The translations under genes and the position numbers were made by a program. Of a DNA stretch of 64,000 nucleotides, positions 1 to 64,000 are shown in pieces. The DNA comes from a virus. Lineage: Duplodnaviria; Caudoviricetes. How positions within the stretch are numbered: the stretch's first letter is position 1; each line of letters begins with the position of its first letter. Where the stretch lies: positions 167,715-231,714 of IMG/VR virus record IMGVR_UViG_3300009031_000368; one strand, written 5' to 3'. The notes under the pieces are model-generated. The model ran no database searches, was not told where the DNA came from, and saw only the letters and a list, made by a program, of their open reading frames with translations.

Positions 1-219
1 ATTGTCTTACAATTGCTTTGCGTAAATCATCATCACATATATCATCTCGTGTTATTGTTTCGCATTCGGTGCCGACCGGGATAACTAATCCCGCGAAGTT
101 CACATAATGCTCTCCGATACTTTTAACGATAATACGATCAGTCGTCACATTAATCATAATGTCTCACATAGTTTACATATACTATTGTTGTATGCTTTTA
201 TATTTTAAAATTGGAGAAC

Positions 220-690
220 ATGATGTCAGCAATAGATTCCATTAAATCAACAAACCCTACCAATCCGGGCATGATGATTGACAGTGAAACCAGGCTCGCA
301 CTTTTAGAAAAATCAGTCAATAGTCAAACCGGCACCATCCGTGAAGGTTTGAACGCACAGGTAAAGCACCTAGATCGCGTATCGCAAAGCCTTGAAAAAA
401 TCCGCGATAGAATGGAGCAGAGCTTTGACATGATGTCAAAAAACATGTCAGAACTTAACAGCACCATGTATCAACAGGGATTGATGATGATAAATTACCT
501 CCGATGGTATAACATCATGGGTATTGTCACCGTTGTTGCCGTCTGTATCCTGGCTGGATCCAATTTTTACTTCAAGTGGAAGGAAATTGAGCTTCGTTCA
601 GGCAGTCAAGCAACACACGTTATCACAGAATCAGCTCAAGCCGCAGGGAATCGGGAAACATCTGAAGTTCCGGTTGTCCCGCGCAATTGA
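220..690 (+). CDS. coiled-coil membrane protein (holin/XhlA-like architecture, uncertain)
   Basis: GGAG at 213-216 before ATGATG; long heptad-like region then a hydrophobic segment IMGIVTVVAVCILAG. Confidence 0.6.
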   Translation: MMSAIDSIKSTNPTNPGMMIDSETRLALLEKSVNSQTGTIREGLNAQVKHLDRVSQSLEKIRDRMEQSFDMMSKNMSELNSTMYQQGLMMINYLRWYNIMGIVTVVAVCILAGSNFYFKWKEIELRSGSQATHVITESAQAAGNRETSEVPVVPRN

Positions 691-701
691 TTGCATCCAG
701 C

Positions 702-1211
702 TTAATTCTGCCTATGCCATTGCTTCTTACCAGGCACGACTTCATAGCCGAGCCGCCGCATCAGATCCGATAATCCCTGCCTGGACAGCTTAATGTTCAT
801 ATCATCCAATACCGCAACAACGTCACAGGCAACAACGGTCGGTCGGTCTGACATCCACTCCACGATCTTAAGTTCCTGCTCATTGGTCATCTTCCTGCAT
901 ATGATGCCTGACTTCTTGTTATACGTCCGACCGATGACCTTGGGATTAATGCCGTGCTCGGCAAGGATCTTCCCAACATCGTAATAGGTAAGCGCCACAC
1001 CGACCTTCTCAGCTTCCACAAAAATATCTTTCCTGGTGATATTCTTTTGGGCTAGAATCTTTTCGATCTGTTGTTCCGTCAGCTTTTGTTTTTTTACTCT
1101 TGTTGTATCCATAACATATCCATCATGCAAAAGACAAAGGCCGGAGGCTTTCCCCCGGCCCGTCATCAACGTTGTTATACTTCCGACAGGTAAAGTACCC
1201 TGTCTCGCCAC
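702..1211 (-). CDS. tandem HTH DNA-binding protein (IS630/homeodomain-like HTH repeats)
   Basis: Two similar units, KLTEQQIEKIL...VGKILAEHGI and KMTNEQELKIV...LSDLMRRLGY; no DDE domain; true start probably MDTTRVKK. Confidence 0.55.
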   Translation of the reverse strand: MARQGTLPVGSITTLMTGRGKASGLCLLHDGYVMDTTRVKKQKLTEQQIEKILAQKNITRKDIFVEAEKVGVALTYYDVGKILAEHGINPKVIGRTYNKKSGIICRKMTNEQELKIVEWMSDRPTVVACDVVAVLDDMNIKLSRQGLSDLMRRLGYEVVPGKKQWHRQN

Positions 1212-1477
1212 TCCACACGTACCCTGTCACGAGTCATCGACAGAAGGAGCATCGCAGTAACGATCGGGCTCTGCTTCGATGCCGACATTCCACCACTCTT
1301 AAGCTTTCGTCGTTTGACGGCTCCACTTCCCATCCCAATATCCCGCTTGGCTCGAGCCAGTAACCGAGATGGGAAAACGAGACTCTTGGTTGCCGTATCC
1401 AACAGAACTCCACGCTTAAGACTAATCAGCATGACATACCTCCAAACGTACAGGTTCATTGACTGAGATGAATCCAT
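1175..1477 (-). CDS. hypothetical protein
   Basis: ORF in the minus-strand gene string. Confidence 0.5.
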   Translation of the reverse strand: MDSSQSMNLYVWRYVMLISLKRGVLLDTATKSLVFPSRLLARAKRDIGMGSGAVKRRKLKSGGMSASKQSPIVTAMLLLSMTRDRVRVEWRDRVLYLSEV

Positions 1478-2126
1478 TGATGGGGATTCCCCATCTGGAA
1501 TTGAGAAGCTTGTAACCGATCCTACCGTCCTTCAAACCTTCCGACAGCTGAATACGTCGTCCAGATTTTGTCAATACGACCTTACCCATATGCTTGCCGG
1601 CCTTCTCGAAACCGTCTGGCAACACTCGATCCATCCTGTCGAAACAGCTGTACAGATCAACAGTTTGTCCTACCGGACGTCCTGTCGCCATGTTTAACTG
1701 TCGGCAGATCCACTCCCACGTAGAAGTGAACCCAACCCTGTCAGCCTTACTGGAATCATAGCCAAGAGCCGCCTTCAACCCATCTTCATCAAGACTGACC
1801 AGTTGAGCTGTCGTTGAGATGCCAGCAGCCAACAGTCGCTTCACGGCTCTGGCCGGAACATCTTTCTCGAATTCTGCATGCTCATCTGCCGACGCCGATT
1901 CATCGGACGAATCAGCGTCATTCTCAATAACCGCCACCGGCTCTCGGTACAGCTCAAGCGCCTTCAACACGCTGGCATACCCTGACCGATCGACGATGTC
2001 TGGATTAAACCCGACGATTTCCTTGATTTCATCGTGGCTCAATGCCTTCAGCTGTTGCATATCGGTAACGCCGTAACTGGCAAGTTTCGCGGCAGCACGC
2101 GAGCTCATCATGAATCCGTCAAACAT
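1422..2126 (-). CDS. protein with two RNA polymerase alpha-CTD-like (HhH) repeats
   Basis: SSRAAAKLASYGVTDMQQLKALSHDEIKEIVG and PARAVKRLLAAGISTTAQLVSLDEDGLKAALG resemble the alphaCTD pattern; GGAG RBS; own promoter. Confidence 0.55.
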   Translation of the reverse strand: MFDGFMMSSRAAAKLASYGVTDMQQLKALSHDEIKEIVGFNPDIVDRSGYASVLKALELYREPVAVIENDADSSDESASADEHAEFEKDVPARAVKRLLAAGISTTAQLVSLDEDGLKAALGYDSSKADRVGFTSTWEWICRQLNMATGRPVGQTVDLYSCFDRMDRVLPDGFEKAGKHMGKVVLTKSGRRIQLSEGLKDGRIGYKLLNSRWGIPINGFISVNEPVRLEVCHAD

Positions 2127-2168
2127 CGTCGCAATCTCCCAGCCGTTGAATCATCAAAATCTGATTAC

Positions 2169-2197
2169 AATATAGCATGCCGGTCTGTTTTTGTCAA
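2169..2197 (-). promoter_or_regulatory. sigma70-type promoter
   Basis: TTGACA-17 nt-TATATT with extended -10 TG. Confidence 0.85.
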
Positions 2198-2204
2198 GAG
2201 AAAA

Positions 2205-2414
2205 TTAACACCGCGCCACGATATCGCGTTCCAGCACTTCGACGAACCTATCGGTAATCAGGTCATCAACCAGCCACTTGCCGTTGGGCAGCGATTTAAC
2301 CAGCATACCGGCCGATACGCCGTCATGGATGTGACCATAGACCGACCTAGCCTTACGCTTCGAGTAGACTTTGAAGTAGTAATTCCTACCTCTACGAATA
2401 TTCTTGCCATTCAT
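2205..2414 (-). CDS. hypothetical protein
   Basis: ORF in gene string. Confidence 0.55.
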   Translation of the reverse strand: MNGKNIRRGRNYYFKVYSKRKARSVYGHIHDGVSAGMLVKSLPNGKWLVDDLITDRFVEVLERDIVARC

Positions 2415-2435
2415 TGCTGTTCCTCAAAGTCTCGA

Positions 2436-2771
2436 TTAATCTACCAACAGCTCGGCCAAATCCTGAAGTTCGGAATAAACTTCAGAATATCCGGCAGAAT
2501 GCCCACGATCCCATGCCATATTGAAAGCCTTTTCAGCCTTTGGATGGCCAAATAGACCAACATCATCCAGCGCATCACGCTTGAAGAGATCCTCCAACCG
2601 CCGCGATTCCGCGTTATATGCGTCAATGGCAGCCTGGCGCGATTCCCGTTCATTCTCGTACTTATCAAGCTCAGAAGCATGCCGCCTGAAATCATCCGGC
2701 GTTTTAAGATTCAACATCGACGGCTTACTTACTTGGGCGATCAGGATACGCCATATTGTTCTTGTACGCAT
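2436..2771 (-). CDS. phage-type hypothetical protein
   Basis: FKRDALDDVGLFGHPKAEKAFNMAWDRGHSAGYSEVY resembles a motif I recall from large-phage hypotheticals. Confidence 0.65.
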   Translation of the reverse strand: MRTRTIWRILIAQVSKPSMLNLKTPDDFRRHASELDKYENERESRQAAIDAYNAESRRLEDLFKRDALDDVGLFGHPKAEKAFNMAWDRGHSAGYSEVYSELQDLAELLVD

Positions 2772-2802
2772 CGAAATTCATAACACTTCCTTTCTTGCAA
2801 TT

Positions 2803-3024
2803 TTACTCGTAGAAATATCGCCAGTATCCATTGCATTTCCAGTGAATTGCCATATCGGGATGTTCCGTCAATGACGTTGTATACAACCTGAAATTCTCGA
2901 TATTACAGCCTTCAAGCTGTGCCTTATTCCGAAAGGCGTTTTCGGCAAACACAGCGTTTTCTGCTTCAATATAGAGAACAGCAAGAAGACCCATGAAGGA
3001 ACCAGTCACGATAAAGCGCGTCAT
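2803..3024 (-). CDS. small membrane-anchored/secreted protein
   Basis: N-terminal hydrophobic segment; directly downstream of promoter 3072-3100. Confidence 0.6.
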   Translation of the reverse strand: MTRFIVTGSFMGLLAVLYIEAENAVFAENAFRNKAQLEGCNIENFRLYTTSLTEHPDMAIHWKCNGYWRYFYE

Positions 3025-3071
3025 AGCCGTTCCATTCGTTCATCAACGGTTTCAAATCATCAACTAAGGAC

Positions 3072-3100
3072 AATATACGACACGACGGCACAGAAGTCAA
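3072..3100 (-). promoter_or_regulatory. sigma70-type promoter
   Basis: TTGACT-17 nt-TATATT. Confidence 0.8.
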
Positions 3101-3109
3101 GAGGAATTT

Positions 3110-3436
3110 TCAATTATTTTGCAACAAGGGTTGTAGCGCTTCGATCCACTCGCTGCAATCGGTCCCCATTCGTAAAGTCACATCAACGTACTGACTATTC
3201 TCAAATGATGCCGTATAGAGAATCAGCTTTTTGTCCGGGTATTCGGTACGGATTGTTCTGATGTAATCGCCAGGCTCTCCAAATGTCGCCCCGACACCGT
3301 TCCAGTCGCAAATCACGATATCGTAATCTTCTACGTCTCCAACATGTATATCATAACTGACGTCTACCAGATAACCCCGCAATCCCAACAATTCAGCAAG
3401 CGGGAATCCGTTGTCGTTGATGGCAAGGATCTTCAT
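3110..3436 (-). CDS. stand-alone atypical response-regulator receiver domain
   Basis: MKILAIND...YDIVICDW...KLILYTA pattern; GGAG RBS; conserved Lys (KP) missing. Confidence 0.65.
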   Translation of the reverse strand: MKILAINDNGFPLAELLGLRGYLVDVSYDIHVGDVEDYDIVICDWNGVGATFGEPGDYIRTIRTEYPDKKLILYTASFENSQYVDVTLRMGTDCSEWIEALQPLLQNN

Positions 3437-3465
3437 CGTTGGCTCCAAGTTCAAAGTACGAAGAC

Positions 3466-3494
3466 ATAATGACATGACTACGGGGAATTGTCAA
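3466..3494 (-). promoter_or_regulatory. sigma70-type promoter
   Basis: TTGACA-17 nt-CATTAT. Confidence 0.7.
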
Positions 3495-3506
3495 GCAGAA
3501 TTTATA

Positions 3507-3818
3507 TCAGGCCAGCACAATGGTTTGTGATACCGTGAACATCGATTCGACACGTTCGCGGAGCATCTTAACAAGATGCGTTCGTGAGTCTTTTGTCAGT
3601 TTAGCTTGAAAATTAGCAAGGTGCTCTTCCGCCTTATCGGCGTAAAGTTTAGCGGCATAAAGCGGGAAATCAGAACTCCCATCGCTCAACAGTACCAGCT
3701 GAAAAGTAGCGTCCCTGCTAATGGTGAATGTGGCCGGTACGCCTTCAAATCCGACGATGAAACGTTCACCATCGCCCATAACACTGATCCGTATATCTGA
3801 TTCATTGATATGTTTCAT
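3507..3818 (-). CDS. hypothetical protein
   Basis: ORF with GGA RBS; overlaps the upstream stop. Confidence 0.65.
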   Translation of the reverse strand: MKHINESDIRISVMGDGERFIVGFEGVPATFTISRDATFQLVLLSDGSSDFPLYAAKLYADKAEEHLANFQAKLTKDSRTHLVKMLRERVESMFTVSQTIVLA

Positions 3819-4093
3819 GTTTCCTTCCTGTTGTGTTCACAAATCGGACAATCTGTCTTATCAACTTGCTGAAATACTACATCTGTTTCTTCGACGTCTG
3901 GAATAAATTCCGTGCATCCGATCGGTTCAAGGTTTAATGATGGTGCAAGTATGATATGATGCTTTTGCCATGGCACAAACATTGGAACATCGATGCCCGA
4001 TACCTGGTAGTATGTTGTACCGTTGTCGCTAACGTTCATGACTTGATTGATAATGAGATCTCCAACAACCGTTCGATAATTTATAGCATACAT
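3815..4093 (-). CDS. hypothetical protein
   Basis: ORF; C-terminal CxxC. Confidence 0.6.
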   Translation of the reverse strand: MYAINYRTVVGDLIINQVMNVSDNGTTYYQVSGIDVPMFVPWQKHHIILAPSLNLEPIGCTEFIPDVEETDVVFQQVDKTDCPICEHNRKET

Positions 4094-4117
4094 GGTATTA
4101 CTTCCTACATAGGTCGT

Positions 4118-4345
4118 TCATTCCGTGAAACAATCCACCAGCCAATCGAATACATCGGCAACATCTGTACTTTTTACATCTACACTCACATTCCAATCGG
4201 TTCCGACTGTGAAATATCGATGACAATGATACTGTCCAGCAAACCCAGATAGCACCACCAATACTTCCGATTCATCACGCTGGAAATACCTGATTATCGT
4301 TAATCCATTTTCCCATACGTGGCGTAGCCGTTCAAGCGTATCCAT
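4118..4345 (-). CDS. hypothetical protein
   Basis: ORF in gene string. Confidence 0.6.
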   Translation of the reverse strand: MDTLERLRHVWENGLTIIRYFQRDESEVLVVLSGFAGQYHCHRYFTVGTDWNVSVDVKSTDVADVFDWLVDCFTE

Positions 4346-4347
4346 TC

Positions 4348-4959
4348 TTACTCCACCACAACGATATCTACGTCACAGATACCGATTTCTAGCCTGTTGT
4401 AGACGATGTTCCCAGAATTTCGGACAAGCTTGTCCCCATCCTGAAATGCATGACTGTATGGCATTGGGGTCCATGTCGTCCATTCCAGCCAGCTCTTTTC
4501 GCTTGATGTATACGTTACGCCATCAATAACGACTTGCTTTGGCTCTTTATCTTGAACTCTGTATCGCCAGTCGTATTCCCATACCACCACGAGTCCAAGC
4601 TTATCGGTATCGATTCCGCTTTCATGTAGAGCTAGCATCGAACTATGAACAATACGTTCCCTGACTGAAGCCTTAACGACCTTATAGGTGAGGCGGTTTG
4701 GCCTATACTCAATTTCCACACAATCCTTATTAAGCGAACCGACAATGGCTGTCTTTAAACGTTCGATCTCCCGCAAAATGCTATCAGCGAAGCATTCCAT
4801 TACACGTTCGGCATTGTGGGTAAACACACCGGCCATGTCTGATACTAAACGCTCCGGATCCACGTAATGGTATGATGTCCGGATCTTTCGCCATTCGTCA
4901 CACAATGCGTCCAATCTAGAGATGTCGGAATCGAAACAGTTTACTTTGAAATAAATCAT
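4348..4959 (-). CDS. hypothetical protein
   Basis: 203-aa ORF, tightly packed. Confidence 0.7.
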   Translation of the reverse strand: MIYFKVNCFDSDISRLDALCDEWRKIRTSYHYVDPERLVSDMAGVFTHNAERVMECFADSILREIERLKTAIVGSLNKDCVEIEYRPNRLTYKVVKASVRERIVHSSMLALHESGIDTDKLGLVVVWEYDWRYRVQDKEPKQVVIDGVTYTSSEKSWLEWTTWTPMPYSHAFQDGDKLVRNSGNIVYNRLEIGICDVDIVVVE

Positions 4960-4994
4960 ACATTGCCCTTACGCTATCAACTGCTTCAACGTTG

Positions 4995-5816
4995 TTAATC
5001 GATGTGTGCGACAGCGACATTTAAATCATGATCAGCATCTTTGTCGCAAGAATCTAAATACTCACAAATCGAATACAGCATGGTTCTGCGCAATTGATTG
5101 CACGCCTGGTTGTCGCAAACAAAGTAATCCTCACAGTATGTATCTTCACAGTCACCGCGCGACACATACATGAACGCGGCACGGCCATCATACCAGAACG
5201 AATCGATGGTAACGAAACTGTTGTCACAGTCCAAAACGTGTTGATGTCGGCGAACCTCACAACCTCGTACTACAATTTCAGAATATCGGTCACCGTTAAG
5301 ACCATCCACCAAATAATCTAGATGACGCCAAACCTCATCACATTCAATCACGGTGTATGGGAAGTTTAGCGCGTCAGCGACCGTAGGTCGATACAATGCC
5401 TTTATACGAACAATTTCGCTTTGCTCTAATGCTACAAATTTAGAATCTTGCTCGAGCCAGTCGATCCAATCTCCAACGTCGCTGGACTGTATCAGCTCTT
5501 CCCTTGTGTCGAGAGGCTTCCAGTGCTCCAGCACTTCAATTAAATCTTCATCCGTAGCCAAACAGTTTGTAACTCTATCGCCAGAACCTGTCACGTCTTC
5601 AGGAAATTTCATGCATTCGGCCCATTCCCCATCACCGGCATGGAATGTGCCATCACCGTTACTTACAGCGACTTCCCTGAACCATCGTGGTTCTCCGTTA
5701 AGCAGCTTCCCGGTGAAGAACCGAAGGATGGTTTCGTTTCGGATCCTTCTCATATAAAGCTTACCTGTAACGATGTTTTCCATGATGGTCTCACTTCGCG
5801 GTTGAATCGGCAACAA
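4995..5816 (-). CDS. hypothetical protein
   Basis: 273-aa acidic ORF; start probably MENIVTG. Confidence 0.7.
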   Translation of the reverse strand: MLPIQPRSETIMENIVTGKLYMRRIRNETILRFFTGKLLNGEPRWFREVAVSNGDGTFHAGDGEWAECMKFPEDVTGSGDRVTNCLATDEDLIEVLEHWKPLDTREELIQSSDVGDWIDWLEQDSKFVALEQSEIVRIKALYRPTVADALNFPYTVIECDEVWRHLDYLVDGLNGDRYSEIVVRGCEVRRHQHVLDCDNSFVTIDSFWYDGRAAFMYVSRGDCEDTYCEDYFVCDNQACNQLRRTMLYSICEYLDSCDKDADHDLNVAVAHID

Positions 5817-6108
5817 TCTTCCATGTCGTTCCGTATATCACAGCATGATCGATATGTCGGGAACTTTTGTGCTCAGCAACAATCATCGCTTCCAGGATAC
5901 GGATCGCACGACGGACAGCCTTCCTCGCATTCCTGGACGTTCTGTAACAACAGGTATTGATTGCAGCTAAACGAAACAATCCGTTGATAACGGCATATTC
6001 AATAGTTGTTGTCCCGCCAGACAGATAAAACGTAGCTGTTTCAACGCTGAACGTTTTGTGACGTTTGGTTATTTTCCGAGAAACTGATTCTGGCATATAT
6101 TGCTCCAA
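5791..6108 (-). CDS. hypothetical protein
   Basis: First ORF after promoter 6127-6155. Confidence 0.6.
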   Translation of the reverse strand: MEQYMPESVSRKITKRHKTFSVETATFYLSGGTTTIEYAVINGLFRLAAINTCCYRTSRNARKAVRRAIRILEAMIVAEHKSSRHIDHAVIYGTTWKIVADSTAK

Positions 6109-6126
6109 CGTTTAGTCATCGGTGGC

Positions 6127-6155
6127 AATATAGCATAACGGGCGGATTTTGTCAA
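6127..6155 (-). promoter_or_regulatory. sigma70-type promoter
   Basis: TTGACA-17 nt-TATATT with extended -10 TG. Confidence 0.85.
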
Positions 6156-6279
6156 GCAGTATTTTTGATTTTGCACTCGTCTGGCGTGTTATCGACGATT
6201 GTTTTGCGAACGTCGGTAGATTTTCGCAATCGTTTCATCGTCAACCGGTACTGTTATTTTGGCTAGGATTAACCGATAA

Positions 6280-6735
6280 TTATCGCCTGGTATTTTTATG
6301 TCTGAAGTATTTTACAATGTATTCATCTCCGACAGTAATTTTCATTACAGCAGATGAAGTTAGATTTACTTTTAAAGATGGTTCCTGTTGTTCTCTGCCA
6401 AGCATCCTCAATGTCATATTCCAAACACTTTCGCATGCTGGCTGTAGGTTCCTTGGCAGAACGCTAAGATTTTTCACAACAGCTTCTACATTGCTGGTAG
6501 AAAAAACAATGTCGGATGATTCAATGTGGGTAGGAGATTCATTCACATGAATATATTCATTCCTTAAGTTATTCTGTATTGCTTCCTCAAAAAAATTCCT
6601 AGCATCTTCAAGTTCATCATTGTCATAGCCATATCCATCGGCCCAATCTTCATCACTAACCGTTTTCTCGATTAGCTGTCGCCGTCTAGATATCAACTTA
6701 CTGTTTTCTAATTGTTTTGTTCTGTATTGCCTCAT
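6280..6735 (-). CDS. hypothetical protein (possible frameshifted C-terminus to 6189)
   Basis: GAGG RBS; an alternative frame continues for 34 codons past an A5 run. Confidence 0.65.
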   Translation of the reverse strand: MRQYRTKQLENSKLISRRRQLIEKTVSDEDWADGYGYDNDELEDARNFFEEAIQNNLRNEYIHVNESPTHIESSDIVFSTSNVEAVVKNLSVLPRNLQPACESVWNMTLRMLGREQQEPSLKVNLTSSAVMKITVGDEYIVKYFRHKNTRR

Positions 6736-6748
6736 CTTTTTACCTCAT

Positions 6749-8689
6749 TTACCGGATCGGGCAACTTCCGCCCGCACATTCTTCAGTTTCAATCCATCCT
6801 TCTGTTGTCAATGGATGATTATAGTTAATTGCTCGATTCATGTCAACGAACGTATGTTCATCGATTGATTCATATGGTGGTTGCTGATATCCGTGGTCGC
6901 TTGGCAGGCAACTGGTAGACTTGAGCAATGGCACATACCGGCGCAGACAGTCGGCCAGTTCATCGATGTTGTTTTTATCAAACGTAATGGTTTGACTTAC
7001 CGCATTATCTGCCCAACTGGTTTGAACAGCTAGTTGGCGTGCGAACTGGTTTTCGACAGAATCATTCTTAACCGTGACTCGTGCAACCGATTGCATGGGG
7101 AAACTGAATACTAGCGTGTGGCCAGTTTTATCATACACACATGGCTCATATGTTAATCCGGCTTCCTTAAATGCACCAACCATTGGATCATTGTCGGCCA
7201 ACCTGACGCGACGAATGTAATACCGGTCGAATGCCGCATGGTTGCCAGGCGACGACCCGCAAAGCAAACTTATGGTGCCACTTGGCTTCACCGTAGTCTT
7301 TGTAATCGGCCGGTTAACACCAAGCTCATCGGCATAATGGTCTGCGCAATCAATTACATGATCTCGCCATGACACTAGCTGTTCGTTCGTCCAGCTAAAA
7401 TCACACAACCCACCAAGAGCAACGCCAATCCTCATATTCTGTTTACCGACCAAATCTGAAACAGGATCTATTAATGCCGGCAACCGCTGACGCATCGCAT
7501 ACCTGGTAGCAAGTGTCAGTCGCCGTGTGGCCGATATGGCGCCAACCCTAAGTGCTTGAAAAACCTCAGCTAAATTGCACGCCTCGCCATCCCATAGCGA
7601 TTGTTCGCCGCACGGATTAAATCCCGTTGCGAATGGATCAGTCTTCCATACATTGACCATGTTTACGATACCAGGTTCTCCAAACAGTGCCATATCGTTT
7701 GCAACACTATACCAATCAAATGATTGAATCTGTTCTTCACTTGTAAACATTAAGCTGTTATTGGATGTATGTCTGTGAGATAATACTTTTGCCAGGTCTT
7801 TTTTTGCATTTCTAAAGTCCATATCGTACGGATGCCCCAATATCAGCAAAGAACTCCTGCGCACGTTACCTGATTTGATACAGAAACCAATGTGGTTCGT
7901 GATATCCAGGCACTCAACAGAATTAAGTTTTCTGCCATGCGCACCATCCACAATCTGCCAAATCTCCATCAACATTCTAACAAGTGGTCCCGGGCCGCAT
8001 GCCACGCCTCCAAACGTTTTAATGACAGACCCGCGTTTGCGAATTCTACTGACATCGATCTCAATATGTTCACGTCGATATGCAGCATGCAATACCATTT
8101 GCAATGCTTCCACCCATCCTTCACGAGAGTCCGGCACGATGAATCTATGCTTTTGCATATACCCAATAGACTTGCGCTCCTTTTCAATCTCATAAACTGT
8201 ATCTATGACTTCTTTATAGTCTGCATGTCTCTCATCACATACGATATCAAGAAATGCAAACGGCTTATCACGTTTGCTGGAGACTACAGGCATTGTGTCA
8301 ATCTTCGCAAGACTAACTCCAACACCACCGCCGAGCATCAGTCTATCTGCAACCCAGCACCAATCATCAGGCTTAGAAATTTGTATATTCCAGCAGTTGA
8401 ACGCCGCATCCGGAACCATTCCCTTAACGCCTCCTGTCCATAATCCACGACCCGGTGGTAATGCCTGCATGGTCCAAAAACAGTCAAACAGTTGTTTGGC
8501 TTCATCGATGGTGCAACGTGGATCTAGATTACAGTTTCCTTCAACCACTCGCCTGATGGTATCGGTCCATGTTTCTCCATCACGACAATATTTGGTCAAA
8601 TATGTGGCGCGGGCCAACAGGTTCGGAAAGCAATCTCCTTTAATGTAGTATGGTGCAAGGAAGTCATAATCTAGTTCGATTCTCTTCAT
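6749..8689 (-). CDS. nrdJ: class II (adenosylcobalamin-dependent) ribonucleotide reductase, monomeric RTPR type
   Basis: PPGRGLW, AFNC, GFNPCGEQ finger loop, TTVKPSGT, C-terminal EECAGGSCPIR. Confidence 0.95.
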   Translation of the reverse strand: MKRIELDYDFLAPYYIKGDCFPNLLARATYLTKYCRDGETWTDTIRRVVEGNCNLDPRCTIDEAKQLFDCFWTMQALPPGRGLWTGGVKGMVPDAAFNCWNIQISKPDDWCWVADRLMLGGGVGVSLAKIDTMPVVSSKRDKPFAFLDIVCDERHADYKEVIDTVYEIEKERKSIGYMQKHRFIVPDSREGWVEALQMVLHAAYRREHIEIDVSRIRKRGSVIKTFGGVACGPGPLVRMLMEIWQIVDGAHGRKLNSVECLDITNHIGFCIKSGNVRRSSLLILGHPYDMDFRNAKKDLAKVLSHRHTSNNSLMFTSEEQIQSFDWYSVANDMALFGEPGIVNMVNVWKTDPFATGFNPCGEQSLWDGEACNLAEVFQALRVGAISATRRLTLATRYAMRQRLPALIDPVSDLVGKQNMRIGVALGGLCDFSWTNEQLVSWRDHVIDCADHYADELGVNRPITKTTVKPSGTISLLCGSSPGNHAAFDRYYIRRVRLADNDPMVGAFKEAGLTYEPCVYDKTGHTLVFSFPMQSVARVTVKNDSVENQFARQLAVQTSWADNAVSQTITFDKNNIDELADCLRRYVPLLKSTSCLPSDHGYQQPPYESIDEHTFVDMNRAINYNHPLTTEGWIETEECAGGSCPIR

Positions 8690-8832
8690 AAAATCCTCAA
8701 GAGGTAAAACGATTATACTACCTGTTGTATAGTTTGCTTGACATTACCACAACGGATAGTATGTGTTGTTGTTTGGTGGTAAGATGAAGTATATCTAGCT
8801 GATTGGAATCAGTCAATGGAGAAGAAGGCAGA

Positions 8833-9117
8833 TTAGCGGATTCCTGAAAGGTACCTGTCTAGCTGGTTTTCATCCATACTGGCAATACTCCAAACGCCCG
8901 CGCGCCGATCATGGTCGATAAAAACCACAGCGTCATCGCTTTTTACTACTCGCTTAACGTCGGCCGCATAATCGTTGCCAAACATCTTGTCTGGCGCTGG
9001 ATCATCAATGGCAACCTCACGCCTATCGCTACGAGTCAACGCCTGGCTTTTGTTAACCGCATAGTGGAGATTATAGTTGTCTGGAACATCTTTCAATAGC
9101 CGATATTCATACTTCAC
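8833..9117 (-). CDS. hypothetical protein
   Basis: ORF in gene string. Confidence 0.6.
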   Translation of the reverse strand: MKYEYRLLKDVPDNYNLHYAVNKSQALTRSDRREVAIDDPAPDKMFGNDYAADVKRVVKSDDAVVFIDHDRRAGVWSIASMDENQLDRYLSGIR

Positions 9118-9138
9118 TGCTTACCTCCTTATGGTTTA

Positions 9139-9447
9139 TCACGAGTTACTGACGTTGTCTGCAAGCCAATCAAAGATCCTGGCACGTAATGCGGTATCTC
9201 TAACGCGGTCTCGCTCATACGATTGCTGATATGCAACGAACAAGTCATAGTCTTTTTCGTATCCACGAAAGCCATACTGCTCAACCACATACCATTTGCC
9301 TTCAAACTCGAAGTCCAAGCGTTCTCCGTCACTGATATGGAGTCTACACAGGTTCAAGATATACTGTTCATTGCCTTGGCCATAAATCAGTTCAAATAAT
9401 CTGATCATCGGTAACCTCACATCGTCGACATTCCACGTAACTGTCAT
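9139..9447 (-). CDS. hypothetical protein
   Basis: ORF; start probably MIRLFEL. Confidence 0.55.
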   Translation of the reverse strand: MTVTWNVDDVRLPMIRLFELIYGQGNEQYILNLCRLHISDGERLDFEFEGKWYVVEQYGFRGYEKDYDLFVAYQQSYERDRVRDTALRARIFDWLADNVSNS

Positions 9448-9607
9448 CTTCGATAAACGTATAGGCTGGAATGTTCAAAATAGGATGATCTATGATACCT
9501 GTAATCGTATTGACTTTCAATCCTGATTTGAACGGCTTCGGTTCACGACCATGACGGTTGGCCGTTTTACTGCACCGTTTCCCGATATCGTCCATATAGC
9601 TTATCAT
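9392..9607 (-). CDS. phage-type hypothetical protein
   Basis: PKPFKSGLKVNTITGIIDHPILNIPAYTFIEDDSYVECRRC, a motif I recall from large phages. Confidence 0.65.
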   Translation of the reverse strand: MISYMDDIGKRCSKTANRHGREPKPFKSGLKVNTITGIIDHPILNIPAYTFIEDDSYVECRRCEVTDDQII

Positions 9608-9948
9608 GTGACCGGCTCTCCCTTCAGCAGGCTGAACATAATTCGCAAAGATTGCCTGGCATCATTGAGCGGATTGTGCCGTGGCAGTTCACTTTCAAGG
9701 CGTTCAAAAGATGCTGTCGGATCATATCCATGTGCGAACAGCATAGATGCCACATCGATAAGCGGATAAACGGGACATTGTTCCCATTCGTACGGATTAT
9801 TCCTGATTGATGCCATGATGAAATTCGATTCAACTGGGAATGGTACATCGGTTACCATAACGGCACCACGGGCCGCCCATGCGCTCCAATTTAGGGGTAA
9901 GAACATTGTAAGCCAACATTGCCTCTTGCGGAGTCTCTTGCGGCTCAC
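9604..9948 (-). CDS. C-terminal fragment of a DEDDh-type 3'-5' exonuclease-like protein
   Basis: ELPRHNPLNDARQS (H..L.DA motif); no N-terminal DxE motif. Confidence 0.45.
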   Translation of the reverse strand: MSRKRLRKRQCWLTMFLPLNWSAWAARGAVMVTDVPFPVESNFIMASIRNNPYEWEQCPVYPLIDVASMLFAHGYDPTASFERLESELPRHNPLNDARQSLRIMFSLLKGEPVT

Positions 9949-10267
9949 CGGTATTTACCCAAGTGCCATCAGCAAGTTGCACATGATATACGTCAAATTG
10001 TTCATGGCATTGTTCCACTGTTCCGGTTAGGACGTATGTCGTTTCATCCCGTTCAAACAGCACTCGCGGATTATCATTGGGCACGCATACAAACTTTCGA
10101 TGCCATGCCGCTACCACGCAGCTATCGATCTGTGATAGCTTTCCGGCCACAAAGCCTGGCTTGCCGTGCTGCTTCTTTGCCAACGTAAGACGTGCAAGAT
10201 CAACCTTAGCCTGAGCGACAACACGTTGAAGCGCAGCTATCTTCATGTCAATGAAGTACTGATCCAT
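9830..10267 (-). CDS. hypothetical protein
   Basis: ORF overlapping the exonuclease-like fragment by 119 nt. Confidence 0.55.
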   Translation of the reverse strand: MDQYFIDMKIAALQRVVAQAKVDLARLTLAKKQHGKPGFVAGKLSQIDSCVVAAWHRKFVCVPNDNPRVLFERDETTYVLTGTVEQCHEQFDVYHVQLADGTWVNTGEPQETPQEAMLAYNVLTPKLERMGGPWCRYGNRCTIPS

Positions 10268-10295
10268 TCAAAGTTCTCCAGCGCATATTGTTTTA

Positions 10296-10736
10296 TCAAT
10301 CGTAATGGAAACCGTCATCTTCAGGCTGATAATTGGCCCACATTTCTTCTGCGTCCCGTTCAGACTGAATGAACTGTTCAAACCGTGCCGCTTCCTGTGA
10401 CTCCAATTCTTCTACACAATGTTCTGAGCAACAATCAGAACGCTCGCCAAATTCATTGACAAACACAAAGGTATTTGTGCGCATCGGCACATCCATCGTT
10501 GCCCCACACCTGGCACATAGATCCGCCATCTTGTCACCGTACTCACCGCAAAGCGATGGGCATTTCTCCTCATCCCATTCCGCTTCGTCGCACTTATAGG
10601 CCGTATCATCGGACAAGTCGGCCGTACATGCCGTATAAGATGATTCTCCCTGATCCCACCTGGTATCCGGCGTACCTTTAACAAAATGACCGAAGATACA
10701 AAAACTGCACGTCTTTTCACACATCGTTGCCTCCAC
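10296..10736 (-). CDS. Cys-rich acidic hypothetical protein
   Basis: Multiple CxxC/CxxxC motifs; acidic tail. Confidence 0.6.
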   Translation of the reverse strand: MEATMCEKTCSFCIFGHFVKGTPDTRWDQGESSYTACTADLSDDTAYKCDEAEWDEEKCPSLCGEYGDKMADLCARCGATMDVPMRTNTFVFVNEFGERSDCCSEHCVEELESQEAARFEQFIQSERDAEEMWANYQPEDDGFHYD

Positions 10737-11016
10737 ACATCGTTGTGCCGGCCAGTATATGCCGGAACATCATGTCAAACATCATTTGTCTGTCAGCGCC
10801 AGCAACTTCATCGGCCGATTTCAGCGGATAGCTACATGTTCCCATAACAGGATGGCTGTTGATACAGTAGATGGATCCATCGGCGAAAATGAGACGTTCA
10901 ACGGTAACATGTCCAGACTTGAACTTCATTGTTGCGCGGATACATGGGTAACTGTCGCCAGATACCAGTTGCTGCTCTACGGGCGATAAATTGTCAAAGA
11001 CTTCCGCGTGAGTCAT
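10717..11016 (-). CDS. hypothetical protein
   Basis: ORF in gene string. Confidence 0.6.
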   Translation of the reverse strand: MTHAEVFDNLSPVEQQLVSGDSYPCIRATMKFKSGHVTVERLIFADGSIYCINSHPVMGTCSYPLKSADEVAGADRQMMFDMMFRHILAGTTMCGGNDV

Positions 11017-11028
11017 GGTCTTGCCTTT

Positions 11029-11316
11029 CTATCCGAATAGACTTGCAAGGAAGCCTTCAACGGTGTCGCAAAATCCAGCCGGCCAGTTGTCAATCCTACC
11101 ATCCTGATCGATCTTGCCAATCAGTTCGCCGTTGAATTCAACAACTACGTCGGACAATCTGTTTTCTTTGACCAACACGCGAACCGCATATACGACGTTT
11201 TCTGTCGACGTATCGATGCGTTCTACCGTGTCGATCAGCTGATAGGCTGCAAACATTGATGCAAGATCTGAATACGCCTTACCGGTTCCATCGTTGCAGT
11301 AATTGATAACCTTCAC
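11029..11316 (-). CDS. hypothetical protein
   Basis: ORF in gene string. Confidence 0.6.
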   Translation of the reverse strand: MKVINYCNDGTGKAYSDLASMFAAYQLIDTVERIDTSTENVVYAVRVLVKENRLSDVVVEFNGELIGKIDQDGRIDNWPAGFCDTVEGFLASLFG

Positions 11317-11319
11317 ACA

Positions 11320-11577
11320 TTACTCCGCGCGGCTTGCCGTGAAAGCCAGCATTGATTTCTTAAATTCCAAATCCATCAAGGGATTGTCAGCGGGTATGTA
11401 TTCGCCACTCCCTTCGTCGCCATCCTGGTATACATACATAAGGACAGATTCGTCGCGGAACACATAGTACAACTTATTGTATCCATTTCTGACGATGGAG
11501 GTACTGAAGCATGCAAATTGCATGGCGTATCGTTCAGACTCCGTTGCCTCAGAATAGATAATGGCTTGAGTTTTCAT
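11320..11577 (-). CDS. hypothetical protein
   Basis: First ORF after promoter 11623-11651; AAGGA RBS. Confidence 0.65.
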   Translation of the reverse strand: MKTQAIIYSEATESERYAMQFACFSTSIVRNGYNKLYYVFRDESVLMYVYQDGDEGSGEYIPADNPLMDLEFKKSMLAFTASRAE

Positions 11578-11622
11578 GAATCATTTCCTTGTTTGATGTT
11601 TTGTAATTTAAAAACTACAAAC

Positions 11623-11651
11623 AAGATATCATGGGCAGGCAGGTTTGTCAA
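11623..11651 (-). promoter_or_regulatory. sigma70-type promoter
   Basis: TTGACA-17 nt-TATCTT. Confidence 0.8.
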
Positions 11652-11676
11652 GAGGAAATTTTAAGGATGGATCGAT

Positions 11677-11892
11677 TTATCTGGTTAGCGCCAGAGCTCC
11701 ACGCCACCAGGCACGTCCGGCCATATAGGAAAGGTCGGCGATCAGGAAGTAACCGGCATATGCCAACGCCAGATAACCATATGTCACATTTTCAGACAGC
11801 TGCGCAATTGATTGCATGCCGGTTATCGACAGCGCGAGCGCGATAAAGCCGGCAATAATCCAAAACATGAAGGCAATCAGTCTTCCATACAT
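11677..11892 (-). CDS. small two-TM membrane protein
   Basis: Two hydrophobic helices. Confidence 0.65.
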   Translation of the reverse strand: MYGRLIAFMFWIIAGFIALALSITGMQSIAQLSENVTYGYLALAYAGYFLIADLSYMAGRAWWRGALALTR

Positions 11893-11904
11893 GGTGTCTG
11901 TCCT

Positions 11905-12300
11905 TTATTGAGTGAGTCTGATTCTAATCGAACCATCTGGTTCAACCGTCCTAGCCTTTTCCTTCCACCCCTTGGTCACCTTGCCAACATAGCGCTCCGT
12001 GTATTTCATGGTTAGCTGCTTCTGAACATCTGGCGCGAACTTCCTGTCACGGTCAAAATCGCTGATATGGGCATAACAGGTTCCGTTAAAAAACTGCCAT
12101 CCGGCATCATTGGATGCTTTTTCGATATACTGACGGCGCACAATCACATGTGCTTTTTGTGGCCTTACCTTCCCGTGGTAATCAAAAAGATGCTGCGCGT
12201 CCTTATGCACTTCCACGTTGGTAAATCCAATATCGCGGAGCGCGTCAGCCAAACATTCAGCGTCACTGTAATTTACCTCAAATACCTCGTATGCGCTCAT
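11905..12300 (-). CDS. DUF1257 (Ycf35-like) protein
   Basis: LADALRDIGF...VEVH...AHVIVRRQYI..ASNDAGW...AHISDFD; C-terminal EPDGSIRIRL. Confidence 0.85.
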   Translation of the reverse strand: MSAYEVFEVNYSDAECLADALRDIGFTNVEVHKDAQHLFDYHGKVRPQKAHVIVRRQYIEKASNDAGWQFFNGTCYAHISDFDRDRKFAPDVQKQLTMKYTERYVGKVTKGWKEKARTVEPDGSIRIRLTQ

Positions 12301-12512
12301 ACCTTCACCTTTTCAGACTTATCTTTATCAAAGAATTCCGGTTTTCTATATATTTTCTTTGACGGGCCTATCCGGGAAAACATTGCTTCAATTTCGGCCA
12401 AACAAGTAGTTCCTGAACCGTTTAGCATTTCTACCTTGATGGTGCCATCTGGCTGAATGATGATGTCTAGCTCTTTTTTCATCACAATTCCCTGACCACA
12501 ATACCGATCCAA
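12297..12512 (-). CDS. DUF2997 protein
   Basis: IIIQPDGTIKVEMLNGSGTTCL...KPEFF; start probably MKKELD. Confidence 0.85.
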   Translation of the reverse strand: MDRYCGQGIVMKKELDIIIQPDGTIKVEMLNGSGTTCLAEIEAMFSRIGPSKKIYRKPEFFDKDKSEKVKV

Positions 12513-12685
12513 TCCTGATCGTTATCGATATTCCAATCATGTGTCATCGGCGCATCCGCAACCATGTAGCTAGTGGTTTCGCCATCAATCGTAAGCTTTA
12601 GCGTGTCGCCCGGTTGTGGCAATAAATCAACATCTGCGTGACGGTAAAGTTCAGAACCGTCTCCTGTAAGAAGTACAACGTTCAT
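12482..12685 (-). CDS. hypothetical protein
   Basis: ORF inside the operon. Confidence 0.55.
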   Translation of the reverse strand: MNVVLLTGDGSELYRHADVDLLPQPGDTLKLTIDGETTSYMVADAPMTHDWNIDNDQDWIGIVVREL

Positions 12686-12715
12686 CCTATTTTCTCCAAT
12701 TGAATTTCAAACATA

Positions 12716-13306
12716 TCATATGTCAAAATTTCCGTCGCGAAATCTAGACAATATTTCTTCCGAAGGGAAACCCATCAGCAACACTTCACCGCCGCGCACA
12801 ATGACTTCGGTGTCATGGTGTTGCATATCGGAAAGTATGTGGCGTTCTGTTAGGAATATAAACTGCTGGTTCGTCGACCCGCGCATCCAAGAATTTTCAG
12901 GGAGGCGCTTGACATAACGACCGTCCACCACTATATCGACAAGCTGAGCCGTTTCAAGCAAATTCCACACGCCACCAGTATTTTTCCTAAGCCACTCAAT
13001 CCTGCGTCCCGTATACAGAATTATGCTGTCAATTCCGGCAAGCCGCAAAACCTGTAAAAATACCGCAAGTTCTTCTATTTGGTCGGTGGGTTCTCCACCA
13101 GAAACAGTTACTCCGTCAATTTCCAATGTGGCTATATGGTTGGCCAATTGTTCAGGCTGGACATCGGTTACATTAGGACCAATTGTCGCGTGAGTGTGCT
13201 GTGAAAAACACCCATCGCATCCAAGCGAACAACCAGCTAGATGTATGACGGCACGTCGTCCAGGTCCATCGACGGTAGATGTTTCAATATTGCCATAGAT
13301 TTTCAT
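12716..13306 (-). CDS. radical SAM / 4Fe-4S single-cluster protein (NrdG-like fold)
   Basis: VDGPGRR..HLAGCSLGCDGC (CxxxCxxC), GVTVSGGEP, VDIVVDGRY, RGSTNQ. Confidence 0.9.
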   Translation of the reverse strand: MKIYGNIETSTVDGPGRRAVIHLAGCSLGCDGCFSQHTHATIGPNVTDVQPEQLANHIATLEIDGVTVSGGEPTDQIEELAVFLQVLRLAGIDSIILYTGRRIEWLRKNTGGVWNLLETAQLVDIVVDGRYVKRLPENSWMRGSTNQQFIFLTERHILSDMQHHDTEVIVRGGEVLLMGFPSEEILSRFRDGNFDI

Positions 13307-13327
13307 AGCGATTATCTATCACAACGG

Positions 13328-14017
13328 TTAACTAATGTAAGCAATGATTTCGTAATCGCCGCTGACTTGCATTTTATGCCATGTCATCACCAGCATATGC
13401 TCAAGCGGCGTTATATTGTAGTAATCTTCTGTCGGCTGACGTTCCAGCTCAATTGTGATACGTCCATCATCAGGCTTGAATCGATAGCTGTCTGGTGACG
13501 ATACAAAATTAATGCCATACTGTCGTAAAATATCCTCAGCCTGGTTGACGGCATCAATGACTCTTCCGAAGTATCTGTTCCCATCCATGCCGGCCCGTAC
13601 AAGTTTTGCCGTTAACATCTGTCGCTGATTTGGCTTAAGCTTTGTCGATGGATTGTTTCGTCTGACATTCTTTTCGTTATCCCAATAGGCTTCTTTTAGA
13701 AAATCGACGGCGGTTTCAAGATAATTGACTGCTGATTCTTTCATACTGTTCCAAAGTCCAGATTGCTTTAAATAAGATGAATCGGTGTAAACCATATGGC
13801 CTTTCCATCGATGTGTTGCCAACACATCAGCCAGTTGCTGCTTTGTAAGTTCTATAACGTCGCCACCATTCGTTGCCGATTCACCGTTTCTTAACAGTTC
13901 TCCATTGTGCCATTCATACGATCTGTCTGGCAATACGGCAACATTGTATTGTTGCTTTTGTCCTGAACCTGTCTGTATGAAATCAATAACGATAAATGCA
14001 CGTTTAATTTTATCCAT
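13328..14017 (-). CDS. hypothetical protein
   Basis: GGAGGT RBS before MDKIKRAF at 14017. Confidence 0.7.
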   Translation of the reverse strand: MDKIKRAFIVIDFIQTGSGQKQQYNVAVLPDRSYEWHNGELLRNGESATNGGDVIELTKQQLADVLATHRWKGHMVYTDSSYLKQSGLWNSMKESAVNYLETAVDFLKEAYWDNEKNVRRNNPSTKLKPNQRQMLTAKLVRAGMDGNRYFGRVIDAVNQAEDILRQYGINFVSSPDSYRFKPDDGRITIELERQPTEDYYNITPLEHMLVMTWHKMQVSGDYEIIAYIS

Positions 14018-14045
14018 AGATTGTCTATACCTCCATGGACCAATT

Positions 14046-15620
14046 CTATGCATCATAGATATTAAATGTATCAGGAGTCTCGCGTTCAACTATCGGTTGT
14101 TTGATTTCTCGATTAGCCATCACGGCTCTACCGGATTTTGCCCATCGGCGCAACATGTCAATCTCTTCTTTCATGGTTTTTGAAAGTGGAACCGTGCAAT
14201 TGATTGCATCAATGACGTCCTGCTCAATCAGATCCCTGCCATGAAAATACGCTTCATACATGGCCGACTCGATAGCTTGTTCAATTTCTGCACCATTAAA
14301 TCCATCAGTAAGCCGTGCCAAAATGTTTACATTAAATTGACTAACATCTCGGTTGCGCTTTTTGATGTGTATTCTAAATATCGATTCTCGTTCGTCATGT
14401 ATAGGAAGGTCAACAAAGAATATTTCATCAAACCTGCCCTTGCGAAGCAATTCGGGCGGAAGTGCTGAAATATTATTGACGGTTCCAACAACAAATACGT
14501 GGCTGGTTCGTTCCTGTAGCCATGTAAGCAACTTACCTCTAATCCGCGTTGTGGTGCCATGACTTTCTTGACCGGATCCGCCACCAGCTAGCGCCTTCTC
14601 CATTTCATCAATAAACAAAACGGCCGGCGAGGCAGCTTCAACGACACGGATTGCCGCCGATACGTTGGCTTCCGATTGACCGACATACTGATTCATCAAT
14701 GAACCAATATCTAGTCGCAATAACGGTAGCTCAAGCATATTGGCAATTGCCTTTGCCGTTAACGATTTGCCACATCCGGAAATTCCTGCCAGGATTACAC
14801 CTTTGGGAGTCGATAAACCGAAATCAATGGCCTGTTGGCTGAAAGCACGTTGTCGACGTTCAAGCCAATGCTTCAGGTTGTCAAGACCACCGACATCGCT
14901 TATTGAAACCATCGTATCGACATATTCCAATAGGCCGCTTTTCTTAACAATCTCTCGCTTTTGCTTTGCCACTTCGGTAGCTGCTCTGCCGTCTATGGTG
15001 CTAAATTCAACACGGCACATCGCAAGCGCGGTATCGAATTCATCTCTGGTTAGTCCAAGTCCCGATCTAACGATCTTATCGATATCATCATCTGAAAGTT
15101 TATTCTTTGCGTTAAGTCTTTTGGCAATCGTCGTTATCCTGTCAGTCAAGACTTCGCGTGTCGGCATCGGCAATTCAATGACCTGCATATCCTTTTCAAG
15201 TTCAACCGGCACGCTTTTTACTGGTTGTATGAGAATGATGGTTTTTAGATTTTTTGAATTCCGGAGCGCAAATGTTGCTTCACGAAGCGCGCGTATTGTT
15301 TCTTTTTCATCATGCATAAAAGGGTGAAAATCAAAGCCAACAAACAGTGCATCACCGACATGTTTTATCGCTTCAAAAACAAAACCAATGGCATCAACCT
15401 GTTCAACCTTGTCTTCGTTGACACCATACAACCCCTTTGATACAGACCATAACTTGATTCCTACCATACGAGGTTCGGCCTCAGCAGTCTTAGGTAGCGA
15501 TAATCGTCTGGCCACTTCCCTTACATATTCGATGGCCCGGCGCTCTTCATGAGTCACGATTTGGATCAACGGACATTTGGCCATAATTAGCTTTTCGAGG
15601 ATTTCCATATTTCTCTCCAC
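14046..15620 (-). CDS. AAA+ ATPase, Ycf46-like (inactive N-terminal plus active C-terminal AAA module)
   Basis: PKGVILAGISGCGKS (Walker A), VLFIDEMEKAL (Walker B), TVNNISALPPELLRKGRFDEIFFVDLP (SRH). Confidence 0.95.
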   Translation of the reverse strand: MERNMEILEKLIMAKCPLIQIVTHEERRAIEYVREVARRLSLPKTAEAEPRMVGIKLWSVSKGLYGVNEDKVEQVDAIGFVFEAIKHVGDALFVGFDFHPFMHDEKETIRALREATFALRNSKNLKTIILIQPVKSVPVELEKDMQVIELPMPTREVLTDRITTIAKRLNAKNKLSDDDIDKIVRSGLGLTRDEFDTALAMCRVEFSTIDGRAATEVAKQKREIVKKSGLLEYVDTMVSISDVGGLDNLKHWLERRQRAFSQQAIDFGLSTPKGVILAGISGCGKSLTAKAIANMLELPLLRLDIGSLMNQYVGQSEANVSAAIRVVEAASPAVLFIDEMEKALAGGGSGQESHGTTTRIRGKLLTWLQERTSHVFVVGTVNNISALPPELLRKGRFDEIFFVDLPIHDERESIFRIHIKKRNRDVSQFNVNILARLTDGFNGAEIEQAIESAMYEAYFHGRDLIEQDVIDAINCTVPLSKTMKEEIDMLRRWAKSGRAVMANREIKQPIVERETPDTFNIYDA

Positions 15621-15808
15621 TTTTGCGGCAACGGATTCTTAACAAAGCCATGATCCCATGTGTACCAACAGCCATCAATTACTTCCAATTCTTTGCCACA
15701 ATGAAAGCAATTACAAACACTAAAACCATCGACCGGGCTGACTGGTGCTTCACATCTGCCGCCAATGTCACAACACGGTCGATCGGCATCACAACATACG
15801 TCACACAT
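15587..15808 (-). CDS. small Cys-rich protein
   Basis: Several Cys pairs. Confidence 0.55.
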   Translation of the reverse strand: MCDVCCDADRPCCDIGGRCEAPVSPVDGFSVCNCFHCGKELEVIDGCWYTWDHGFVKNPLPQKWREIWKSSKS

Positions 15809-16205
15809 TTAATGCCTCCAAGGAATGTCTCATCCATACCAGTTGTGAAATCGATTTCGGCTCGCCGGGATATATGGCGTTATATCGATCGCGCACCATT
15901 ACCCACTCTGTTGCGAAACTAGGTGGTATGATTAACGACATGTATTTCATATTGGCCCAATTGTATCCATGACGTCTGACTAAAAATCTGTAACGTCGGA
16001 TGTATTGTGATGCCGTCTGGCAACAACATTCTACATCGGTTGACACCATTAAATAGATATCTTTCCAATAACGTCTATCTCGTTTTAGCCAATCGATCGA
16101 TTGCCTGTTGTTCAATAACCATTGCTGTAACCGCCGTTCCCGGTCATCGTAACTTGCCTGGCATTCCAAAACAAGACATCTAATGGTCCATTGGTTGGTA
16201 GTCAT
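15801..16205 (-). CDS. hypothetical protein
   Basis: ORF in gene string. Confidence 0.55.
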   Translation of the reverse strand: MTTNQWTIRCLVLECQASYDDRERRLQQWLLNNRQSIDWLKRDRRYWKDIYLMVSTDVECCCQTASQYIRRYRFLVRRHGYNWANMKYMSLIIPPSFATEWVMVRDRYNAIYPGEPKSISQLVWMRHSLEALNV

Positions 16206-16210
16206 TTCAT

Positions 16211-16558
16211 CTACTCATCAAACATTTCAACGTTTTTTATCCACTCGATTCCAGCTTCATAAATGTCAAAATATGTTTCAACATATGGCTCCCTTGTCCG
16301 CAATGTCGATCTCATAACATGTTTTGTTGATATCTCTGGTTGAACATCAACAAGTATTGTATGAAAACATCCCTTGCTAAAATTAGGACATACCCAATAG
16401 TAACGACCGTCACGCTGATTTAACTTTTGCGTCATACAGGCACGGCACTTGAAGCATATATGATCTCGATTTGTAGTTTTACTCACATTTTCCGTCACTG
16501 CTGGAATTGTTACAATACAATTAAACGGTATTATATCACAGACAACCTGAATTGACAA
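16211..16558 (-). CDS. topoisomerase-type C4 zinc-ribbon protein
   Basis: CRACMTQK...GRYYWVCPNFSKGC. Confidence 0.6.
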   Translation of the reverse strand: MSIQVVCDIIPFNCIVTIPAVTENVSKTTNRDHICFKCRACMTQKLNQRDGRYYWVCPNFSKGCFHTILVDVQPEISTKHVMRSTLRTREPYVETYFDIYEAGIEWIKNVEMFDE

Positions 16559-16566
16559 ACACTCAC

Positions 16567-16782
16567 GGGAGTATGTTTATGCTGAAAACCAGAAAAGAAT
16601 TGTTAAATGCAATGGATCGAGTCCAGAAAGAGTATGACGTACCATTAATGATGTCACACATCTGGCTTTTGGTCGTATGCCTGATTGTTTCGTGTGGATT
16701 GATTTTTCTTGTGCTGGGTGGTAAAACAACCACTTCAAATCACGATTATGCCCCAAAACCCGACTATTGTGCAACCAATTAA
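16567..16782 (+). CDS. small single-TM membrane protein
   Basis: GGAG RBS; hydrophobic IWLLVVCLIVSCGLIFLVLGG. Confidence 0.5.
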   Translation, partial: GSMFMLKTRKELLNAMDRVQKEYDVPLMMSHIWLLVVCLIVSCGLIFLVLGGKTTTSNHDYAPKPDYCATN

Positions 16783-19700
16783 TGTTTTCGTTTAGTAGAT
16801 AGGAAACTCAAACAAAGCTGTAGGTTACTGTTGGTCTTAGCCGGCCTTCTTTTAACAAGTTGTTGTTCCAACGGATGGCAAGCTTCTATTGTCTTTTCTA
16901 CTCCCGGCTCTAACTCGATAACTGTTGCCGGTTCATCGATTTGATAAAACACATTATCCTGAAGAGTATTGATCGTTGCATCGTCCGGATAATTTTCCAC
17001 ATCATCTTCAGTAAATTCAAATCCGTCAATATCTTCTACACCGCTAAGTTCTCCATTGATTGCCGCCAGTTCTCTCTTAACTTTGCGGTATTTGGCCATA
17101 TGGTCCCACGGTTTACCAAGTTCTACCTTGATTGATTGTAACCGTACCGTTGACCGCGTGATGGAATCCGCAATTGATTGCATGTTCCCATCTAGAGATC
17201 TCAATTGATAATCGACACTCTGAATCGTTCCAATATCCGAATCCATTACTCCAGCTTTAAGTTGCGGACATCCATCACCGGTTATGATGATTGAAGGCGG
17301 ACTTAACGTATAGGTATGGCTAACATTATATCTTACATGCAGGTTGAATCCACGATACATTCCTATCTGGTAATCAAACATTCCCACCTGTTTCTGGCTG
17401 ACGATTTTTGACTTAGCAAGATTAACAAGTGTATTGATTCTTATGCATGCATCTTTTCTTTCGACGAACGGATCATATTCAACACTACCTGTAGGCTTTA
17501 ACAATTTGATTGAAAATTTATCCGTCGTGTTCTTATCGCGCACCGAGACAGCATGCTTTATTTCAGACAATTCCGTCTGGCATGATTCAATAAAGCCAGG
17601 TAATGTCTTTTCCTCCCGCAACATCGAATATCTGGAATTGCGCCATGCGGTATACAGCTTATCAAGCTTTACCGATTCAACATCCAGCGCAACCTTTTTC
17701 ATAATCCTTGGATCGCCGCTCGCAATCGCCTTAACCTGCGCGGCATTTAGAATCATATCGCCGACATCTTCAGCAGCCCTGATAGTTACGCTGCCTTGCA
17801 TAATTTGTGAAATGAAGCGAGCCTTTGCTTCCAACAACTGCCACATGAACGCGCATGCTTTTGTCACGTATACGAATTTTAAAACCTCATTCAAGCCCCT
17901 ATCCGATATGACTTCATTACCCTGTCGCAGCGCTCTTCCATCACACTGTTCAATATCGGTAGGCCGCCAAGGTGGAGTCAAATAATGCAATGCGATAAGT
18001 CTTTTTTGCACATTCATTCCAACACCTTTTGATGTCGGAAGAATCATAATCCTAACGTCTCCTTCATTGAATTGACGGAACAATGCTTCCTTTCTGGCCG
18101 GAGTATTGTAGTCGTGGATAAATACAACGTGTTCCGATGGGATGCCGGCTCGAATCAGCTTTCGCTTAATGTCATAATACACGCCATCCCTTATGAATAA
18201 CTCTTCTTCCGTCAACACCTCACCGGATGGCTCTTCATCCAGGTTTATTTTTGATTTCGGAGTAGACAGGTCACAGAAGACAAGCTGCGTATAGCGCTTT
18301 TCGTCATATCGCCTATATACCTTAACGATTTGTTCAACCGCTTTGTTGATTTTATTGCCAGGATTTTCGCCAAGCGAAGGCTTTACCAGCCTGACATCAA
18401 GTGCGGCCTTTCTTAGGTCGGTAGTGATCTTCAGGAAGTTGTCTTGTGTCGGATCTACCAGTTTATCCTTAATGTCATCGGCTCGTTGTGCAAACCATGA
18501 CAGCAGTTCATTCAATTCGCCAGTATCTTCAACCTTTATAACGATGGGTTTATCACCATAAACGGTTGGTTCATTAAGCTTGAGTTGTTCCTTTGTTTTA
18601 ACGTTCCATACTTGCCTGAGAATATGAACCAACTCTGGCAGGTTAAAGAATTTAGCCAAACGTTGCACCACTTCCCACTTTCCAGTAACCTTCATTTCGA
18701 TGCTGGATACAACACTGGCGAAACATTTTACCCATGAATCAAATGTCTCTAGTCCGAGCTTCTTCAATAGATCAAATTGAAGATACTTCATGACGGTGTA
18801 GATTTCGGCCATCGTATTTGCAATCGGCGTCGCGGTGGCAAAGAATACCCGCCCACCTGTTTTAAGCAGATATTGTGTCTTGATAAACATATCAAAGGCA
18901 CGATCCGATTCTGTCATCGATAGGCCGGCGATATTGCTCATATTGGATTCAAATCCCAAGTTTTTATGCTCATGGGATTCATCATTTACAATGACATCAA
19001 TACCAAGGTCTTCAAAACACGGCATCATGTTGGCATTATCACGCTTAATGTCTGACTGCTTGTTCTTTAGCTTTACCTCTAATCGCTTAATCTTTTTTTC
19101 AATGCGCTTGGATGTGATTTTATCGATTTCACTGGTGCGGCTCCGGCTACGGTATCCAGACTTTGATTGCTCCTGTACCTCCGTCAATTGTTTACGTAAT
19201 GCATCGATCCGCTCATCAACATATCCGATAAATGTTTCATCCTTTAGTGGAATCATTTTCCATGCGGTGTGCGTAAAAATAGCTATCACATTTTTACTGG
19301 TCGCGATACGGCTCAAGAATTCCGCCCGTTTATCCGGACTGAAGTTTACCTTGTCGGCAACCATCACGGGAATACCGGGATAAAGCTGCCGTACATACTC
19401 GCCCCACTGTTCCACAATATTGTTAGGAACCGTAATCGCACACTTCCTGGCCAACCCTAATCGAAGTAATTCGGCGCAAGTTATTGATATTGAAGCGGTT
19501 TTGCCACTTCCAACTGAGTGCGCCAACATCATCGTTTTACTTTGCAAGCCTTGCCAAGCGGCATCTAGTTGATGAGGATATGGCGCAAGTTCAACGGTGT
19601 TGTTGGTAAATGGCAGGTATCGGCTAATTCCTGGAAGCGTTAGGTGACTTCCATCATATTCGCGCTCTCTGAACACATTATATGTTTCGTTGTAAATACT

Positions 19701-21917
19701 GACCAGCAATTCACTTCTACCGGCATCCTGCCAAATCCATTCAGTAAACTTGTCATGAATGTCTTGCAGCTTAGACTGCGCCAGCAGTGTCTCTTCTGAA
19801 TTTGGAACGGACCTTCTATTGCCGTATTCATCTTCAACAACATCATAGACGGTCGGATTCCTAACGTTTAGCGCGTCTTCGATTAAATCTAGTGCAGTCT
19901 TTCTGGATGTTCCCCACGTTTTGGTATTTTCAATCGAATAGTAGGATTGTTCCTGTGTGACGATCCATTCTGGTATCGACGGAATAAATCTGACATTGCC
20001 ACAATACGATGGAATCAGCTCCTTTACGAAATCAGATATGTATTGTTCTGGAATCCAATTGGCTCCAAGTCTAACATGGATTTCGCCAGGGCCAACCGGT
20101 TCTGGCATAACTGAGGCCAGTGATTCAACGTTATAATTGAAACATTCATCCAGAACAGCTGCCGCTCTCGCCGCATTAAGCTTTTCAAGAATATTGCCAG
20201 ACAGGTATTCATCGGCGGTAACATATTGTCGCTGCGGAGTAACGTATACGATGCCTTTCAGTGCTGACAATACATCGTCTATTGGTTTACACGTTGTTTC
20301 ACATATCCAATCCATGTCAAGCCGGCCAAATCGATCCAGACAAGTCAACATTGCATGACGTGGTTCCGTTATCTGCTGAACTGATTCAACTTTTCTGACC
20401 GTATCCTCGTAAAAGATTGCCGCCTTGCTGCCGTCGTTATTTTCCAACGACTTGAGAAAAGGAGCCAGGCAGGTAACATCGATATCGCCACATCCTTTTA
20501 ACTCAGATTGATTCTTTTTTGTTGAAATAAGACCATAACGGATGACAAATTCATCATAGAGACCGGACAATTCTGTTCTTAATCTGGCCGATTCCTCAGC
20601 TTCTCTTGTCCCTATAAGCGCTCTTGCCGTTTTGCTGATGTCGATCAATCTTTCAACACAATCATTAAACTGCTTTTTCTCTACATTGGATTCACATTCA
20701 ATAATGTGGCCTACAATCTCTTGACGCTCAACGATAATAACATCATGTGGTAATGTTTTTTTGATAGCATCCATCAATTGCTGTTCAAGAACAGCTCCTT
20801 GAATTGGTGTTACCGTATATTCGTTACTGCTATACATGCCTCGCGCGGTGGTGTGATTGCCTAATACGTTTTGCGGATTGTCACGATAGTATTCGTTTAC
20901 ATACTGTGGGGTTTGGTATTGCCATCTGTCGTATGTATTGTTGTATTGTAATCCCTTGTTTAGGTTTATTTCAGGCGTATCGATCCAAACATGTCCTTCA
21001 ACGATGCCAGGGAACCGCTTTTGCAGAAACAATATATCGGTTACCACACTGGTACCGGCATTCTTTTCAAATGCGTCATTGGGTAGCCTGAATGCGCCAT
21101 GAAGCACACACTGTTCTGAAATATATTGCCTAGTTCGTTTATCGGTCGCGTCCATCGTATAATGCGATGTAATGACGACAATAAATCCGCCAGGTGCCGT
21201 AAGGTTGATACTGTTGACGATATAGTAATTGTGTAGGTTCTTTTTAAGATGTTTGTCCTTAATGGTAGGATCATGGACATTTACATCAGCAAACGGCACA
21301 TTGGTAATGACGAGATCAAAGTAATTACTGTATGTATTGGTCTTTGTGTGATCGGTTCCATACTTACCGAATGTCTCAAATGCTTGATTGAATACTTTGA
21401 CATCACCATACAGATATTGAGTGATACCTGCCGCTATTGGTTCAAGATCAATGGCCGCTTTTATTCCACCGGTGTAAAGAGATTCCGGCATTGTGCCAAA
21501 AAAGTGACCGACGCCACATGCTGGTTCAAGATACCTTGCGCAATTGATTGCACCGATTCCAAGCTGTTCAGCACCAGCCCACATTGCCTTAATGACACCA
21601 ATCGCCGTATAATGGGCATTGATGGAACTTCCGCGAAGCAGATTTATTTCTTCATCGGTGAGAAGTTCTTTAACTTCATCTATCGGCTGGCCCCATGTCG
21701 CGTATCCGCCATAGGTTGATTTGGGATACATTCTGTTGAATACCTGGGTATCGCCCCAACCGCAATACTTCAACAACGTTTGACGTTCCGATTCCGAAAT
21801 ATCGCCAAACGGACGACCTGTTTGCTGAAGCGTTTTGAGTAGTTTTGTTGCTTCCAGGTTGTTGATAAATTTTGTTGCGGCACCGCCAAGCTCAAGTTCT
21901 GTTTCAATCATCATCAA
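16779..21917 (-). CDS. DarB-like N6-adenine methyltransferase / SNF2-family helicase fusion
   Basis: NAHYT, LEPACGVGHF (SAM motif I), VITNVPF (motif IV), AHSVGSGKT (Walker A), VNDESHEHKN, TATPIAN, PWRPTDIEQCDGRALRQGN. Confidence 0.92.
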   Translation of the reverse strand: MMMIETELELGGAATKFINNLEATKLLKTLQQTGRPFGDISESERQTLLKYCGWGDTQVFNRMYPKSTYGGYATWGQPIDEVKELLTDEEINLLRGSSINAHYTAIGVIKAMWAGAEQLGIGAINCARYLEPACGVGHFFGTMPESLYTGGIKAAIDLEPIAAGITQYLYGDVKVFNQAFETFGKYGTDHTKTNTYSNYFDLVITNVPFADVNVHDPTIKDKHLKKNLHNYYIVNSINLTAPGGFIVVITSHYTMDATDKRTRQYISEQCVLHGAFRLPNDAFEKNAGTSVVTDILFLQKRFPGIVEGHVWIDTPEINLNKGLQYNNTYDRWQYQTPQYVNEYYRDNPQNVLGNHTTARGMYSSNEYTVTPIQGAVLEQQLMDAIKKTLPHDVIIVERQEIVGHIIECESNVEKKQFNDCVERLIDISKTARALIGTREAEESARLRTELSGLYDEFVIRYGLISTKKNQSELKGCGDIDVTCLAPFLKSLENNDGSKAAIFYEDTVRKVESVQQITEPRHAMLTCLDRFGRLDMDWICETTCKPIDDVLSALKGIVYVTPQRQYVTADEYLSGNILEKLNAARAAAVLDECFNYNVESLASVMPEPVGPGEIHVRLGANWIPEQYISDFVKELIPSYCGNVRFIPSIPEWIVTQEQSYYSIENTKTWGTSRKTALDLIEDALNVRNPTVYDVVEDEYGNRRSVPNSEETLLAQSKLQDIHDKFTEWIWQDAGRSELLVSIYNETYNVFREREYDGSHLTLPGISRYLPFTNNTVELAPYPHQLDAAWQGLQSKTMMLAHSVGSGKTASISITCAELLRLGLARKCAITVPNNIVEQWGEYVRQLYPGIPVMVADKVNFSPDKRAEFLSRIATSKNVIAIFTHTAWKMIPLKDETFIGYVDERIDALRKQLTEVQEQSKSGYRSRSRTSEIDKITSKRIEKKIKRLEVKLKNKQSDIKRDNANMMPCFEDLGIDVIVNDESHEHKNLGFESNMSNIAGLSMTESDRAFDMFIKTQYLLKTGGRVFFATATPIANTMAEIYTVMKYLQFDLLKKLGLETFDSWVKCFASVVSSIEMKVTGKWEVVQRLAKFFNLPELVHILRQVWNVKTKEQLKLNEPTVYGDKPIVIKVEDTGELNELLSWFAQRADDIKDKLVDPTQDNFLKITTDLRKAALDVRLVKPSLGENPGNKINKAVEQIVKVYRRYDEKRYTQLVFCDLSTPKSKINLDEEPSGEVLTEEELFIRDGVYYDIKRKLIRAGIPSEHVVFIHDYNTPARKEALFRQFNEGDVRIMILPTSKGVGMNVQKRLIALHYLTPPWRPTDIEQCDGRALRQGNEVISDRGLNEVLKFVYVTKACAFMWQLLEAKARFISQIMQGSVTIRAAEDVGDMILNAAQVKAIASGDPRIMKKVALDVESVKLDKLYTAWRNSRYSMLREEKTLPGFIESCQTELSEIKHAVSVRDKNTTDKFSIKLLKPTGSVEYDPFVERKDACIRINTLVNLAKSKIVSQKQVGMFDYQIGMYRGFNLHVRYNVSHTYTLSPPSIIITGDGCPQLKAGVMDSDIGTIQSVDYQLRSLDGNMQSIADSITRSTVRLQSIKVELGKPWDHMAKYRKVKRELAAINGELSGVEDIDGFEFTEDDVENYPDDATINTLQDNVFYQIDEPATVIELEPGVEKTIEACHPLEQQLVKRRPAKTNSNLQLCLSFLSTKRKH

Positions 21918-22162
21918 TATCCATTATCAGCTAAAAACTGAATCGCTTCCCGTGGAGACCTGCAATCTGCCGCAAGGTTGTTTTGAAGAAACAAGTAGCC
22001 ACCAACAGATGTCAAATATACATCAAACCACATGTTGTTGTCAACCACATAATGTATCACACTGATGGTTTGAAACACATTAAATGGAGAAACCCGTTCA
22101 ATATGACCGACTGAAAGCCGGGTGTCGCCAAAATAATCCCAAATGGCATCAACGAGAGTCAT
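21914..22162 (-). CDS. hypothetical protein
   Basis: Overlaps the start of the DarB-like gene. Confidence 0.55.
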   Translation of the reverse strand: MTLVDAIWDYFGDTRLSVGHIERVSPFNVFQTISVIHYVVDNNMWFDVYLTSVGGYLFLQNNLAADCRSPREAIQFLADNGY

Positions 22163-22376
22163 CTTATCACCACTGCAAAATTCCAGTATGGCTGGAAATC
22201 AATTACAAGAAAAATTAAAATTCTTAGTCGCGAAATGATATCACGATTCACAGGATTTGCATATCATATTTATTGACATGATACATCTTATATCACATTG
22301 AGTGATTTGTATCAATAGATGGATTGGGCACCAACTATTGATTCGGTTTTGCCCAAATAATTGAAAGGTAATTGTT

Positions 22377-22796
22377 ATGGCTAAAACTTCTTTTAGCGCT
22401 TCTGGACACCTTGCTCAGAGTGCTGACGCTGATCCGAAGGGATCAGGGACTGCTGGTGAAACACTGGCTGTTGGCAATGTCGTGTATCTCAAGGCTGCTG
22501 ACAGCAAGCTTTGGAAGTACGCGGCTTCTGCTGAAGCCACTTGTGCCGGCATCGTTGGCGTGATTACCACTGGCGGTGACGCTGATGCTTCTGTCGAGTT
22601 CGCACAGAGCGGTGACTCTGCAACCGGTCTTTCCGGCCTAACTGCTGGTACCGAGTACTGGGCAAAGTCGGATGGTAGCCTTGCTGCCTTCTCCGGCGTG
22701 GTGGCGGCAGAGTATACTCGTCCTATCGGCGTGGCTACCAGCACCACTGCACTTCAGTGCCAGATCGGTGATGTGATCCAAAAGCCGGCCGCGTAA
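22377..22796 (+). CDS. capsid cement/decoration-like protein (DUF2190-like)
   Basis: Ala/Gly-rich; AGETLAVGNVVY..., GLSGLTAGTEYW..., RPIGVATS; strong codon bias; AAGGT RBS. Confidence 0.65.
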   Translation: MAKTSFSASGHLAQSADADPKGSGTAGETLAVGNVVYLKAADSKLWKYAASAEATCAGIVGVITTGGDADASVEFAQSGDSATGLSGLTAGTEYWAKSDGSLAAFSGVVAAEYTRPIGVATSTTALQCQIGDVIQKPAA

Positions 22797-22874
22797 TCTA
22801 CTTCTGATGGAGATATTGATTTATCACCATCAGACCATTTCCACTTAAGATAAAACATATCATCATGGTAGCAT

Positions 22875-23291
22875 ATGCCAATTCCAAAGAAATTCGATAG
22901 ATTGTCCAATCGCGTATCGGTTAATACCATTGTTGAAACGGAATATATAGCTGGGGAATCTATTTCGGACAGATCTATTGTATCCATATCGACTGATGGC
23001 ACACTGATGGTCTCTGATTCAACAAGTGAGCAATCAATTGCACGTATCATTGGCATGTCGGATGGACAATATGTTGCCGGTGAATACGTTAATTTGATCA
23101 TGCCGGGACAAATCGTGATCGTTGATAACGATGAAGTAAGCCCCGGCGACGAATTATGGTGTTTAAATGGCATAATGACGGCATACGATTCCATTGATGA
23201 TGAATTGTGGACACGTATCGTCGGAGTGGTCGTTAAGTCTGGAAAAATGTTTTTTCAGCTTGGTCCAGTGCAACGAAAAGGAACTGATTGA
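22875..23291 (+). CDS. second cement/decoration-like paralogue
   Basis: AGESISDRSIVSI...IIGM...PGDELW...RIVGVVV mirrors the upstream gene. Confidence 0.55.
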   Translation: MPIPKKFDRLSNRVSVNTIVETEYIAGESISDRSIVSISTDGTLMVSDSTSEQSIARIIGMSDGQYVAGEYVNLIMPGQIVIVDNDEVSPGDELWCLNGIMTAYDSIDDELWTRIVGVVVKSGKMFFQLGPVQRKGTD

Positions 23292-23617
23292 TGAGAGAAG
23301 TTAAGATTATTACCTATGGTGCAACAACATCGGTTCCAACATCCAGTATTGACGGTTGGGGCATTGCCAATTCAAAGTATCTGATGATCGGCGTCACTGC
23401 TACGGACAGCGTAAGCTATCGGGTCTGGCTTAAGATCAACGATACCTGGTTTCCCGATAACGACAATACGCCAAACGGTATATCGACAGTAACGGTTGAG
23501 AATACTGAAACTGGCAAAGAAATAGATGTAAGAGAAGTTAATGGATTTGAAACCATGACGATCGAAATTACCGAAATAACTGGAACCGCCACTTTTGATA
23601 TAGCCACTTCAAAATAA
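23288..23617 (+). CDS. probable virion-associated beta-rich protein
   Basis: Thr/Ile/Val-rich; coupled to the upstream gene. Confidence 0.55.
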   Translation: MMREVKIITYGATTSVPTSSIDGWGIANSKYLMIGVTATDSVSYRVWLKINDTWFPDNDNTPNGISTVTVENTETGKEIDVREVNGFETMTIEITEITGTATFDIATSK

Positions 23618-23636
23618 ACGCTTACATGGATTTAAC

Positions 23637-24809
23637 ATGAAAATATATCAATCATTATTAATGTCTGTTATGACTATGTGTATGATACCATCATGCACGA
23701 CTGGTAAAGGATTGTTAAATGTCAGCTCATCTGGACATACCATGTCTGCAAGTTTCGCAACTGAAACAGAACAAACATCCGGGGCAAGCACAGACCTTAT
23801 TGTGATAGAAACATCAGGAGGACTGAAACGTAAAGTTAAACTTGGTAACGTTGCAACCATGATTGGTTCAAGCCCAAGTTCTTCCGGAGCCGGTGTAGTG
23901 ACATGGTCAAGTGCTCAGACACTTATTGCAAACGCCACATATGAATTGACACATCCTCCTGTTACATCAGGAAGACACCATCCTATAGCCATTCTTCCGC
24001 AGCCGACATTACAGGCCAGCTTATTGCATTTTAATAGCGATATAACAGACAGTTCACCATCAGCAAGAACGTGGACACTTAGAGGAGATGCGCTGACACA
24101 TCCGCCACAACAATTTGGTAACGGTGCCACATTTAATGGTTCGAATACTATAGATACTCCATCATTCTCTATCGTTGGGGGCGATTTTACCATTGAAGGA
24201 TGGGTCGTTGTGACATCAATGCCAGATGCAAACGGAACCATATATGGGCTTGTATGTCAAGATGAAGGGGCAGGCGTAACAAACAAATGGTTCATCAGAT
24301 TAGAAAAAGTATCCGACTCCACTGCTCTCATGCGATGGTTTAATTATCAGGCATCTGGACCGGTATCAGTTAATATCGGAAGCAGCACATTTACAGTAAC
24401 AGATACCCGTCATCATTTTGCAGTAGTAAGAATTGGTAACACCACTAAATTGTATTGGGATGGTGTAGAGGTAGGAACTGGATCTGACACTGCCAGGCCG
24501 GCACCAACGGCGGTTGTAAGTGTCGGTGGATATCAACCCGCATTCGACGGTGTGGAATCATTGATAGGAACACTTGATGAAATACAGATGGTAACATATG
24601 CAAGATATTCATCTGCGTTTACACCACCAACGTCTGCATTTGGTACTGCACAATCAACTGGATATAGTCCGATGCGTGCAACATCGTTTGGATCCAGTCC
24701 ATCTGCCGGGGTTATTGGTGTGCAAACATTAAATGCAACGACTACCATATTTAAAAATCTTACAAATGCAACCGTTACAAATATAATATTTGGAGTAAGG
24801 CCAGAATAA
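23637..24809 (+). CDS. LamG/concanavalin-A-like tail-fibre-type protein with lipoprotein-like leader
   Basis: SLLHFN..., GDFTIEGWV, HHFAVVRIG..KLYWDG, IGTLDEIQMV; N-terminus MKIYQSLLMSVMTMCMIPSC. Confidence 0.75.
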   Translation: MKIYQSLLMSVMTMCMIPSCTTGKGLLNVSSSGHTMSASFATETEQTSGASTDLIVIETSGGLKRKVKLGNVATMIGSSPSSSGAGVVTWSSAQTLIANATYELTHPPVTSGRHHPIAILPQPTLQASLLHFNSDITDSSPSARTWTLRGDALTHPPQQFGNGATFNGSNTIDTPSFSIVGGDFTIEGWVVVTSMPDANGTIYGLVCQDEGAGVTNKWFIRLEKVSDSTALMRWFNYQASGPVSVNIGSSTFTVTDTRHHFAVVRIGNTTKLYWDGVEVGTGSDTARPAPTAVVSVGGYQPAFDGVESLIGTLDEIQMVTYARYSSAFTPPTSAFGTAQSTGYSPMRATSFGSSPSAGVIGVQTLNATTTIFKNLTNATVTNIIFGVRPE

Positions 24810-24815
24810 AATTTA

Positions 24816-25904
24816 ATGAGTGTTTCGTATATGAAAACATTAATTGTAATTATTACAATGTTTTGTGTTATTTTTGTTTCATGCAATACAACAAGCAATG
24901 CATTGGCCAGCAATTCGACAATTACTACCGGTGGACACACCTTGTGGTCAAATTGGGTAGAAAAAACATCAGATTTTACAGCATCAGTAAATACCAAATA
25001 TCTTTGCACAAACGGTGCGGGTCAAGGGATATTTATAACCCTTCCAGGCTCGCCATCAGACGGTGATGACTTTACGATAAACAGATCTGGACATGGCGCG
25101 GTATTGATTGAATCGGGCACGATCAATGGAGCAGCATATAAACTTGCTGCAATTAGAAAAGGACAAACCCTCGTATTAAAATATGATTCTGGAACAACAT
25201 CTTGGTGGACTAATAACCTTGATGTTGGAATGATGTTATCTACAGGATTAGTACAGGGTATTACTGCTCAAAAAGGATATACAGCTGTTGGTGGGACGTC
25301 GAACGACACATGGGCGGACCAGTCAGGCAACGGGTACACGTTCACAACCAATGCCTCCGCGACTGATCCTACGTATTCGGCGACGTCAGGAGGCGGGAGC
25401 AATCATCCTGGCGTGACGTTTAATGGCAGTAATTATATGGATGCCGCCGATGGGAGTCAGTGGAATTTCTCAACTCTGACGTTCGTTTGCGGGTTTAAGC
25501 CTGTGAATAGAAACTTGATGAACATTGTCAACCACTTTTCATCTGGCCCGGTTGGATTTGCGATCGGACTTGGAGCAACTACAGCGGGGAAACTATACAC
25601 ATCTATCGCTGCATCAACATATAGTGACACAGGAACGGCGCATGGGGAAGAATTTGAAATTTTTGCGGTAATCAAAACAACTGCTGTGGCTGCGTTTAGG
25701 TATTACGTCGGGGGCCGTCTCAACTCCGAATCCGCCAGCGGCACAATCGGAGACTCAACAGGGTATTGGAGGTTGGGGGCAAATACCGTGCCAGGGTCGT
25801 ACATGGATGGACCTTACCTGGGACACGCGGTATACTCGACAGTATTAACTGAAAGCCAACGAAATTATGTCGAACGCTTTTATTTGTTTTCCGGAATTGA
25901 TTGA
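24816..25904 (+). CDS. tail-fibre-type protein with LamG-like domain and lipoprotein-like leader
   Basis: MKTLIVIITMFCVIFVSC leader; DFTASVNTKY...ITLPGSPSDGD motif; WADQSGNG; YSTVLTESQRNYVERF. Confidence 0.7.
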   Translation: MSVSYMKTLIVIITMFCVIFVSCNTTSNALASNSTITTGGHTLWSNWVEKTSDFTASVNTKYLCTNGAGQGIFITLPGSPSDGDDFTINRSGHGAVLIESGTINGAAYKLAAIRKGQTLVLKYDSGTTSWWTNNLDVGMMLSTGLVQGITAQKGYTAVGGTSNDTWADQSGNGYTFTTNASATDPTYSATSGGGSNHPGVTFNGSNYMDAADGSQWNFSTLTFVCGFKPVNRNLMNIVNHFSSGPVGFAIGLGATTAGKLYTSIAASTYSDTGTAHGEEFEIFAVIKTTAVAAFRYYVGGRLNSESASGTIGDSTGYWRLGANTVPGSYMDGPYLGHAVYSTVLTESQRNYVERFYLFSGID

Positions 25905-26032
25905 TTCGATTGATTCAAATATCTCTCAGCGACACTAAGATGTTCTTTTATTATGAACAACTTTTCTATATTTAATTAATTACTGTAAATAATTCGTACC
26001 CAAATCGCTTCGCTATACTGACGCCGTAGAAG

Positions 26033-26353
26033 TCAAATTGATTCAAACGGCAATTCGCAAAGTATCCCGCCGACATTCATTATAGCACAGTATCCACCAT
26101 CCTTATCGATTTGAATAACGGCAGACTTCCCGGCGGTCATAATTTGAATGTATGCACCATTGGTATCCGCCTGTAGTCCAACAACTTTACGATTCATCAT
26201 GAAAAATATTGTCAACAGTCCATACAGCGCGATACATGTCGATGTAGTGGGGAGAACGCCGAGGCTTCCTGATTCAATTCCAATCATCCCGCCATATCGA
26301 TTCAGGAATTCATTCACAGCCATACCTCTCGTCTCGACACATGTGACAGCCAC
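26033..26353 (-). CDS. hypothetical protein
   Basis: ORF in gene string. Confidence 0.5.
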   Translation of the reverse strand: MAVTCVETRGMAVNEFLNRYGGMIGIESGSLGVLPTTSTCIALYGLLTIFFMMNRKVVGLQADTNGAYIQIMTAGKSAVIQIDKDGGYCAIMNVGGILCELPFESI

Positions 26354-26645
26354 AAATATAATTTTTATGCTCAGGAATCCATGAATCAGGCCAACCGGTT
26401 ACATCAAACCATTGGTTGAAAAACGTATAACTTACTGACGCAATACATAATTGGGCCAGAAACACAACCACATAATAAAGCAACATTGCAACAGCCATAC
26501 ATGCCAAAAATGGCCATGCCATATAGGCAAAAAGGGCTAACGAAACACAAAGCCCAAATATTGACGTGTACCCAAATGCTTTAATAAAATACTTCACCGG
26601 TTTAACTCCAATCGGTAAATACCCACACGCCGACATCTGAATCAA
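26310..26645 (-). CDS. membrane protein
   Basis: Two hydrophobic helices. Confidence 0.6.
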   Translation of the reverse strand: MIQMSACGYLPIGVKPVKYFIKAFGYTSIFGLCVSLALFAYMAWPFLACMAVAMLLYYVVVFLAQLCIASVSYTFFNQWFDVTGWPDSWIPEHKNYICGCHMCRDERYGCE

Positions 26646-26955
26646 TATGCTGATTCATTTTATTGCTCAACCGCGCGATCTTATGCTTAACTGATTCGAC
26701 AACCGCCTTAACGTCTTTACCATCTAATCGCATTGGTTCAATCGACTCGCCGTCAGCCTCGCATGCCTGTTGTAGCGATGTCCCGATAAAGTGATACTCG
26801 CCACACATGCCGTCAAACACTCGCTCTAAGCCGAATTCTCCGATAAGCGCATCATCGAAGCAAACGGTTTGATCTAAACCAACGTTTACGCCAACAAATA
26901 CATAATCTCTTCTTGTACTCATAAGCAATTTCCATTTCGCCCTGAAATTGTGCAA
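26602..26955 (-). CDS. hypothetical protein, paralogue of 27241-27627
   Basis: MSTRRDYVFVGV...DGMCGEYHFIG...VGVWVFTDWS. Confidence 0.65.
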   Translation of the reverse strand: MHNFRAKWKLLMSTRRDYVFVGVNVGLDQTVCFDDALIGEFGLERVFDGMCGEYHFIGTSLQQACEADGESIEPMRLDGKDVKAVVESVKHKIARLSNKMNQHIDSDVGVWVFTDWS

Positions 26956-27299
26956 ATTACATTATAGCATAGTTTGTGTCGTTTTAAATATATGTTTCTG
27001 GGCATTATCCTTAACGTAACACCATCCAGCCCGTAACCATCCACTGTACCGTTTTCTGTTCCGAATTCTTTTAATGCAACAGAACAAGCAGACTGCTTAT
27101 CGTGAAATAACTCTGCAACGGACAATGCACGACGTGCATTACAATCGCAACATGTTGTTAAATCGTATTTGCAATTTTCTTTCGCGAATACGTCTAGGAA
27201 ATAACCATTTTTGTAAAAGACAATCATGTAAGCCATCTGGTTATCTCCATTCAGTGTGAACCCAAAAACCAATCTCGCCTTTCCATCCATGGGCTTCAA
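26919..27299 (-). CDS. hypothetical protein
   Basis: Start probably MAYMIVFY. Confidence 0.55.
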   Translation of the reverse strand: MKPMDGKARLVFGFTLNGDNQMAYMIVFYKNGYFLDVFAKENCKYDLTTCCDCNARRALSVAELFHDKQSACSVALKEFGTENGTVDGYGLDGVTLRIMPRNIYLKRHKLCYNVICTISGRNGNCL

Positions 27300-27627
27300 T
27301 CAGTTCATATATTGGACTACTATTAAGCTTATCAAGTACATCTCGATAAAACAGTGTGGAATCGTAAGACCTCAAGTTAATTGAGTTGAATGTCGGGTCT
27401 CCTGTTCTTTCATTGCATTTAGCATGCGTTTTACCAATAATGACATATTGAGAACCATAGTAGTCATTCACATAATCAAAGCCAGGCAGCTGTGATGCAA
27501 GTATTGATGTCTCTCGATCGCTTTCAGAATAACAGTCCAGACTATCATTGACATCATCAAGAATCTTGACTTTATCGCCCGTTACCATGACGCCAGCGAT
27601 AATGTGATCTATCCGGTACGTGCTCAT
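27241..27627 (-). CDS. hypothetical protein, paralogue of 26602-26955
   Basis: MSTYRIDHIIAGV...DYYGSQYVIIG...IGFWVHTEWR. Confidence 0.65.
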   Translation of the reverse strand: MSTYRIDHIIAGVMVTGDKVKILDDVNDSLDCYSESDRETSILASQLPGFDYVNDYYGSQYVIIGKTHAKCNERTGDPTFNSINLRSYDSTLFYRDVLDKLNSSPIYELIEAHGWKGEIGFWVHTEWR

Positions 27628-27629
27628 TG

Positions 27630-28397
27630 CTACTTTCCAGGTGTCGATTTGTCGTGAACATCTGTTTCAATCCTATCGCAAACCTTAAACATCGTCGAAT
27701 GATCCAAATTGTCTAGGATCGATGACAGAAACCTGAATGCTGTCACCACATCAATCAACAACGGACTCGAAACAACTTCAGCCCGGATGTCATCAACGCT
27801 CTGGATACCGGTTAGTCCGTTATAGAGTTCATTCAATCGCTTGCAGTGTGTGAATAGCTGCCGCCATTTAAGCACTTCGTCACATACTGGGAGCGTTTCC
27901 ATCGCTTCATTGCCCCAACTACATGCATGTGCCCAAACGTCATTATCGCCGATTGATGCAAGATCAACTATTTGAGACGGTGAGTGTCCATTGTACAGTC
28001 GGCCGATGTCTACACGATTTCCATAAAACATGTGTCCAAAGAAACAGTCGACGTATCCATATCCCGACTTACTGATTTCAATCTGTAACCTTCCGCTATC
28101 GTTATACCAGAAGTATGCGTGCTGTCGCTCTCCATCGTCATTTGTCCATCGGAACGTATAATGTGACCTTCCATCATCATTTAATGTCAGTGTTACATCT
28201 CTATTGCCGATTTTATCGGTAACATCTACCAGCATAGTTGTCTGTGCCGGTTTTCCTTCCGGACGCATGGATACACTCATCGTACATCCGCATACTTGAT
28301 GATCTTGGCACTCTGTTCGCGGTGGACAAAATTCTGCCCATCGCAACGTGCCGGCACCGGTATGGAAGAAGTGGTAACGAGAGACTTCGACATTCAT
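27630..28397 (-). CDS. hypothetical protein
   Basis: 255-aa ORF. Confidence 0.7.
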   Translation of the reverse strand: MNVEVSRYHFFHTGAGTLRWAEFCPPRTECQDHQVCGCTMSVSMRPEGKPAQTTMLVDVTDKIGNRDVTLTLNDDGRSHYTFRWTNDDGERQHAYFWYNDSGRLQIEISKSGYGYVDCFFGHMFYGNRVDIGRLYNGHSPSQIVDLASIGDNDVWAHACSWGNEAMETLPVCDEVLKWRQLFTHCKRLNELYNGLTGIQSVDDIRAEVVSSPLLIDVVTAFRFLSSILDNLDHSTMFKVCDRIETDVHDKSTPGK

Positions 28398-28475
28398 TGG
28401 AATATCCTTTGATGAAGATTGTATTGATCAGATTTACAGGTAAGATATCACAAGGCGAGAATACTGTATAGGTAA

Positions 28476-30761
28476 TCAGCAGGCAGTTTCTTTCTGAGAA
28501 AGACGAACGATGAAGCGCTGTCCGTCAACCGTAATTACCGTTTCATCCTGACGTGCCTGGAATTCTGGCTCCTCAAAAGTTTCCTGTGAGAGCATCACGG
28601 CAAACTTCCAGGTCTGAATTTCCCTGCGAAGCTCCTTTAGCTGATTTTCAAGATGACGAATATAGCCGTTGAGCCAGTCCAGCCTCATCTGTCGCTTCAT
28701 GTCTGGCGTACCGGCCATCGTGCCGATCTTCTGAGCGGTTGGAGCATACTCTTTGATCCCTTCGACCAGATATTCCTGCCTGGTAAATGTACCAACACGG
28801 AAATTCTCTTCCATCTTCTTGTTGATGACTTCCAGCGCACCAGTTTCTCGATCGAACTTAACCTTCTTGTCCAGAACATCACTCATAGCGGCTGGACTGG
28901 CAAACCCATCCATCACGACATCAAACTCAACAGCAAGATACTTATCCTCAGCGACACCCGGTTCGGTGGCAGGCTGAAACGTAAGCTTACCGCCCTTACC
29001 TGGCTTCAGGTAATGCTTGGCCAACAGGTCCGCACGTTCAGCGCCAATTGATTCGACAAGAGCTGTCTTTGCTGTTTCAGCCTTTGTCTCGATTTCATCT
29101 CGGAAGAACCTAAGCGCTCGCAGCTTACTCTCCAGCTCAAACTCGTTCTTGATGAGTCGGCACAAGCCGCTCGCCTGATTCTTACCTGTCGTCATTGCCT
29201 CATTGACAAGCGGCAGTCTATCCAGATAGACCGAGTACACTGTTCCGGCCACATACTGTTCATCAGCATCAATAGCGCCTTCCTGGCGAAGCTTAAGGAA
29301 TGAGGATTCAGACATGCTGACAGGAAGCAGCTTAACGTTCATTCCGCCATCACATACAATAAGATAGTTCTTATTGATGATGGCTTCAACGGTTTCGCCG
29401 GTTGACAGCGTGACGTTAACCTTACGCTCTGCGAACACCGATACATTGATTCGACTCTTGTTGAACGTCATCTTGTTGAACGGCGTTCCTTCATCAACGT
29501 ATCGATACTTAGGAACGTCGTGCAAGTAATTGCGCGGGGCAGTCCTGGTCTTATACGTAAAACGCGGGTCCGTAAAATGGATCTTCGCCAGAGGATCAGT
29601 AGTCAGCAGATGAAACATCTCAACAAGATTGAAGGCATTCGGGTTACCGCCGTAATCCACATCCCGTCCACTGGCAAACCGCTTACTTGGGTTAAATGCC
29701 ATAAACGTCACCCGCTGTTCTGCCGTGCCGAATTCTGCCAGCGTGCGTGCATTCTGGAACGCCTTGATGACATCACAGTCACCGATAGTTCGGAAAACAG
29801 CCTTGGCATCACGGGTACGGTTCTTCTGGCTTAGAATGACGCCGAGGCTATACGATGCCTTGACGAGAGATTCAAGCTTGGAATCACCAGACACAGACGC
29901 ATCAGTAAACGTCGATTCCTTGATGCCGGTAGGACGACGATTGGTCAACGTGTAAACATGATCGACCTTACGCATCGGATTGATTCGCGTCTTATCGTCA
30001 TCGGAAACAGGCAGCATATTAAACTGCTTACGTCCAACGTAGAATGTAATGTCATGTTCGGACGGCCACTGAAGATCAACCGATACACCGTCAGCCACTT
30101 CATCCTTCACGTCCAGCGTATCGGTTACAGTTGTCGTGAACTGCTTGATCTCATTGGCATGGGCAAATGTAGCGCCCATAGCCTGACTGAGATCGGCAAG
30201 AAGAGTCTTATTATAATAATCGCCATAGCCGACGACCGTTTTCAGCTTAAATGAACTTCCAATCTCAGCAGCCAGGCGAAGCTGAACGGAACGACCTTCG
30301 TCGTCGTTTGGATAACCATCGGTCAGAAACATATACACGGCGTCATCGTAAACTGATGAAAACTTGTCACGAATGGCTACGGCCTTCCGCATACCATCGG
30401 TGTAATTGGTGCAGCCTCGCGTATACATGTTATCGATCTGTCGTTCAATAAACACATAGTCGGCCGCATCGGTAATCTTGTATGCTTCCAGCGCGACCTT
30501 AAGATCGCCGCGTGACGCAAAGTGCATCACGGTAACGGCGTCACCAACACGGAGCTGCCTTACGATACGCTTCATATCGTTTTTCAGATCGCGCTCACTA
30601 CCATACATTGAACCAGAAAAATCCAGCTGAAAGATGATATGGGTCTTACGATTCACGACAACCGGGACATCAACGACAGCCACTTCTGGCCTGGCAACAT
30701 CCTGCTCGACCAGCCAATAGGCCAGACCATCACGAGAAAACGCCTTAATAAACCTTGGCAT
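28476..30761 (-). CDS. vWA (MIDAS) domain protein with long C-terminal region
   Basis: IFQLDFSGSM (DxSxS), T in RGCTNY, MFLTDG; AAGGA RBS; own promoter 30801-30828. Confidence 0.88.
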   Translation of the reverse strand: MPRFIKAFSRDGLAYWLVEQDVARPEVAVVDVPVVVNRKTHIIFQLDFSGSMYGSERDLKNDMKRIVRQLRVGDAVTVMHFASRGDLKVALEAYKITDAADYVFIERQIDNMYTRGCTNYTDGMRKAVAIRDKFSSVYDDAVYMFLTDGYPNDDEGRSVQLRLAAEIGSSFKLKTVVGYGDYYNKTLLADLSQAMGATFAHANEIKQFTTTVTDTLDVKDEVADGVSVDLQWPSEHDITFYVGRKQFNMLPVSDDDKTRINPMRKVDHVYTLTNRRPTGIKESTFTDASVSGDSKLESLVKASYSLGVILSQKNRTRDAKAVFRTIGDCDVIKAFQNARTLAEFGTAEQRVTFMAFNPSKRFASGRDVDYGGNPNAFNLVEMFHLLTTDPLAKIHFTDPRFTYKTRTAPRNYLHDVPKYRYVDEGTPFNKMTFNKSRINVSVFAERKVNVTLSTGETVEAIINKNYLIVCDGGMNVKLLPVSMSESSFLKLRQEGAIDADEQYVAGTVYSVYLDRLPLVNEAMTTGKNQASGLCRLIKNEFELESKLRALRFFRDEIETKAETAKTALVESIGAERADLLAKHYLKPGKGGKLTFQPATEPGVAEDKYLAVEFDVVMDGFASPAAMSDVLDKKVKFDRETGALEVINKKMEENFRVGTFTRQEYLVEGIKEYAPTAQKIGTMAGTPDMKRQMRLDWLNGYIRHLENQLKELRREIQTWKFAVMLSQETFEEPEFQARQDETVITVDGQRFIVRLSQKETAC

Positions 30762-30843
30762 AGCTATCCTTTCATCATTGTTTGTGTAAAACCACATCGC
30801 ATGTTATCACAACACACGAATTTGTCAAACTAAATATCGAAAA

Positions 30844-31215
30844 TCATTCCTGCCATGCGTTAACGTACAGGTAGCCATAACTGGCATTCGGACTGGCCGT
30901 CAGGTGATACTTGCCGTCATGGATTTCTATAACCGCGTCACTGTTTGGCGGGATGCCTTCGTCCAGAAGACGCTTTTTGAGCTGCCGCAATGCCTTTCCG
31001 TTCAGCCAGTCGATGAATGGAAATCGGCTAATTCCATCATCCACATGAAGACTACACCGATCTCGAAGGAAATCAAGACCAATTTCCGTTTTGTAATCGG
31101 TATGGTTTCCACGGTTTTTACGCTGAACCGGCACCGATCGCATCTGATAAATGGCTCTCGCGCCATACTCTACCGGATGCTTTTCCGGGCACTTCATCCA
31201 CCAGGATACCAACAT
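30844..31215 (-). CDS. hypothetical protein
   Basis: ORF in gene string. Confidence 0.6.
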   Translation of the reverse strand: MLVSWWMKCPEKHPVEYGARAIYQMRSVPVQRKNRGNHTDYKTEIGLDFLRDRCSLHVDDGISRFPFIDWLNGKALRQLKKRLLDEGIPPNSDAVIEIHDGKYHLTASPNASYGYLYVNAWQE

Positions 31216-31218
31216 AAT

Positions 31219-31491
31219 TTACCTCATTTTAACGTAACGATCTTTAACGATCGGCCCAAATCCACCTGCCCATGCGAACAACTGGTCAAGCGTAAACCAT
31301 CCATACCGGTACTTATCTTGTTCACACGGATTCAGCCAAAACATCTGTCGGCCAGACGGTTCAACTACAGCCCAATGGAGCGAAAAGAACCCTAGATCTA
31401 GCGGAGATGTCTTAATGGCAGAATACAATCCACTGCTTTCCAGATACTCCGTTGCATCGAACTTTTCAACAGTATTGACTTTCATATCCAC
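31219..31491 (-). CDS. hypothetical protein
   Basis: ORF in gene string. Confidence 0.6.
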   Translation of the reverse strand: MDMKVNTVEKFDATEYLESSGLYSAIKTSPLDLGFFSLHWAVVEPSGRQMFWLNPCEQDKYRYGWFTLDQLFAWAGGFGPIVKDRYVKMR

Positions 31492-31494
31492 GAT

Positions 31495-31848
31495 CTACCT
31501 CAGCGCATACGCCATATCCCAAAATCGAAAACTGCCACGAATTGATTCCGAGAATTTCAGTCCTCCATCAATCTCAATATACCAATCTCCGGGATTGCCG
31601 ATGTGCTGAGAACGAACAATAAGCTTCATTTCGCCGTGACATGATGTTGTAATGCCATATCTCAACCTCTGTTCGGATGAACACCAAAAATCATTATTTG
31701 CTAGTTTGAATGCTTCAGCAAGCTTTGTGGATTCCTCAGCAGTCAGCAATAGCTGAATAGCAAACCGTTGACTGATTTGCACAACATCTCCGACTCGCTC
31801 AACGATAACATCATCATAACCGTTTGACTGCGATACTCTAGATATCAT
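31495..31848 (-). CDS. hypothetical protein
   Basis: The track start lies inside the -35 box, so the start was moved to MISRVS. Confidence 0.55.
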   Translation of the reverse strand: MISRVSQSNGYDDVIVERVGDVVQISQRFAIQLLLTAEESTKLAEAFKLANNDFWCSSEQRLRYGITTSCHGEMKLIVRSQHIGNPGDWYIEIDGGLKFSESIRGSFRFWDMAYALR

Positions 31849-31882
31849 GCGGCATTTCTCCCTTCTCCCATGTTTGAACAAC

Positions 31883-31911
31883 ATGATAGCACGACGATGG
31901 CTGGTTGTCAA
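31883..31911 (-). promoter_or_regulatory. sigma70-type promoter
   Basis: TTGACA-17 nt-TATCAT. Confidence 0.85.
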
Positions 31912-31921
31912 GAGAAAATTC

Positions 31922-32524
31922 TTAAATTTGTGCGTGATGGGCTTCTGATGTGAATTGTGGTAGAGTGTTTAGGCGTTCAAGGATCTCTGGGATGCTGACA
32001 GGTCGGTAATCCCAACAGTCAACACCGACATCTGTCTGTTGGCTATTGCCAGGCATGTTACCGTGACAATGTCCGTGAAGATTGATGGAGCCTCTGTGAG
32101 ATTTGTTCCATTGGCGAAAAGGATAATGGCTCAATACAAACATTTGACCGTCAACCGTGATTTCGCGATAATCAGAGATTGACGCAAAACCAAGTTGACC
32201 AACGACAGCACCATCTCTGTTCTTCGTTTTCCCAGCACAAAGCTTTTGAGCCTTCATGATTTCCGAATTTTCATCATGATGCCGGTCATGATTTCCACGA
32301 ATCAGATGAATGGTGCCGTTCAGCTGTTCCAATAGTTCGACTATTTTGTTTGCATTACAAAATGCAAAATCGCCTAAATGCCAGATAGAGTCAGAACTAC
32401 TCACCACACTGTTCCAACCAGCAATCAATTGTTGATTCATCTCTTCAACAGAGTCAAATGGTCTATTGCAGTATTTCAAAATATTTTTGTGAAAAAAATG
32501 CGTGTCGGCGCTTGCGTAAATCAT
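31922..32524 (-). CDS. calcineurin-like metallophosphoesterase
   Basis: DTHFFH, HLGDF, IRGNHD, LSHYP, LHGHCH, DVGVD. Confidence 0.92.
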   Translation of the reverse strand: MIYASADTHFFHKNILKYCNRPFDSVEEMNQQLIAGWNSVVSSSDSIWHLGDFAFCNANKIVELLEQLNGTIHLIRGNHDRHHDENSEIMKAQKLCAGKTKNRDGAVVGQLGFASISDYREITVDGQMFVLSHYPFRQWNKSHRGSINLHGHCHGNMPGNSQQTDVGVDCWDYRPVSIPEILERLNTLPQFTSEAHHAQI

Positions 32525-32574
32525 AGAATCTTACCATTCATCAACAATGTCATCTAATTCGTCATAGAGTTCAA

Positions 32575-32985
32575 TTATCTATCGTAGTAACAACAGATGT
32601 CACCATCTTGAGAAGTTTTAATTGGCTTTGGCCGGCGTTCATTGTCGATATTGACGTAAACGAATGTCGCCTCCGTCACCTTGAGTGATGCTTCACCATA
32701 CACTTGCGAGTTAGATACATCTGCTTTCACTGATACTGTAACGGAAGTCCGGCCGATACGTTCAACCCGTGACCAATATGTCACAACATCACCAACATGT
32801 ACCGGCTCCTTGAACACAAAGTCACTGACCTGAACCGTAACCACCTTATCTGGACAAACTGTTTTCGCAGCTTCTGCACCCGCTAGGTCCATGTCGGCCA
32901 TCAGGATACCACCGAAGATGATACCGTTAGGATTGGTGTCGCGCGGCATCATTGTTTTCTTCTGTGCCAGAATCCATTCACTCAT
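32575..32985 (-). CDS. acyl-CoA thioesterase (hotdog fold, YciA-like)
   Basis: MPRDTNPNGIIFGGILMADMD, FKEPVHVGD, IGRTSVTV, FVYVNID. Confidence 0.9.
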   Translation of the reverse strand: MSEWILAQKKTMMPRDTNPNGIIFGGILMADMDLAGAEAAKTVCPDKVVTVQVSDFVFKEPVHVGDVVTYWSRVERIGRTSVTVSVKADVSNSQVYGEASLKVTEATFVYVNIDNERRPKPIKTSQDGDICCYYDR

Positions 32986-33508
32986 TTAATTTTATCTCTT
33001 TCATATAGTCATCTACGATTGACTGCAAGTGTTCGGCCAATTCTCTTTGATGACTGTTTTGTTCTTTTGGTGAAACATGCTGGTTGTTGAGAAGTTCTAC
33101 CAAGCTATCATATTCTGATTGCAACCTGGTTCGCTTTATGGCAATATCATCAAGTCTCGCTAAGACGCTTGCCGTGACCTTTGCAACATCTGGAACAGGA
33201 ACAATCTTCTTTCCGGATTTCAAATCTTCCAGCAAGCCGCTTAGATTATATTCCTTCTTATACAGTACCCGGATGCAGTTGGAGACTCGTTGCAAGTCTT
33301 TTTGTTTTTTGGCATAATGAACTATGTTTCTCACTTCTAAGAATTGACTAGCGTCGCATTTCTGGCTCTCTTCGTTTAGTTTCATGACCAATTCATTGTG
33401 TCGTCCGTCGCTGTAGACGACACAACCCACGAAGACATTGTCACGCAAGTCTCGAAGAGACCTGGCAATAGTGATAAATTTTAAATACTCTGACATGATG
33501 GCAAACAT
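32978..33508 (-). CDS. hypothetical protein, tandem paralogue A
   Basis: Shares ARS..LR..V..G..VYSDG.H..LV..LN and LL.DLK.GKK..VPD..KV.ASV with the next gene. Confidence 0.75.
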   Translation of the reverse strand: MFAIMSEYLKFITIARSLRDLRDNVFVGCVVYSDGRHNELVMKLNEESQKCDASQFLEVRNIVHYAKKQKDLQRVSNCIRVLYKKEYNLSGLLEDLKSGKKIVPVPDVAKVTASVLARLDDIAIKRTRLQSEYDSLVELLNNQHVSPKEQNSHQRELAEHLQSIVDDYMKEIKLNE

Positions 33509-34032
33509 AGCCCCTCACAGTATTCATCAATGATTGATTGCAACGATTCAGTCAAATCTTCTTTTAGGATGATGATATTGTCAAATTCTACCCGCGAGGA
33601 TTGAAGCTTTTCAAATAAAACATCATATTCAGCCTGGAATGAAGAACGCTGTTCAGCTGCAACCTCAAGTTTTCCAACAACACTTGCCATTACTTTTTCG
33701 ATATCTGGAACGGCTTTCTTGCCAGTCTTTAATTCGTCAAGCAATGTCTGTAACTTATATTCTTTTGTCACTAGACGCTTGATACAATCCGATATGCGCA
33801 ATAGCTCTTTTTCTGTCGCGGCTTTACATGCTATCCTTGCATCGCTACGGGATTTAATCATCGCTCCAAATTCGGCACTAGCCAGATTTAGTCTAACGAC
33901 AAGATCGTGATGATTCCCATCACTATAAACTATATGTCCTGGCGCTACGTCCATCCGCAATTCATCAAACGAACGCGCTACGCTAAAAACATATGATTCA
34001 GCCGAATCGATTATAAACATAAAATGACTCAC
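33481..34032 (-). CDS. hypothetical protein, tandem paralogue B
   Basis: See paralogue A. Confidence 0.75.
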   Translation of the reverse strand: MSHFMFIIDSAESYVFSVARSFDELRMDVAPGHIVYSDGNHHDLVVRLNLASAEFGAMIKSRSDARIACKAATEKELLRISDCIKRLVTKEYKLQTLLDELKTGKKAVPDIEKVMASVVGKLEVAAEQRSSFQAEYDVLFEKLQSSRVEFDNIIILKEDLTESLQSIIDEYCEGLCLPSCQSI

Positions 34033-34063
34033 ATAATGTTTAACGGTGTAATCTCACAACATG

Positions 34064-34645
34064 TCAGATTTTTCTTCGTATACCGGTTAGAAGCCAACGA
34101 TCTCGTTCCTGCCTGTCTTCCAGCCACCGTTCATCACTGTGAACCGTCTGAATGCTTTTAAACACGTCATCGATAACGGCCCATTCTGGTAACATATCAC
34201 GACTTCGTAATTCGTCAAGGAGAAATTCTACAACCAGACTGTTGGGGCAATGCCATTTCGATTCAATGATGTGATTCCAAAGTTCCCTATCGTTATTGAT
34301 GGCAGACCACGCTAACCCGACCGATGCCGACCTGCAGATACCGGCCCAACAATGAACTGCAAGAATGCAATCAATTGCGCACGCCTGATGCAAGACATCG
34401 ATGATTTCGGTTGCATGATGCCGCGACATAACGTTGGTGCCAGAGGTTTCGTCATCGAAAAAGAACCTGTGCTCCGATAATACGTTAACCAGACACAGCT
34501 CTTTGAATTCTTTTCCGACGTCAGAAATCCTGACAACGACTACCGGTTTATCGGCACGAGTAAAATCTGTCACCGCCGCTTTATTGTGCGACATGATCAA
34601 CAGATCGTGACAGGCCATGAAGTTCATGTGGGTTTTAAACGTCAT
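34064..34645 (-). CDS. protein tyrosine/dual-specificity phosphatase-like protein
   Basis: VHCWAGICRS (HCx5R P-loop), FFDD acid loop, PNSLVV. Confidence 0.85.
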   Translation of the reverse strand: MTFKTHMNFMACHDLLIMSHNKAAVTDFTRADKPVVVVRISDVGKEFKELCLVNVLSEHRFFFDDETSGTNVMSRHHATEIIDVLHQACAIDCILAVHCWAGICRSASVGLAWSAINNDRELWNHIIESKWHCPNSLVVEFLLDELRSRDMLPEWAVIDDVFKSIQTVHSDERWLEDRQERDRWLLTGIRRKI

Positions 34646-35148
34646 CAGTCTTCCTTCAGTCCATCGGCGAACGCCTGAATCCTGTTTCGGATTTCAACGT
34701 TCATTAACGCGATACTCATTTCGATTTCGCCTAACAGTCTGGCCAGATGCTGTCGTCCATTTTCAATCTGTTTCTGCTTTGACTTTAACGCGCGAATTTC
34801 ATCCATCGCCGACTGCTTGGCGGTATCAGATCTGTTTTTGCGATAACCGGCTTCGCTGATTACCGAATTGGTGGCTCGAATCTCTGCGCTGTTTTGTCTC
34901 GTCTGTATGGACAACTGGATACGTTTATCCTGCAAATCATCCATTTGCTGTGCATACTCAGTTCTAATCTGCATGGATGCTTCGTTAAGTTCTGAACGAG
35001 GAATCAATAGCTCGTTCTCTTCAACGACTCCAGCAATACGATAGATGATGTCATCATAAGATGATTGCGTCAAAAGTTCACCGAACGTATCACACTCAAT
35101 AAAGCTGGTGTCGCCATCATCGTAACGTTTAACGATTAGATACTTCAT
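34645..35148 (-). CDS. coiled-coil hypothetical protein
   Basis: Long heptad region. Confidence 0.65.
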   Translation of the reverse strand: MKYLIVKRYDDGDTSFIECDTFGELLTQSSYDDIIYRIAGVVEENELLIPRSELNEASMQIRTEYAQQMDDLQDKRIQLSIQTRQNSAEIRATNSVISEAGYRKNRSDTAKQSAMDEIRALKSKQKQIENGRQHLARLLGEIEMSIALMNVEIRNRIQAFADGLKED

Positions 35149-35204
35149 GTTATAATCCTGTCATGTTTAGTGACAAAATTCACTTTAGTTATTGATGAGA
35201 AGCC

Positions 35205-35453
35205 TTATGCGTTGAAGCTACTCCTAAACTTTGGCATTACGTAAAACGTCTCGCTATCCGCATCTCGCAGATATCCATTCTTTACAAGAATGTCAGCGAT
35301 ATACGTTGGACGGACAAAATGTGCTCTACCTGGATTCTGCCGTTCCAATCTGCCAATCACTACAATAAAGTCGTGATACTGTTCAAACAATTCGGCAGAC
35401 GTTTTTTGATGTTTGGCACAATATTTGTTTGGACGATTCTTCCTGGCTGGCAT
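35205..35453 (-). CDS. hypothetical protein
   Basis: ORF in gene string. Confidence 0.5.
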   Translation of the reverse strand: MPARKNRPNKYCAKHQKTSAELFEQYHDFIVVIGRLERQNPGRAHFVRPTYIADILVKNGYLRDADSETFYVMPKFRSSFNA

Positions 35454-35785
35454 TATTTCTCATCCTTGGGATTGTAAAGCCGTGTTTCGCGACCATTCAA
35501 TCCTTCACCTAGACTGGTTTCGAGTAATCCCTTACGGACAAGTGCAGTCAGCTTATTTTGAATCGAAACAACATACAACGGCTTCAACCGCTCAGACACA
35601 TCCAACACTTCAGCAATGTAGGTTGCCGTGATACGCGGCTCACGCTGCTTGATGCCTTGCCATCTGGCCTTACGCCACTGACGATACGACTCAGTAACAA
35701 ACTCAAGGATTCTGGCTTCGCTTGTGTCCCGATGAACCTTGGTTCTATCTGCCGAAGACAACACCGACATATGCTTCACTGCCAT
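35453..35785 (-). CDS. winged-helix DNA-binding protein
   Basis: EARILEFV...ITATYIAEVL...IQNKLTALVRKGLLE; GGAGG RBS. Confidence 0.55.
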   Translation of the reverse strand: MAVKHMSVLSSADRTKVHRDTSEARILEFVTESYRQWRKARWQGIKQREPRITATYIAEVLDVSERLKPLYVVSIQNKLTALVRKGLLETSLGEGLNGRETRLYNPKDEK

Positions 35786-35809
35786 AACAGCCTCCTTGAT
35801 TTTAAAGAC

Positions 35810-35838
35810 ATAATATCACCGGATGGCGGGATTGTCAA
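35810..35838 (-). promoter_or_regulatory. sigma70-type promoter
   Basis: TTGACA-17 nt-TATTAT. Confidence 0.85.
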
Positions 35839-35858
35839 GAGAAATCTAAAAGCCTCAA

Positions 35859-36188
35859 TCAATTGGTCTGCCGCCAAACCACATCCATGCCGGTGACTTT
35901 TCCGTCCTTCGCATTCATCAACTTCATACCGCCCCGCTTACCGATGATGATATGACGACGAACGCCAAAAATCGTCATCGTGTATTCACTCCAATCTTTG
36001 CGCCCTACGACCGTCACAAGAGACACGAAATACTTATGCTCTTTAACTTCAAAGCATCCGTAGCAATACTCGTCAGGACGATTAAGGCCATCATGCTTAA
36101 GGATTGCTGTCTTCAGGTACTCCAACATCTCTGCCTGTGACTTCGTCATCGCCTTGCTCCTCCGTGGGAGAACATCGTCAACCATCAA
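35859..36188 (-). CDS. hypothetical protein
   Basis: Start probably MTKSQ after GGAG. Confidence 0.6.
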   Translation of the reverse strand: MMVDDVLPRRSKAMTKSQAEMLEYLKTAILKHDGLNRPDEYCYGCFEVKEHKYFVSLVTVVGRKDWSEYTMTIFGVRRHIIIGKRGGMKLMNAKDGKVTGMDVVWRQTN

Positions 36189-36197
36189 CTACATGAC

Positions 36198-36226
36198 AGT
36201 ATAGGGCATGATGAATCAAAAGTCAA
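36198..36226 (-). promoter_or_regulatory. sigma70-type promoter
   Basis: TTGACT-17 nt-TATACT. Confidence 0.85.
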
Positions 36227-36233
36227 GCGGAAT

Positions 36234-36623
36234 TTAAGAATTCATCATGAATGCCGTTACGATTGCCAAAAGCATATCCAGCATGGCTTTATCGGCAAAG
36301 TCGGTATCGTCATTATTGTCGAGAAGATTGTATCTCAACATCGATACATTACCTCTGGCGTCAGCGATATCGGTCTGGTTCAAGCTCTTTCTAATCCCAA
36401 TACGTGATGCCAATTCAAAGATCTCGTCCGCTCTAACCGGGCGAGCTTCCGTGAAATTGTGCCCCGGATAGCTGTGATTGAAACATGCGATGTTGGCTAC
36501 CGAATACCTGGCAAGCATTTCGGACGCGCGTCGCATCGTGCCTTGGTTATGGCCAGGAGACCATTTGCTCGCGATTAGGGCAATATGCGCATACTCGGTA
36601 ACCGAATGAAAGCGAACCGACAT
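36234..36623 (-). CDS. hypothetical protein
   Basis: GGAGG RBS; downstream of promoter 36656-36683. Confidence 0.65.
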   Translation of the reverse strand: MSVRFHSVTEYAHIALIASKWSPGHNQGTMRRASEMLARYSVANIACFNHSYPGHNFTEARPVRADEIFELASRIGIRKSLNQTDIADARGNVSMLRYNLLDNNDDTDFADKAMLDMLLAIVTAFMMNS

Positions 36624-36655
36624 AACCAGCCTCCATGTTGGAAATCATGGTAGGC

Positions 36656-36683
36656 ATTATAGCATGTAGATATTAAATGTCAA
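36656..36683 (-). promoter_or_regulatory. sigma70-type promoter
   Basis: TTGACA-16 nt-TATAAT with extended -10 TG. Confidence 0.8.
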
Positions 36684-36789
36684 GATGAAATTACATGGAT
36701 GATGGAATTTCTATCCCGATGATGCCGGTTACCGTTAGAATGGTGCGGCATTCTCGTACGGTATGATTTCCATGTTGTTTGATGCATTT

Positions 36790-37443
36790 TTACAGCTTAG
36801 GTTCTTTCTTAAAGTACGTACCTGCTACGCCGATCGTTCCATGTAACGTTTGATTAACTGGATGGTATGCGGCCCAAACATCATCATCGTAATGGTTACA
36901 GATGGCGTTATGGTGAAACGGTATAGCATCCAGTCTCACCGGCATGAAATGATTTGCATCAACACCGACGTTTAACATATTGAGCTGGACGCGCCAGGTG
37001 TTGTGGACATGGCCGACAAGATTGAAAACATCCGGCTTTGCGCATGATGGATAATGTGTCATCCAACAATTGATACCGGCAACATCAACGTGTGAGCCAT
37101 CACCTTCTGGAATTATTTCTGTGAAATAACGTTTAAGCTGTTCGTCGGTAAATTGTCTGTCGTGATTACCACGAATCAAAATCTTGTCACCGTTGAATGT
37201 TTCAATCAGTGGTAGGAATTCGGGATTTCCGTTATTGACCATATCTCCCAGGCAATACACGACATCACCAGGATTCACCATGCTGTTGTGGTTGTCTCTC
37301 AACGTTGAAATGAAGTCTTCCACATACCGGAATGGCCTACCCAGAATGATGAATCGACTATCTCCAAGGTGCCAATCTGATGTAACAAAACTAGCCATCT
37401 GTATTCCTTCCCAGCCGTTTAGCGTTAGATGCCTTTCTGGCAA
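36790..37443 (-). CDS. second calcineurin-like metallophosphoesterase
   Basis: SDWHLG, CLGDM, IRGNHD, MTHYP, GHVH, NVGVD. Confidence 0.9.
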   Translation of the reverse strand: MPERHLTLNGWEGIQMASFVTSDWHLGDSRFIILGRPFRYVEDFISTLRDNHNSMVNPGDVVYCLGDMVNNGNPEFLPLIETFNGDKILIRGNHDRQFTDEQLKRYFTEIIPEGDGSHVDVAGINCWMTHYPSCAKPDVFNLVGHVHNTWRVQLNMLNVGVDANHFMPVRLDAIPFHHNAICNHYDDDVWAAYHPVNQTLHGTIGVAGTYFKKEPKL

Positions 37444-37840
37444 TCAACATGTTTTTATATGTGTTGATCTTCATGGCTTTACGTATTTCACGTAAGTCTT
37501 TTTCAGTTTCATGCTGGTTATACCTGTCATTGACGGTGTCTTCACTCAGATGTTGCGACACACCGTCTGATCCATAACGCTTTGCCAGGCAGACGATATG
37601 TCGTAGCTTTTCAGGCTGAAATTCAAGCAACTTTTCAAGTCGATATGAAGCCCTTACGACTGAAAAGTTACGACCAACCGCTTCGCCGACCACTACCTTG
37701 CAGCCAAGCCAAAACTCCCAATGATTGACAGGAGTAGTGAATTCCCATGCACCATCCAGTAATTCGTCAATTACGACATATTCCCAGATTGCCTTCTGGA
37801 TGTCGGTTCTGAGCGTAAGTGTAGGATCAAAACGATTCAT
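37391..37840 (-). CDS. hypothetical protein
   Basis: ORF in operon. Confidence 0.6.
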   Translation of the reverse strand: MNRFDPTLTLRTDIQKAIWEYVVIDELLDGAWEFTTPVNHWEFWLGCKVVVGEAVGRNFSVVRASYRLEKLLEFQPEKLRHIVCLAKRYGSDGVSQHLSEDTVNDRYNQHETEKDLREIRKAMKINTYKNMLIARKASNAKRLGRNTDG

Positions 37841-38307
37841 GTCAATCCACCTTTTGTTGCTTCTATCGCGGCCGATAGCAACTGCTTTAAGTCGTTAAAC
37901 GGTTCCCGTTTATTCCCAGTAGCCTTTCGGTAAAGCCAATCCAGATATCTGTTGTTTGGTGCATTATCTGGTCGACCATATATAGAACGACCACCAGTTA
38001 CCCACAATCCAAATTCACAATTGGTAGTAAGGGCAGGCATCGTCTTCATATCGCGCGGAATCCAAAAGGCAATCACCGAACATTCGGAAAGTCCTTTGTA
38101 TTCCCATTCCACTTGATCGAGGTAATCAAAATTAACCCAATCCTTACGCTCTGGCACCAATACCTGTCCGGTATATTGTAACTCTTCCAATATAGCTAAC
38201 GCGCCAGGACGCCATGACGGTACATCGTGACTTCTCGGTGTCGGCCCAGCCAGAAATATACTTGGGGTTTGAACCTCAAGGTATTGATCTGAGTATACGA
38301 CGTTCAT
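37837..38307 (-). CDS. nucleoside 2-deoxyribosyltransferase-like protein
   Basis: SIFLAGPTPR...SWR...DQVEWE...VIAFW...TTNCEFG. Confidence 0.85.
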   Translation of the reverse strand: MNVVYSDQYLEVQTPSIFLAGPTPRSHDVPSWRPGALAILEELQYTGQVLVPERKDWVNFDYLDQVEWEYKGLSECSVIAFWIPRDMKTMPALTTNCEFGLWVTGGRSIYGRPDNAPNNRYLDWLYRKATGNKREPFNDLKQLLSAAIEATKGGLT

Positions 38308-38720
38308 AACTTACCGTTCTCTTTCTCCTGTGCAATTGATTGCGTCACTTCACTGTTTGCATCTCTGTATTCCTGTCGCAACGATTCAACACAATGCTCC
38401 CAATAGTTACGCTTATGTTCTGACAACTCAGACAAGTCAACAGGAATTTCTGGATGATCCAATAGTACATCATCCAGATTGCATGTTACCAGCTTTACCT
38501 TGTATCCTTTCGTAGTTATTTTTACACCTGTAATACTGTACTGCTTGCCGCGCTTTTCTGGATCATGAATCAATTGCTGATAACAGCCGTCATAGTAACC
38601 TGGCTGTCGCTCAACGAAATAGATATCTTCACTTCCGACTACAACTGGTAACTGGCCGGTTGGATCTTCGCGCTTTAACATTTCAATCAATTCATCGGTG
38701 GTCATTTCGTAACTCCTCAC
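38304..38720 (-). CDS. hypothetical protein
   Basis: ORF in operon. Confidence 0.6.
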   Translation of the reverse strand: MRSYEMTTDELIEMLKREDPTGQLPVVVGSEDIYFVERQPGYYDGCYQQLIHDPEKRGKQYSITGVKITTKGYKVKLVTCNLDDVLLDHPEIPVDLSELSEHKRNYWEHCVESLRQEYRDANSEVTQSIAQEKENGKL

Positions 38721-39150
38721 GTACCAGCATTAAAATCCTGCCAAGCATATTGGATCCAGAACCATCACCACCATCGCCCCAATACCTGTCACGTTCAGTA
38801 TGTTCAACAAGTCGTTTGTTGCCGGTCGATAGTAGAATTTGCTTCAACGCTGGATGCTGCTTGAACTTAGCCAACACTATATCATACATGACTGAATCTT
38901 TAACCTGTTCCCAATCTGGACGCAACGGTCTATCGTGACTTCTTCCCATCCTGGCAGCTTCACTTGGAGTTACAGCATTCAGAATGTCGGATTCATGGCA
39001 TGTTCCGGCAAACTTTTGAGCCTGAAAGTAGTGTTCACTGGTCGGCCAAATTGTTCCATTGATGTTTATGTCGCATCGGTAGAAGTTTGAAAAGCATCCA
39101 TACCGGCCATATGTACCATAAAACCAAATTTCATCTTCTGGCTGTTTCAT
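38692..39150 (-). CDS. NADAR (YbiA-like) ADP-ribosyl/N-glycosyl hydrolase
   Basis: FSNFY, WPTSEHYFQAQKF, RPDWEQVK, AKFKQH, LVEH...DRYWG...NMLGRILM.VR. Confidence 0.95.
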   Translation of the reverse strand: MKQPEDEIWFYGTYGRYGCFSNFYRCDININGTIWPTSEHYFQAQKFAGTCHESDILNAVTPSEAARMGRSHDRPLRPDWEQVKDSVMYDIVLAKFKQHPALKQILLSTGNKRLVEHTERDRYWGDGGDGSGSNMLGRILMLVREELRNDHR

Positions 39151-39158
39151 TGATTCAC

Positions 39159-39353
39159 TTAGAACATATCAATAAATGTTGGCAACAATCGGCTCAATGC
39201 CGACGCCACAATACCTATAGCTATTATCACGATTACAACAAAAGCGATTGATGCCGTCTCGAACTGCTCTTTATCAAACATGTCGATCCTCCTAATGGCT
39301 GGACAGAAATTCTGCCAGATCGTCATAGCAACCACACAAGACAGTCTTATCAT
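39159..39353 (-). CDS. small membrane protein
   Basis: Single TM; start probably MFDKEQ. Confidence 0.5.
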   Translation of the reverse strand: MIRLSCVVAMTIWQNFCPAIRRIDMFDKEQFETASIAFVVIVIIAIGIVASALSRLLPTFIDMF

Positions 39354-39759
39354 CTATCGTTACACTTATAGGCCAATCTGATTCAATGTCGGCCACAACC
39401 GTTTTAGTGTTTGGCCCTAACACATATTCCAGTTCCTTAAAAGTCACAGGCTCAACAAGTACATCAATACTGTAACCAGGTCCATAAACGTTATAACATA
39501 CTGATGTCTCTGAATATCGGCTTGCCACGATATTGAATCCACGATATTTTAGATCTGAAGCTTCGTTGGGATAAAACAGTATCCGCATGCTGCCAAGTGT
39601 ATCGTGATCAAATCGACGTCGAAGTGATGCAAAGAAATCATTCGGGCGACATACCGGATTTTCGTGTCTTACCTTTTCGTATCGTTGAAGAGACTCGATT
39701 ACAGACTGAACGGCTTCAGCTAACATGATTATTCCAATCGGATTAGATTTTTGCGACAC
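39292..39759 (-). CDS. hypothetical protein
   Basis: Start probably MLAEAVQ. Confidence 0.55.
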   Translation of the reverse strand: MSQKSNPIGIIMLAEAVQSVIESLQRYEKVRHENPVCRPNDFFASLRRRFDHDTLGSMRILFYPNEASDLKYRGFNIVASRYSETSVCYNVYGPGYSIDVLVEPVTFKELEYVLGPNTKTVVADIESDWPISVTIDDKTVLCGCYDDLAEFLSSH

Positions 39760-39950
39760 CAGTGGATTGTTTTTTCTTGTATGAAGTCGGTTTGATTACG
39801 GATCGTAACACTATCGTCACCTACCGATATAACTTCATAGAAGTATGTCCTGTTATCCGTTTTGAGCACGTAGCGTCCTGGCTCAATTACCACATGTGCA
39901 TATTTGGCTTGCTCTTCAAAGTATCGCTTTTGTCCAGGCGTCATCGTCAT
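39729..39950 (-). CDS. hypothetical protein
   Basis: AAGGA RBS. Confidence 0.6.
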   Translation of the reverse strand: MTMTPGQKRYFEEQAKYAHVVIEPGRYVLKTDNRTYFYEVISVGDDSVTIRNQTDFIQEKTIHWCRKNLIRLE

Positions 39951-39976
39951 TGTCCTTGTCCTTAAAGTGTATACAG

Positions 39977-40053
39977 TCCGGGATATTGGGCTCGAACCAA
40001 TATGTAACCAATTACGCTTTCTACTGGTTATAGGCCAGAGGCGATAATCCCGG
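39977..40053 (-). ncRNA. non-canonical tRNA-like RNA, UAU anticodon, no normal D-arm
   Basis: Acceptor stem CCGGGAT/ATCCCGG+A; T-arm ATTGG-TTCGAGC-CCAAT; CTGG-CCTATAA-CCAG arm; extra hairpin GTAA-TTGG-TTAC. Confidence 0.75.
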
Positions 40054-40073
40054 ATAAAACAAATTATCTGGTT

Positions 40074-40304
40074 TCAATTGAACAACCGACGAAACACTTT
40101 AACCAGTTCTGCCTTGTCGACCTCTATTACACGATTCCTATGCAATGAGATCTTGACATGATTCGATTCATCATCAACCGTAAATGATAGCTCGTTGAAC
40201 AATTCATCAAATTCATCGTAACCGGCACCATCCTCGATCTCATCACGCTTGCTGTCATGCTCTATTTCAATTGTCGCCGATGTTTTCATCATTCTCTCCA
40301 TCAC
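40074..40304 (-). CDS. hypothetical protein
   Basis: Acidic ORF. Confidence 0.55.
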   Translation of the reverse strand: MMERMMKTSATIEIEHDSKRDEIEDGAGYDEFDELFNELSFTVDDESNHVKISLHRNRVIEVDKAELVKVFRRLFN

Positions 40305-40761
40305 CAGTTAACGGTGCCGGCTCACCATACTTTTCTTTGGCCGCATTATAACCAAACGCCCAACGTTCAATTAGATCTGGTTCACTGTATGGAATAATTG
40401 TGGCGGCTTGTGATGCCGGATCAATCATAAAATCCAGCCAAGCTTCTTCGCCGACCTGTTCTGGCGCTAGCTCTTCATTATCACAATAATCATCCGGGCT
40501 ATCGTAATCTGACGGATACTCCATTTTAGGCAGCGTGGGCGCTACAGTGGCGTTCCATTCATCCCATGACATATATTGACCAAGATGGAATGTCCGATAT
40601 CCAGAGTAGTTCAGCTCCATTTCATGTGCAAACTTAAATACAAATTCCGGAATAGCATCACGTTTTAGGCATTCAGTACAATACGCGACCGACATCGCTA
40701 TTGCTGGAATAGCCGCGACACGAATGCCTTCATCGTTATGGCAAACTTCACACATTGGCAT
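40267..40761 (-). CDS. acidic hypothetical protein with CxxC pairs
   Basis: CEVC...CTEC. Confidence 0.6.
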   Translation of the reverse strand: MPMCEVCHNDEGIRVAAIPAIAMSVAYCTECLKRDAIPEFVFKFAHEMELNYSGYRTFHLGQYMSWDEWNATVAPTLPKMEYPSDYDSPDDYCDNEELAPEQVGEEAWLDFMIDPASQAATIIPYSEPDLIERWAFGYNAAKEKYGEPAPLTGDGENDENIGDN

Positions 40762-40990
40762 TTAACGTATCCTCATCCGATAGGTACTGCAATTGATCTT
40801 CTGTGAGAATGGAAAGAACTGGTTTCAGGTCAACTTCAAGTCGATCGCAAAGCTGACCAAACGTTTCGGCACAATAACAGCGCAATGCCGCTTTGGCGAT
40901 TTTAAGCAAGATATCTTGATCGATTTTTGGTTCCATGATTGTCACACCTAAATATTTCTCACATAATGTCATGAAACCAAAAATCGTCAA
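40748..40990 (-). CDS. hypothetical protein
   Basis: ORF in gene string. Confidence 0.5.
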   Translation of the reverse strand: MTIFGFMTLCEKYLGVTIMEPKIDQDILLKIAKAALRCYCAETFGQLCDRLEVDLKPVLSILTEDQLQYLSDEDTLNANV

Positions 40991-40999
40991 GCTAATTTA

Positions 41000-41302
41000 T
41001 TATGCGGCAGGTTCAGTTGCAACGATAGTAGCCTTGGACAGATTACGGAACCGGCCATTCCTGAGATGTAGCTGGGAACGAGACACATCGTTCAGCTGTT
41101 CGCTATCACGCCGCGCCAGCAACGCCGACACCAGCTTAACACTGATGTGCGAAACGACATACTCGGTCACATCAACATCAAAACTTTCCTTGCTCGGCCC
41201 GACGAAAGACTTCACATCGTTCCGTAGCCCGGAAAGACTGCTGGCAAGAAATTCCTTACCGGCATGCTCACCATCAACAACGCTTCCATGAAATAACTTC
41301 AT
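41000..41302 (-). CDS. hypothetical protein
   Basis: GGAG RBS. Confidence 0.6.
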   Translation of the reverse strand: MKLFHGSVVDGEHAGKEFLASSLSGLRNDVKSFVGPSKESFDVDVTEYVVSHISVKLVSALLARRDSEQLNDVSRSQLHLRNGRFRNLSKATIVATEPAA

Positions 41303-41309
41303 TCTGTCA

Positions 41310-41726
41310 TTACTCCTTTTGTTTATAGTTCAGCAGATCATTAATTAACCTGACGTATCTGGCAATAGCTGTTGCGTCTAACCTTAACGCATACCTGGCC
41401 ATCGCCGATCCATCTCTAGAATCCCACAGCGTTCCAGCAAGCAGGAACTGATTCCACTTGTTGGATTCAGCCGAAAGACATCTGACAAATGTGTCGTCAT
41501 CAATATCAACCAGAGCCCCATGTCGTGATTCAGTTTCTACGCTGAAATGGTTCGACATACAGAGCATCGATTCCAATACTGCAACCTGATCGAAATATCG
41601 GATTGAAGCTGTGAATAAATCACCACCATTACATCCATCAATAAAAGCTTCCCGACCACTACGATACGATGCCCCTAATGAATCAATCCGCTCAATAAAA
41701 CGCTGTGCAATTGATTGCTGTTCCAT
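41310..41726 (-). CDS. hypothetical protein
   Basis: GGAG RBS inside a hairpin; TATAAT upstream. Confidence 0.65.
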   Translation of the reverse strand: MEQQSIAQRFIERIDSLGASYRSGREAFIDGCNGGDLFTASIRYFDQVAVLESMLCMSNHFSVETESRHGALVDIDDDTFVRCLSAESNKWNQFLLAGTLWDSRDGSAMARYALRLDATAIARYVRLINDLLNYKQKE

Positions 41727-41805
41727 AGTTGCTCCATCATGTTAAGACGACATGGGAGCATTATATCACGCTGATTTGATTTGTAATCGAGATTTGGATA
41801 GAAAA

Positions 41806-42897
41806 TTATAACTGGACGCCCATGCGGGATTCTGATACGAAGAATTGATACATCTTTACACTGCCGCCATCCGGCCACTTCATTATTTTGTCTTCAATGA
41901 ACCAAACATTAAATCCGCCACGTCGGCCCAATGTAGCACCTAGCTTTTGTGATGAAAGCCAAACCACAAACCCAGGAATGGTGCGGCCATGAACTTCTAG
42001 TGTTGCCAATTCGACGTCGGACGGCACATCAGAAAAATCATTTGAGAATTCCTGAATCCATTCAATCTTTTTTCGCCTATCGACTGCACCAAGTTGATAT
42101 CTGGTGCCATCTACAACCTGATATACCTGCTCGACCGGTTTATCGATCGTTAATCGCCTGTTTTCTTTTGGCTTGGCGCTTATGGCAGCAGATAACACAT
42201 TAGCAATTACGCCCCATACACCAATCTCCTTTTCCCGCATATCTCTTGAAGATATCTGCTTGGCTGATTCGAGATGATCAGTGGCAACCTTCAGCGCGAC
42301 AGCCAGAATCATACCGTTTGACTTATTCTGTCTGATTCGATAAATCAAATTGGCGACGGATTCCCGATGTTCAGGATACCAATCCATGGGAATTTGAGCA
42401 TAGATATCTTCAAGCTTTGAGACAACATGCTGCACCATTGGATCTGCAACAGCTTCCGTTACTTGCTTTCTGGCCTGTCCGGAAAGTCGCAAATACCTTG
42501 CATATTCCCGTTTAGACAAAGGCTTGCGCTTTCCACCAATGGTGCCACCAACCAACTTGTCGTTTAGGCTTTTGAATTCATTCTCTTCATCACCGGAAAG
42601 CGCCTCCACGATATCGGACAACACATCATTGATAGATTCAATTGTCAAGGGAATTATTTCCAGAACTTGACGTGATGTCCCGGCCTTAAGCTGTTTTACA
42701 CGAACATCAATATTCGATTCAGCAATTGCCGCTTTGATGTATGCTGCAAACTCTTTCAAATCATTCTGAAATCCAGCAACATCAATTATCACCGAATTGC
42801 CATCTTGCTTTATCTGATTAATGATCCCGAATCCAAAGCCTTCAACACGAAGTCGGCCTGGTTCCAGTATGCTTCTAACGATTGGTTCTAGCGTCAT
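41806..42897 (-). CDS. hypothetical protein
   Basis: 363-aa ORF; AGGAG RBS. Confidence 0.75.
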   Translation of the reverse strand: MTLEPIVRSILEPGRLRVEGFGFGIINQIKQDGNSVIIDVAGFQNDLKEFAAYIKAAIAESNIDVRVKQLKAGTSRQVLEIIPLTIESINDVLSDIVEALSGDEENEFKSLNDKLVGGTIGGKRKPLSKREYARYLRLSGQARKQVTEAVADPMVQHVVSKLEDIYAQIPMDWYPEHRESVANLIYRIRQNKSNGMILAVALKVATDHLESAKQISSRDMREKEIGVWGVIANVLSAAISAKPKENRRLTIDKPVEQVYQVVDGTRYQLGAVDRRKKIEWIQEFSNDFSDVPSDVELATLEVHGRTIPGFVVWLSSQKLGATLGRRGGFNVWFIEDKIMKWPDGGSVKMYQFFVSESRMGVQL

Positions 42898-42940
42898 AAC
42901 GATTATACTCCTAAGTTAGTTATCAGCTAGAATTATATGT

Positions 42941-42981
42941 AAAACAAAAATGGCCATGATGCATTCCTACACCACAGCCAT
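42941..42981 (-). terminator. intrinsic terminator
   Basis: 14-bp stem (with GU pairs), GGAA loop, followed by TTTTGTTTT. Confidence 0.8.
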
Positions 42982-43016
42982 TTCGTTCAGCTTGCCTATG
43001 TCATATAAGAAAGATA

Positions 43017-44600
43017 TCACACGTTAACGATATTGTCTATATGAGATTGACACACTGATTCCATCAAATCAGTTTCATTAAATCCAACATACGTCAAAAG
43101 CTCTTTTGTCGATTCAGGCATGCAGGCAACCGTTAGTCCGGTCTGGTGATAAAATTGAGCATTCAATTGCCAAACTGATTTTGAAAATGCAAGCGCCTTA
43201 CCGGGTGAGATACTGACACGACGGCTGACATCAACGTATGGAAAACAGTATGGAGCACGCACAATTTTGCCGTCAGGCAATCTGACAACCAATCCGCCTT
43301 CCCGTGATCCAATAAGAAAATCCCGACAATCAGCGATATCGGTAACCTGTTCGGTTTTTGTCGCCAAGTGCTCGATTCGTTTAACGGTGATGCGTTCCGG
43401 CAACATCGTTGTTACATCTTTCATCGTCTGCCCGGTTGCAACATCATCATCAAACAAAATATACTCGCCAGATGGGATTGAATCAATCTGATTTGCGATT
43501 GATGGGCTTCCGGGGCGATTCATCATGCCTGTTCTGACACTATCCGAAACATCAAAACATCGACTCAACTTTAGATTGAATTCCATCGGGATACATGGAT
43601 CCAAGCTAATTGATTGCTTGTCCTGTGTTTTTATCAGTGCAATCAATTGCTGCTGTCGTACTTGATTGACTGAAACATCGCATTTCTTAAAACAATCGGT
43701 TATTGCCATGCTCAACAAATGTTTAAAACGAGGATACCTGAATGGACGTTTGGGAAAATGTGCCACAGCCCATTCACCTTCGTCGCGCAATACGATTTTA
43801 GCTTGAGACTCTGGCTCTTTCATCTTTCGATACATATCAACAATTGATGAAGGAATTGAACTCAATTCACCGTGTCTTACATCGGTCGATGATGCACCGA
43901 CATCAGACATTGTCCACATGATACGATTTGTTGCCAGCCGTGGATCGTTGCGATACTGTTCATAACAAACACCGTATCCTGGACGGCCAACCACTATGCA
44001 ATGCTCCATTGATTGAAACGTCAATGCAAGCCTTGCATTATCACTACCACACACATAAATGATGGTAATGTCTTGATTGACATGATATTCCAGGTATCGC
44101 TTTAGATGGATGATGACGTCGGTAAAGTTTACCGCACAACCAGCCACCAGAGCCTCCCACCTGTCTACCATAAGCCAATCGGAACCCTTTACAGATTCTT
44201 CGCACAGCGCGATACGTTGTTCAGCGTTTAATACATCCGGTCCGACCTTGGTATCAATATATTCATCATGACCAGGTGAAATGTATCCGCCTACGATGTT
44301 GTATCCGTTTGATTCTGCACATCGTTTCGCGACTTCCATTGCGGCAAGATGTCCGGTATGGATTGGACAAAATGCTCCAGTGGTTAACAATACGGCAGGA
44401 TTAATAGGATTGCTGGCTAGATTTCTAACAATCTTTCCGACAGGTGAACACATGAACCATGGTTCAGTGATTGATTTATTGATTGTTGATGAATCTTCAA
44501 AGAATCCAGCTTCATTTACCTGATCAAAGCTTGATGTCTTGTTGTAAATGTCACCGTAATATGGATCGCGCTGAATTTTCCAAAGATTCATTTGTTTCAC
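43017..44600 (-). CDS. NMN/NaMN adenylyltransferase (NadD/NMNAT-like) fused to a type I phosphoribosyltransferase domain
   Basis: TGAFCPIHTGH (HxGH), GGYISP, VDRWE, CGSD, SSTDVR; later ILFDDDVATGQT (PRPP loop). Confidence 0.85.
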   Translation of the reverse strand: MKQMNLWKIQRDPYYGDIYNKTSSFDQVNEAGFFEDSSTINKSITEPWFMCSPVGKIVRNLASNPINPAVLLTTGAFCPIHTGHLAAMEVAKRCAESNGYNIVGGYISPGHDEYIDTKVGPDVLNAEQRIALCEESVKGSDWLMVDRWEALVAGCAVNFTDVIIHLKRYLEYHVNQDITIIYVCGSDNARLALTFQSMEHCIVVGRPGYGVCYEQYRNDPRLATNRIMWTMSDVGASSTDVRHGELSSIPSSIVDMYRKMKEPESQAKIVLRDEGEWAVAHFPKRPFRYPRFKHLLSMAITDCFKKCDVSVNQVRQQQLIALIKTQDKQSISLDPCIPMEFNLKLSRCFDVSDSVRTGMMNRPGSPSIANQIDSIPSGEYILFDDDVATGQTMKDVTTMLPERITVKRIEHLATKTEQVTDIADCRDFLIGSREGGLVVRLPDGKIVRAPYCFPYVDVSRRVSISPGKALAFSKSVWQLNAQFYHQTGLTVACMPESTKELLTYVGFNETDLMESVCQSHIDNIVNV

Positions 44601-45082
44601 TCAATCACAATAACATTCTTGACCGTTTTAGTACCATGAAATTCAATTTCTGCCCAACTTGGTAAAACGCCAATAACTGATCCAACTTGATAAAACTGGA
44701 TTATCTCTGTGCCGTCAAGCTCAACAGCTTTTACATACCATCCATCAGGGTACCCACCATCATATGACGGTCCTCCACCCTGAAGATTCGTATACGTTAT
44801 CACGTAACGTTTCCGTGCTCGTGATTCGTCATATGCATTAGTATTGAGCGTAAACTCTTTTGACTTTTCGACTCGCCAGCCATCTTCGTCTGTGTATTTC
44901 TTGTACTTCCTCCATGTATAATTGAGGCCGCGAATTCCAACCCAGACGATGTCGGTTGACAACACATAATCGCCATCTGGTTCTTTTACAGTATCGTATC
45001 GTCCGTACGCAAATAAGCTGCAAGAAATTACATCGCCAACCACTACACGCCGTTCTCTTGCGTAAGCCATAACAGTGTCCAT
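44597..45082 (-). CDS. hypothetical protein
   Basis: Coupled to the NMNAT gene. Confidence 0.65.
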   Translation of the reverse strand: MDTVMAYARERRVVVGDVISCSLFAYGRYDTVKEPDGDYVLSTDIVWVGIRGLNYTWRKYKKYTDEDGWRVEKSKEFTLNTNAYDESRARKRYVITYTNLQGGGPSYDGGYPDGWYVKAVELDGTEIIQFYQVGSVIGVLPSWAEIEFHGTKTVKNVIVIE

Positions 45083-45143
45083 GATAGGTTTCTCCTTTTG
45101 GTCGTTAAAATATCACAAGTTACGGGAATGTCATGATGATTTT

Positions 45144-46244
45144 CTAAAGGCTGGCGAGAAAACCGGACACCCGATCCGCAATCGCTGTATTGCCCCACCG
45201 GCCATGTTCCTGCCTGACTGCAAGTTCATACCTGCTGTTACAACTACATGTTACATATGGGATATCTGAAACATCGCGGCTATATAGGTATCGCTCAATG
45301 TTGGCGATTCTAACATCCCGACACGTCATGCAACTAATTGCGCATTCCGAGTCTGGATTGATTGATGGTTTCAATTCAGACGTATTGACCATAACTTCCA
45401 GACCATATCGGTGCGTGATGCGGAGAATCTCTTCAACCGTTTGAATCCACGCAACACCATATAGCCCCATTCTGTGAAGTACCGCGCAAGTCGTATTGGG
45501 AGCAACACGATTCGGACATAGGGTGATATACGTTACGCCTAGACGCTTCAGGTACTCAACCGAGTCTTCAACGTCATCGATAGTTTCTGACTCCGTCACA
45601 AATGGCGGTTTAATCATCAAAAACGCAAGCGGGATATAGTTGTGCTCAAGCAATATTTTTGTCGTCGATTCAAAAGCATGTTTGGTACATGTGGTATTGA
45701 TGGCAATGTTTCTAATGTCATCATTGGCCGATTGAAAACCCATAAACACGCCAAGCCGGACATCGCCGAGGATGCCCTTTACATGGTCAAGCTTTTCAGC
45801 AGTCACATATTGAGGGAGTGACTCAACTACAGCGTAGTTGGCACCAAGCTGTCGGATCCGCTTGAACATATGATCGCGTGCTTCTGGTGAAGTTTCCGCA
45901 TCATTAAAAAAGTTACCATTACAAAATAGCGTAACCATGTCGTAACTGTTTACATCACCGATAAAAGATGATTCAAACTGATTGATGAGATTATCGGTTT
46001 CAATGCCTGGTAGTGCTTCATTTGGGAATGGACACATGGTACACGTTTTTACACGGCATCCACTTGTCAACAGCACGATACGTTTCCTGGTTACCCGTTG
46101 TCCTTCAAATAGGATTGAATCTGACTTATGATGTTGAGGAAGATCCTTCGATACATTGACATCAACGGTAGATGTTCTAAGAGAACGGGTAAATCGTGTA
46201 AGTTCAGATCGAAGGTCCGACATAACTTCATCTCCATCATGCAA
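45144..46244 (-). CDS. RaSEA-like (TIGR01210/archaeosine-lyase family) radical SAM protein
   Basis: LTSGCRVKTCTMC, GNFFND, VVESLPQYV, GFQSANDDIR..IN, FLMIKPPFVTE.E.IDD, C-terminal CxxC...CxC. Confidence 0.8.
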   Translation of the reverse strand: MHDGDEVMSDLRSELTRFTRSLRTSTVDVNVSKDLPQHHKSDSILFEGQRVTRKRIVLLTSGCRVKTCTMCPFPNEALPGIETDNLINQFESSFIGDVNSYDMVTLFCNGNFFNDAETSPEARDHMFKRIRQLGANYAVVESLPQYVTAEKLDHVKGILGDVRLGVFMGFQSANDDIRNIAINTTCTKHAFESTTKILLEHNYIPLAFLMIKPPFVTESETIDDVEDSVEYLKRLGVTYITLCPNRVAPNTTCAVLHRMGLYGVAWIQTVEEILRITHRYGLEVMVNTSELKPSINPDSECAISCMTCRDVRIANIERYLYSRDVSDIPYVTCSCNSRYELAVRQEHGRWGNTAIADRVSGFLASL

Positions 46245-47211
46245 TCAATTGCAGGTTTATTCCTTCCCAACCGCCCGGAACAGTACGCTCCATGATATCA
46301 AAATGAACAGCTGGACTGCCGACACGGTACTTGTGGGCATTCCGCTTATGAATCTTTTCAATGGCTGCAAAATGCGTTCTCAATTCACTTAAAGCATCCG
46401 CACAAAGATAGCATCCGATAAATATCCGTTCAACCTTTGAAGTCATCACCAGTTGATACAATTCAAGATGTTCATACGTTGAGCCGAACATCTGTTCATC
46501 TGTCTGTCCATCCCATACATCACCGGCCGGAACGGCCTGAATGATGGAATCCGGAACGTGGAGATACTTGGCAACTTCGTATACTTCACTTTTATGAATG
46601 TCACTAATCGGTTGAATATCAACCATTGCATCGGATGCCTTACCGAAGAAACCAATATAGGCGCCTTCAGATCGATTTGTGGTCCCGACAACTACCGCGC
46701 AATTATTGCCATTATCTTGAAGCAGTGCGGCAATGTAGTACAGGGCTGGCGTTCTAATAATTGAGCTGATTTGGCCATATGCCCATGCATTCCTGTTTAC
46801 ATGAGAATCTGTACTACCGTGCTCAACCATCGTTGCAATACTATTCAGTCCATGAGACAGGTCTGCCGACCATGGTTTGATGACATCACCATAGATGACG
46901 TTCATCCGATAGATTGCTTCCCCCCCACGTTCCGAAGCAACAGTCTGATTCGATGTGCCGATCCCACTAACCGGCAACCTGGCAGCAACAATCCTTTTAA
47001 TCGGACTACCCGGCTGCTGGCTGGCATGGCCTAGCAGGCCAAGTACAACCGCGCTATCGACTCCACCACTAATGCCAACAACGCAACTGTCGATCCCGCA
47101 TTCAGTGAAGTACTTGTTGATGGCTTTACACTTTTTGTTGACATAAGTGTCAACATCGAATGCGCGCTTGGCTCTGGCTGATTCAAGTAATTTCATTAGT
47201 TGTGGATGCAT
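46237..47211 (-). CDS. nadE: NH3-dependent NAD+ synthetase
   Basis: VVGISGGVDSAVV (PP-loop), GTTNRSE..IGFFGK..D, PISDIHKSEVY, GQTDE; no glutaminase domain. Confidence 0.9.
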   Translation of the reverse strand: MHPQLMKLLESARAKRAFDVDTYVNKKCKAINKYFTECGIDSCVVGISGGVDSAVVLGLLGHASQQPGSPIKRIVAARLPVSGIGTSNQTVASERGGEAIYRMNVIYGDVIKPWSADLSHGLNSIATMVEHGSTDSHVNRNAWAYGQISSIIRTPALYYIAALLQDNGNNCAVVVGTTNRSEGAYIGFFGKASDAMVDIQPISDIHKSEVYEVAKYLHVPDSIIQAVPAGDVWDGQTDEQMFGSTYEHLELYQLVMTSKVERIFIGCYLCADALSELRTHFAAIEKIHKRNAHKYRVGSPAVHFDIMERTVPGGWEGINLQLIA

Positions 47212-47231
47212 ACTGGCTCCATTGCTTTATG

Positions 47232-47465
47232 TCATTTCCCGCCGATGAAGCAGAAACAACGTTCGTCTGAAATATCTGTAAAATATGTGGCAGTCGATAT
47301 TGGAATTGACATCGGCCACACGATTGCCGGATAAAATGCCATGAAAACCATATCAAAGCCATTAAAAGGATAAGTGACTGAAAGTCTGTGACACTCTCGC
47401 GCGGTACCGGCGAAAATAAAGAATGAAAGTGCCGCCATAACGGCGTACCATTTAATCCACCTCAT
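47232..47465 (-). CDS. small membrane protein
   Basis: Two hydrophobic segments. Confidence 0.55.
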   Translation of the reverse strand: MRWIKWYAVMAALSFFIFAGTARECHRLSVTYPFNGFDMVFMAFYPAIVWPMSIPISTATYFTDISDERCFCFIGGK

Positions 47466-47842
47466 TTACATTCCACCTTACTGTCAAACCGACTATGTAG
47501 CATTCTGTGTATCGCGATATGTGCAGCCGAAACGACTCCAACATTATGTCCCTGGAATTTAGTCATCTCCGGCTTACTGATTCCGCGCGACTTCAAGACA
47601 TCATTCAATCTTTCATTAAGCACAATTGCGTCAACGACTGACACATTATTGGCGGACATATCAGCAATAGATGATTCTAGAAGTTGTTTAAACTGCCTGA
47701 CGATGTTCCGCCGCTTTCTCCAAGTCGCGCGGTGATTTTCAGACACTGAATCATCGGTTGAATGTTGTTGACATTCAAGCAATAGCTTGTCTACCAGCTG
47801 AATACTATTAGCCATTTCTTCAGGTCTTAACGTCTTTCTCAT
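47462..47842 (-). CDS. hypothetical protein
   Basis: GGAG RBS. Confidence 0.6.
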   Translation of the reverse strand: MRKTLRPEEMANSIQLVDKLLLECQQHSTDDSVSENHRATWRKRRNIVRQFKQLLESSIADMSANNVSVVDAIVLNERLNDVLKSRGISKPEMTKFQGHNVGVVSAAHIAIHRMLHSRFDSKVECK

Positions 47843-47913
47843 CTGGCAACTCCATATCGATTTAATGTGAATATATCATGATGGGTGGAAATGTAAGGCA
47901 GATTTTTAAGAAG

Positions 47914-47946
47914 AAACAAAAATGGCCCACCGTGTTAGGTGAGCCA
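47914..47946 (-). terminator. intrinsic terminator
   Basis: TGGCTCACC-6 nt-GGTGGGCCA then TTTTTGTTT. Confidence 0.8.
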
Positions 47947-48012
47947 CCGAACGTATCAACAATGGCAGACATACCGGTTAGAACATCCTATCCGGCATCA
48001 CTGCGACACGTT

Positions 48013-48234
48013 CTATCTGTTGGTCTCATACATCGCGGCAATAAGTGCGCTTCTTTGTGCCGCATATTTCTTTCCAGCCTGATGCGCGGCTTGTGTGGTG
48101 GAGAATCGGCGAATGTTTCCCGCATTAGTCTTGAGGTATTCGCCATCCACCTGCACAGCGTATGGCCGGTCCATATCGGAAGCTGATCGCCAGTAACCGG
48201 ACTTACTTCCACTCGGACATGATACCATGATCAT
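48013..48234 (-). CDS. hypothetical protein
   Basis: GGAGG RBS before MIMVSC. Confidence 0.6.
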   Translation of the reverse strand: MIMVSCPSGSKSGYWRSASDMDRPYAVQVDGEYLKTNAGNIRRFSTTQAAHQAGKKYAAQRSALIAAMYETNR

Positions 48235-48277
48235 CGTCAATCCTCCATACATTGTTTAAATCAACAATCGTGAAGAT

Positions 48278-48306
48278 ATCATACATGGATTCTGGAGATA
48301 TGTCAA
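48278..48306 (-). promoter_or_regulatory. sigma70-type promoter
   Basis: TTGACA-17 nt-TATGAT. Confidence 0.8.
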
Positions 48307-48344
48307 GAAGTTTTTAAGCGAATGCGGCGGGATTCCAGCTAGTG

Positions 48345-49379
48345 TCAGAAAATCTGGCTAAATACCGGGTAAAGCGCGTCATTGGCAGAACTATCCACCG
48401 GCACCGACCAGAATCCATCATGACTGCCAGGGATAATGGTACAACCGTGCTGCCGGCCATCGGCATTGTAACACCGGCCGCGATTACCGGTCAAGTATCC
48501 GTACAGCCTGGCATTGTCATCGGTCAACACATACTGGTCGGCCGAGAATCCGACATGCACGTAATTGATATTCTTGAAAGCGCCACGAGGCACGATAGGT
48601 CGCTTCATGTCGGCATCCAGCCCAAGCATATTGAATGCCGCCGTGCATGGCTCTCCGTTGTTCATATAACTGGCTTCATCGTCGGTCGGAACCGCTCCGT
48701 CATACAGCTCTCCCGTATTTCGATCCGTAAAGAATGCATCCGTCCAGTCGTCATTGGTCTGCATCTTGAAGTAACAGCCATTGGAATCAAGCTTCATGGC
48801 CGCCAGCAACGTCGCATAAATGTCTGGATTGGCCAATCCTCGCCAAAGCAGCCCATCAGGCAACGTAGATGCGAACAGCACAACATCGGTAACGCCGAGA
48901 TCATCGATCGACGAATCCTGAGCGATAAGATCGGCCTGAAGGCTCTGGATCGTGATACCGCCGAGGCTATGGCCGATAAGTGCGACTTCGTGCCCGTCGT
49001 AAGTGGCTTGCAACACACTGTCAAGCGCATCAACGTAATTGTCCAGGCTTGTTTCGCCGTAGATGCCCGGATACTCGGAAGTGCCATGCGCGGGGAGATC
49101 CACCACGTATACGCGATTTACGTCAAAGCTATCTGTCAAATACTCAGAAAGGGGAACCGAGACATCGCCGTCATGTGCCATCCCATGAACGATGACGACA
49201 TTCTTCCCATCAGGATCGTAGCCGTTTAAATACCGCACCGTTACTTCGGTGCCGTGAGTCACTCCGGCCTGAATCATCGGAACGGTCAACTGACCATCCA
49301 GCTCAATCTGAGGATTTGCAAAAGCCGTGTCAGACATAAGAAGTCCGGCCGCCATCATCAAGGAAGCATGCTTAATCAT
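48345..49379 (-). CDS. secreted alpha/beta-hydrolase (esterase/lipase)
   Basis: Signal peptide ending AFA; VIVHGMA, VVDLPAHG, IGHSLGG (GxSxG), SADQ, GSHDG. Confidence 0.88.
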   Translation of the reverse strand: MIKHASLMMAAGLLMSDTAFANPQIELDGQLTVPMIQAGVTHGTEVTVRYLNGYDPDGKNVVIVHGMAHDGDVSVPLSEYLTDSFDVNRVYVVDLPAHGTSEYPGIYGETSLDNYVDALDSVLQATYDGHEVALIGHSLGGITIQSLQADLIAQDSSIDDLGVTDVVLFASTLPDGLLWRGLANPDIYATLLAAMKLDSNGCYFKMQTNDDWTDAFFTDRNTGELYDGAVPTDDEASYMNNGEPCTAAFNMLGLDADMKRPIVPRGAFKNINYVHVGFSADQYVLTDDNARLYGYLTGNRGRCYNADGRQHGCTIIPGSHDGFWSVPVDSSANDALYPVFSQIF

Positions 49380-49441
49380 TTGTCATTCTCCATTTACAGG
49401 TTCAAGTTCAGTTCAGCCGCTGAAAACATTCAGCATACACA

Positions 49442-49470
49442 TCAATACCGAATCAGGGAGAAAAAGTCAA
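49442..49470 (-). promoter_or_regulatory. sigma70-type promoter
   Basis: TTGACT-17 nt-TATTGA. Confidence 0.65.
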
Positions 49471-49606
49471 GCAAATTCGACTAGAATTTTCAACTTAGCT
49501 GTTTTTTAAAATATTCCTCACCAATAATGCCACCGTTACAACTGTAACAATGGCGCTCATTCCTGCCACAAATGCCCCAATCTTAACTGCTGTACGAATC
49601 ATAACA

Positions 49607-50014
49607 TTACTCTCCTTTGTTTACACCACAATAACGCAAACATTGATGTTCAAAATCTGAATTTTTGCACTTATGTTCACCAAGCACTGGAATATGTGCC
49701 TGGAACCATTCTTCAGCCATGCTGTAGTCATAAACAATGCTGGATGACTCAATGAAACAAACAAGGTGTCCATTTATTGATACGAAATCAAACTCTGCGC
49801 ACACAGGCATTGGTTCATATTCGTCTTTTTGGTTTCTGCGATACAATGTACCTATTTGCTGAATGAATCCTCCATGTTGGATCCATTCCATGGAGTACTT
49901 TATCGATTTACTCTCGTTGTTATACGACTGCCATGCGTTATATCTACTATCGCCATCTTCGATAACGACATACTCTATCTGTTTGAGCGCGTCAGCCAGG
50001 GTACCTAACATCAT
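49607..50014 (-). CDS. hypothetical protein
   Basis: Coupled to the 2H gene. Confidence 0.6.
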   Translation of the reverse strand: MMLGTLADALKQIEYVVIEDGDSRYNAWQSYNNESKSIKYSMEWIQHGGFIQQIGTLYRRNQKDEYEPMPVCAEFDFVSINGHLVCFIESSSIVYDYSMAEEWFQAHIPVLGEHKCKNSDFEHQCLRYCGVNKGE

Positions 50015-50592
50015 AGCGGTTCTACCTTTGTCGTTTTACCAACCGTATACACGATTTTCTGCCCAACGGCAGGAACGAAGTCGAAGATATCACGATTTAT
50101 GTAAATGTTATACGATTCATCGTTAAATGTTACATCCATGTAAACCTTAATGGGTCCAATATGCGTGATGATGGCATCATAGTGTATATTGATGGGACAC
50201 ATAACGTTTCGGCCCAAGCTGATATGAAAGTCAGAACGTGGTTTATCGGATAACCCATAATGTTGCCTGATTTCAGTAAGTGCCTTACAGACGACCGATA
50301 ACCACCATGTTTTGCCATCAGTCATCACGTTACTGCTATATTGAAAATAAAACTTAAGTCCGTCATGACCGTACCAGTCTTCAACGTTACGGTTCGGCTT
50401 TTCACTCTTTATGATGGAAATGTGAGAACCAAACGCGGGACGTTCAAGCATTACTCCGCGCTTACGTAGGAATGACCGGTACAGATCAACGATGCCTTCA
50501 CTACACTTCAACGACATCCGCCAATCTGTAATTGACTGTTTACCACTAAGTGTTGGCGGATCCGTTACAATGTAACCATAACTGTCAAGCAT
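50011..50592 (-). CDS. 2H phosphoesterase family protein
   Basis: Two HxS motifs, PAFGSHISII and SDFHISLG. Confidence 0.75.
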   Translation of the reverse strand: MLDSYGYIVTDPPTLSGKQSITDWRMSLKCSEGIVDLYRSFLRKRGVMLERPAFGSHISIIKSEKPNRNVEDWYGHDGLKFYFQYSSNVMTDGKTWWLSVVCKALTEIRQHYGLSDKPRSDFHISLGRNVMCPINIHYDAIITHIGPIKVYMDVTFNDESYNIYINRDIFDFVPAVGQKIVYTVGKTTKVEPL

Positions 50593-51202
50593 TGGTAATT
50601 ATCCTAAACGTTGACTTCAATCCATTATAGATAGGCTGGAATTCTGCCTTGTAGATTTCCCAACCAGTATCCGCTGGATGCCGACTAATTGATTGCCAGT
50701 AATGTTGCACGGAATCAAAATCAATCGTGCCAACCATTGCCAGTTGGATGCCAAAATCTATGATGCGCAGACTATGGAACAGGCTCTTTCTTGCCGTATG
50801 TGGCGCATAATCGGCCGGAACCGTTAGCTTCTTTTTGGCTTTAACGAAACTGTTGGATGCCTTAGCCGAAAATGATTCTCTCAGCATCCGCGTATCTGGC
50901 TCGAAATCGAATATAATAGTTTGTTTAAGCACATGACGGTATGGTAACATCACACATTCGACAGCCGTTACATCATGGCAAAACAATGCACGTTTAAAGT
51001 CCGTTTCGCCGTAAACGGTTACATCAATCATTGGCGCTTGAAGTTGAACGTATTGATATTCGTCTGACGCCACTACAATGTAATCGGTATCTGACTGTTC
51101 TGATGCTGTTCCATAAACCGTTGACCCATACCGGTATACGTTATGGATAACAGTTATGCCGTTAGAGGCAAGAAGCAACATGAGTTGTTCTAATTCATTC
51201 AT
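50585..51202 (-). CDS. pol-beta superfamily nucleotidyltransferase
   Basis: YRYGSTVYGTASEQSDTDYIVV (GS...DxD); helical C-terminus KSLFHSLRI. Confidence 0.85.
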   Translation of the reverse strand: MNELEQLMLLLASNGITVIHNVYRYGSTVYGTASEQSDTDYIVVASDEYQYVQLQAPMIDVTVYGETDFKRALFCHDVTAVECVMLPYRHVLKQTIIFDFEPDTRMLRESFSAKASNSFVKAKKKLTVPADYAPHTARKSLFHSLRIIDFGIQLAMVGTIDFDSVQHYWQSISRHPADTGWEIYKAEFQPIYNGLKSTFRIITNA

Positions 51203-51672
51203 TGTTTTCCGACAAGCATTCTTCCGTGTCCTGAAATATTGAGCTGGAAGTGACCAACGTTAAATCCAAGACCTTCAGCATATCTGGCTAGATGGTTGTA
51301 CCATGCCAGACTATTACCAGTTTTGAATTCAGTAACTGTTGGCCGGACACAACACGGGACAACCGCGAACGGTACTTTTCGCTTTGCCGCTTCAGCGATT
51401 ATTACATCGGTGGCTTCATCGGGATGCATACCGACCACAAGATCAAATTCATCCTTAATCGATTGATCAAACAGTCGCCACCTGATGTTAACCCGTCTGG
51501 CATTCTTTCGACGCTGTCCATCGAAGCTAACAACATGGTAACCAAACCGTGACAATTCTAGATTCAGCTCGCCAGTACCGCCAGCCACATCGGCAACCAG
51601 TCGATACATGGATACTGGAAATTGCCGTGCAATCAATTGCGCAAACTCGACAAAACGCCTTGAATCGCCCAT
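51199..51672 (-). CDS. class I SAM-dependent methyltransferase
   Basis: VADVAGGTG motif I; FDLVVGMHPDEAT; PFAVVPCC. Confidence 0.8.
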   Translation of the reverse strand: MGDSRRFVEFAQLIARQFPVSMYRLVADVAGGTGELNLELSRFGYHVVSFDGQRRKNARRVNIRWRLFDQSIKDEFDLVVGMHPDEATDVIIAEAAKRKVPFAVVPCCVRPTVTEFKTGNSLAWYNHLARYAEGLGFNVGHFQLNISGHGRMLVGKQ

Positions 51673-51673
51673 C

Positions 51674-51931
51674 TTAATTCCTCGTAGCTGGTGACTCTCT
51701 GGTCTCCTTAACCGTCAACCCGGTATCGGTCTTCCATACGCGAAGCGATTCGACCAGCGGTTCGTTATGCGACGGACGGCACCATAGACAGTTTAGATTC
51801 CTGTCATTGATTGACAGATGAAGATGGCCGTTTTCCATAACGGTACCAACGACAACACTGTCTTCCTTCCGGACAATTAAATCGCCGGGCTGCTTAGACT
51901 TGAAATCAACCACGGTAAGAAGATTTTCCAT
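51674..51931 (-). CDS. hypothetical protein
   Basis: ORF after promoter 51979-52007. Confidence 0.6.
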   Translation of the reverse strand: MENLLTVVDFKSKQPGDLIVRKEDSVVVGTVMENGHLHLSINDRNLNCLWCRPSHNEPLVESLRVWKTDTGLTVKETRESPATRN

Positions 51932-52015
51932 ACTGGTTTTCCAATTGTTGGTTCAGGTTGTCTGTTATCGATGTGCCCACTATGGCATCATTATACAGGT
52001 ATGTCAAGATATATT

Positions 52016-52471
52016 TTAAGGAGTATCGGTAATCGTTGTTGCCGTGGCGGTAAGGGTTGTTACTGTTCTAACGAACGTAACGCTTGATGGCGGAGTCATT
52101 CCTGGCAATTTACTAAAAACTGCTTTGATACGATCAAATATCACTTTATGGGTTAAGTCCTGTGGAACGTCCCCATCAACCGTGATAAGAATTCCAACTG
52201 GATGCGTACCCTCAATATCAGCAATATTGGTCGTCACATCTCCGCTGTCCGTAAACATATCATCATAATCACTGACGTTCTCGGCAATCCATTCGTCTAC
52301 CGGATGTCCATAAATAGGGCTAACGAAATTATCATTATCCGTGAAATCGATTACCTCCGTTAATGCATCAACGGCACGCCTTAATCGAAGTGCAGCTCTG
52401 ATTGGCATAATATCGTCAAATGGTGGGATGGTGAACATTACCCGGATCAGTGTTTCAACTGATTCACTCAT
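52016..52471 (-). CDS. hypothetical protein
   Basis: Acidic ORF coupled to the YqeY gene. Confidence 0.6.
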   Translation of the reverse strand: MSESVETLIRVMFTIPPFDDIMPIRAALRLRRAVDALTEVIDFTDNDNFVSPIYGHPVDEWIAENVSDYDDMFTDSGDVTTNIADIEGTHPVGILITVDGDVPQDLTHKVIFDRIKAVFSKLPGMTPPSSVTFVRTVTTLTATATTITDTP

Positions 52472-52959
52472 TTCAGACCCCTTTCAATTCCGATGGCGCG
52501 CACAACGGTTGGATCGAATTTACCGAGACCAGATTTCATAACGGTACCAATAAACTGGCCGAGCGACTTGGCTGATTCTGCAATTGATTGCACCAACTGT
52601 TTCGTTTCATCGACAGAAAGGAACTTCGGCAAATAACCGGTTAGGAGCTCAATTTCAGCACCGTATTGAGCCGAAAGTGGAGTCTGCCCCATAACGGTAA
52701 TCGACTTTTCCAGGCTTTTCACGTATCGCCTGACGACTGCCTCTTCGCCATCTGGTGTCCAACCGGTAAAGTTTCCCGACTTTTCATCACGTTCAAACTC
52801 AGACAGAATGTTACCCATCACGGTGCGGGTAAACTGATCTCTGTCCAAAAGCGCCTTACGCGAACGTTCAACAAACTGTTGTTTTAACATTTTGATTCCT
52901 TCCATAATATTCAACGGATCAGTCATCACGCTTATTGGTCCACTTTGTTTTAAGCGCAT
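52468..52959 (-). CDS. GatB/YqeY domain protein
   Basis: ALLDRD...ILSE...EIELLTGYLPKFLS..E...MK. Confidence 0.75.
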   Translation of the reverse strand: MRLKQSGPISVMTDPLNIMEGIKMLKQQFVERSRKALLDRDQFTRTVMGNILSEFERDEKSGNFTGWTPDGEEAVVRRYVKSLEKSITVMGQTPLSAQYGAEIELLTGYLPKFLSVDETKQLVQSIAESAKSLGQFIGTVMKSGLGKFDPTVVRAIGIERGLK

Positions 52960-53040
52960 CGATAAAGTTCAAAACGATCATCGTTACTGCAATGATTGCA
53001 GCACAAATAATACCGGCTGTATTGTTATCCATTTCCATAT

Positions 53041-53661
53041 CTAACTCCCACAAGTTGCTTCGTAAACGGCCACATTGAATGCATCAGCGAGTTCCCATTG
53101 CGTTTCGGAAACGCCACGCCGCCACCGGCTAGATGTATTTCCTTCCTCAACCGGTTTCCATCCACAAACCCGCATGACATGCACCTGCTGGGCAAATAGT
53201 TCCGCCATTGCCCGATCTCTTACAACATTTAGCGCATACCGGTTTGTGGTACGGCCAGCCAGTTCAACTTCAAATTCACGATATGCCTGCTGCATAAATG
53301 CGTTAACCGTTAGCCATAAACAGTTTAGCTGCTCGCCTTCCTCAACCGGCCAACCTGACCAGCACACATCAACAATCGATGAGCCATCGTTGTCATCTTC
53401 ATTGAATCGACCATAATCGCGCATTTGATTGGCTGCAACCGATAAGAGCGTGAAGGCCAAGTCGATATCGATCAACAGCGTCTGCCCGGATTCATCATCA
53501 GATTCCATCCGTTCGGCCTGAATATCGTTATAACGGCAGACGTCGATCTGTTTACCGTTCAAAGTTACTGGCCGTTGTGCAAGTCGCTCAAGTTCTGATT
53601 CAGACATCCCACCGATGATACGATTAAACAAGTCAACATCGATTTCCATTTGATGCTTCAT
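53041..53661 (-). CDS. hypothetical protein
   Basis: 206-aa ORF; AGGAG RBS. Confidence 0.7.
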   Translation of the reverse strand: MKHQMEIDVDLFNRIIGGMSESELERLAQRPVTLNGKQIDVCRYNDIQAERMESDDESGQTLLIDIDLAFTLLSVAANQMRDYGRFNEDDNDGSSIVDVCWSGWPVEEGEQLNCLWLTVNAFMQQAYREFEVELAGRTTNRYALNVVRDRAMAELFAQQVHVMRVCGWKPVEEGNTSSRWRRGVSETQWELADAFNVAVYEATCGS

Positions 53662-53682
53662 GTCGGTTCTCCTAGTTACCCG

Positions 53683-53817
53683 TTAAGGGATATCGGTCCA
53701 ACCGTCACGATAATCGATATCCTCATCATCTTCATCCCACCAATCGTCTTCATCATCCCAGCTATCGCTGTAATCGTCGTAATCGTCTTCATTCCAAAAA
53801 TCTTCATACTCGTACAT
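53683..53817 (-). CDS. 44-aa hyper-acidic aromatic micro-protein (not in the ORF track)
   Basis: MYEYEDFWNEDDYDDYSDSWDDEDDWWDEDDEDIDYRDGWTDIP; GGAG RBS; TTGACA at 53886-53891. Confidence 0.75.
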   Translation of the reverse strand: MYEYEDFWNEDDYDDYSDSWDDEDDWWDEDDEDIDYRDGWTDIP

Positions 53818-53983
53818 AGCTGATCTCCATTCACAAGTTATGCACATCACCGGTCCACCAGCAATTTGTCATGACTGTTTGAATTTGTCAACCAGAATTA
53901 TTCACTCAAAATTATATGATTACAGGCTATCCTTTAATGCTGGACTATCGCTGATAAAATGATATATTTAGTAGTACTAACTA

Positions 53984-54012
53984 TTGACATAGTCTAATGG
54001 TGCCTATAAAAT
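53984..54012 (+). promoter_or_regulatory. sigma70-type promoter
   Basis: TTGACA-17 nt-TAAAAT. Confidence 0.8.
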
Positions 54013-54019
54013 TAAGAGC

Positions 54020-54232
54020 GTGGTTATGAAAAGAATTGATCAAAGAAACGACTTAAAGACTAGAACTTACAACTTGAGATTAACAAAACAGCAAGCGGCC
54101 GAATTTGATGCGTTTTTGTCGTCTCGAAAAATTGGAATAGTACAGTTTGTTGTTGAATCTGCCGGGTTGACTCCGAGCAGACCAAGAGGTAGGATGGCTA
54201 CAGTTAAGAATATAGACTCTGACTGTAACTGA
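54020..54232 (+). CDS. ribbon-helix-helix-like small regulator
   Basis: KTRTYNLRLTKQQAAEFDAFL...IVQFVVES. Confidence 0.55.
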   Translation: MVMKRIDQRNDLKTRTYNLRLTKQQAAEFDAFLSSRKIGIVQFVVESAGLTPSRPRGRMATVKNIDSDCN

Positions 54233-54295
54233 ACAAATAAAACAGCCGGGTTGACGTACAAAACCAAACCCGGCATACCAACAAGGAATGATATA

Positions 54296-56425
54296 ATGAT
54301 ATCAGATCTTATTGAGTTTGGCAAGAGTAATAATAAAAATCTCGAAAAATATTTAACAACGATATTCGGTGACCTCGAAGAAAACGAACTACATTGGTTT
54401 TATCTATCCAATGACCCAGAGAATAAAATATGTAAACATAAATCCGGATTATGGGCCAACGAACGCAAAGAAATAGACCGCCGAAACAGAAAGCTACAGT
54501 TCAATGTTCACATCAGGCCGAATAGATATAAAAGATTCAAGTGGTTGGTGCTAGATTTTGATATACACGGCAACGAAGAAGACATCGAAATCGGAAAGCG
54601 CCAAATTTTAGCAAAGTTATCATCGTTTGATAAACCGCCGACAATGGTAAATGAATCGAGGAGAGGTTATCATTGTTTCTGGAACATAGAGGAAGGCAGT
54701 ACTGATGAACAGTTCAAAGCCGCCACGATTGGTCTATTTGAAGACCTTAAAGAACAAGCCGGCGATCTGTATCAACTCGATACAAACTGCTTTGAAAAAT
54801 TAGACATTCAAATTAGAATGCCTGGGTCGTTCTATTGGCTGGAGGATGGTACATCATTTAAGTGTAATGTGATTGAACACTCTCCGAAGAATACTTACAA
54901 GGCAGAGCAATTCGCAAAAGTTAAACCTTTATGCACAGATGAAAATTTTAACCATATTACACTCATTGATCATCCCTTCCAAGGTGGTGATTGTTCGGTA
55001 TCTATGAATATCCCTTATTCTGATGGGATGTATCAAAGCCTATTGATCGTTTCTACAGATGGAAATAAGACCAAGCATGCTGAGTGTTCCTACCAGCCAT
55101 CGATGGAATATCGGACAGACGAATCTGGGATAAGGCTTTATGACTCTATTGAGGGGATGACCAAATACTACAACGAACAAGATGTTGCACAATACTTGCG
55201 GGATAAGGGATACATGGTCCCATCCGGGAAGCAACAATTCCATTGTCCATTTCACCAGGATGAACATCCATCCGCCGCAATATTTTATGCCAGCAATCAT
55301 GGCTATTATATGTTCACATGCTTCGCTGCATCATGTCCATTCCGAAATAAATGCCTTTCAATCGTAGGACTTGAAAAGGCTTTCGCAGGAGAAATGATGT
55401 GGAAAACGCTGGGAGAACGTTATGGTGCGAGACTCGATACGGAATGGCAACAGCAACAGACAAAGCGAATATATGACAATATATCTATATTGGATGACTT
55501 GTCAGGATATCCTAACCTAAAGAAATTTATTGATGATTGGGATCTGTTAGGTCGACTTAAGACAGTTTTACGTTCGGTATCAAGCATTTATAAAAATCAA
55601 CAATCTAATGTCAACAACAACCACGTATTCCATTATACGGTAGACCGCGCATGCGAAACATTAAATGCTGCCGGAATAGAGATTGGACGTAAGGCAAGCG
55701 CTGAGTTTTTATCAATTATTTCGGCCGTTGGTTTTATGGTTAAGGTTCCACTGGCAAAACTTCCGGAGCAAATCAGCAACTTTCTCCTAGATAGTAAGGG
55801 AAAACAATTCCATAAGCATTATGCACAATATTTCACAATACCTACATTGACCGATGATGTACTTAAACAGCTAGATCATAATGCAGAGGTACTGCTAAAT
55901 GTTGGTATCACGAGAAGTGGATGGTGCTGGAAAATCCTAAGAAAGTTACTTCCAGAACAGGAATATGGCCTTCTACAGAACGCATATATGCAACACGACG
56001 AAACTGAGTGGGAAGAATGGAACGTAAAAGCAGAAAAAGAAGTCGATGAATTTGTTGAGTTATTGGAGCACCATGTCGACGAATCGTTAAAGACAAGAGG
56101 TGCCTCGTATCTTGCCGATATCGTTAAACATCCTGATTTCAACAAGTTCCCGCTTGCGCTGAAAAAACGTGTATCAAGCTTTTATGGACTGCTTTGCGGC
56201 AAGCTAAATGCTGTCTTGAAACAAGTAACCGATTCAGATATCGTAAGGTATGGATTTAGTTTGTTTGAATCGTTCCCAAAACGAATTATTGAAGCTGTAA
56301 TTCAGCCAATAAAGAGGGTCATTCACCATCATTACGAATACGATGACGATGATCCGATACCTGTTGGGGATGAGACATTGATCGATTATGACTACGGTGT
56401 GGCCGGTATGGATATACCGTACTGA
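54296..56425 (+). CDS. primase/RepB(AEP)-like replication protein with CHC2 zinc finger
   Basis: LVLDFD, ESRRGYHCFW, IRMPGS; FHCPFHQDEHPS...FTCFAASC; AAGGA RBS before MISDL. Confidence 0.75.
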   Translation: MISDLIEFGKSNNKNLEKYLTTIFGDLEENELHWFYLSNDPENKICKHKSGLWANERKEIDRRNRKLQFNVHIRPNRYKRFKWLVLDFDIHGNEEDIEIGKRQILAKLSSFDKPPTMVNESRRGYHCFWNIEEGSTDEQFKAATIGLFEDLKEQAGDLYQLDTNCFEKLDIQIRMPGSFYWLEDGTSFKCNVIEHSPKNTYKAEQFAKVKPLCTDENFNHITLIDHPFQGGDCSVSMNIPYSDGMYQSLLIVSTDGNKTKHAECSYQPSMEYRTDESGIRLYDSIEGMTKYYNEQDVAQYLRDKGYMVPSGKQQFHCPFHQDEHPSAAIFYASNHGYYMFTCFAASCPFRNKCLSIVGLEKAFAGEMMWKTLGERYGARLDTEWQQQQTKRIYDNISILDDLSGYPNLKKFIDDWDLLGRLKTVLRSVSSIYKNQQSNVNNNHVFHYTVDRACETLNAAGIEIGRKASAEFLSIISAVGFMVKVPLAKLPEQISNFLLDSKGKQFHKHYAQYFTIPTLTDDVLKQLDHNAEVLLNVGITRSGWCWKILRKLLPEQEYGLLQNAYMQHDETEWEEWNVKAEKEVDEFVELLEHHVDESLKTRGASYLADIVKHPDFNKFPLALKKRVSSFYGLLCGKLNAVLKQVTDSDIVRYGFSLFESFPKRIIEAVIQPIKRVIHHHYEYDDDDPIPVGDETLIDYDYGVAGMDIPY

Positions 56426-56524
56426 ACGAGCACAGGTAGCCGGATAGAGCGTTTGTGCAATTGATTGCTGGTCATACGACCTTGGTGGATTCGTTTATCT
56501 GTTCGGCGGAAATAATACTTATCG

Positions 56525-56737
56525 TCAGTGATCTGTCAGCTGTTTACACCAGTAGTGCCATTCTTGAAGCGTGAGATCAAACTCTTCCATGATGGCATCG
56601 ATCCTGGCATTGATTGTTGCATTGATTTCGGCCGACATTCCGCACATGGCTGCATTGTGTTCCCACATCGCCGTTATGGCACTGGTAAGTTCTGCTCCGC
56701 GTGAAAATGACTCAACAGATCTTTCAGGTCTGATCAT
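56525..56737 (-). CDS. hypothetical protein
   Basis: AAGGA RBS. Confidence 0.55.
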   Translation of the reverse strand: MIRPERSVESFSRGAELTSAITAMWEHNAAMCGMSAEINATINARIDAIMEEFDLTLQEWHYWCKQLTDH

Positions 56738-56739
56738 GG

Positions 56740-56979
56740 TTAATCCTTACTGATAAAACCATAGTGCTTCAACAGACGCCGTGCATCCTGGTAAGATTCG
56801 CATTGTTCAATGACGTCTGCGATATCTTCCATCTTCTTAAGATTCGACAGCGATTGCTCGGCGGTAAACGCTGCTGCCGTGTTGGCCGCATACCAGCACG
56901 CCCACGCACGGATCAAGAGCGCAATATGGTCCGGCTTTCTGGCACGAAGGATTCTTGAGAACAGAGAAGTCTGACGCAT
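56740..56979 (-). CDS. hypothetical protein
   Basis: AAGGAG RBS. Confidence 0.6.
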   Translation of the reverse strand: MRQTSLFSRILRARKPDHIALLIRAWACWYAANTAAAFTAEQSLSNLKKMEDIADVIEQCESYQDARRLLKHYGFISKD

Positions 56980-56982
56980 CGG

Positions 56983-57198
56983 TTACTCCTTGCCGGTGTA
57001 TGGACAAGTGTTGAAGAAATCCGACATAAGACGGTACATTCCACGCAGCGTTTCTCGCTGAATCGAATCCAGCTCAGAATCGGCGTCAGGATCGTCTGAC
57101 AATGTGTCAATCGCCGCTTCGATACTGTTGATCGATTGACGGGCCAATCTGGCAGCACGCTTAATCTCATTCTGGCGGACGTTTTGAAGGCTTGTCAT
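56983..57198 (-). CDS. hypothetical protein
   Basis: GGAGGA RBS before MTSLQ; after promoter 57236-57264. Confidence 0.65.
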   Translation of the reverse strand: MTSLQNVRQNEIKRAARLARQSINSIEAAIDTLSDDPDADSELDSIQRETLRGMYRLMSDFFNTCPYTGKE

Positions 57199-57235
57199 CT
57201 CGTTATCCTCCATGTTGATACAACCGTTGAAAACA

Positions 57236-57264
57236 ACTATACGGCACAAACGTGGAAAAGTCAA
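57236..57264 (-). promoter_or_regulatory. sigma70-type promoter
   Basis: TTGACT-17 nt-TATAGT. Confidence 0.8.
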
Positions 57265-57271
57265 GTAGATT

Positions 57272-57607
57272 TTAAGACTTTCCGGTATAGGTACCGTCTG
57301 GCGACATATAACCGACGATGGCAAGAACAACGCCGAATGCATGACTGTCGTCCGAAGATACGACATCAACCGACACAACTGCATGTCGTTCGGCGAATTC
57401 AGGACCAAATGTCTCATCCCATTCGTGATGTTTCTTCGCCGATTCCTCCGGCGTCCGGGTAAACCATTCCTTCAACAGATTGACCTTGAACCAATCGGAC
57501 TCCACATCGTCAAAGCCAGGTACATTGCCGTCCTGGTTTTGTTCCTGTTCCAGGTACTGAATCAACCTGCTTCCAGCCTGAATCGTCACATACCGGATGC
57601 CCTTCAT
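57272..57607 (-). CDS. hypothetical protein
   Basis: GGAGG RBS. Confidence 0.65.
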   Translation of the reverse strand: MKGIRYVTIQAGSRLIQYLEQEQNQDGNVPGFDDVESDWFKVNLLKEWFTRTPEESAKKHHEWDETFGPEFAERHAVVSVDVVSSDDSHAFGVVLAIVGYMSPDGTYTGKS

Positions 57608-57658
57608 TGCACTTTCCTCCAGTTTTTAGACTGAACTCAAAATCATTCAACGGATATC

Positions 57659-57760
57659 AATATAACATGCTTGCCCGGTAATGTCAAGAGAAATTTAGTA
57701 GTCGTCCATTTTCTTTTTCCTTAAAAACATCTTGACATTTCTTTCGTGCTGGCTTATATT
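57659..57760. promoter_or_regulatory. divergent pair of sigma70 promoters
   Basis: Minus strand TTGACA-17-TATATT (57659-57687); plus strand TTGACA-17-TATATT (57732-57760). Confidence 0.85.
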
Positions 57761-57803
57761 GTACTCATCAAACGATGTTGCTGACCTGCTAAGGAGAGAC
57801 GAA

Positions 57804-58004
57804 ATGAAGCCCTACGTTGGAATCAAGCTCTGCAAGAATCAGGAAAAAATCCGTCGCAAGCACTACGCTGGCCAACCCATTAAGGGCGGTGGACGCTACG
57901 ACACGGTGAAGGACCAGCTTGATCGGGCCGAGGATGAGTATTTCCGGCTGTGTCGCGGTTGCGGGCGGATTCCCAGCCTGTGCTGCTGCACTGACGACAA
58001 GTAA
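57804..58004 (+). CDS. small basic Cys-containing protein
   Basis: AAGGAG RBS before MKPYVG. Confidence 0.65.
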   Translation: MKPYVGIKLCKNQEKIRRKHYAGQPIKGGGRYDTVKDQLDRAEDEYFRLCRGCGRIPSLCCCTDDK

Positions 58005-58068
58005 TGTCGATTTTCTGAAAATTATCTTGACATTCTTGCGGTTGGATTATACTGTAATCAATTGAACG

Positions 58069-58590
58069 ATGTTGCTTAGGAGATACAGCATGTCACGACG
58101 TAACCGCATCGATATTTCTCGATTAACCAGCGCTCATGTCAATGTTCGGTTCACCGAGCAGGATGGCTGGCTTGATACCGATGTGCCGGTTGTGCAGATC
58201 CCGTTTCTATGTGTAGTTCCGATGGAGAAGACCGAAGCCAAGCCCTTCCGGCCGGTTGTCCAGCTGTATATGAGCCGCGACGGTATGGTCTTCGGCGAGC
58301 ATATCGGCGATGAGGTTTTGACGTACCGAGATGCAACAGGCAATAAGAATAAGATGATTCTGCTTGGCAGCTACTACGGTCAAGGACTGGATGATTTTTT
58401 CTACAACGGAAAATTGACGCCTAACCTGGATGCATGGATGCGCAATTCGCGCCAGAAGTTGGAAACGTCGGCCAATTACTGGTTTGGCGTTATTGATGCC
58501 AGGATGGCAAAGATCGCCTACCGGAAGTCACGGGTTGAGGAGAAAGCTCGACGTAAGCAGCTCGCCAGGAAAGCAATATCGGGAACCTAG
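58069..58590 (+). CDS. hypothetical protein
   Basis: Own promoter 58027-58055; AGGAG RBS before MSRRNR. Confidence 0.7.
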   Translation: MLLRRYSMSRRNRIDISRLTSAHVNVRFTEQDGWLDTDVPVVQIPFLCVVPMEKTEAKPFRPVVQLYMSRDGMVFGEHIGDEVLTYRDATGNKNKMILLGSYYGQGLDDFFYNGKLTPNLDAWMRNSRQKLETSANYWFGVIDARMAKIAYRKSRVEEKARRKQLARKAISGT

Positions 58591-58610
58591 TTGACAGTCC
58601 CTACCTTGAA

Positions 58611-58871
58611 TCAAAATGGAACATCGCTATCATCATAGTTCTCATCATGTGGTACATAGTGAGTACCAATTTCATACAATTCAAATGCGATATAGGCGTC
58701 TTCACATGTAACCGTGCCATCACAATTCATCCAGAATATCCCGCAACTGTTGTTTGTATCGTCATGGTGTATCATCTCCATCATCGTCATATTCAACAAT
58801 TTCGCGTTGACGCCTGTACGGGCGATTCCGTTGACTGTACCATTCCGTATAACGATCTTGGTTCGATACAT
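58611..58871 (-). CDS. hypothetical protein
   Basis: ORF in gene string. Confidence 0.5.
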   Translation of the reverse strand: MYRTKIVIRNGTVNGIARTGVNAKLLNMTMMEMIHHDDTNNSCGIFWMNCDGTVTCEDAYIAFELYEIGTHYVPHDENYDDSDVPF

Positions 58872-59067
58872 GCCAACAATCGGTTCCGCTTTCTGAACAG
58901 TGGTATACCCGGATCACCTTCGCATTACCGTTACGTTCAAGCTTATTGGCCGCCGTTCTGGCAGTTTTCTTGCTTGGAAAACACTTCTTGCCGCACAGAC
59001 AAATCGGCAATGGGTCAGAAACAAGAATGAAATCATCTTGCAACAGCTGGATATCGCGGTTAAACAT
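58762..59067 (-). CDS. small Cys/His phage-type protein
   Basis: CGKKCF....A...RVYHC...WHV. Confidence 0.55.
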   Translation of the reverse strand: MFNRDIQLLQDDFILVSDPLPICLCGKKCFPSKKTARTAANKLERNGNAKVIRVYHCSESGTDCWHVSNQDRYTEWYSQRNRPYRRQREIVEYDDDGDDTP

Positions 59068-59132
59068 AAATGTCCATCCGGGTCATGTTGTGTATACCTG
59101 GAATTGTATCACAACGATGACGGTTTTGTCAA

Positions 59133-59921
59133 TTATCGCTGAAGTACCTGTTTGGCTGCTTCAACGTATTGTACCGATAGCCGGACGAATTCGTCTGACG
59201 TCCTATCGCCGTAGCCTACCAGCTTGCCTTCAGCGTCGCAACAAAGTTCAGGATACCGTTCAGCTACCGGAGCCAAAATATTGACCGTTTCATGCGACAA
59301 GCCACCGGCTGCACCAATCAATACTGTGCCATCGGCGATCTGTTTAACCTTCAACAGTTCATCGATACATCGCAACGTAAAGGGGATATTGATATCCTTT
59401 CCCTTGCCCCCACTGAGATCTAGCAACACGTAATCGATGATGGAAATATTGCGAGAAGCACCAACCGCCAAGTAGGATTCCAATTGTGCCCTTAGCCCTT
59501 TTTCATATTCACATTTACTGAGCGCCGTTGCTCCAAGTTGAAGTACGATCTTAACGCCATACCGCTCTTTCAATCTGAGTAGAATGTAAGGATTTGGCCA
59601 TACGACATTTAGTTGAAATCCATGAAGCGGGACGCCCTTACACCGTGCAATCAATTGCTCACATTGCAGGTAAAGATCATCTTTATTATCGGTGCTGAAA
59701 TGGATCAGATTGAGACATCTGGCGTCAGGTGAAAAGATTGAGGGGATGGTGCCAACTGGCGGATACTTGAATGGATATCGGTTGGTTTGACCGGATAACG
59801 TCTTTGAGCTAGCCAGCACGCCGACCATCAATTTCCTGTCACAAAGAACTGGCATTCCTGACAATACCTGTTCGACCTGTTGCCTGGATGTAAAGCCAGT
59901 GATACCGATATAGGGATTCAT
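59133..59921 (-). CDS. PRAI/TrpF-like TIM-barrel protein
   Basis: YIGITGF, LIHF, GFQLN..WP, DYVLLDLSGGKG, IGAAGGLSHETV, CDAEGKL. Confidence 0.65.
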   Translation of the reverse strand: MNPYIGITGFTSRQQVEQVLSGMPVLCDRKLMVGVLASSKTLSGQTNRYPFKYPPVGTIPSIFSPDARCLNLIHFSTDNKDDLYLQCEQLIARCKGVPLHGFQLNVVWPNPYILLRLKERYGVKIVLQLGATALSKCEYEKGLRAQLESYLAVGASRNISIIDYVLLDLSGGKGKDINIPFTLRCIDELLKVKQIADGTVLIGAAGGLSHETVNILAPVAERYPELCCDAEGKLVGYGDRTSDEFVRLSVQYVEAAKQVLQR

Positions 59922-60154
59922 TACCGTTCCTTGTTGTCGCACAGAACTAAGTCGGCCCGACGTTCCTGTATTGTTTTTTGACCGAAATGACGCCTGGGAT
60001 TGCCACAATGCGGGCAACTGCAAACCGTTCCAGTATTGGTATGACGTCCAATCATTGCAGCGGACGGTTCATCGATATTCCATATATCACGAAGTCGTTG
60101 CTTTGCCCGTTCCTTTATTCTCTCATGGTGGTGTCTACGGATGGCTTTCATCAA
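59921..60154 (-). CDS. small basic Cys/His protein
   Basis: CSCPHCGNPRR; TAATG coupling. Confidence 0.6.
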   Translation of the reverse strand: MMKAIRRHHHERIKERAKQRLRDIWNIDEPSAAMIGRHTNTGTVCSCPHCGNPRRHFGQKTIQERRADLVLCDNKER

Positions 60155-60170
60155 AACATCTCCAGGTTAA

Positions 60171-60638
60171 TTAAATCGTTTTATCCATCCAAACAAATTG
60201 CCGACCTGGCATAAAACCCTTACCAGTTAGAAACTTCACAATATCCGAATCTTGATCCGGATCAATGTGGGCAAAACAGTTAACCGACAGAATGCCATCA
60301 CTTTTAAGCCATTGAATACATGCATCATACAGCTTTGTCGCTACGCCTTTGCGTCTATACTGATCGTCTACCGCTAAGAACACAAGGCATGCTGTTCTGT
60401 CGGTGCCATACTGTGCTGCAATGAATCCGACAATGTGTTCATCTTTATCATCTAAAGCGGCAAGTATGACGCCGTTCTTCCAAATGGAAGACAAATAATA
60501 CCATGTGGCAAATGGCTCATCATCGGTGACTTGAATTTCAGGAAACTTTAGTCCGAATTTAAGAACGGTGTCCAGCTCAATATCATCAATGTATTTTACG
60601 ACAATCATGTCAATCCTTCTTTTTATTCTTAAGTGCAT
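60171..60638 (-). CDS. GNAT acetyltransferase
   Basis: LAVDDQYRRKGVATKL (motif A), FLTGKGF. Confidence 0.9.
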   Translation of the reverse strand: MHLRIKRRIDMIVVKYIDDIELDTVLKFGLKFPEIQVTDDEPFATWYYLSSIWKNGVILAALDDKDEHIVGFIAAQYGTDRTACLVFLAVDDQYRRKGVATKLYDACIQWLKSDGILSVNCFAHIDPDQDSDIVKFLTGKGFMPGRQFVWMDKTI

Positions 60639-61068
60639 CGACTATTTGTTTCATCGCAGCTTCCCCGATATCGCCAACCGATAACCACTTTATCAGCGCT
60701 ACAACACCGTTAATCCTTTTGTTGTACCGATGTCTTGCCGTCCAACTTTCCCGTAACTTTACCGCGTATCGGCCTTCATCAGAATCAGGCTTGCCTTCAT
60801 TTTGCCAAACTGGATAAAGCAATTGGAACTGTTGATTGCCTCTAATGTTCCCGCCCTTGTTCCATATGTCGGGCCAATTATCTTTCAAGTCTTTTGCATA
60901 CTGTGGATCAAATACCTTCCACCTGCTACCAGATAGTGTGATTTCTTTATCGTCACCTTTCGCCGGGAAATCGGTTTTAACCTCTACTGATTCATCCAAC
61001 AGCCATTTAATAAGATCAGTCTTCATACATGCTCCATGTAAACGTGTAATGACAATCATATGGAGCAA
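60610..61068 (-). CDS. hypothetical protein
   Basis: WPDIWNKGGNIRGN...RESWTARH...GVVALIKW. Confidence 0.65.
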   Translation of the reverse strand: MLHMIVITRLHGACMKTDLIKWLLDESVEVKTDFPAKGDDKEITLSGSRWKVFDPQYAKDLKDNWPDIWNKGGNIRGNQQFQLLYPVWQNEGKPDSDEGRYAVKLRESWTARHRYNKRINGVVALIKWLSVGDIGEAAMKQIVDALKNKKKD

Positions 61069-61078
61069 CGGTCAGCAA

Positions 61079-61516
61079 TTACCATTTATGGTAATGGGCA
61101 ATTACTTCTGTTCCGTTCGCCGGGATACGATCAAATCTAAACGTAAGTCGCCCAACAGTGTAATTGATTGTGCCGACACCATCTCCGACCAGTCCACCGC
61201 ATCCATCATCAAAAAGAATCATTCCATCACACTCAATGACTGTCGTGATTTCAGTTAATCTGTTTAACTTTAAGTCTCTAGTCGTCTTATATGCCAGATA
61301 CGCTGCCTGTCGATTAGTACAAGGTAGAATTGGATGATGGGTTGTCATCCAAGCAAATAGATCCTGCCTGCCATCTGATATTGCAATAATGTCTTTATAC
61401 ATAGTTTTTGAACCATTCGACATCTTCCGGCCTGGCCACATATAGATCATCGGTACAGTCAAGATGTTCAACAAGTTGAGCATAAACACTGTATGCGGTC
61501 GACATTGCCGCACCAC
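61079..61516 (-). CDS. hypothetical protein with a virion-structural-like beta motif
   Basis: DDGCGGLVGDGVGTINYTVGRLTFRF..IPANGT. Confidence 0.5.
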   Translation of the reverse strand: MVRQCRPHTVFMLNLLNILTVPMIYMWPGRKMSNGSKTMYKDIIAISDGRQDLFAWMTTHHPILPCTNRQAAYLAYKTTRDLKLNRLTEITTVIECDGMILFDDGCGGLVGDGVGTINYTVGRLTFRFDRIPANGTEVIAHYHKW

Positions 61517-61623
61517 AAAACCCGACCTGATTATAAAGATGTTTGGCGAAGTTAATCGCCAAGGCTGGCAACTAGGTCATTTGAATAAACTTATTTTCCA
61601 TACTGAGAACTTGTGCTTTCATA

Positions 61624-62253
61624 TCAGAATCCTTCTAGTTGTGGAACATTAATTTTCAATACATCTGCAATAATTGGAATATAGCCTGTTGCGATTAATG
61701 TTAAAATGTCATGTTTTGATGTTACACCTTCAGCAATCGGACCAGCTTGTGGATTAAACGTTTTATCCATTTCTGTGCGGTGTCCGTCATAACAGATCAA
61801 ATACCCTTTGTCTCTGGCATCTCCATAAATATGATCCGTATGAAACCAAGGAACAGTGAACCCTATTGACTTGAAATACTCAACATCATATCGACAACAT
61901 GAGGCATTATAGATATTGAGCAGTTTATCATCTTGCACGATATACAGGAAGTCAACAGAAGGCGTCTTGTGAACCCATACCCGAATGCCTGATTGTTCGA
62001 TGAAATAAAGGCTATGGTTACAATCACAAAGCAACAACTTGTTGGATTCAGTGTGCCCAAGCTCTACTAGACGGTTATGGATCGAGATAGTGGCCGGCAA
62101 CAATAATTGCTGAGACACCATACCCCAATACGTTTCCACTACCTTTGAAAGGTGATATGGTCCACAGCTAACCTGAAACAGTTGACCGGCCGTTTCTCGC
62201 CTAAACCGGTATGTATCAAACGTGTTGGTATTCATCGGAATGACATCTTTCAT
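61624..62253 (-). CDS. hypothetical protein
   Basis: 209-aa ORF. Confidence 0.65.
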   Translation of the reverse strand: MKDVIPMNTNTFDTYRFRRETAGQLFQVSCGPYHLSKVVETYWGMVSQQLLLPATISIHNRLVELGHTESNKLLLCDCNHSLYFIEQSGIRVWVHKTPSVDFLYIVQDDKLLNIYNASCCRYDVEYFKSIGFTVPWFHTDHIYGDARDKGYLICYDGHRTEMDKTFNPQAGPIAEGVTSKHDILTLIATGYIPIIADVLKINVPQLEGF

Positions 62254-62265
62254 CAGTTGGCAACA

Positions 62266-62754
62266 TTATTCGCCCAATCGTGTCCGTGTCAGGATTCTAA
62301 TAAATGCACTACCGTCAAAGCTCTTGTCGAAATATGCGCGGCTGGCTGCTTCAACGCCTTCTCGGTTTGGAATGAATCGCGCCAACGGTGTCTGCCCATC
62401 TGGATAAAAATGTGGATCAATACGATGTTCATCGATTTTATCCCATGCAGGTTTGCTGAAGATAAGTAGCTTTAGCCCATGGAATTTCTTAACTTCCGGA
62501 TACTGTACCAACACGAGAACATGACGGTCATTACTGGCTTCCATTCTTACAAATGAAAATGCCGGTTTACCGCTATGGTTAGGTCTCTTATCGGTTCCAG
62601 CAAATGGAACAGGATCTGCCGGACGGTCATAGCTCTGTGTATACCTGGCACTATTCCCGCCCGTGCAACCAGGACTATTGCAATGTTTTGGTCCGTCAAA
62701 ACGGGTAGATTTAACCGAACATCCAGGACTATTGCATCCATGGCATGTGCTCAT
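62266..62754 (-). CDS. phage-type hypothetical protein
   Basis: VQYPE..FHGLKLLIF...IDPHF...PLARFIP; repeated CNSPGC motif. Confidence 0.65.
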   Translation of the reverse strand: MSTCHGCNSPGCSVKSTRFDGPKHCNSPGCTGGNSARYTQSYDRPADPVPFAGTDKRPNHSGKPAFSFVRMEASNDRHVLVLVQYPEVKKFHGLKLLIFSKPAWDKIDEHRIDPHFYPDGQTPLARFIPNREGVEAASRAYFDKSFDGSAFIRILTRTRLGE

Positions 62755-62862
62755 TGATTACTCCACACCCTTAGCTTGATGCTGTTTTCAGGAATCATGT
62801 AACGTCAGGAAAATATCACGAGGCGGCTGGTTTGTCACGCGCAATCAATTGCACCGGTTGAT

Positions 62863-63066
62863 TCACCACGTATAGACAATTGTGGAAATCCAATCAATCT
62901 TTAACACCAATAGAAATCCGAAAAACGATGCCGCTACCCATATGGATGTTAGTATTGGTTTGATGTGTTCAAATTCATCTGTTTTCCACGCCAAACATGC
63001 CACAACCATGCAACAGCTTATTATTGTCATCATGGTGACATAAACGAGAAAAACATCGGTCAGCAT
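62863..63066 (-). CDS. small two-TM membrane protein
   Basis: Two hydrophobic helices. Confidence 0.6.
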   Translation of the reverse strand: MLTDVFLVYVTMMTIISCCMVVACLAWKTDEFEHIKPILTSIWVAASFFGFLLVLKIDWISTIVYTW

Positions 63067-63069
63067 ATA

Positions 63070-63306
63070 TCACCACACCGTTACGCTTAACATAAGCCAT
63101 AAGCCAAATAATGCAAGACACATGTAAATGAATTTAAACAGCATATTCAGGCCACTGTCTCTTTTCCATATCAGTGTCATAAAACAGTTAATTGAAGTTG
63201 TAGCAATGACGTAAAGCATGAGTGCGTTTGCCATAGTGTTTTCCTTATCCGGCATGAAAACTAGCCAGCAATACACCTGTAAAGCCAGCATCTTCGGCCG
63301 TTCCAA
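63070..63306 (-). CDS. small two-TM membrane protein
   Basis: Start probably MANAL; helix-WK-helix layout like its neighbour. Confidence 0.55.
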   Translation of the reverse strand: MERPKMLALQVYCWLVFMPDKENTMANALMLYVIATTSINCFMTLIWKRDSGLNMLFKFIYMCLALFGLWLMLSVTVW

Positions 63307-63541
63307 TCAGTTTAGCGTTTACATCTTCAGGATTTGAAGCCCAACTGTATGAAGATGACCAACTGTTGTGTGTACACATATGTTCCTGAACGTATTGGCA
63401 ATTACGGCATGGGGCACCGTAAATATCACCGCTAGGATGAATCGAAACAGCTTCCTGCTCTGTTTCCGCCGCAACGATACAGCTATCGCATGTGTCATAA
63501 TTGACAATGTTGTTGTTAGATAGTAGCCAGAGTTTCTTCAT
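63245..63541 (-). CDS. phage-type hypothetical protein
   Basis: YDTCDSCIVAAETEQEA..IHP...W...IGTA...LASFHAG. Confidence 0.65.
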   Translation of the reverse strand: MKKLWLLSNNNIVNYDTCDSCIVAAETEQEAVSIHPSGDIYGAPCRNCQYVQEHMCTHNSWSSSYSWASNPEDVNAKLIGTAEDAGFTGVLLASFHAG

Positions 63542-63792
63542 AGTTTACTGCCGCCATATGATGGGCAGATGGGTTTTTGTCGCTTACTGGGACATTTTTC
63601 GTCATCGTGACCGGACCAACCCTGACCACAAATGCAATTGTGATTGTATGCCAATACTATTCTGTCGCGATAACTTGGTTGACCGACATAGCTTGATCTG
63701 CAATCTGGGCAATAATACATTGGAATTGTGGCCATCGTCCCGACATGCTCAACGTATCGGCCATTAGGGTGATGATAATCTTCTGCTATCAT
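63538..63792 (-). CDS. Cys-rich hypothetical protein
   Basis: CPDC, CIC, C motifs. Confidence 0.55.
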   Translation of the reverse strand: MIAEDYHHPNGRYVEHVGTMATIPMYYCPDCRSSYVGQPSYRDRIVLAYNHNCICGQGWSGHDDEKCPSKRQKPICPSYGGSKL

Positions 63793-64000
63793 GTTTCACC
63801 ATTACTACGTGAGCTTGGAATAATGTTGTATTCTACCTCTTCAATGGCAACCTGAAATGATTGATAGATGTTATTGCCATAACGATCTGTTACAAATTCC
63901 CAGTCAAGCTCTTCGATAACCGGAGTCTTGGAATAAAAGGTTTCTCCATCAACAACGAAGAAACTAATTCTTTTAAAATAAATTTCAATTCAAAAGCAAT

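Follow-up and report, generated by a model that had tools for sequence, protein, structure and literature searches.

KorB, a ParB-fold protein of the IncP plasmid RK2, reads ~12 copies of the 13-bp palindrome OB over 60 kb, i.e., about one per 5 kb, and some of these operators lie far from promoters or inside genes; the protein carries an N-terminal CTPase domain and has a ParA-type partner, IncC. In the Noc–NBS and ParB–parS systems, a dimeric helix-turn-helix domain recognizes a 14–16-bp palindrome that has a central pyrimidine-purine (YR) step, and Noc sites are dispersed chromosome-wide. Stoperators of Cluster A mycobacteriophages and the C1 operators of phage P1 are short repressor sites dispersed by the tens, many of them within transcription units; both are asymmetric, and stoperators are oriented with transcription. 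Chi of E. coli is short and asymmetric, is recognized on single-stranded DNA, and is skewed with replication.

Dispersed dyad repeats have earlier been reported for one small phage cluster and left unexplained. This Cluster O mycobacteriophage repeat is a 17-bp dyad, TGTTCGG-NNN-CCGAACA, with >30 copies per genome and invariant arms, lying in and between genes, with a centre mostly of one asymmetric form and an orientation independent of transcription (Cresawn et al. 2015, PMC4351075). It was described for one cluster, is denser at one genome end, was also compared with stoperators, and its function was stated as unknown (PMC4351075).

We analyzed a dyad motif in a 64,000-nucleotide window of G000, a 231.7-kb jumbo phage sequence estimated to be 76% complete. 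The 12-mer GCAATTGATTGC occurs 17 times exactly in the window, versus 0.04 expected and a maximum of 1 in dinucleotide-preserving shuffles, and the coordinates and strands given for these 17 copies in a preliminary description all proved correct (Table 1). The whole genome (231,714 bp) holds 53 exact copies, 24 on the plus and 29 on the minus strand with no switch point. As previously proposed, flanking bases prolong the dyad, with G at −2 in 40 of the 53 copies, Y at −1 in 50, and R at +12 in 47, while conservation is absent beyond −3 and +14, where the sequence looks random. The motif is sharp, with only 27 one-mismatch matches on both strands beside the 53 exact ones, and GCAA-NX-TTGC pairs favor a spacer of 4 (73 sites versus 2–9 for other spacers). 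Five near-copies had been listed: those at 7346 and 32421 were recovered with one mismatch and that at 7083 with two, whereas positions 46699 and 52989 gave no match within two mismatches. Likewise, the centre had been described as always TG/CA and never the symmetric CG, which holds in the window but not genome-wide, where 53 of 58 GCAAT-NN-ATTGC sites have TG/CA, four CG, and one TA, nor as a general rule, since CG is dominant in high-GC relatives. The family motif is YGCAAT-YR-ATTGCR, or equivalently TGCAA-N4-TTGCA.

Table 1 Motif sites and near-copies in the window
Feature	Position	Strand	Context
exact copy	683..694	+	3' edge of ORF 211-690, essentially intergenic
exact copy	5090..5101	+	within ORF 4995-5816(-), read NQL
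exact copy	11804..11815	+	between ORFs 11320-11577 and 11905-12300, probably intergenic
exact copy	14196..14207	+	within Ycf46-like AAA ATPase gene 14046-15620(-), read AINC
exact copy	17170..17181	+	within DarB-like methylase-helicase gene 16779-21917(-), read QSIA
exact copy (second in this gene)	21540..21551	+	within DarB-like gene 16779-21917(-), read AINC
exact copy	23030..23041	-	within ORF 22754-23194(-), read AIDC
exact copy	34367..34378	-	within ORF 34064-34645(-), read AIDC
exact copy	38332..38343	+	within ORF 38304-38720(-), read QSIA
exact copy	41707..41718	+	within ORF 41310-41726(-), read QSIA
exact copy	43639..43650	-	within cytidylyltransferase-like gene 43017-44600(-), read QLIA
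exact copy	46241..46252	-	3' end of ORF 46237-47211(-), read QLIA then stop
exact copy	51629..51640	-	within ORF 51199-51672(-), read QLIA
exact copy	52580..52591	+	within ORF 52468-52959(-), read QSIA
exact copy	56457..56468	+	intergenic, 32 bp past stop of ORF 54251-56425(+)
exact copy	59647..59658	-	within ORF 59133-60023(-), read QLIA
exact copy	62841..62852	-	intergenic, between ORFs 62266-62754 and 63245-63541
near-copy GCAACCGATTGC	7083..7094	.	two mismatches, CG centre
one-mismatch copy	7346..7357	-	
GCAA-N4-TTGC variant GCAAGTAATTGC	29522..29533	.	
one-mismatch copy	32421..32432	-	
one-mismatch copy	43159..43170	-	
GCAA-N4-TTGC variant GCAACTAATTGC	45330..45341	.	

The earlier suggestion that the constraint acts on DNA rather than protein, and the check proposed for it, an enrichment test against codon-preserving shuffles, were both borne out over the whole of G000: shuffles that preserve the encoded proteins retained a mean of 8.4 copies (maximum 11) against the 53 observed, and this remainder of ~8 approximates the number of intergenic copies, which the shuffle leaves untouched. 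Within the proteome, 41 of the 46 occurrences of the tetrapeptides QSIA, QLIA, AIDC, and AINC are encoded by the motif, which is strong enough to dictate amino acid sequence in dozens of genes. An artefact of chance, composition, codon usage, or mobile elements has a negligible probability, as neither type of shuffle reproduces the motif count and copies are read in five reading frames. A MITE- or REP-like mobile repeat was specifically ruled out, because flanks beyond ±2 are random and no longer conserved element surrounds the core.

Sites in G000 are spaced more evenly than random (coefficient of variation (CV) 0.70, P = 0.005), as they are in five of six genomes (CV 0.43–0.70, P ≤ 0.005), and the largest gap, 17.7 kb, contains two near-copies ~5 kb apart. 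Their positions are seldom conserved: only 4 of 56 site-orthologue pairs share a site, and orthologues often have one elsewhere, which indicates selection on density rather than position. These data support the view that the sites resemble the parS, NBS, or SBS type of genome-wide binding-site array rather than gene-specific operators. The array is real, largely undescribed, and similar in kind to parS, NBS, and KorB operators.

Among the described systems, the Cluster O repeat is its published analogue. Like that repeat, it comprises many invariant dyad copies, genic and intergenic, with a centre whose orientation is untied to transcription; however, half-site and spacer differ (7-3-7 in Cluster O versus 5/6-2-5/6 here), and the present word is evenly spaced and common to very divergent phages. 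The Cluster O phage Catdawg, which encodes a ParB-like protein and shares a Ycf46-like AAA ATPase with G000, contains its 17-mer in 30 copies but lacks GCAAT-NN-ATTGC altogether. Density and dyad architecture resemble those of KorB and OB, although the OB sequence is unrelated and PF02195 (ParB_N) was not found in G000. The palindrome with its central YR step is Noc- and ParB-like, yet the sites are ~10 times denser than those of Noc. A stoperator-type array, with asymmetric, transcription-oriented sites, was rejected: the site is a dyad, 23 copies have the orientation of their gene and 22 the opposite one, and neither a repressor nor a lysogeny module was recognized. Chi offers a parallel in being genome-wide at about one per 4.5 kb, and self-marking against a nuclease is conceivable here too, but a 12–16-bp dyad without skew in G000 is not a polar motif of the Chi or KOPS type. 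The previously noted occurrence of both orientations, although correct for G000, did not extend to one relative, G002, which is strongly strand-polar, its copies being split 28:2 between the strands.

Across the phage group, sites occur about once per 2.5–4.5 kb. Contigs with 23–51% protein identity carried 26 copies of the 12-mer in 62.6 kb, 30 in 101 kb, 20 in 51 kb, 19 in 52 kb, and 12 in 70 kb, and the family motif reached the same density in far more remote phage contigs, with a GC content of 44–65% and terminases 23–33% identical. Motif variants were found in Vibrio phage SIO-2, where the array is weak and degenerate, in Agrobacterium phage JP1 (GCAAA-CG-TTTGC), and in a Pseudomonas Samunavirus, while Pseudomonas phage FBPa45 has 37 TGCAA-N4-TTGCA sites. 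In an IMG/VR scan, 30 of 118 motif-scan loci held 2–7 copies, whereas a control 14-mer gave single matches only, among the matches listed. Arrays built on one conserved word span jumbo myophages, ~80–100-kb Vibrio, Agrobacterium, and Pseudomonas phages, and many uncultured phages, and the word could act as a metagenome signature for this group.

No dense array was found in bacteria: 401 Gammaproteobacteria genomes, which may not be the phage's host group, had 0–6 copies each, and a scan of 185,579 species genomes gave scattered copies only, with one locus holding two, among the matches listed. The density expected of a host genome-wide word (uptake sequence, REP, or HIP-like) was not seen in these bacterial genomes. 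The motif word is nonetheless ~10 times more frequent in bacterial genomes than its reversed control, which would fit a phage that copies a host regulator's operator (LacI/PurR-like or other) so as to attract or titrate away a host protein. Variants in JP1 and FBPa45 (TGCAAACGTTTGCA, TGCAARCGCTTGCA) also resemble LacI/GalR-family operators, and a literature search on these words led to papers on MalR and CcpA operators. We consider such mimicry very unlikely: one word is kept across phages of 44% to 65% GC, whose hosts are hence probably very different, and the motif of G000 falls outside the LacI/GalR operator class, with a TTGA/TCAA centre instead of the LacI-type CG and no LacI-type helix-turn-helix (PF00356) in the genome.

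As to the protein that might read the sites, the idea of a dispersed binding-site array gained from even spacing, site turnover, and absence from bacteria, but not from the binders suggested for it within the window. The tandem helix-turn-helix at 702-1211, the winged helix-turn-helix at 35453-35785, and the ribbon-helix-helix near 54020 had no homologues in five contigs with the identical motif (BLASTP, E ≤ 1e-4), and were set aside; in Pfam, 702-1211 had only a sub-threshold HTH_33 match and 35453-35785 no match. The best candidate reader is a 292-aa protein encoded ~79 kb before the window (genome 88217-89095(-), PHROG 17202), by the last gene of a replication/recombination module, one gene upstream of the large terminase. 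Residues 11–147 of its structural model (pLDDT 85.9) align to ParB/Spo0J–parS (4umk, 6t1f), Noc–NBS (6y93, 7ol9), and Spo0J (1vz0), the best fold matches of the model, with Z 8.2–10.7, a range that can be generic for helical domains, and rmsd 2.5–3.2 Å. Its N-terminal 135 residues are thus predicted to adopt a ParB/Spo0J/Noc-like helix-turn-helix DNA-binding fold, while at the sequence level no similarity was seen to solved ParBs or to the ParB_N proteins of motif-bearing phages. With no detectable ParB_N domain, CTP-dependent clamping or spreading is not expected.

The family of this protein comprises 4238 representative clusters, and the motif or a variant is present in 16 of 16 sequences encoding it; in 1 Mb of motif-scan loci, eight loci matched the family versus one in control loci. 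We therefore tentatively favor, at somewhat less than even confidence, that YGCAAT-YR-ATTGCR is a protein-recognition palindrome most likely read by a phage protein that is conserved in the clade and acts as a dimer, with the 292-aa protein as the candidate. The family was not detected in FBPa45 or Catdawg despite their arrays, so co-occurrence may reflect shared ancestry only; SIO-2 encodes a member despite its weak array, and the strand bias of G002 is unexpected for an orientation-blind dimer site.

The dense dyad arrays of FBPa45 and Catdawg would instead suit a canonical phage ParB with a ParB_N-type CTPase domain, in which case the G000 copy would lie in the quarter of its genome absent from this sequence. 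PF02195 proteins are encoded as separate genes in JP1 and in the identical-motif contigs G001, G003, and G005, in these three with a motif copy near the 3′ end of the gene, and ParB-like proteins occur in FBPa45 (weak match) and Catdawg (gp90). We regard this as unlikely, albeit the leading alternative for the reader, since 231.7 kb of G000 gave no PF02195 match, a profile of phage ParBs matched nothing there or in the complete SIO-2 genome, and ParB_N-domain proteins are common in phages generally.

Slightly less probable still is a reader among other replication, recombination, or packaging core proteins (small terminase, primase/helicase, Ycf46-like AAA ATPase, or a 176-aa unknown), with sites serving replication priming, recombination, or packaging initiation. 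Even spacing would fit priming or packaging entry, the motif clade has a common core of TerL, T4-like portal, RecA-like protein, resolvase, ResIII helicase, Toprim primase, DnaB-like helicase, and AAA ATPase, and the last is the sole BLAST-detectable protein common to G000 and Catdawg. However, the searches run predicted no sequence-specific dimeric DNA-binding domain in these proteins, and no primase or RecA-like protein is known to read 14-bp dyads.

The exact centre and very sharp consensus also resemble enzyme recognition sites, and the sites could be substrates for T5-like site-specific nicking, resolvase or recombinase cleavage, or methylation or hypermodification. RuvC prefers (A/T)TT/(G/C), which ATTG matches on both motif strands; genes for RuvC-like and RusA-like resolvases and a D12-class adenine methylase lie in the same module, and the bias of G002 recalls one-strand nicks. 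This reading has a slim chance: no nickase turned up, the methylase is missing from some of the motif carriers, and a four-base resolvase preference needs no 12–16-bp word.

On the favored reading, tailed phages of an extensive and ancient group keep the motif on their own DNA wherever it fits, genes included, and a dimer would read the palindrome, with the central YR step as a deformable point between half-sites. The array may then label the entire phage genome in the way that chromosomes or plasmids are labeled by parS, Noc-binding sites, or KorB operators, with possible downstream uses in compaction or organization, in recognizing phage DNA as distinct from that of the host, whether to package or to protect it, or in long-range transcriptional control; both the binding and the biological role are what we infer here. 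A bolder version, to which we give a low but real probability, is that the evenly spaced palindrome is a sequence-based self label of this group read by a CTPase-less ParB-fold protein. The group, very large and ancient, would then span thousands of protein clusters and hosts of 40% to 65% GC, and would use the label to distinguish self from host DNA in packaging, in defense against its own nucleases, or in compartmentalization, as an alternative to base modification. More broadly, the array suggests that phage DNA has a genome-wide role not yet covered by textbooks, with a named candidate reader, and the cultured phages SIO-2, JP1, and Samunavirus allow direct testing.

Covariation between site and candidate protein was limited. 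Contigs L425 and L427, with GAAAT half-sites, both have R-T for R-K at the putative recognition-helix start, with the exception that the R-T protein of L426 is paired with a half-degenerate site and not GAAAT, and in the JP1 orthologue R75, K76, W106, and K110 are changed. No site adjoins the 292-aa gene in G000; among the 16 sequences encoding the family, six have a site ≤150 bp from the gene, four of these 5′ of it.

The core word GCAATTGATTGC occurs 17 times exactly within the window, against 0.04 copies expected from dinucleotide-preserving shuffles, and all 17 lie precisely at the coordinates and on the strands reported in the preliminary description. With one mismatch allowed, the window contains 20 motif matches against 0.96 expected. 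Over the whole phage genome we counted 53 exact copies, 24 on the plus and 29 on the minus strand, in which the dyad continues two positions outward (G at -2 in 40/53, Y at -1 in 50/53, R at +12 in 47/53). Because the sequence beyond this extension shows no conservation across the 53 copies, the motif is not a longer mobile element. Its consensus is sharp: one-mismatch matches on both strands numbered 27 vs the 53 exact copies, with ~3 in shuffled sequence. GCAA/TTGC pairing was likewise found 73 times at a spacer of 4, whereas each of the other spacers between 0 and 11 gave 2–9 cases. At the centre lies a pyrimidine-purine step, i.e., TG/CA in 53 GCAAT-NN-ATTGC sites, CG in 4, and TA in 1, so that the absence of a symmetric centre noted previously is true of the window only.

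The genome carrying this array is a single contig of 231,714 bp (44% GC, estimated 76% complete), of which the window is the final 64 kb. The phage is a jumbo myophage, with genes for structural and packaging proteins (tail sheath, baseplate wedge, tape measure, T4-like portal, large terminase, S77 prohead protease), for a class II ribonucleotide reductase, and for a DarB-like methylase-helicase of 1712 aa. The latter combines N6-adenine methylase and DEAD/SNF2 helicase domains, and its gene holds two motif copies, each in a different frame.

By our own ORF calls, 45/53 copies lie inside ORFs and occupy 5/6 possible frame/orientation combinations, where they are read as QSIA, QLIA, AIDC, NQL, or AINC. 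When synonymous codons were shuffled genome-wide, with codon usage and all protein sequences preserved, a mean of 8.4 copies (maximum 11) remained vs 53 observed, about the number of intergenic copies, which stay unshuffled. The use of five frames and this excess over a protein-preserving shuffle, a comparison proposed in the preliminary description, uphold its view that the constraint is on DNA. Among 46 QSIA/QLIA/AIDC/AINC tetrapeptides in the proteome, 41 are encoded by the motif, and the DNA word therefore shapes proteins. Overall, these results confirm the array and show that it is under strong selection.

We rejected a host-derived word, since bacterial genomes have few copies each. Sampling covered bacteria in general rather than the phage's own host: 401 Gammaproteobacteria (0.3–6.5 Mb each) contained 0–6 copies per genome, a density several hundred times lower than that of the phage genome, and a scan of 185,579 species genomes gave only scattered matches and one locus with two, among the matches listed. 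An equal density in unrelated host DNA, raised earlier as a potential refutation, was not seen in the bacteria sampled. In Gammaproteobacteria the 12-mer outnumbered its reversed control about tenfold. Copies just 3–24 kb apart were seen in a few bacterial genomes; these may be prophages, or phage contigs of this group that were binned together with bacterial ones.

Next, we evaluated how copies are distributed. Mean spacing was 4.25 kb with a CV of 0.70, a value this low arising from random placement at P = 0.005, and the smallest gap was 514 bp (P = 0.001 for a minimum this large); the biggest, 17.7 kb, contains two near-copies ~5 kb apart. Even spacing was also significant in 4/5 of G001–G005, five IMG/VR phage contigs with the identical motif. 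For in-gene sites with an orthologue in another motif-bearing contig (30–60% amino-acid identity), the aligned position keeps the site in only 4/56 site-orthologue pairs; in several families, every orthologue has a site, but elsewhere in the gene. Taken together, site turnover and even spacing argue against gene-specific operators and for one site being needed every few kilobases of phage DNA, i.e., for selection acting on site density, not position.

The minus strand carries ~80% of the genes. Motif orientation was unrelated to gene direction (23 co-oriented, 22 opposite). The earlier statement that the word occurs in both orientations and is not polar holds for this genome but does not extend to contig G002, whose two strands carry 28 and 2 copies. 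Compositional skew (GC or AT) was not supported as the cause of this bias and gene orientation likewise fails to account for it; in some phage lineages, the word possibly has a polarity.

An IMG/VR scan with GTGCAATTGATTGC returned 118 loci, 30 of which had 2–7 copies of the 12-mer inside 15 kb or less (GC 40–61%). The reversed word had zero copies in all of G001–G005, and a control scan with a different 14-mer gave single matches only, among the matches listed. No close relatives at the DNA level were found in INPHARED, and nothing was confirmed by a terminase-based IMG/VR scan; the motif scan was what yielded relatives. Terminases of this genome and of the motif-bearing contigs are 23–33% identical, and a distant core alone is held in common: terminase, portal, protease, RecA-like protein, resolvase, ResIII helicase, Toprim primase, DnaB-like helicase, and Ycf46-like AAA ATPase. 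Named relatives, located via the AAA ATPase and terminase, were Vibrio phage SIO-2, Agrobacterium phage JP1, Pseudomonas phage FBPa45 (Samunavirus), and Mycobacterium phage Catdawg. In each, the top over-represented word is a dispersed dyad, and these words therefore give the family form as TGCAA-N4-TTGCA with a YR centre. The array is conserved across the clade. The AAA ATPase is the sole BLAST-detectable protein common to this genome and Catdawg (gp97), and 4/4 sampled named phages with it have a dispersed dyad word. Among the ORFs scanned beside the AAA gene, neither DUF2997 nor DUF1257 was recovered. The variant TGCAATCAAATGCA of a 305-kb contig, a closer jumbo relative, was not multi-copy in IMG/VR, among the matches listed.

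Motif forms in motif-bearing phage sequences and in those encoding the 292-aa protein family
Sequence	292-aa family	Form	Copies	Length
This genome (G000)	yes	GCAAT-YR-ATTGC		
G001	yes	GCAAT-YR-ATTGC	26	62.6 kb
G002 (IMGVR_UViG_3300033516_000084, loci L257-L262)			30	101 kb
G003 (IMGVR_UViG_3300047655_000009)	yes	GCAAT-YR-ATTGC	20	51 kb
G004 (IMGVR_UViG_3300047655_000011)			19	52 kb
G005	yes	GCAAT-YR-ATTGC	12	70 kb
SIO-2	yes	weak form: GCAAT-YR-ATTGC; TGCAATCAATTTCA	six; six	
JP1	yes	GCAAA-CG-TTTGC; TGCAAACGTTTGCA	~47-54	97 kb
FBPa45		TGCAA(A/G)CGCTTGCA	37	
Catdawg		TGTTCGGTTTCCGAACA	30	
L296 (305-kb relative)	yes	TGCAATCAAATGCA	three	20.8 kb
L416 (GC 65%)	yes	GCAAT-CG-ATTGC	six	18.5 kb
L419	yes		five	
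L423	yes		three	
L424	yes	CG centre	three	
L425	yes	GAAAT-CA-ATTTC	four or five	
L426	yes	one perfect and one degenerate half each	six	
L427	yes	GAAAT-type	one	2.7 kb
L428	yes		two	
L429	yes		one	

The conserved core also includes two proteins of unknown function, of 292 and 176 aa. The 292-aa gene stands at the end of the replication/recombination module; the order primase, helicase, RecA, resolvase, 292-aa gene was found in every contig fetched via its homologues, and the large terminase lies downstream in this genome, the 305-kb relative, and SIO-2. The family comprises 4238 representative clusters at E ≤ 0.001; its orthologues in two cultured phages lie at HQ316604 45341-46198 in SIO-2 and at PQ741606 59354-60619 in JP1. 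For an AlphaFold2 model of the protein (56-sequence alignment, mean pLDDT 85.9), the best Foldseek matches were ParB/Spo0J bound to parS (4umk, 6t1f), with probability 0.96–0.99 but E ~0.3–0.5. A second structural aligner matched residues 11–147 to the DNA-binding domains of Spo0J-parS, ParB-parS, Noc-NBS, and Spo0J 1vz0 (rmsd 2.5–3.2 Å; 112/116 residues for Noc-NBS 6y93) at Z 8.2–10.7, values of a size that, by the aligner's own warning, can be generic for helical domains; the sole comparable non-ParB match was the helical Raf1 N-domain (Z 7–7.7). Since these Z values are possibly generic and the protein has no sequence-level match to solved structures, the ParB/Noc-like DNA-binding fold is graded as probable only. 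Model helices 74–90 and 106–111 bear the invariant segments R75-K76-A-x-Y79 and G105-W-x-K-x-K110.

Coordinates of features discussed in the text
Feature	Coordinates	Strand	Remarks
292-aa protein	genome 88217-89095	-	PHROG 17202; sub-threshold DUF3102 match
Recombination/repair block	genome 89517-97129 (L005:9517-17129)		before the window, adjoining RecA-like gene; RusA-like resolvase, Cas4/RecB-like exonuclease, ATPase, D12-class adenine methylase, then dNMP phosphatase
176-aa protein	genome 99843-100373		
AAA ATPase, Ycf46-like	window 14046-15620	-	
DarB-like protein	window 16779-21917	-	
Binder candidates of the preliminary description	window 702-1211; 35453-35785; near 54020		the last an RHH
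Large terminase and portal genes of L296	GCA_902730535.1 (305,866-bp contig), 11843-18094		each with intein or LAGLIDADG insertions
Closely spaced bacterial copies (examples)	G307:C6:62714 and 65789; G270:C1:195952 and 219981		

The motif or a variant is present in 16/16 sequences encoding the 292-aa family, and a profile of the family detected 8 loci in ~1 Mb of motif-scan loci vs 1 locus in ~1 Mb of control-scan loci. Protein and site sequences, compared across few independent lineages, are suggestive of covariation: R-R proteins accompany GCAAT half-sites, R-T replaces R-K in both contigs with GAAAT half-sites (L425, L427), and R75, K76, W106, and K110 are changed in JP1, which has a different inner half-site, while L426 encodes an R-T protein and is not a clean fit to the GAAAT pairing. 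A site lies ≤150 bp from the 292-aa gene in 6/16 genomes, on its 5′ side in 4 of the 6, which is weak evidence because sites are generally enriched between genes. The binder candidates proposed within the window fared poorly, with BLASTP homologues absent from the five contigs bearing the identical word and Pfam support weak or absent.

Alternatively, the reader could be a canonical ParB: FBPa45 and Catdawg, in which the 292-aa family was not detected, encode ParB_N-type proteins in its place, both kinds of protein occur in G001, G003, G005, and JP1, and the ParB_N genes of G001, G003, and G005 each contain a motif copy. No ParB_N gene was detected in this genome (estimated 76% complete) or SIO-2. 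Profile-profile comparison of the 292-aa family with phage ParB_N proteins revealed no relationship. Given this mixed distribution, possible readers are the 292-aa protein, a canonical ParB, and other proteins of the core. The motif may also serve an enzymatic role, as a nick, resolution, or modification site. We consider it most likely that the motif is recognised by a DNA-binding protein that is conserved among these phages and has a ParB/Noc-like fold, and that it marks the whole genome; the 292-aa protein is our candidate for that specific reader, at a chance we put slightly below even.

In behaviour, the array is closest to the dispersed palindromes of the ParB family (Noc-binding sites, KorB operators) and to Cluster O repeats. 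KorB operators of RK2 occur about once per 5 kb. The array is not a demonstrated member of the ParB-parS systems; a CTPase domain was sought in this genome and not found, and the reader is a candidate only. Stoperators are asymmetric and follow transcription, and Chi/KOPS are short, single-strand, and skewed; the array differs from both types, and also from host words and MITEs. LacI operators have a different centre, and a LacI-type reader was rejected, this genome being without a LacI-type HTH. In Catdawg, the word is identical to the 17-bp repeat published for Cluster O, which its authors describe as invariant in its arms, not oriented with transcription, and without a known function (PMC4351075). 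Literature searches returned primer coincidences only for the 12-mer, which was not found as a phage motif, nor were the JP1 and FBPa45 variants found as phage features; apart from Cluster O, such an array is not described in the literature searched.

Several motif-bearing contigs showed further features. G003 and G004 come from one sample, with complementary gene content, similar GC, and ~50% completeness each, and may be two halves of a single phage genome. In G002, another palindromic word, GAAAATATATTTTC, is over-represented as well (its core AATATATTTT is present 33 times) and may be a promoter or other binding site. In L426 (JGI 3300044445 contig, 21 kb), CGCCTAGCCTGC is present in six copies, on one strand only and mostly in intergenic positions, which makes it a candidate for a promoter or terminator element of the phage.

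What the first reader, a model, noticed from the sequence alone, without database searches (positions are those of the whole stretch)
39977..40053. Rearranged tRNA-like RNA with UAU anticodon and a D-loop-like hairpin on the wrong side
Seen (minus strand): CCGGGAT-TATCGCCT-CTGG CCTATAA CCAG-TAGAAAGC-GTAA TTGG TTAC-AT-ATTGG TTCGAGC CCAAT-ATCCCGG-A. The acceptor stem and T-arm are perfect and the 7-nt loop has anticodon TAT. There is no D-arm, position 33 is C rather than U, and a GG-containing hairpin sits in the variable-arm position; CGC can pair with GCG to extend the anticodon helix. CCA is not encoded. It is solitary in an intergenic gap. Established: most bacteria read AUA with lysidine-modified CAU tRNA, and phage tRNAs can offset anticodon nucleases. 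Inference: an AUA decoder, a nuclease decoy or a tRNA-mimic regulator.
Basis: partly seen in the sequence, partly recalled or inferred. Interest (0 to 1): 0.72.

Follow-up and report, generated by a model that had tools for sequence, protein, structure and literature searches.

The report
Rewired phage isoleucine tRNA, C33 variant
This 77-base gene belongs to a large, apparently undescribed family of phage tRNAs in which the D-stem/D-loop block lies behind the anticodon arm instead of in front of it, so tRNA finders miss them; this copy most likely reads the isoleucine codon AUA.

Summary
The sequence is as described: a perfect 7-bp acceptor stem, a perfect T-arm, discriminator A, a 7-nt loop CCUAUAA, no CCA, alone in an intergenic gap of a 232-kb uncultured groundwater phage. 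ARAGORN and Rfam call nothing.

It is not a one-off. I collected 136 distinct 77-nt relatives, nearly all from phage contigs, and found further copies in cultured Streptomyces phages and a crAss-like phage. Most sit in tRNA arrays on the same strand.

Four helices covary: acceptor, 11-13/37-39, anticodon stem and T stem. It is the D-loop equivalent (A14, A15, G18, G19, A21).

Moving block 37-49 in front of block 10-32 in silico makes ARAGORN of 136 as normal tRNAs with the expected anticodon. Arginine members carry A at the A20-equivalent position in 21 of 21 cases.

The window copy is intact. Its only departure is C33, shared with two other diverged members. Best reading: a working tRNA-Ile(UAU). 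Expression and charging are untested.

This scan reached the same "rewired tRNA" reading earlier on other DNA. I found no published description.

The parts
40047..40053 (-). Acceptor stem, 5' strand (RNA positions 1-7, CCGGGAU)
   Evidence: Pairs 7/7 with 39978-39984. In the family all 7 pairs show changes on both sides and 97.3% of cells are paired.
40044..40046 (-). U8 A9 U10 connector. It leads straight into the strand that corresponds to the 3' strand of a normal D stem.
   Evidence: Invariant (U8, A9) or 49/51 (U10) in the set collected with a pattern that left these positions free.
40041..40043 (-). Positions 11-13 (CGC): D-stem equivalent, pairs with 37-39
   Evidence: 3 of 3 pairs have changes on both sides and 99.2% of cells are paired, e.g. 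C-G to A-U and G-C to C-G.
40024..40040 (-). C14 U15 plus the anticodon arm. Stem 16-19/27-30 (CUGG/CCAG); loop 20-26 CCUAUAA with C at position 33, anticodon UAU at 40030-40032, and A37.
   Evidence: The stem covaries in 4/4 pairs, 99.4% paired. The loop is CU-NNN-A-N in 134 of 136 distinct members. C33 occurs only here, in L186 and in L196.
40018..40023 (-). Linker U31 A32 G33 A34 A35 A36. It joins the anticodon stem back to the D-stem equivalent. GAAA has no counterpart in a normal tRNA.
   Evidence: GAAA was invariant in 51/51 members collected with a pattern that did not fix it.
40015..40017 (-). Positions 37-39 (GCG): the other strand of the D-stem equivalent
   Evidence: See 40041-40043.
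40002..40014 (-). U40 AAUUGGUUA CAU: the D-loop equivalent (A41=A14, A42=A15, G45 G46=G18 G19, U47=position 20, A49=A21) fused to a short variable-loop equivalent (C50 A51 U52=position 48)
   Evidence: Variation at 47/48 is not compensated at 41/42. Position 47 is A in 21/21 arginine members and U in 114/115 others. The block-swap test restores a normal D arm.
39985..40001 (-). T arm: stem AUUGG/CCAAU, loop UUCGAGC
   Evidence: 5/5 pairs. In the family 97.9% of cells are paired and 4 of 5 pairs have changes on both sides.
39977..39984 (-). Acceptor stem 3' strand (AUCCCGG) and discriminator A (39977)
   Evidence: The discriminator is A in 107/107 Ile-type members.
39976..39976 (-). C directly after the discriminator (would be C74). 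The rest of CCA is not encoded.
   Evidence: The first trailer base is C in 132 of 134 family members. Full CCA is encoded in 26.
39729..39950 (-). 73-aa ORF 27 nt downstream, same strand. Its link to the tRNA gene is possibly conserved.
   Evidence: A homologue (38% identity over the alignment; tblastn E 4e-6) directly follows the C33 rewired tRNA in an otherwise unrelated 229-kb phage, L186/G001.

Best explanation
The element is an intact gene for a non-canonical tRNA of a widespread, phage-specific class whose core is wired in a different strand order. In a normal tRNA the order is: D-stem 5' strand, D loop, D-stem 3' strand, anticodon arm, variable loop. Here the order is: D-stem 3'-strand equivalent (10-13), anticodon arm (15-31), a GAAA linker, D-stem 5'-strand equivalent (37-40), D-loop equivalent (41-49), then a 3-nt variable-loop equivalent (50-52). 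In effect the D/anticodon domain is circularly permuted.

The D stem and anticodon stem therefore form one continuous interrupted hairpin. The GG of the D-loop equivalent is still placed next to the T arm, so the usual L-shape with its elbow contacts can form. That last step is inferred.

The RNA would be cut out of the polycistronic transcript by RNase P and 3' processing, and completed to CCA by a CCA-adding enzyme; the phage itself encodes a CCA-adding-like protein. It would then be charged by the host IleRS and read AUA through its UAU anticodon, supplementing a codon that makes up 21% of the phage's isoleucine codons.

Shown: family membership, the four helices, the block order, and identity features that track the anticodon. 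Inferred: 3D fold, processing, charging and decoding. The effect of C33 is unknown.
For: (1) Full-length 77-nt homologues: LR756500.1 (62.6 bits, E 1e-16, inside a tRNA array); 68 of 68 IMG/VR pattern hits; more than 119 further loci; 136 distinct sequences in all.
(2) Covariation on 85 distinct rows: acceptor 97.3%, 11-13/37-39 99.2%, anticodon stem 99.4%, T stem 97.9% paired. Changes on both sides occur in 18 of these 19 pairs. Slid controls pair in 37-48% of cells.
(3) Block-swap test: ARAGORN/136 in native order. It with the right anticodon and full acceptor after block 37-49 is moved in front of 10-32. With random block order it. The window copy becomes tRNA-Ile(tat).
(4) tRNA-like behaviour: 127 of 185 members have a canonical tRNA within 300 nt, always on the same strand. 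Only 8 share their anticodon with a canonical tRNA in the same locus. In Jay2Jay and Kehishuvirus tikkala the rewired copy is GAU and the canonical Ile tRNA is UAU.
(5) Anticodons are limited to Ile, Met/Ile2, Val and Arg. The A20-equivalent position is A in 21/21 Arg members against 1/115 others (Fisher p 9e-24). A37 is invariant and U33 is present in 134/136.
(6) The window copy is intact: 19/19 helix pairs, and one deviation (U33 to C) from the 26 positions conserved at 95% or more. Its family-model score of 89.2 bits lies within the 86.6-94.7 bits of copies in other phages.
(7) C33 is also found in L186 and in L196, the latter inside a tRNA array. These three are only 51-53/77 identical to each other and differ by compensated stem changes.
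(8) AUA is 20.9% of Ile codons, 13.8 per 1000.
(9) The phage encodes a 462-aa CCA-adding-like enzyme.
Against: There is no RNA evidence: only DNA runs hold the region, so transcription, processing, CCA addition and aminoacylation are all untested, for this copy and for the family.

C33 replaces the almost universal U33 of elongator tRNAs and could weaken or change decoding.

The copy is solitary, with no other tRNA in 232 kb, although the record is only 76% complete.

No promoter or terminator signal stands out.

The host and its AUA-decoding capacity are unknown, so the codon-supplement argument is incomplete.

The A20-equivalent association could partly reflect shared ancestry of the Arg members.

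The 3D equivalence is a topological argument, not a model or a probing result.
Confidence: 0.7

Rival explanations
1. A tRNA-shaped RNA that is made and processed but does not decode. It could be a decoy or sponge for host tRNA-directed defence enzymes (anticodon nucleases, tRNA acetyltransferases), or a regulator that binds a tRNA-binding protein.
For: The rewired core and C33 make it unlike normal substrates. It is solitary in a phage with no other tRNA. RNA-repair-like genes (2H phosphoesterase, pol-beta NTase, methyltransferase; weak Pfam matches) and a NADAR gene lie in the same window. A small conserved protein follows the C33 copies in two phages.
Against: The family keeps what decoding and charging need: a 7-nt loop with U33/A37, sense anticodons of four amino acids, discriminator and A20-equivalent tracking the anticodon, and complementarity to canonical tRNA sets. 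A decoy would be expected to copy the targeted host tRNA, including its D arm.
Confidence: 0.12
2. A recently inactivated copy: a member of the functional rewired family that lost function through U33 to C and survives as a relic in a phage that no longer needs it.
For: C33 is the one departure from the conserved positions. The gene is alone, outside any tRNA array.
Against: All 19 helix pairs and all other conserved positions are intact, and the score equals that of array-embedded members. C33 recurs in two other members that are only 51-53/77 identical and differ by compensated stem changes, one of them inside a tRNA array. That pattern indicates C33 is maintained or tolerated under selection. 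The sequence is identical in contigs of three further groundwater runs that cover the element, drawn from two studies.
Confidence: 0.1
3. An mRNA punctuation signal. The acceptor/T-arm minihelix serves only as an RNase P / RNase Z cleavage site that separates the upstream and downstream messages, like plant mitochondrial t-elements.
For: It lies between two co-oriented ORFs with gaps of 20 and 26 nt. An acceptor/T minihelix is a sufficient RNase P substrate (established knowledge).
Against: This does not explain the conserved and covarying anticodon arm, the D-stem equivalent, the invariant GAAA and D-loop-like segment, or the anticodon-linked identity positions. Processing would happen anyway as a by-product of tRNA maturation.
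Confidence: 0.05
4. A chance arrangement of hairpins, or a terminator-like structure.
For: The single-sequence fold is only modestly better than shuffles (z -2.3). A weak terminator-like hairpin on the opposite strand overlaps the 5' edge.
Against: More than 180 full-length homologues with covarying helices.
Confidence: 0.01

Closest known systems
Canonical bacterial and phage tRNA-Ile(UAU), e.g. the annotated tRNA-Ile(tat) of Streptomyces phage Jay2Jay (L089:4702-4776) and of Kehishuvirus tikkala (L090:2735-2809)
   Same: 7/5 acceptor/T branch, T-loop consensus, discriminator A, 7-nt anticodon loop with UAU and A37, D-loop-type AAUUGG(U)UA motif, a D stem of 3 Watson-Crick pairs plus a possible U10-U40 layer, and placement in phage tRNA arrays. 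After an in-silico swap of two blocks it is called a normal tRNA-Ile.
   Different: The strand order of the core differs: the D-stem 5' strand and D loop lie 3' of the anticodon arm, joined by an extra GAAA. There is no cloverleaf D arm, so ARAGORN and the Rfam tRNA model do not see it. This copy also has C33.
D-armless mitochondrial tRNAs (e.g. metazoan mt-tRNA-Ser(AGY))
   Same: No hairpin between the acceptor stem and the anticodon arm. Missed by standard finders.
   Different: Those tRNAs have lost the D stem and the GG motif and are shorter. Here both are kept, only relocated. The length is a normal 77 nt. ARAGORN's mitochondrial modes find nothing.
Class II tRNAs (Leu, Ser, bacterial Tyr) with a long variable arm
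   Same: A roughly 20-nt segment lies between the anticodon arm and the T arm.
   Different: In class II tRNAs that segment is a covarying hairpin added to a normal D arm. Here the putative hairpin does not covary, carries D-loop signature bases, and no separate D arm exists.
Circularly permuted tRNA genes of Cyanidioschyzon merolae and other algae, and split tRNAs of Nanoarchaeum (from my own knowledge)
   Same: A permutation of tRNA segments at the gene level.
   Different: There the whole gene is permuted (3' half before 5' half) and processing restores an ordinary cloverleaf. Here the termini are normal and the permutation is internal, so the mature RNA itself would have the altered topology.
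(8/4) and (9/3) tRNAs and allo-tRNAs (Mukai et al. 2017, PMC5389517)
   Same: Non-canonical tRNAs found in bacteria and phages and missed or mis-annotated by standard tools. UAU is a frequent allo-tRNA anticodon.
   Different: Those change the acceptor/T split and keep a D arm in its usual place. This family keeps the 7/5 split and rewires the D/anticodon domain.

Membership tests
Rewired phage tRNA family (defined here; alignment A4, model R2) | 77 nt with a 7-bp acceptor, 5-bp T stem, T-loop UUCRANY and a discriminator | tested here: met
   (89.2 bits, E 2e-22, full length 1-77)
Rewired phage tRNA family (defined here; alignment A4, model R2) | U8 A9 U10, helix 11-13/37-39, C14 U15, 4-bp anticodon stem, GAAA linker at 33-36 | tested here: met
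   All present in the window copy; helices supported by covariation
Rewired phage tRNA family (defined here; alignment A4, model R2) | D-loop-like U-AA-NN-GG-NN-A followed by CAU directly before the T stem | tested here: met
   UAAUUGGUUACAU at 40002-40014
Rewired phage tRNA family (defined here; alignment A4, model R2) | Anticodon loop C/U32-U33-NNN-A37-N38 | tested here: inconclusive
   The loop is CCUAUAA: C33 instead of U33. This is shared with 2 other members (L186, L196); 134/136 have U33.
Canonical tRNA (Rfam RF00005 / ARAGORN cloverleaf) | D arm (stem 10-13/22-25 with GG loop) between the acceptor stem and the anticodon arm | tested here: not met
   ARAGORN finds 0 genes. There is no RF00005 match even at E up to 10. 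Native order gives 0/136 calls.
Canonical tRNA (Rfam RF00005 / ARAGORN cloverleaf) | Acceptor/T coaxial branch of 7+5 bp with the T-loop consensus | tested here: met
Functional elongator tRNA-Ile | Transcribed, end-processed, CCA-tailed and aminoacylated by IleRS; reads AUA on the ribosome | not testable with these tools
   Only DNA runs hold the region; needs tRNA-seq and charging assays
Class II tRNA (long variable arm) | Covarying variable-arm hairpin in addition to a normal D arm | tested here: not met
   Helix 40-42/47-49 is only 77% paired and pair 41-48 is unpaired in 38 of 84 rows; there is no D arm
D-armless mitochondrial-type tRNA | D arm replaced by a short loop, no D-stem or GG equivalent, reduced length | tested here: not met
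   D-stem and GG equivalents are present; ARAGORN -mt and -mtmam find nothing
(8/4) or (9/3) allo-tRNA | Acceptor stem of 8 or 9 bp with a T stem of 4 or 3 bp | tested here: not met
   The 7/5 split is kept throughout the family

The most novel reading that the evidence does not exclude
The mature RNA is a working tRNA whose D/anticodon domain is circularly permuted. That would be a natural tRNA with a strand topology different from the universal cloverleaf that is still accepted by RNase P, the CCA enzyme, synthetases, EF-Tu and the ribosome. Phages would keep this wiring because it escapes host enzymes that recognise the D arm of tRNA-Ile and tRNA-Arg, such as anticodon nucleases and other tRNA-directed toxins. 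In the C33 subgroup, C33 would further tune AUA versus AUG reading, possibly together with the small conserved protein encoded just downstream.
Probability: 0.2. Interest if true: 0.92.

Novelty: new variant of a known kind. Interest (0 to 1): 0.8.

Why it matters
The cloverleaf is treated as universal outside organelles. A large class of tRNAs that keeps every structural module but connects them in a different order would have several consequences.

- It would show that the translation machinery reads the three-dimensional shape of a tRNA, not its strand path.
- It would offer a natural scaffold for tRNA engineering.
- It would expose a systematic blind spot. These genes are unannotated in nearly all deposited phage genomes I looked at, including cultured Streptomyces and crAss-like phages, so phage tRNA repertoires and codon-compensation analyses are incomplete.
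- For this phage, it turns a "tRNA-free" 232-kb genome into one that carries a single dedicated AUA decoder plus a CCA-adding-like enzyme.
- The recurrent C33 variant gives a natural test of what U33 is needed for.

Tried and rejected
Searches that led nowhere:
- blastn of 1.1 kb around the element against GenBank phages: no match.
- Neighbouring proteins as synteny anchors. The 363-aa and 164-aa ORFs and the major capsid protein gave no IMG/VR relatives. The 164-aa, 144-aa and 73-aa ORFs are near-orphans in the protein collections.
- The acceptor-anchored pattern found only an ordinary tRNA-Val(UAC) that happens to share the acceptor stem.
- The pattern GGCCTATAACC...GGTTCGAGCC gave nothing.

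Structures and calls I rejected:
- The Rfam hit to BjrC1505 (13 bits, E 5) is noise.
- ARAGORN at 50-60% threshold draws a poor 'tRNA-Leu(aag)', rejected as an artefact. So are ARAGORN's 87-nt 'tRNA-Ile' call on L010 and the 'tRNA-Leu' label in phage EGole.
- The single-sequence MFE fold (8-bp helix 24-31/42-49): only 57-71% paired in the family, no compensation.
- The variable-arm hairpin: not supported.

Sequencing runs: no RNA holder is listed. Contigs of three groundwater DNA runs cover the element (a fourth, a soil-labelled run, does not) and are identical over it, so they give no covariation.

Chance hits set aside: 12 of 14 prokaryote-genome pattern hits, L195, and 13 of 16 metagenome hits.

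The 73-aa downstream protein: the model has pLDDT 76.6 and a small SH3-like barrel, with no significant PDB match (best E 0.027). No function is assigned. L196's downstream ORF shows no evident similarity to it by eye; I did not align the two.

Literature: six full-text searches found no description of this architecture. Mukai et al. 2017 describe a different class.

Full report
**1. The observation**

CCGGGAU-UAUCGCCU-CUGG-CCUAUAA-CCAG-UAGAAAGC-GUAA-UUGG-UUAC-AU-AUUGG-UUCGAGC-CCAAU-AUCCCGG-A

- The acceptor stem (7/7 pairs) and the T arm (5/5 pairs, full T-loop consensus) are perfect.
- The 7-nt loop has C at position 33, anticodon UAU and A37.
- The trailer is CUG, so CCA is not encoded.
- The element fills most of the 123-nt gap between two co-oriented ORFs, 40074-40304 and 39729-39950.

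ARAGORN finds no tRNA in the window or in the whole 231,714-bp virus record in which it lies. Rfam gives nothing at gathering scores and no tRNA match even at E up to 10. The single-sequence fold is only modestly better than shuffles (z -2.3) and prefers a different helix. The sequence alone therefore could not settle the question.

**2. Finding relatives**

Flanking genes were no help: they are near-orphans. Contigs of three groundwater runs that cover the element carry it without a single difference, and no RNA run was listed.

A weak blastn hit led to LR756500.1, a 462-kb uncultured phage. There a single-sequence covariance model (R1) found a full-length 77-nt homologue (62.6 bits, E 1e-16). 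It lies directly behind tRNA-Trp in an array His-Glu-Val-Trp-[element]. That copy differs by compensated changes in the acceptor stem, the anticodon stem and the CGC/GCG helix, and its loop is CUGAUAC (anticodon GAU, also isoleucine).

I then scanned collections with patterns taken from the conserved part:
- A conserved-core pattern gave 68 IMG/VR loci. All 68 contain a full-length match.
- In 596 Gb of prokaryotic genomes the first pattern found 14 places. Only 2 are real, both on MAG contigs.
- Among GenBank phages, 81 records match. They include 77 Streptomyces phage records (Jay2Jay and relatives) and the crAss-like Kehishuvirus tikkala. The gene is unannotated, except in phage EGole, where it is labelled tRNA-Leu.

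The family is therefore large and essentially phage-specific.

**3. Anatomy from comparison**

I collected 136 distinct 77-nt sequences. On 85 distinct rows of alignment A4:

| Helix | Cells paired | Pairs with changes on both sides |
|---|---|---|
| Acceptor stem | 97.3% | 7/7 |
| 11-13 with 37-39 | 99.2% | 3/3 |
| Anticodon stem 16-19 with 27-30 | 99.4% | 4/4 |
| T stem | 97.9% | 4/5 |

Controls with the 3' partners slid by 1-3 columns pair in only 37-48% of cells.

Pair 41-48 is A-U in 46 rows and unpaired in 38, with no compensating change. The single-sequence MFE helix fares worse, at 57-71%.

The following were invariant or nearly so in the first set, whose search pattern left them free: U8 A9 U10, C14 U15 and G33 A34 A35 A36. 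C50 A51 U52 are conserved at 95% or more in the second set, whose pattern left those three positions free. U40 A41 A42 and G45 G46 were fixed by both search patterns, so their invariance was not tested independently.

The segment A41 A42 U U G45 G46 U U A49 has the signature of a D loop (A14, R15, G18, G19, A21). U52 sits where position 48 would be.

**4. What the architecture is**

Reading along the strand, the order is:
1. acceptor 5' strand, then U8 A9;
2. a strand equivalent to the 3' strand of the D stem (10-13);
3. C14 (equivalent to position 26);
4. the anticodon arm;
5. N32 (equivalent to position 44);
6. a GAAA linker;
7. the equivalent of the D-stem 5' strand (37-40);
8. the D-loop equivalent;
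9. three nucleotides;
10. the T arm and the acceptor 3' strand.

So two adjacent blocks of a normal tRNA, [D 5' strand + D loop] and [D 3' strand + 26 + anticodon arm + 44], stand in swapped order. This amounts to a circular permutation of the D/anticodon domain, closed by GAAA and opened at the end of the D loop.

I tested this directly:

| Block order | ARAGORN calls (of 136) |
|---|---|
| Native | 0 |
| Block 37-49 moved in front of 10-32, GAAA dropped | 135, all with the family anticodon and starting at acceptor base 1 |
| Same blocks in random order | 15 |

Treated this way, the window copy becomes a 74-75-nt tRNA-Ile(tat).

That the permuted RNA folds into the usual L-shape is an inference from topology. 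In a normal tRNA, positions 44 and 10 are neighbours in the stacked D/anticodon helix, and position 8 lies next to the 13-22 end of the D stem (established tRNA structure, from my own knowledge).

**5. Evidence that the family is made of working tRNAs**

- Context. 127 of 185 members have a canonical tRNA within 300 nt, always on the same strand. 17 are solitary, like this one. Only 8 share their anticodon with a canonical tRNA in the same locus. In Jay2Jay and tikkala the rewired gene has GAU and the canonical Ile tRNA has UAU.
- Anticodons. UAU 83, GAU 24, UCU 10, ACG 8, CAU 6, CCU 3, UAC 2.
- Loop features. A37 is invariant and U33 is present in 134 of 136.
- Discriminator. A in all Ile, Met and Val members; G in 13 of 21 Arg members.
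- A20 equivalent. The base after the GG (position 47) is A in 21 of 21 Arg members and U in 114 of 115 others (Fisher p 9e-24). A20 is the classical ArgRS identity element in E. coli (my own knowledge). The match supports both the D-loop assignment and real aminoacylation. Shared ancestry of the Arg members may inflate the statistic.
- Trailer. The base after the discriminator is C in 132 of 134 members, and full CCA is encoded in 26.

**6. This copy**

- It has 19 of 19 helix pairs.
- It departs from the 26 positions conserved at 95% or more only by U33 to C.
- Against the family model R2 it scores 89.2 bits. Copies in Jay2Jay, tikkala, LR756500.1 and G001 score 86.6-94.7 bits.
- It is the only match in its own genome.

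C33 is not private to this phage. L186 carries it; that locus lies in a complete 229-kb phage, G001, and the same sequence recurs in two metagenome contigs. L196 carries it too, inside an array Leu-Leu-Lys-Leu-Arg-[C33 Ile]-Val-Ser. The three C33 sequences are only 51-53/77 identical and differ by compensated stem changes. C33 is therefore tolerated or selected, not a sign of decay.

Two features of the phage fit a CCA-less AUA decoder. It uses AUA for 20.9% of its isoleucine codons, 13.8 per 1000. Outside the window it also encodes a 462-aa class II CCA-adding-like enzyme.

Still unknown: the host, whether the gene is expressed, and what C33 does.

**7. Rivals**

- A non-decoding decoy or regulator is not excluded, but it does not explain the identity features.
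- A dead relic is unlikely, given the intact helices and the recurrence of C33.
- A pure processing signal does not explain the conserved anticodon domain.
- Chance is excluded.

**8. Comparison with what is known**

The family works like an ordinary phage tRNA-Ile(UAU) but fails the defining cloverleaf test, because there is no D arm in the canonical place. It is also none of the following:
- a D-armless mitochondrial-type tRNA, because the D stem and GG are retained;
- a class II tRNA, because there is no covarying variable arm;
- an 8/4 or 9/3 allo-tRNA, because the 7/5 split is kept (PMC5389517);
- an algal-type permuted gene, because the termini are normal and the mature RNA itself would be permuted.

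Six full-text searches found no description. That library lacks most subscription journals, so a missed description remains possible.

Earlier notes of this scan on other genomes reached the same 'rewired tRNA' reading. I had reached it independently beforehand (note) and tested it here.

**9. Verdict**

This is a new variant of a known kind: a tRNA with a permuted core. This copy is a solitary C33 member of the family. Confidence is about 0.97 that it belongs to the family and about 0.7 that it is a working tRNA-Ile for AUA.

Noticed in passing
window 39729-39950 (-); L186:5009-5233 (-): The 73-aa ORF just downstream of the tRNA has a homologue (38% identity over the alignment, shared WCRK-L-R-E and PG-YV-KT motifs) directly downstream of the C33 rewired tRNA in an otherwise unrelated 229-kb phage. 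In that phage the tRNA's encoded CCA overlaps the gene's ribosome-binding site. The AlphaFold model (pLDDT 76.6) is a small SH3-like barrel with no significant PDB match. This may be a tRNA-plus-protein module.
   Followed up: partly
L220:556-1944 (-) = G000:C1:158917-160305, about 7.4 kb before the window's start: The phage encodes a 462-aa class II nucleotidyltransferase. It matches Pfam PolyA_pol above the cut-off (42.9 bits). Its best NCBIfam match is the multifunctional CCA addition/repair protein (E 4e-39, below the equivalog cut-off), with a weak HD-domain match. So the phage has a CCA-adding-like enzyme although only one tRNA gene, a non-canonical one, is detectable.
   Followed up: partly
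family-wide (A4, loci L006-L194); window 39976: The base right after the discriminator is C in 132 of 134 family members, although full CCA is encoded in only 26. The base before position 1 is T or A in 113 of 136.
   Followed up: partly
L089:1960-2571 (Streptomyces phage Jay2Jay) and L091 (EGole): In the Streptomyces phages the rewired tRNA-Ile(GAU) starts 14 nt after an annotated 'nucleotidyltransferase' gene and is unannotated in almost all records. EGole labels it tRNA-Leu, which the GAU anticodon contradicts.
   Followed up: partly
L137:872-950 (-) and L153:6375-6453 (-): A 79-nt variant with the same 5' part and a CUUAUAU loop, but with the GAAA linker replaced by a longer, different connector (..UCAUUAACAAGG..) and a shortened D-loop-like segment. 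It sits next to a standard family member. It may represent a second wiring solution.
   Followed up: no
window 50011-51672 (-): Three overlapping genes give weak, sub-threshold Pfam matches to a 2H phosphoesterase (2H-SAK), a pol-beta-type nucleotidyltransferase and a methyltransferase. This may be an RNA end-healing or repair set in the same window as the tRNA.
   Followed up: partly
window 38692-39150 (-): A clear NADAR-domain protein (Pfam E 1.5e-41) lies three ORFs (about 830 nt) downstream of the tRNA, in the same gene string.
   Followed up: no
window 40006-40012 and 39995-40001 (-): In this copy the word AUUGGUU occurs twice (RNA positions 42-48 and 53-59). This permits alternative pairings with AACCAG (25-30) and CCAAU (65-69) and explains the misleading MFE fold. 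The family does not conserve these alternatives.
   Followed up: yes
L002:12877-12952 (-): An unrelated 193-kb IMG/VR phage with 31 tRNA genes within a 13.6-kb locus has a normal tRNA-Val(UAC) with the same acceptor stem (CCGGGAU/AUCCCGG) and the same T loop as the window element. The rest is unrelated, so this is probably coincidence.
   Followed up: partly

Follow-up and report, generated by a model that had tools for sequence, protein, structure and literature searches.

A predicted radical SAM enzyme of the RaSEA/queuine-lyase lineage in a putative NAD-building module of a jumbo phage

The closest characterised relatives of the phage enzyme reported here are RaSEA and queuine lyase (QueL). 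RaSEA, which works as a complex with the adduct-forming enzyme ArcS, removes the lysine moiety from preQ0-Lys by breaking its C-N bond (PMC11298593), and queuine lyase converts queuine to preQ1 (PMC7694415). Based on these activities, both relatives are radical C-N lyases, and each reaction uncovers a nitrogen function on the base.

The neighbours of the phage gene belong to NAD synthesis. According to the textbook view, the last step of this synthesis needs only NadE and ammonia or glutamine; in the Preiss-Handler route, NadE acts together with PncB and NadD. Three pathways of phage-encoded NAD supply are known, NARP1 (Adps and Namat), NARP2 (Nampt and Nmnat) and NARP3 (PnuC and NadR-like). 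The literature on these pathways and a review of November 2026 mention no NadE, radical SAM or oxygenase component. We have also found no mention of TIGR01210, the NCBIfam model of RaSEA, in the papers searched, and nothing relevant joining radical SAM, NadE, NMNAT and phage.

Here we describe a gene set in which a RaSEA-like radical SAM gene is combined with NadE and with a fusion of NMNAT and PRT domains. Judged from the encoded proteins, this module would be an undescribed version of the last NAD synthesis steps, and no paper describing it was found.

Gene layout and the NAD-related partners

The window that we have analysed is a stretch of 64,000 nucleotides corresponding to bases 167715-231714 of a 231,714-base IMG/VR virus record (CheckV completeness 76%). 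The source virus is a jumbo phage. The INPHARED phage collection gave no match for the radical SAM protein (tblastn) or for 5 kb of the DNA (megablast). Four packed, co-directional genes on the minus strand, running from 47211 to 43017, encode NadE, the radical SAM enzyme, a 161-aa protein (P0003) and the NMNAT-PRT fusion (P0004).

The radical SAM gene had been described as an open reading frame at 45144-46244 with a Cx4Cx2C motif. This was confirmed for the minus strand, the translation containing C63-x4-C68-x2-C71. When delimited mechanically, the frame opens with TTG 46244 and encodes 366 aa (P0001). Direct reading of the sequence placed the NadE stop codon (TGA) at 46239-46237, a GGAG ribosome-binding site just 3' of it (46235-46232, minus strand) and an ATG codon at 46223-46221. 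Since the GGAG lies 8 nt upstream of this ATG and the homologues begin there too, the true start is most likely ATG 46223 (residue M8), which would give an enzyme of 359 aa (45144-46223, minus strand). With such a start, the gene begins 13 nt after the NadE stop, and the 8-nt overlap with the NadE-like gene that had been proposed does not hold. The public gene call of the same protein (P0005, 297 aa) begins at M70, inside the cluster motif, and is thus too short.

The first gene of the module (P0002, 324 aa; 46237-47211, minus strand) encodes a NadE protein. It scored 106 bits against Pfam NAD_synthase and 109.6 bits against TIGR00552 (nadE), for which the cut-off is 63.65, and its best PDB relatives are NH3-dependent NAD synthetases. 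The SGGVDS and GTTN..E / K.SD motifs are intact, and comparison with Pfam, NCBIfam and the PDB revealed no glutaminase domain. P0002 is therefore of the NH3 type, and the term "amidotransferase" that the preliminary description had applied to it found no support.

The fourth gene (P0004, 527 aa; 43017-44600, minus strand) encodes a two-domain protein. The N-terminal part matched CTP_transf_like and TIGR00482, and residues ~49-264 correspond to an NMN/NaMN adenylyltransferase of the eukaryote type (profile against 9rpk, E 2.9e-30). The AF2 model (pLDDT 88) aligned over residues 49-262 with NMNAT 9iw1 at a VIA-align Z of 21.4, this domain being nearer to eukaryote-type NMNAT (Z 21) and NadD (Z 15-17) than to NadR (Z 10). 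Residues ~265-420, together with a helical tail, adopt a type I PRT fold in the model, with orotate PRTs as the nearest structures (VIA-align Z 6-7), and carry the invariant PRPP-type acidic motif DDD..TG.T.

Between the radical SAM gene and P0004 lies the gene of P0003 (44597-45082, minus strand), whose stop codon overlaps the start of the P0004 gene. P0003 had no Pfam or NCBIfam match but matched phrog_7702 (unknown function, E 1.3e-8). No homologue was present in any related locus, and the ESM Atlas gave no fold lead. We regard P0003 as an unproven, candidate member of the module only. None of the four module proteins had a match in PADLOC.

The module resembles the Preiss-Handler route (PncB, NadD, NadE) in having an adenylyltransferase, a NadE of the NH3 type and, by implication, a PRT step. 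It differs in that its PRT, an OPRT-like domain of type I joined to an NMNAT of the eukaryote type, is not PncB, and in the presence of an additional radical SAM or 2OG oxygenase step that has no textbook counterpart.

The radical SAM protein and its described relatives

The radical SAM protein matched TIGR01210 (RaSEA) with an E-value of 4.7e-49 and 167.3 bits, residues 55-348 aligning with profile positions 17-308 of 313. The likeness to RaSEA/TIGR01210 put forward in the preliminary description thus stood as a full-length family match far outside chance, but the bits fall short of the curated threshold (212.15), so that the protein does not qualify for the RaSEA equivalog. Pfam gave nothing significant, PF04055 remaining below threshold. 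The three cluster cysteines (C63/C68/C71) are invariant and the cluster motif includes an invariant Met (Cx4CxMC); a second conserved cysteine pattern, CxxC...CxC, is found near the C-terminus (C305/C308/C333/C335). The cluster cysteines with the invariant Met, E141, G169, KPPF and the C-terminal pattern are common to all clades of the family. The segments VVESLPQYV, GFQSANDDIR and LMIKPPFVTE, which had been singled out as family-like, are located at residues 138-146, 169-178 and 209-218, respectively.

An AF2 model of the protein, built on 26 homologues, reached a pLDDT of 94.6. Foldseek returned 118 PDB matches at E<=0.001, and all of the approximately 50 matches listed were radical SAM enzymes. 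The three-cysteine motif and the partial TIM-barrel fold of the model are those of the radical SAM superfamily, to which the protein can be assigned by prediction. The best Foldseek match was queuine lyase (PDB 6p78; E 6.2e-8, TM 0.66 on the target, rmsd 3.3 over 204 columns), which was also the only PDB entry that the family profile retrieved (E 1.1e-6). QueL is thus the best solved relative in both profile and fold, and its reaction is a radical C-N cleavage giving a nitrogen-bearing base. However, the two proteins share 17% identity over about 200 residues, and QueL, with 230 residues, is devoid of the N-terminal helix and of the C-terminal cysteine domain. The phage gene has no queuosine context, and no TGT match was found in the record.

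The phage protein is 32-54% identical to bacterial and metagenomic homologues and 23-29% identical to archaeal RaSEA. We have placed it in a tree of 131 sequences, where the 42 archaeal sequences formed a clade on a branch of 1.58 substitutions/site (aLRT 100) and the phage protein fell outside it, in a bacterial/phage clade. Five positions conserved in 76-100% of the 42 archaeal sequences, R143, E145, E171, N243 and N246 (phage numbering), are replaced by L, Q, Q, C and R, respectively, in the clades of phages and bacteria; these positions may line the substrate pocket.

We have then looked for the genes that an archaeosine-type pathway would require. The preliminary description had noted that TGT/DpdA and Que genes were lacking, and this could be extended to the whole 231.7-kb record (76% complete), where the TGT/DpdA family, QueC and QueD/PTPS (PF01702, PF06508, PF01242) gave no match at E<=1. 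An ordinary deazaguanine pathway, as represented by these families, was hence not found, and the link to dG+ in DNA that had been considered was not supported. The one other radical SAM gene in the record, at ~13 kb of the window, is NrdG-like. Among the neighbour families scanned in related loci (ORF clustering of the ±8 kb flanks, with Pfam applied to recurrent neighbours only), none belonged to the Que or TGT families.

RaSEA and the phage protein are therefore alike in their whole-length homology, in Cx4CxMC, E141, G169, KPPF and the C-terminal four-cysteine site, and in that the phage gene, too, adjoins one whose product introduces a nitrogen function into a nucleotide. They differ in identity, clade, profile score and the five switched positions, and the phage has NadE and the NMNAT-PRT fusion as partners instead of ArcS, TGT or a preQ0 pathway. 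Because of the separate clade, the five switches and the lack of TGT/DpdA, QueC and QueD matches in the 76% complete record, we conclude on sequence grounds that the phage protein is very probably not an archaeosine enzyme. The best explanation is that of a predicted, functional radical SAM enzyme of the RaSEA/queuine-lyase lineage that was recruited into a NAD-building module.

Recurrence of the module and a 2OG-Fe(II) oxygenase in the radical SAM slot

Related loci were collected as the DNA around radical SAM homologues (±8 kb) in genome, metagenome and viral collections. In ~23 distinct loci, and in several gene orders, the radical SAM gene had both a NadE gene and an NMNAT-PRT fusion at a distance of at most 8 kb. 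These loci came from Curtissbacteria, Collierbacteria, Shapirobacteria, Peribacteria, Microgenomates, two Pseudomonadales MAGs, many metagenome contigs and a viral contig. The window has the same composition, its NH3-type NadE (46237-47211) and its NMNAT::type I PRT gene (43017-44600) lying within a few kb.

Further NAD genes accompany the set. In L011 and L013, the radical SAM gene and that of an NrtR-type regulator (Nudix plus NrtR winged helix) are divergently oriented, and genes for Nampt and a Nudix protein are found directly upstream in the viral loci L002 and L124. Phages and CPR bacteria thus share a conserved module that is tied to the NAD genes NrtR, Nampt and Nudix. Other neighbours are a gene of the Asp/Glu-racemase family (four loci) and a class-I-methyltransferase-like gene, c9, which has no Pfam match and in ten loci immediately precedes the radical SAM gene. 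In some loci, the radical SAM gene adjoins the NMNAT-PRT gene instead of NadE.

NadA, NadC and NAPRTase were not found in three of the five CPR genomes with the module. In two of these three (G003 and G005) the NadE of the module is the only NadE match, and the third (G001) has an extra weak, partial PP-loop match. The module is rare, with two occurrences among 301 sampled CPR genomes (<1%), both already known; the survey of 300 further CPR genomes gave no new module-bearing genome and yielded no co-occurrence statistics.

The radical SAM family also extends beyond NAD contexts. Three relatives with 46-48% identity (L003, L004 and L103) had no NAD genes within 8 kb, and L084 is likewise a close homologue devoid of NAD neighbours. 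An actinobacterial clade adjoins ADP-heptose genes, an SHMT-like enzyme, a carbamoyltransferase and a GT9 transferase, whereas another group adjoins two GT2 transferases and a methyltransferase. Some family members may therefore act on substrates other than pyridine nucleotides. No radical SAM::NadE fusion was present among the best 150 representatives, the additional domains of longer relatives being of the methyltransferase, DDAH-like, TIR, GNAT or ABC type.

The module would share with NARP1, NARP2 and NARP3 a phage-encoded supply of NAD, plausibly directed against NAD-depleting defence, and the viral locus L002 has Nampt and Nudix genes right beside the module. However, none of the three pathways has NadE, a radical SAM enzyme or a 2OG oxygenase. 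In addition, the NAPRTase/Nampt/Namat family (PF04095) had no match in the phage record, which hence does not fall under NARP1 or NARP2. The module is thus a candidate for a fourth kind of phage NAD supply, beside the three pathways known to counter NAD-depleting defence.

The NMNAT-PRT fusion was found in 16 other viral records, many of them phages of 390-480 kb. A NadE of the same type was present in 12 of the 16 and a 2OG-Fe(II) oxygenase in 13, with the radical SAM gene in a single one; none of the nine complete viral genomes with NMNAT-PRT had the radical SAM gene. Its absence from 15 of the 16 records, together with the interleaved NadE tree described below, had suggested a dispensable accessory, an idea that we have dropped once the oxygenase was seen in its place.

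The 258-aa oxygenase of L163 then served as the query against 22 whole records. The oxygenase was present in 13 of the 15 viral records lacking the radical SAM gene, including eight of the nine complete ones, and in none of the seven genomes bearing it (this phage, the L002 record and five CPR genomes). It occurred in 11 of the 12 other viral records with this NadE, and in nine of the 11 records with both, its gene was located at most 1 kb downstream of NadE on the same strand, which is the slot of the radical SAM gene in the window. The order in the sister phages is NadE, oxygenase, a small ORF and NMNAT-PRT, as compared to NadE, radical SAM, P0003 and NMNAT-PRT here. In the NadE tree, the genes next to a radical SAM gene are interspersed with those that have no such neighbour, which requires at least three switches, and the NadE of this phage belongs to a clade in which seven of the nine members have no radical SAM gene. 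The jumbo-phage case thus shows the radical SAM/oxygenase swap directly among related phage NadE genes.

A NadE protein of 597 aa encoded in the metagenomic locus L094 has a 2OG-Fe(II) oxygenase domain as its C-terminal half. Homologues of this domain were found in seven viral loci (L163, L164, L166, L170 and L175-L177), and Pfam confirmed the family in all six that were scanned. The gene adjacency and the NadE::oxygenase fusion indicate that the step is tied to NadE, which agrees with the link to the neighbouring NadE gene made in the preliminary description and now seen in the ~23 loci.

The mutual replacement of an oxygenase and a radical SAM enzyme is the usual signature of one C-H-abstracting step carried out with or without oxygen, as in HemF/HemN, an aerobic/anaerobic enzyme pair in which an oxygenase and a radical SAM enzyme serve the same pathway step. 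Given that the slot beside NadE is filled by one or the other, the predicted radical SAM enzyme would be the oxygen-independent alternative for the same step. The two enzymes may not be strictly equivalent, given that L094 carries the oxygenase fusion and a radical SAM gene together. The oxygenase is of the prolyl-hydroxylase/PhyH-like type, and this type alone gives no indication of N-dealkylation.

Candidate reactions at the NadE step

A NadE paired with exchangeable C-H-activating enzymes implies an unrecognised step in the making or altering of NAD. The reading that we favour, with a probability of roughly 0.4, is that the radical SAM enzyme would perform an oxygen-independent, C-H-abstracting step coupled to NadE, most likely stripping an amino-acid-derived N-substituent and leaving the amide of NAD. 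The PRT and NMNAT domains would convert a pyridine carboxylate to NaMN and then to NaAD. NadE would adenylate the carboxylate and couple to it the amino group of an amino acid in place of free ammonia. The radical SAM enzyme, or the oxygenase where oxygen is available, would then abstract a hydrogen on the carbon adjoining that nitrogen, and the substituent would be released in the form of an aldehyde or oxo-acid, leaving NAD with its primary amide. The preliminary description had already suggested an amino-acid adduct produced by NadE as a possible substrate, an idea that gains backing from the radical SAM/oxygenase exchange and from the NadE::oxygenase fusion. In the phage, such a module would raise or rebuild NAD during infection.

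N-dealkylation would be the most economical mechanism because the radical SAM relatives are C-N lyases and 2OG oxygenases are classic oxidative N-dealkylases. The same logic underlies ArcS/RaSEA, where archaeosine receives its nitrogen from lysine, and a comparable outcome is known from peptidylglycine alpha-amidating monooxygenase, which obtains a primary amide from a glycine-extended precursor by oxidising the carbon beside the nitrogen. The likeness of the module to peptide amidation and to HemF/HemN is one of analogy only, with no homology claimed. The racemase-family gene of some loci weakly fits an amino-acid co-substrate. A function of this kind would be the first for the bacterial/phage branch of the RaSEA family.

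Several observations run counter to this N-dealkylation reading. The NadE protein passes the nadE model with all canonical motifs, so that use of ammonia is possible, and we found in it no sequence feature favouring a bulky amine. Close radical SAM homologues occur outside NAD contexts, L094 holds both enzymes, the oxygenase is prolyl-hydroxylase/PhyH-like, and the phage record is 76% complete.

In its widest form, which we put forward tentatively and with more doubt than confidence, the N-dealkylation reading would amount to a third route to the NAD amide, one that dispenses with free ammonia and glutamine. NadE would join NaAD (or NaMN) to an amino acid, whose carbon skeleton would then be stripped off, anaerobically by a radical SAM C-N lyase and aerobically by a 2OG-Fe(II) oxygenase. 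The module would then be a portable, self-contained NAD factory of jumbo phages and ultra-small bacteria, in phages perhaps defeating NAD-depleting immunity.

The alternative that survives best, although we consider it unlikely, is that the pyridine or the ribose part is oxidised or otherwise modified. Either of the two enzymes, radical SAM or oxygenase, would dehydrogenate or aromatise a reduced or non-aromatic precursor carried through PRT, NMNAT and NadE, or would decorate NAD into an analogue, for example one resistant to host NADases. Desaturation and hydroxylation are as easy as dealkylation for both enzyme classes. Further points in favour are the three module-bearing CPR genomes that showed no known source of the pyridine ring, the PRT domain, which is OPRT-like and corresponds to no known nicotinate PRT, and the methyltransferase-like c9, which in ten loci comes immediately before the radical SAM gene. 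However, RaSEA and queuine lyase, the nearest characterised relatives, are C-N lyases and not dehydrogenases, and the adjacent or fused partner is NadE, which performs the amide-forming step, and not the PRT. We also know of no NAD analogue of such a dehydrogenated or decorated kind.

An improbable alternative is a salvage reaction, in which the enzyme would cut an environmental N-substituted pyridine (e.g., N-alkylated or amino-acid-conjugated nicotinate or nicotinamide) and free the base for the PRT. Queuine lyase, the nearest solved relative, does exactly this for the queuosine pathway. An add-on found in <1% of the sampled CPR genomes (2/301), with a radical SAM gene that sometimes stands beside NMNAT-PRT and not NadE, would be compatible with salvage. 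The position of the oxygenase, beside NadE in nine of 11 records and fused to it in L094, would be unexpected for an enzyme acting before the PRT, and the base available in an NADase-depleted host is plain nicotinamide.

It is very unlikely that the radical SAM gene is a mobile passenger which has an unrelated substrate and lies in the NAD cluster by chance. The close homologues that have no NAD neighbours (L003, L004, L084 and L103) and the fusion of distant family members to many unrelated domains point in that direction, but the association recurs in ~23 loci with differing gene orders, across phyla and viruses, and the distribution of the 2OG oxygenase is complementary.

Least credible of all is a true archaeosine-type role, in which a lysine adduct of 7-cyano-7-deazaguanine in phage DNA or tRNA would be converted to the formamidine (G+ or dG+): some phages reportedly carry dG+ in DNA and the similarity to TIGR01210 spans the full length, but the sub-cut-off score, the fully supported long branch, the switched residues, the lack of TGT/DpdA, QueC and QueD matches in the 231.7-kb record, an NrdG-like gene as the sole other radical SAM gene there, and the conserved NAD neighbours in the related loci surveyed argue against it.

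All parts of the module are small soluble enzymes, which makes the N-dealkylation reading and its alternatives directly testable in vitro.

Start of the radical SAM gene and a fusion to TIR

The public call of the phage radical SAM gene (P0005) spans window positions 45144-46034 on the minus strand and begins at M70 of the RaSEA-like protein (numbering of the 366-aa ORF). Because this start falls within the Cx4Cx2C motif, P0005 lacks the first two cluster cysteines as well as the conserved N-terminal helix.

A distant RaSEA-like radical SAM domain was found together with a TIR domain in a single metagenomic protein of 656 aa (P0162), where it occupies residues 367-623 and matches the phage protein with an E value of 4.7e-25. 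The TIR domain matched defence models of the Thoeris ThsB-like and PDC-S66 types, and the fusion is a further tie of the RaSEA-like radical SAM family to NAD-consuming enzymes.

Gene content around the NAD module

The metagenomic locus L094 (2832-8344) carries both alternatives of the module, a radical SAM gene and a 2OG-Fe(II) oxygenase, the latter as part of a 597-aa NadE::2OG-Fe(II) oxygenase fusion. The locus also contains the NMNAT-PRT (adenylyltransferase-phosphoribosyltransferase) fusion and an Asp/Glu-racemase-family gene.

In the phage, the gene order of the window includes a methyltransferase/nucleotidyltransferase/2H-phosphoesterase string, whose pol-beta-type nucleotidyltransferase (205 aa; 50585-51202, minus strand) lies ~3.4 kb upstream of NadE. 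Homologues of this nucleotidyltransferase, with 35-37% identity, are located <2 kb from the NMNAT-PRT fusion in three viral loci (L172, L173 and L177), which suggests that the string is linked with the NAD module. On the same strand as NadE and 1.1 kb upstream of it, the phage encodes an alpha/beta hydrolase of 344 aa (48345-49379, minus strand), no counterpart of which was found among the related loci.

Two families without Pfam match were also observed. The first, k19 (200-226 aa), is encoded beside the NMNAT-PRT fusion or <5 kb from it in seven viral or metagenomic loci (L002, 7397-8005; L111, 490-1110; L165, L167-L169 and L171), and is unrelated to P0003, the phage 161-aa protein encoded between the radical SAM gene and NMNAT-PRT. 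The second (285-303 aa) is absent in the phage; its gene immediately precedes that of the radical SAM enzyme in 10 CPR loci, including L005 (7099-7971). Its members show the Rossmann-like pattern ILDLCPGxAPK ... NHIIDDL, and the ESM Atlas placed the family near class I methyltransferases.

Actinobacterial RaSEA-like enzymes

RaSEA-like enzymes with 32-39% identity form an actinobacterial clade (L015-L036, L041, L064 and L070) from Nocardia, Streptomyces, Kitasatospora and relatives. Here, the RaSEA-like gene is frequently translationally coupled to that of an SHMT-like PLP enzyme, and its neighbours include GmhA-HldE-type ADP-heptose genes and those of a carbamoyltransferase, a GT9 heptosyltransferase and a GDSL/hexapeptide protein. 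This arrangement resembles a glycoconjugate or nucleoside cluster of an uncharacterised kind.
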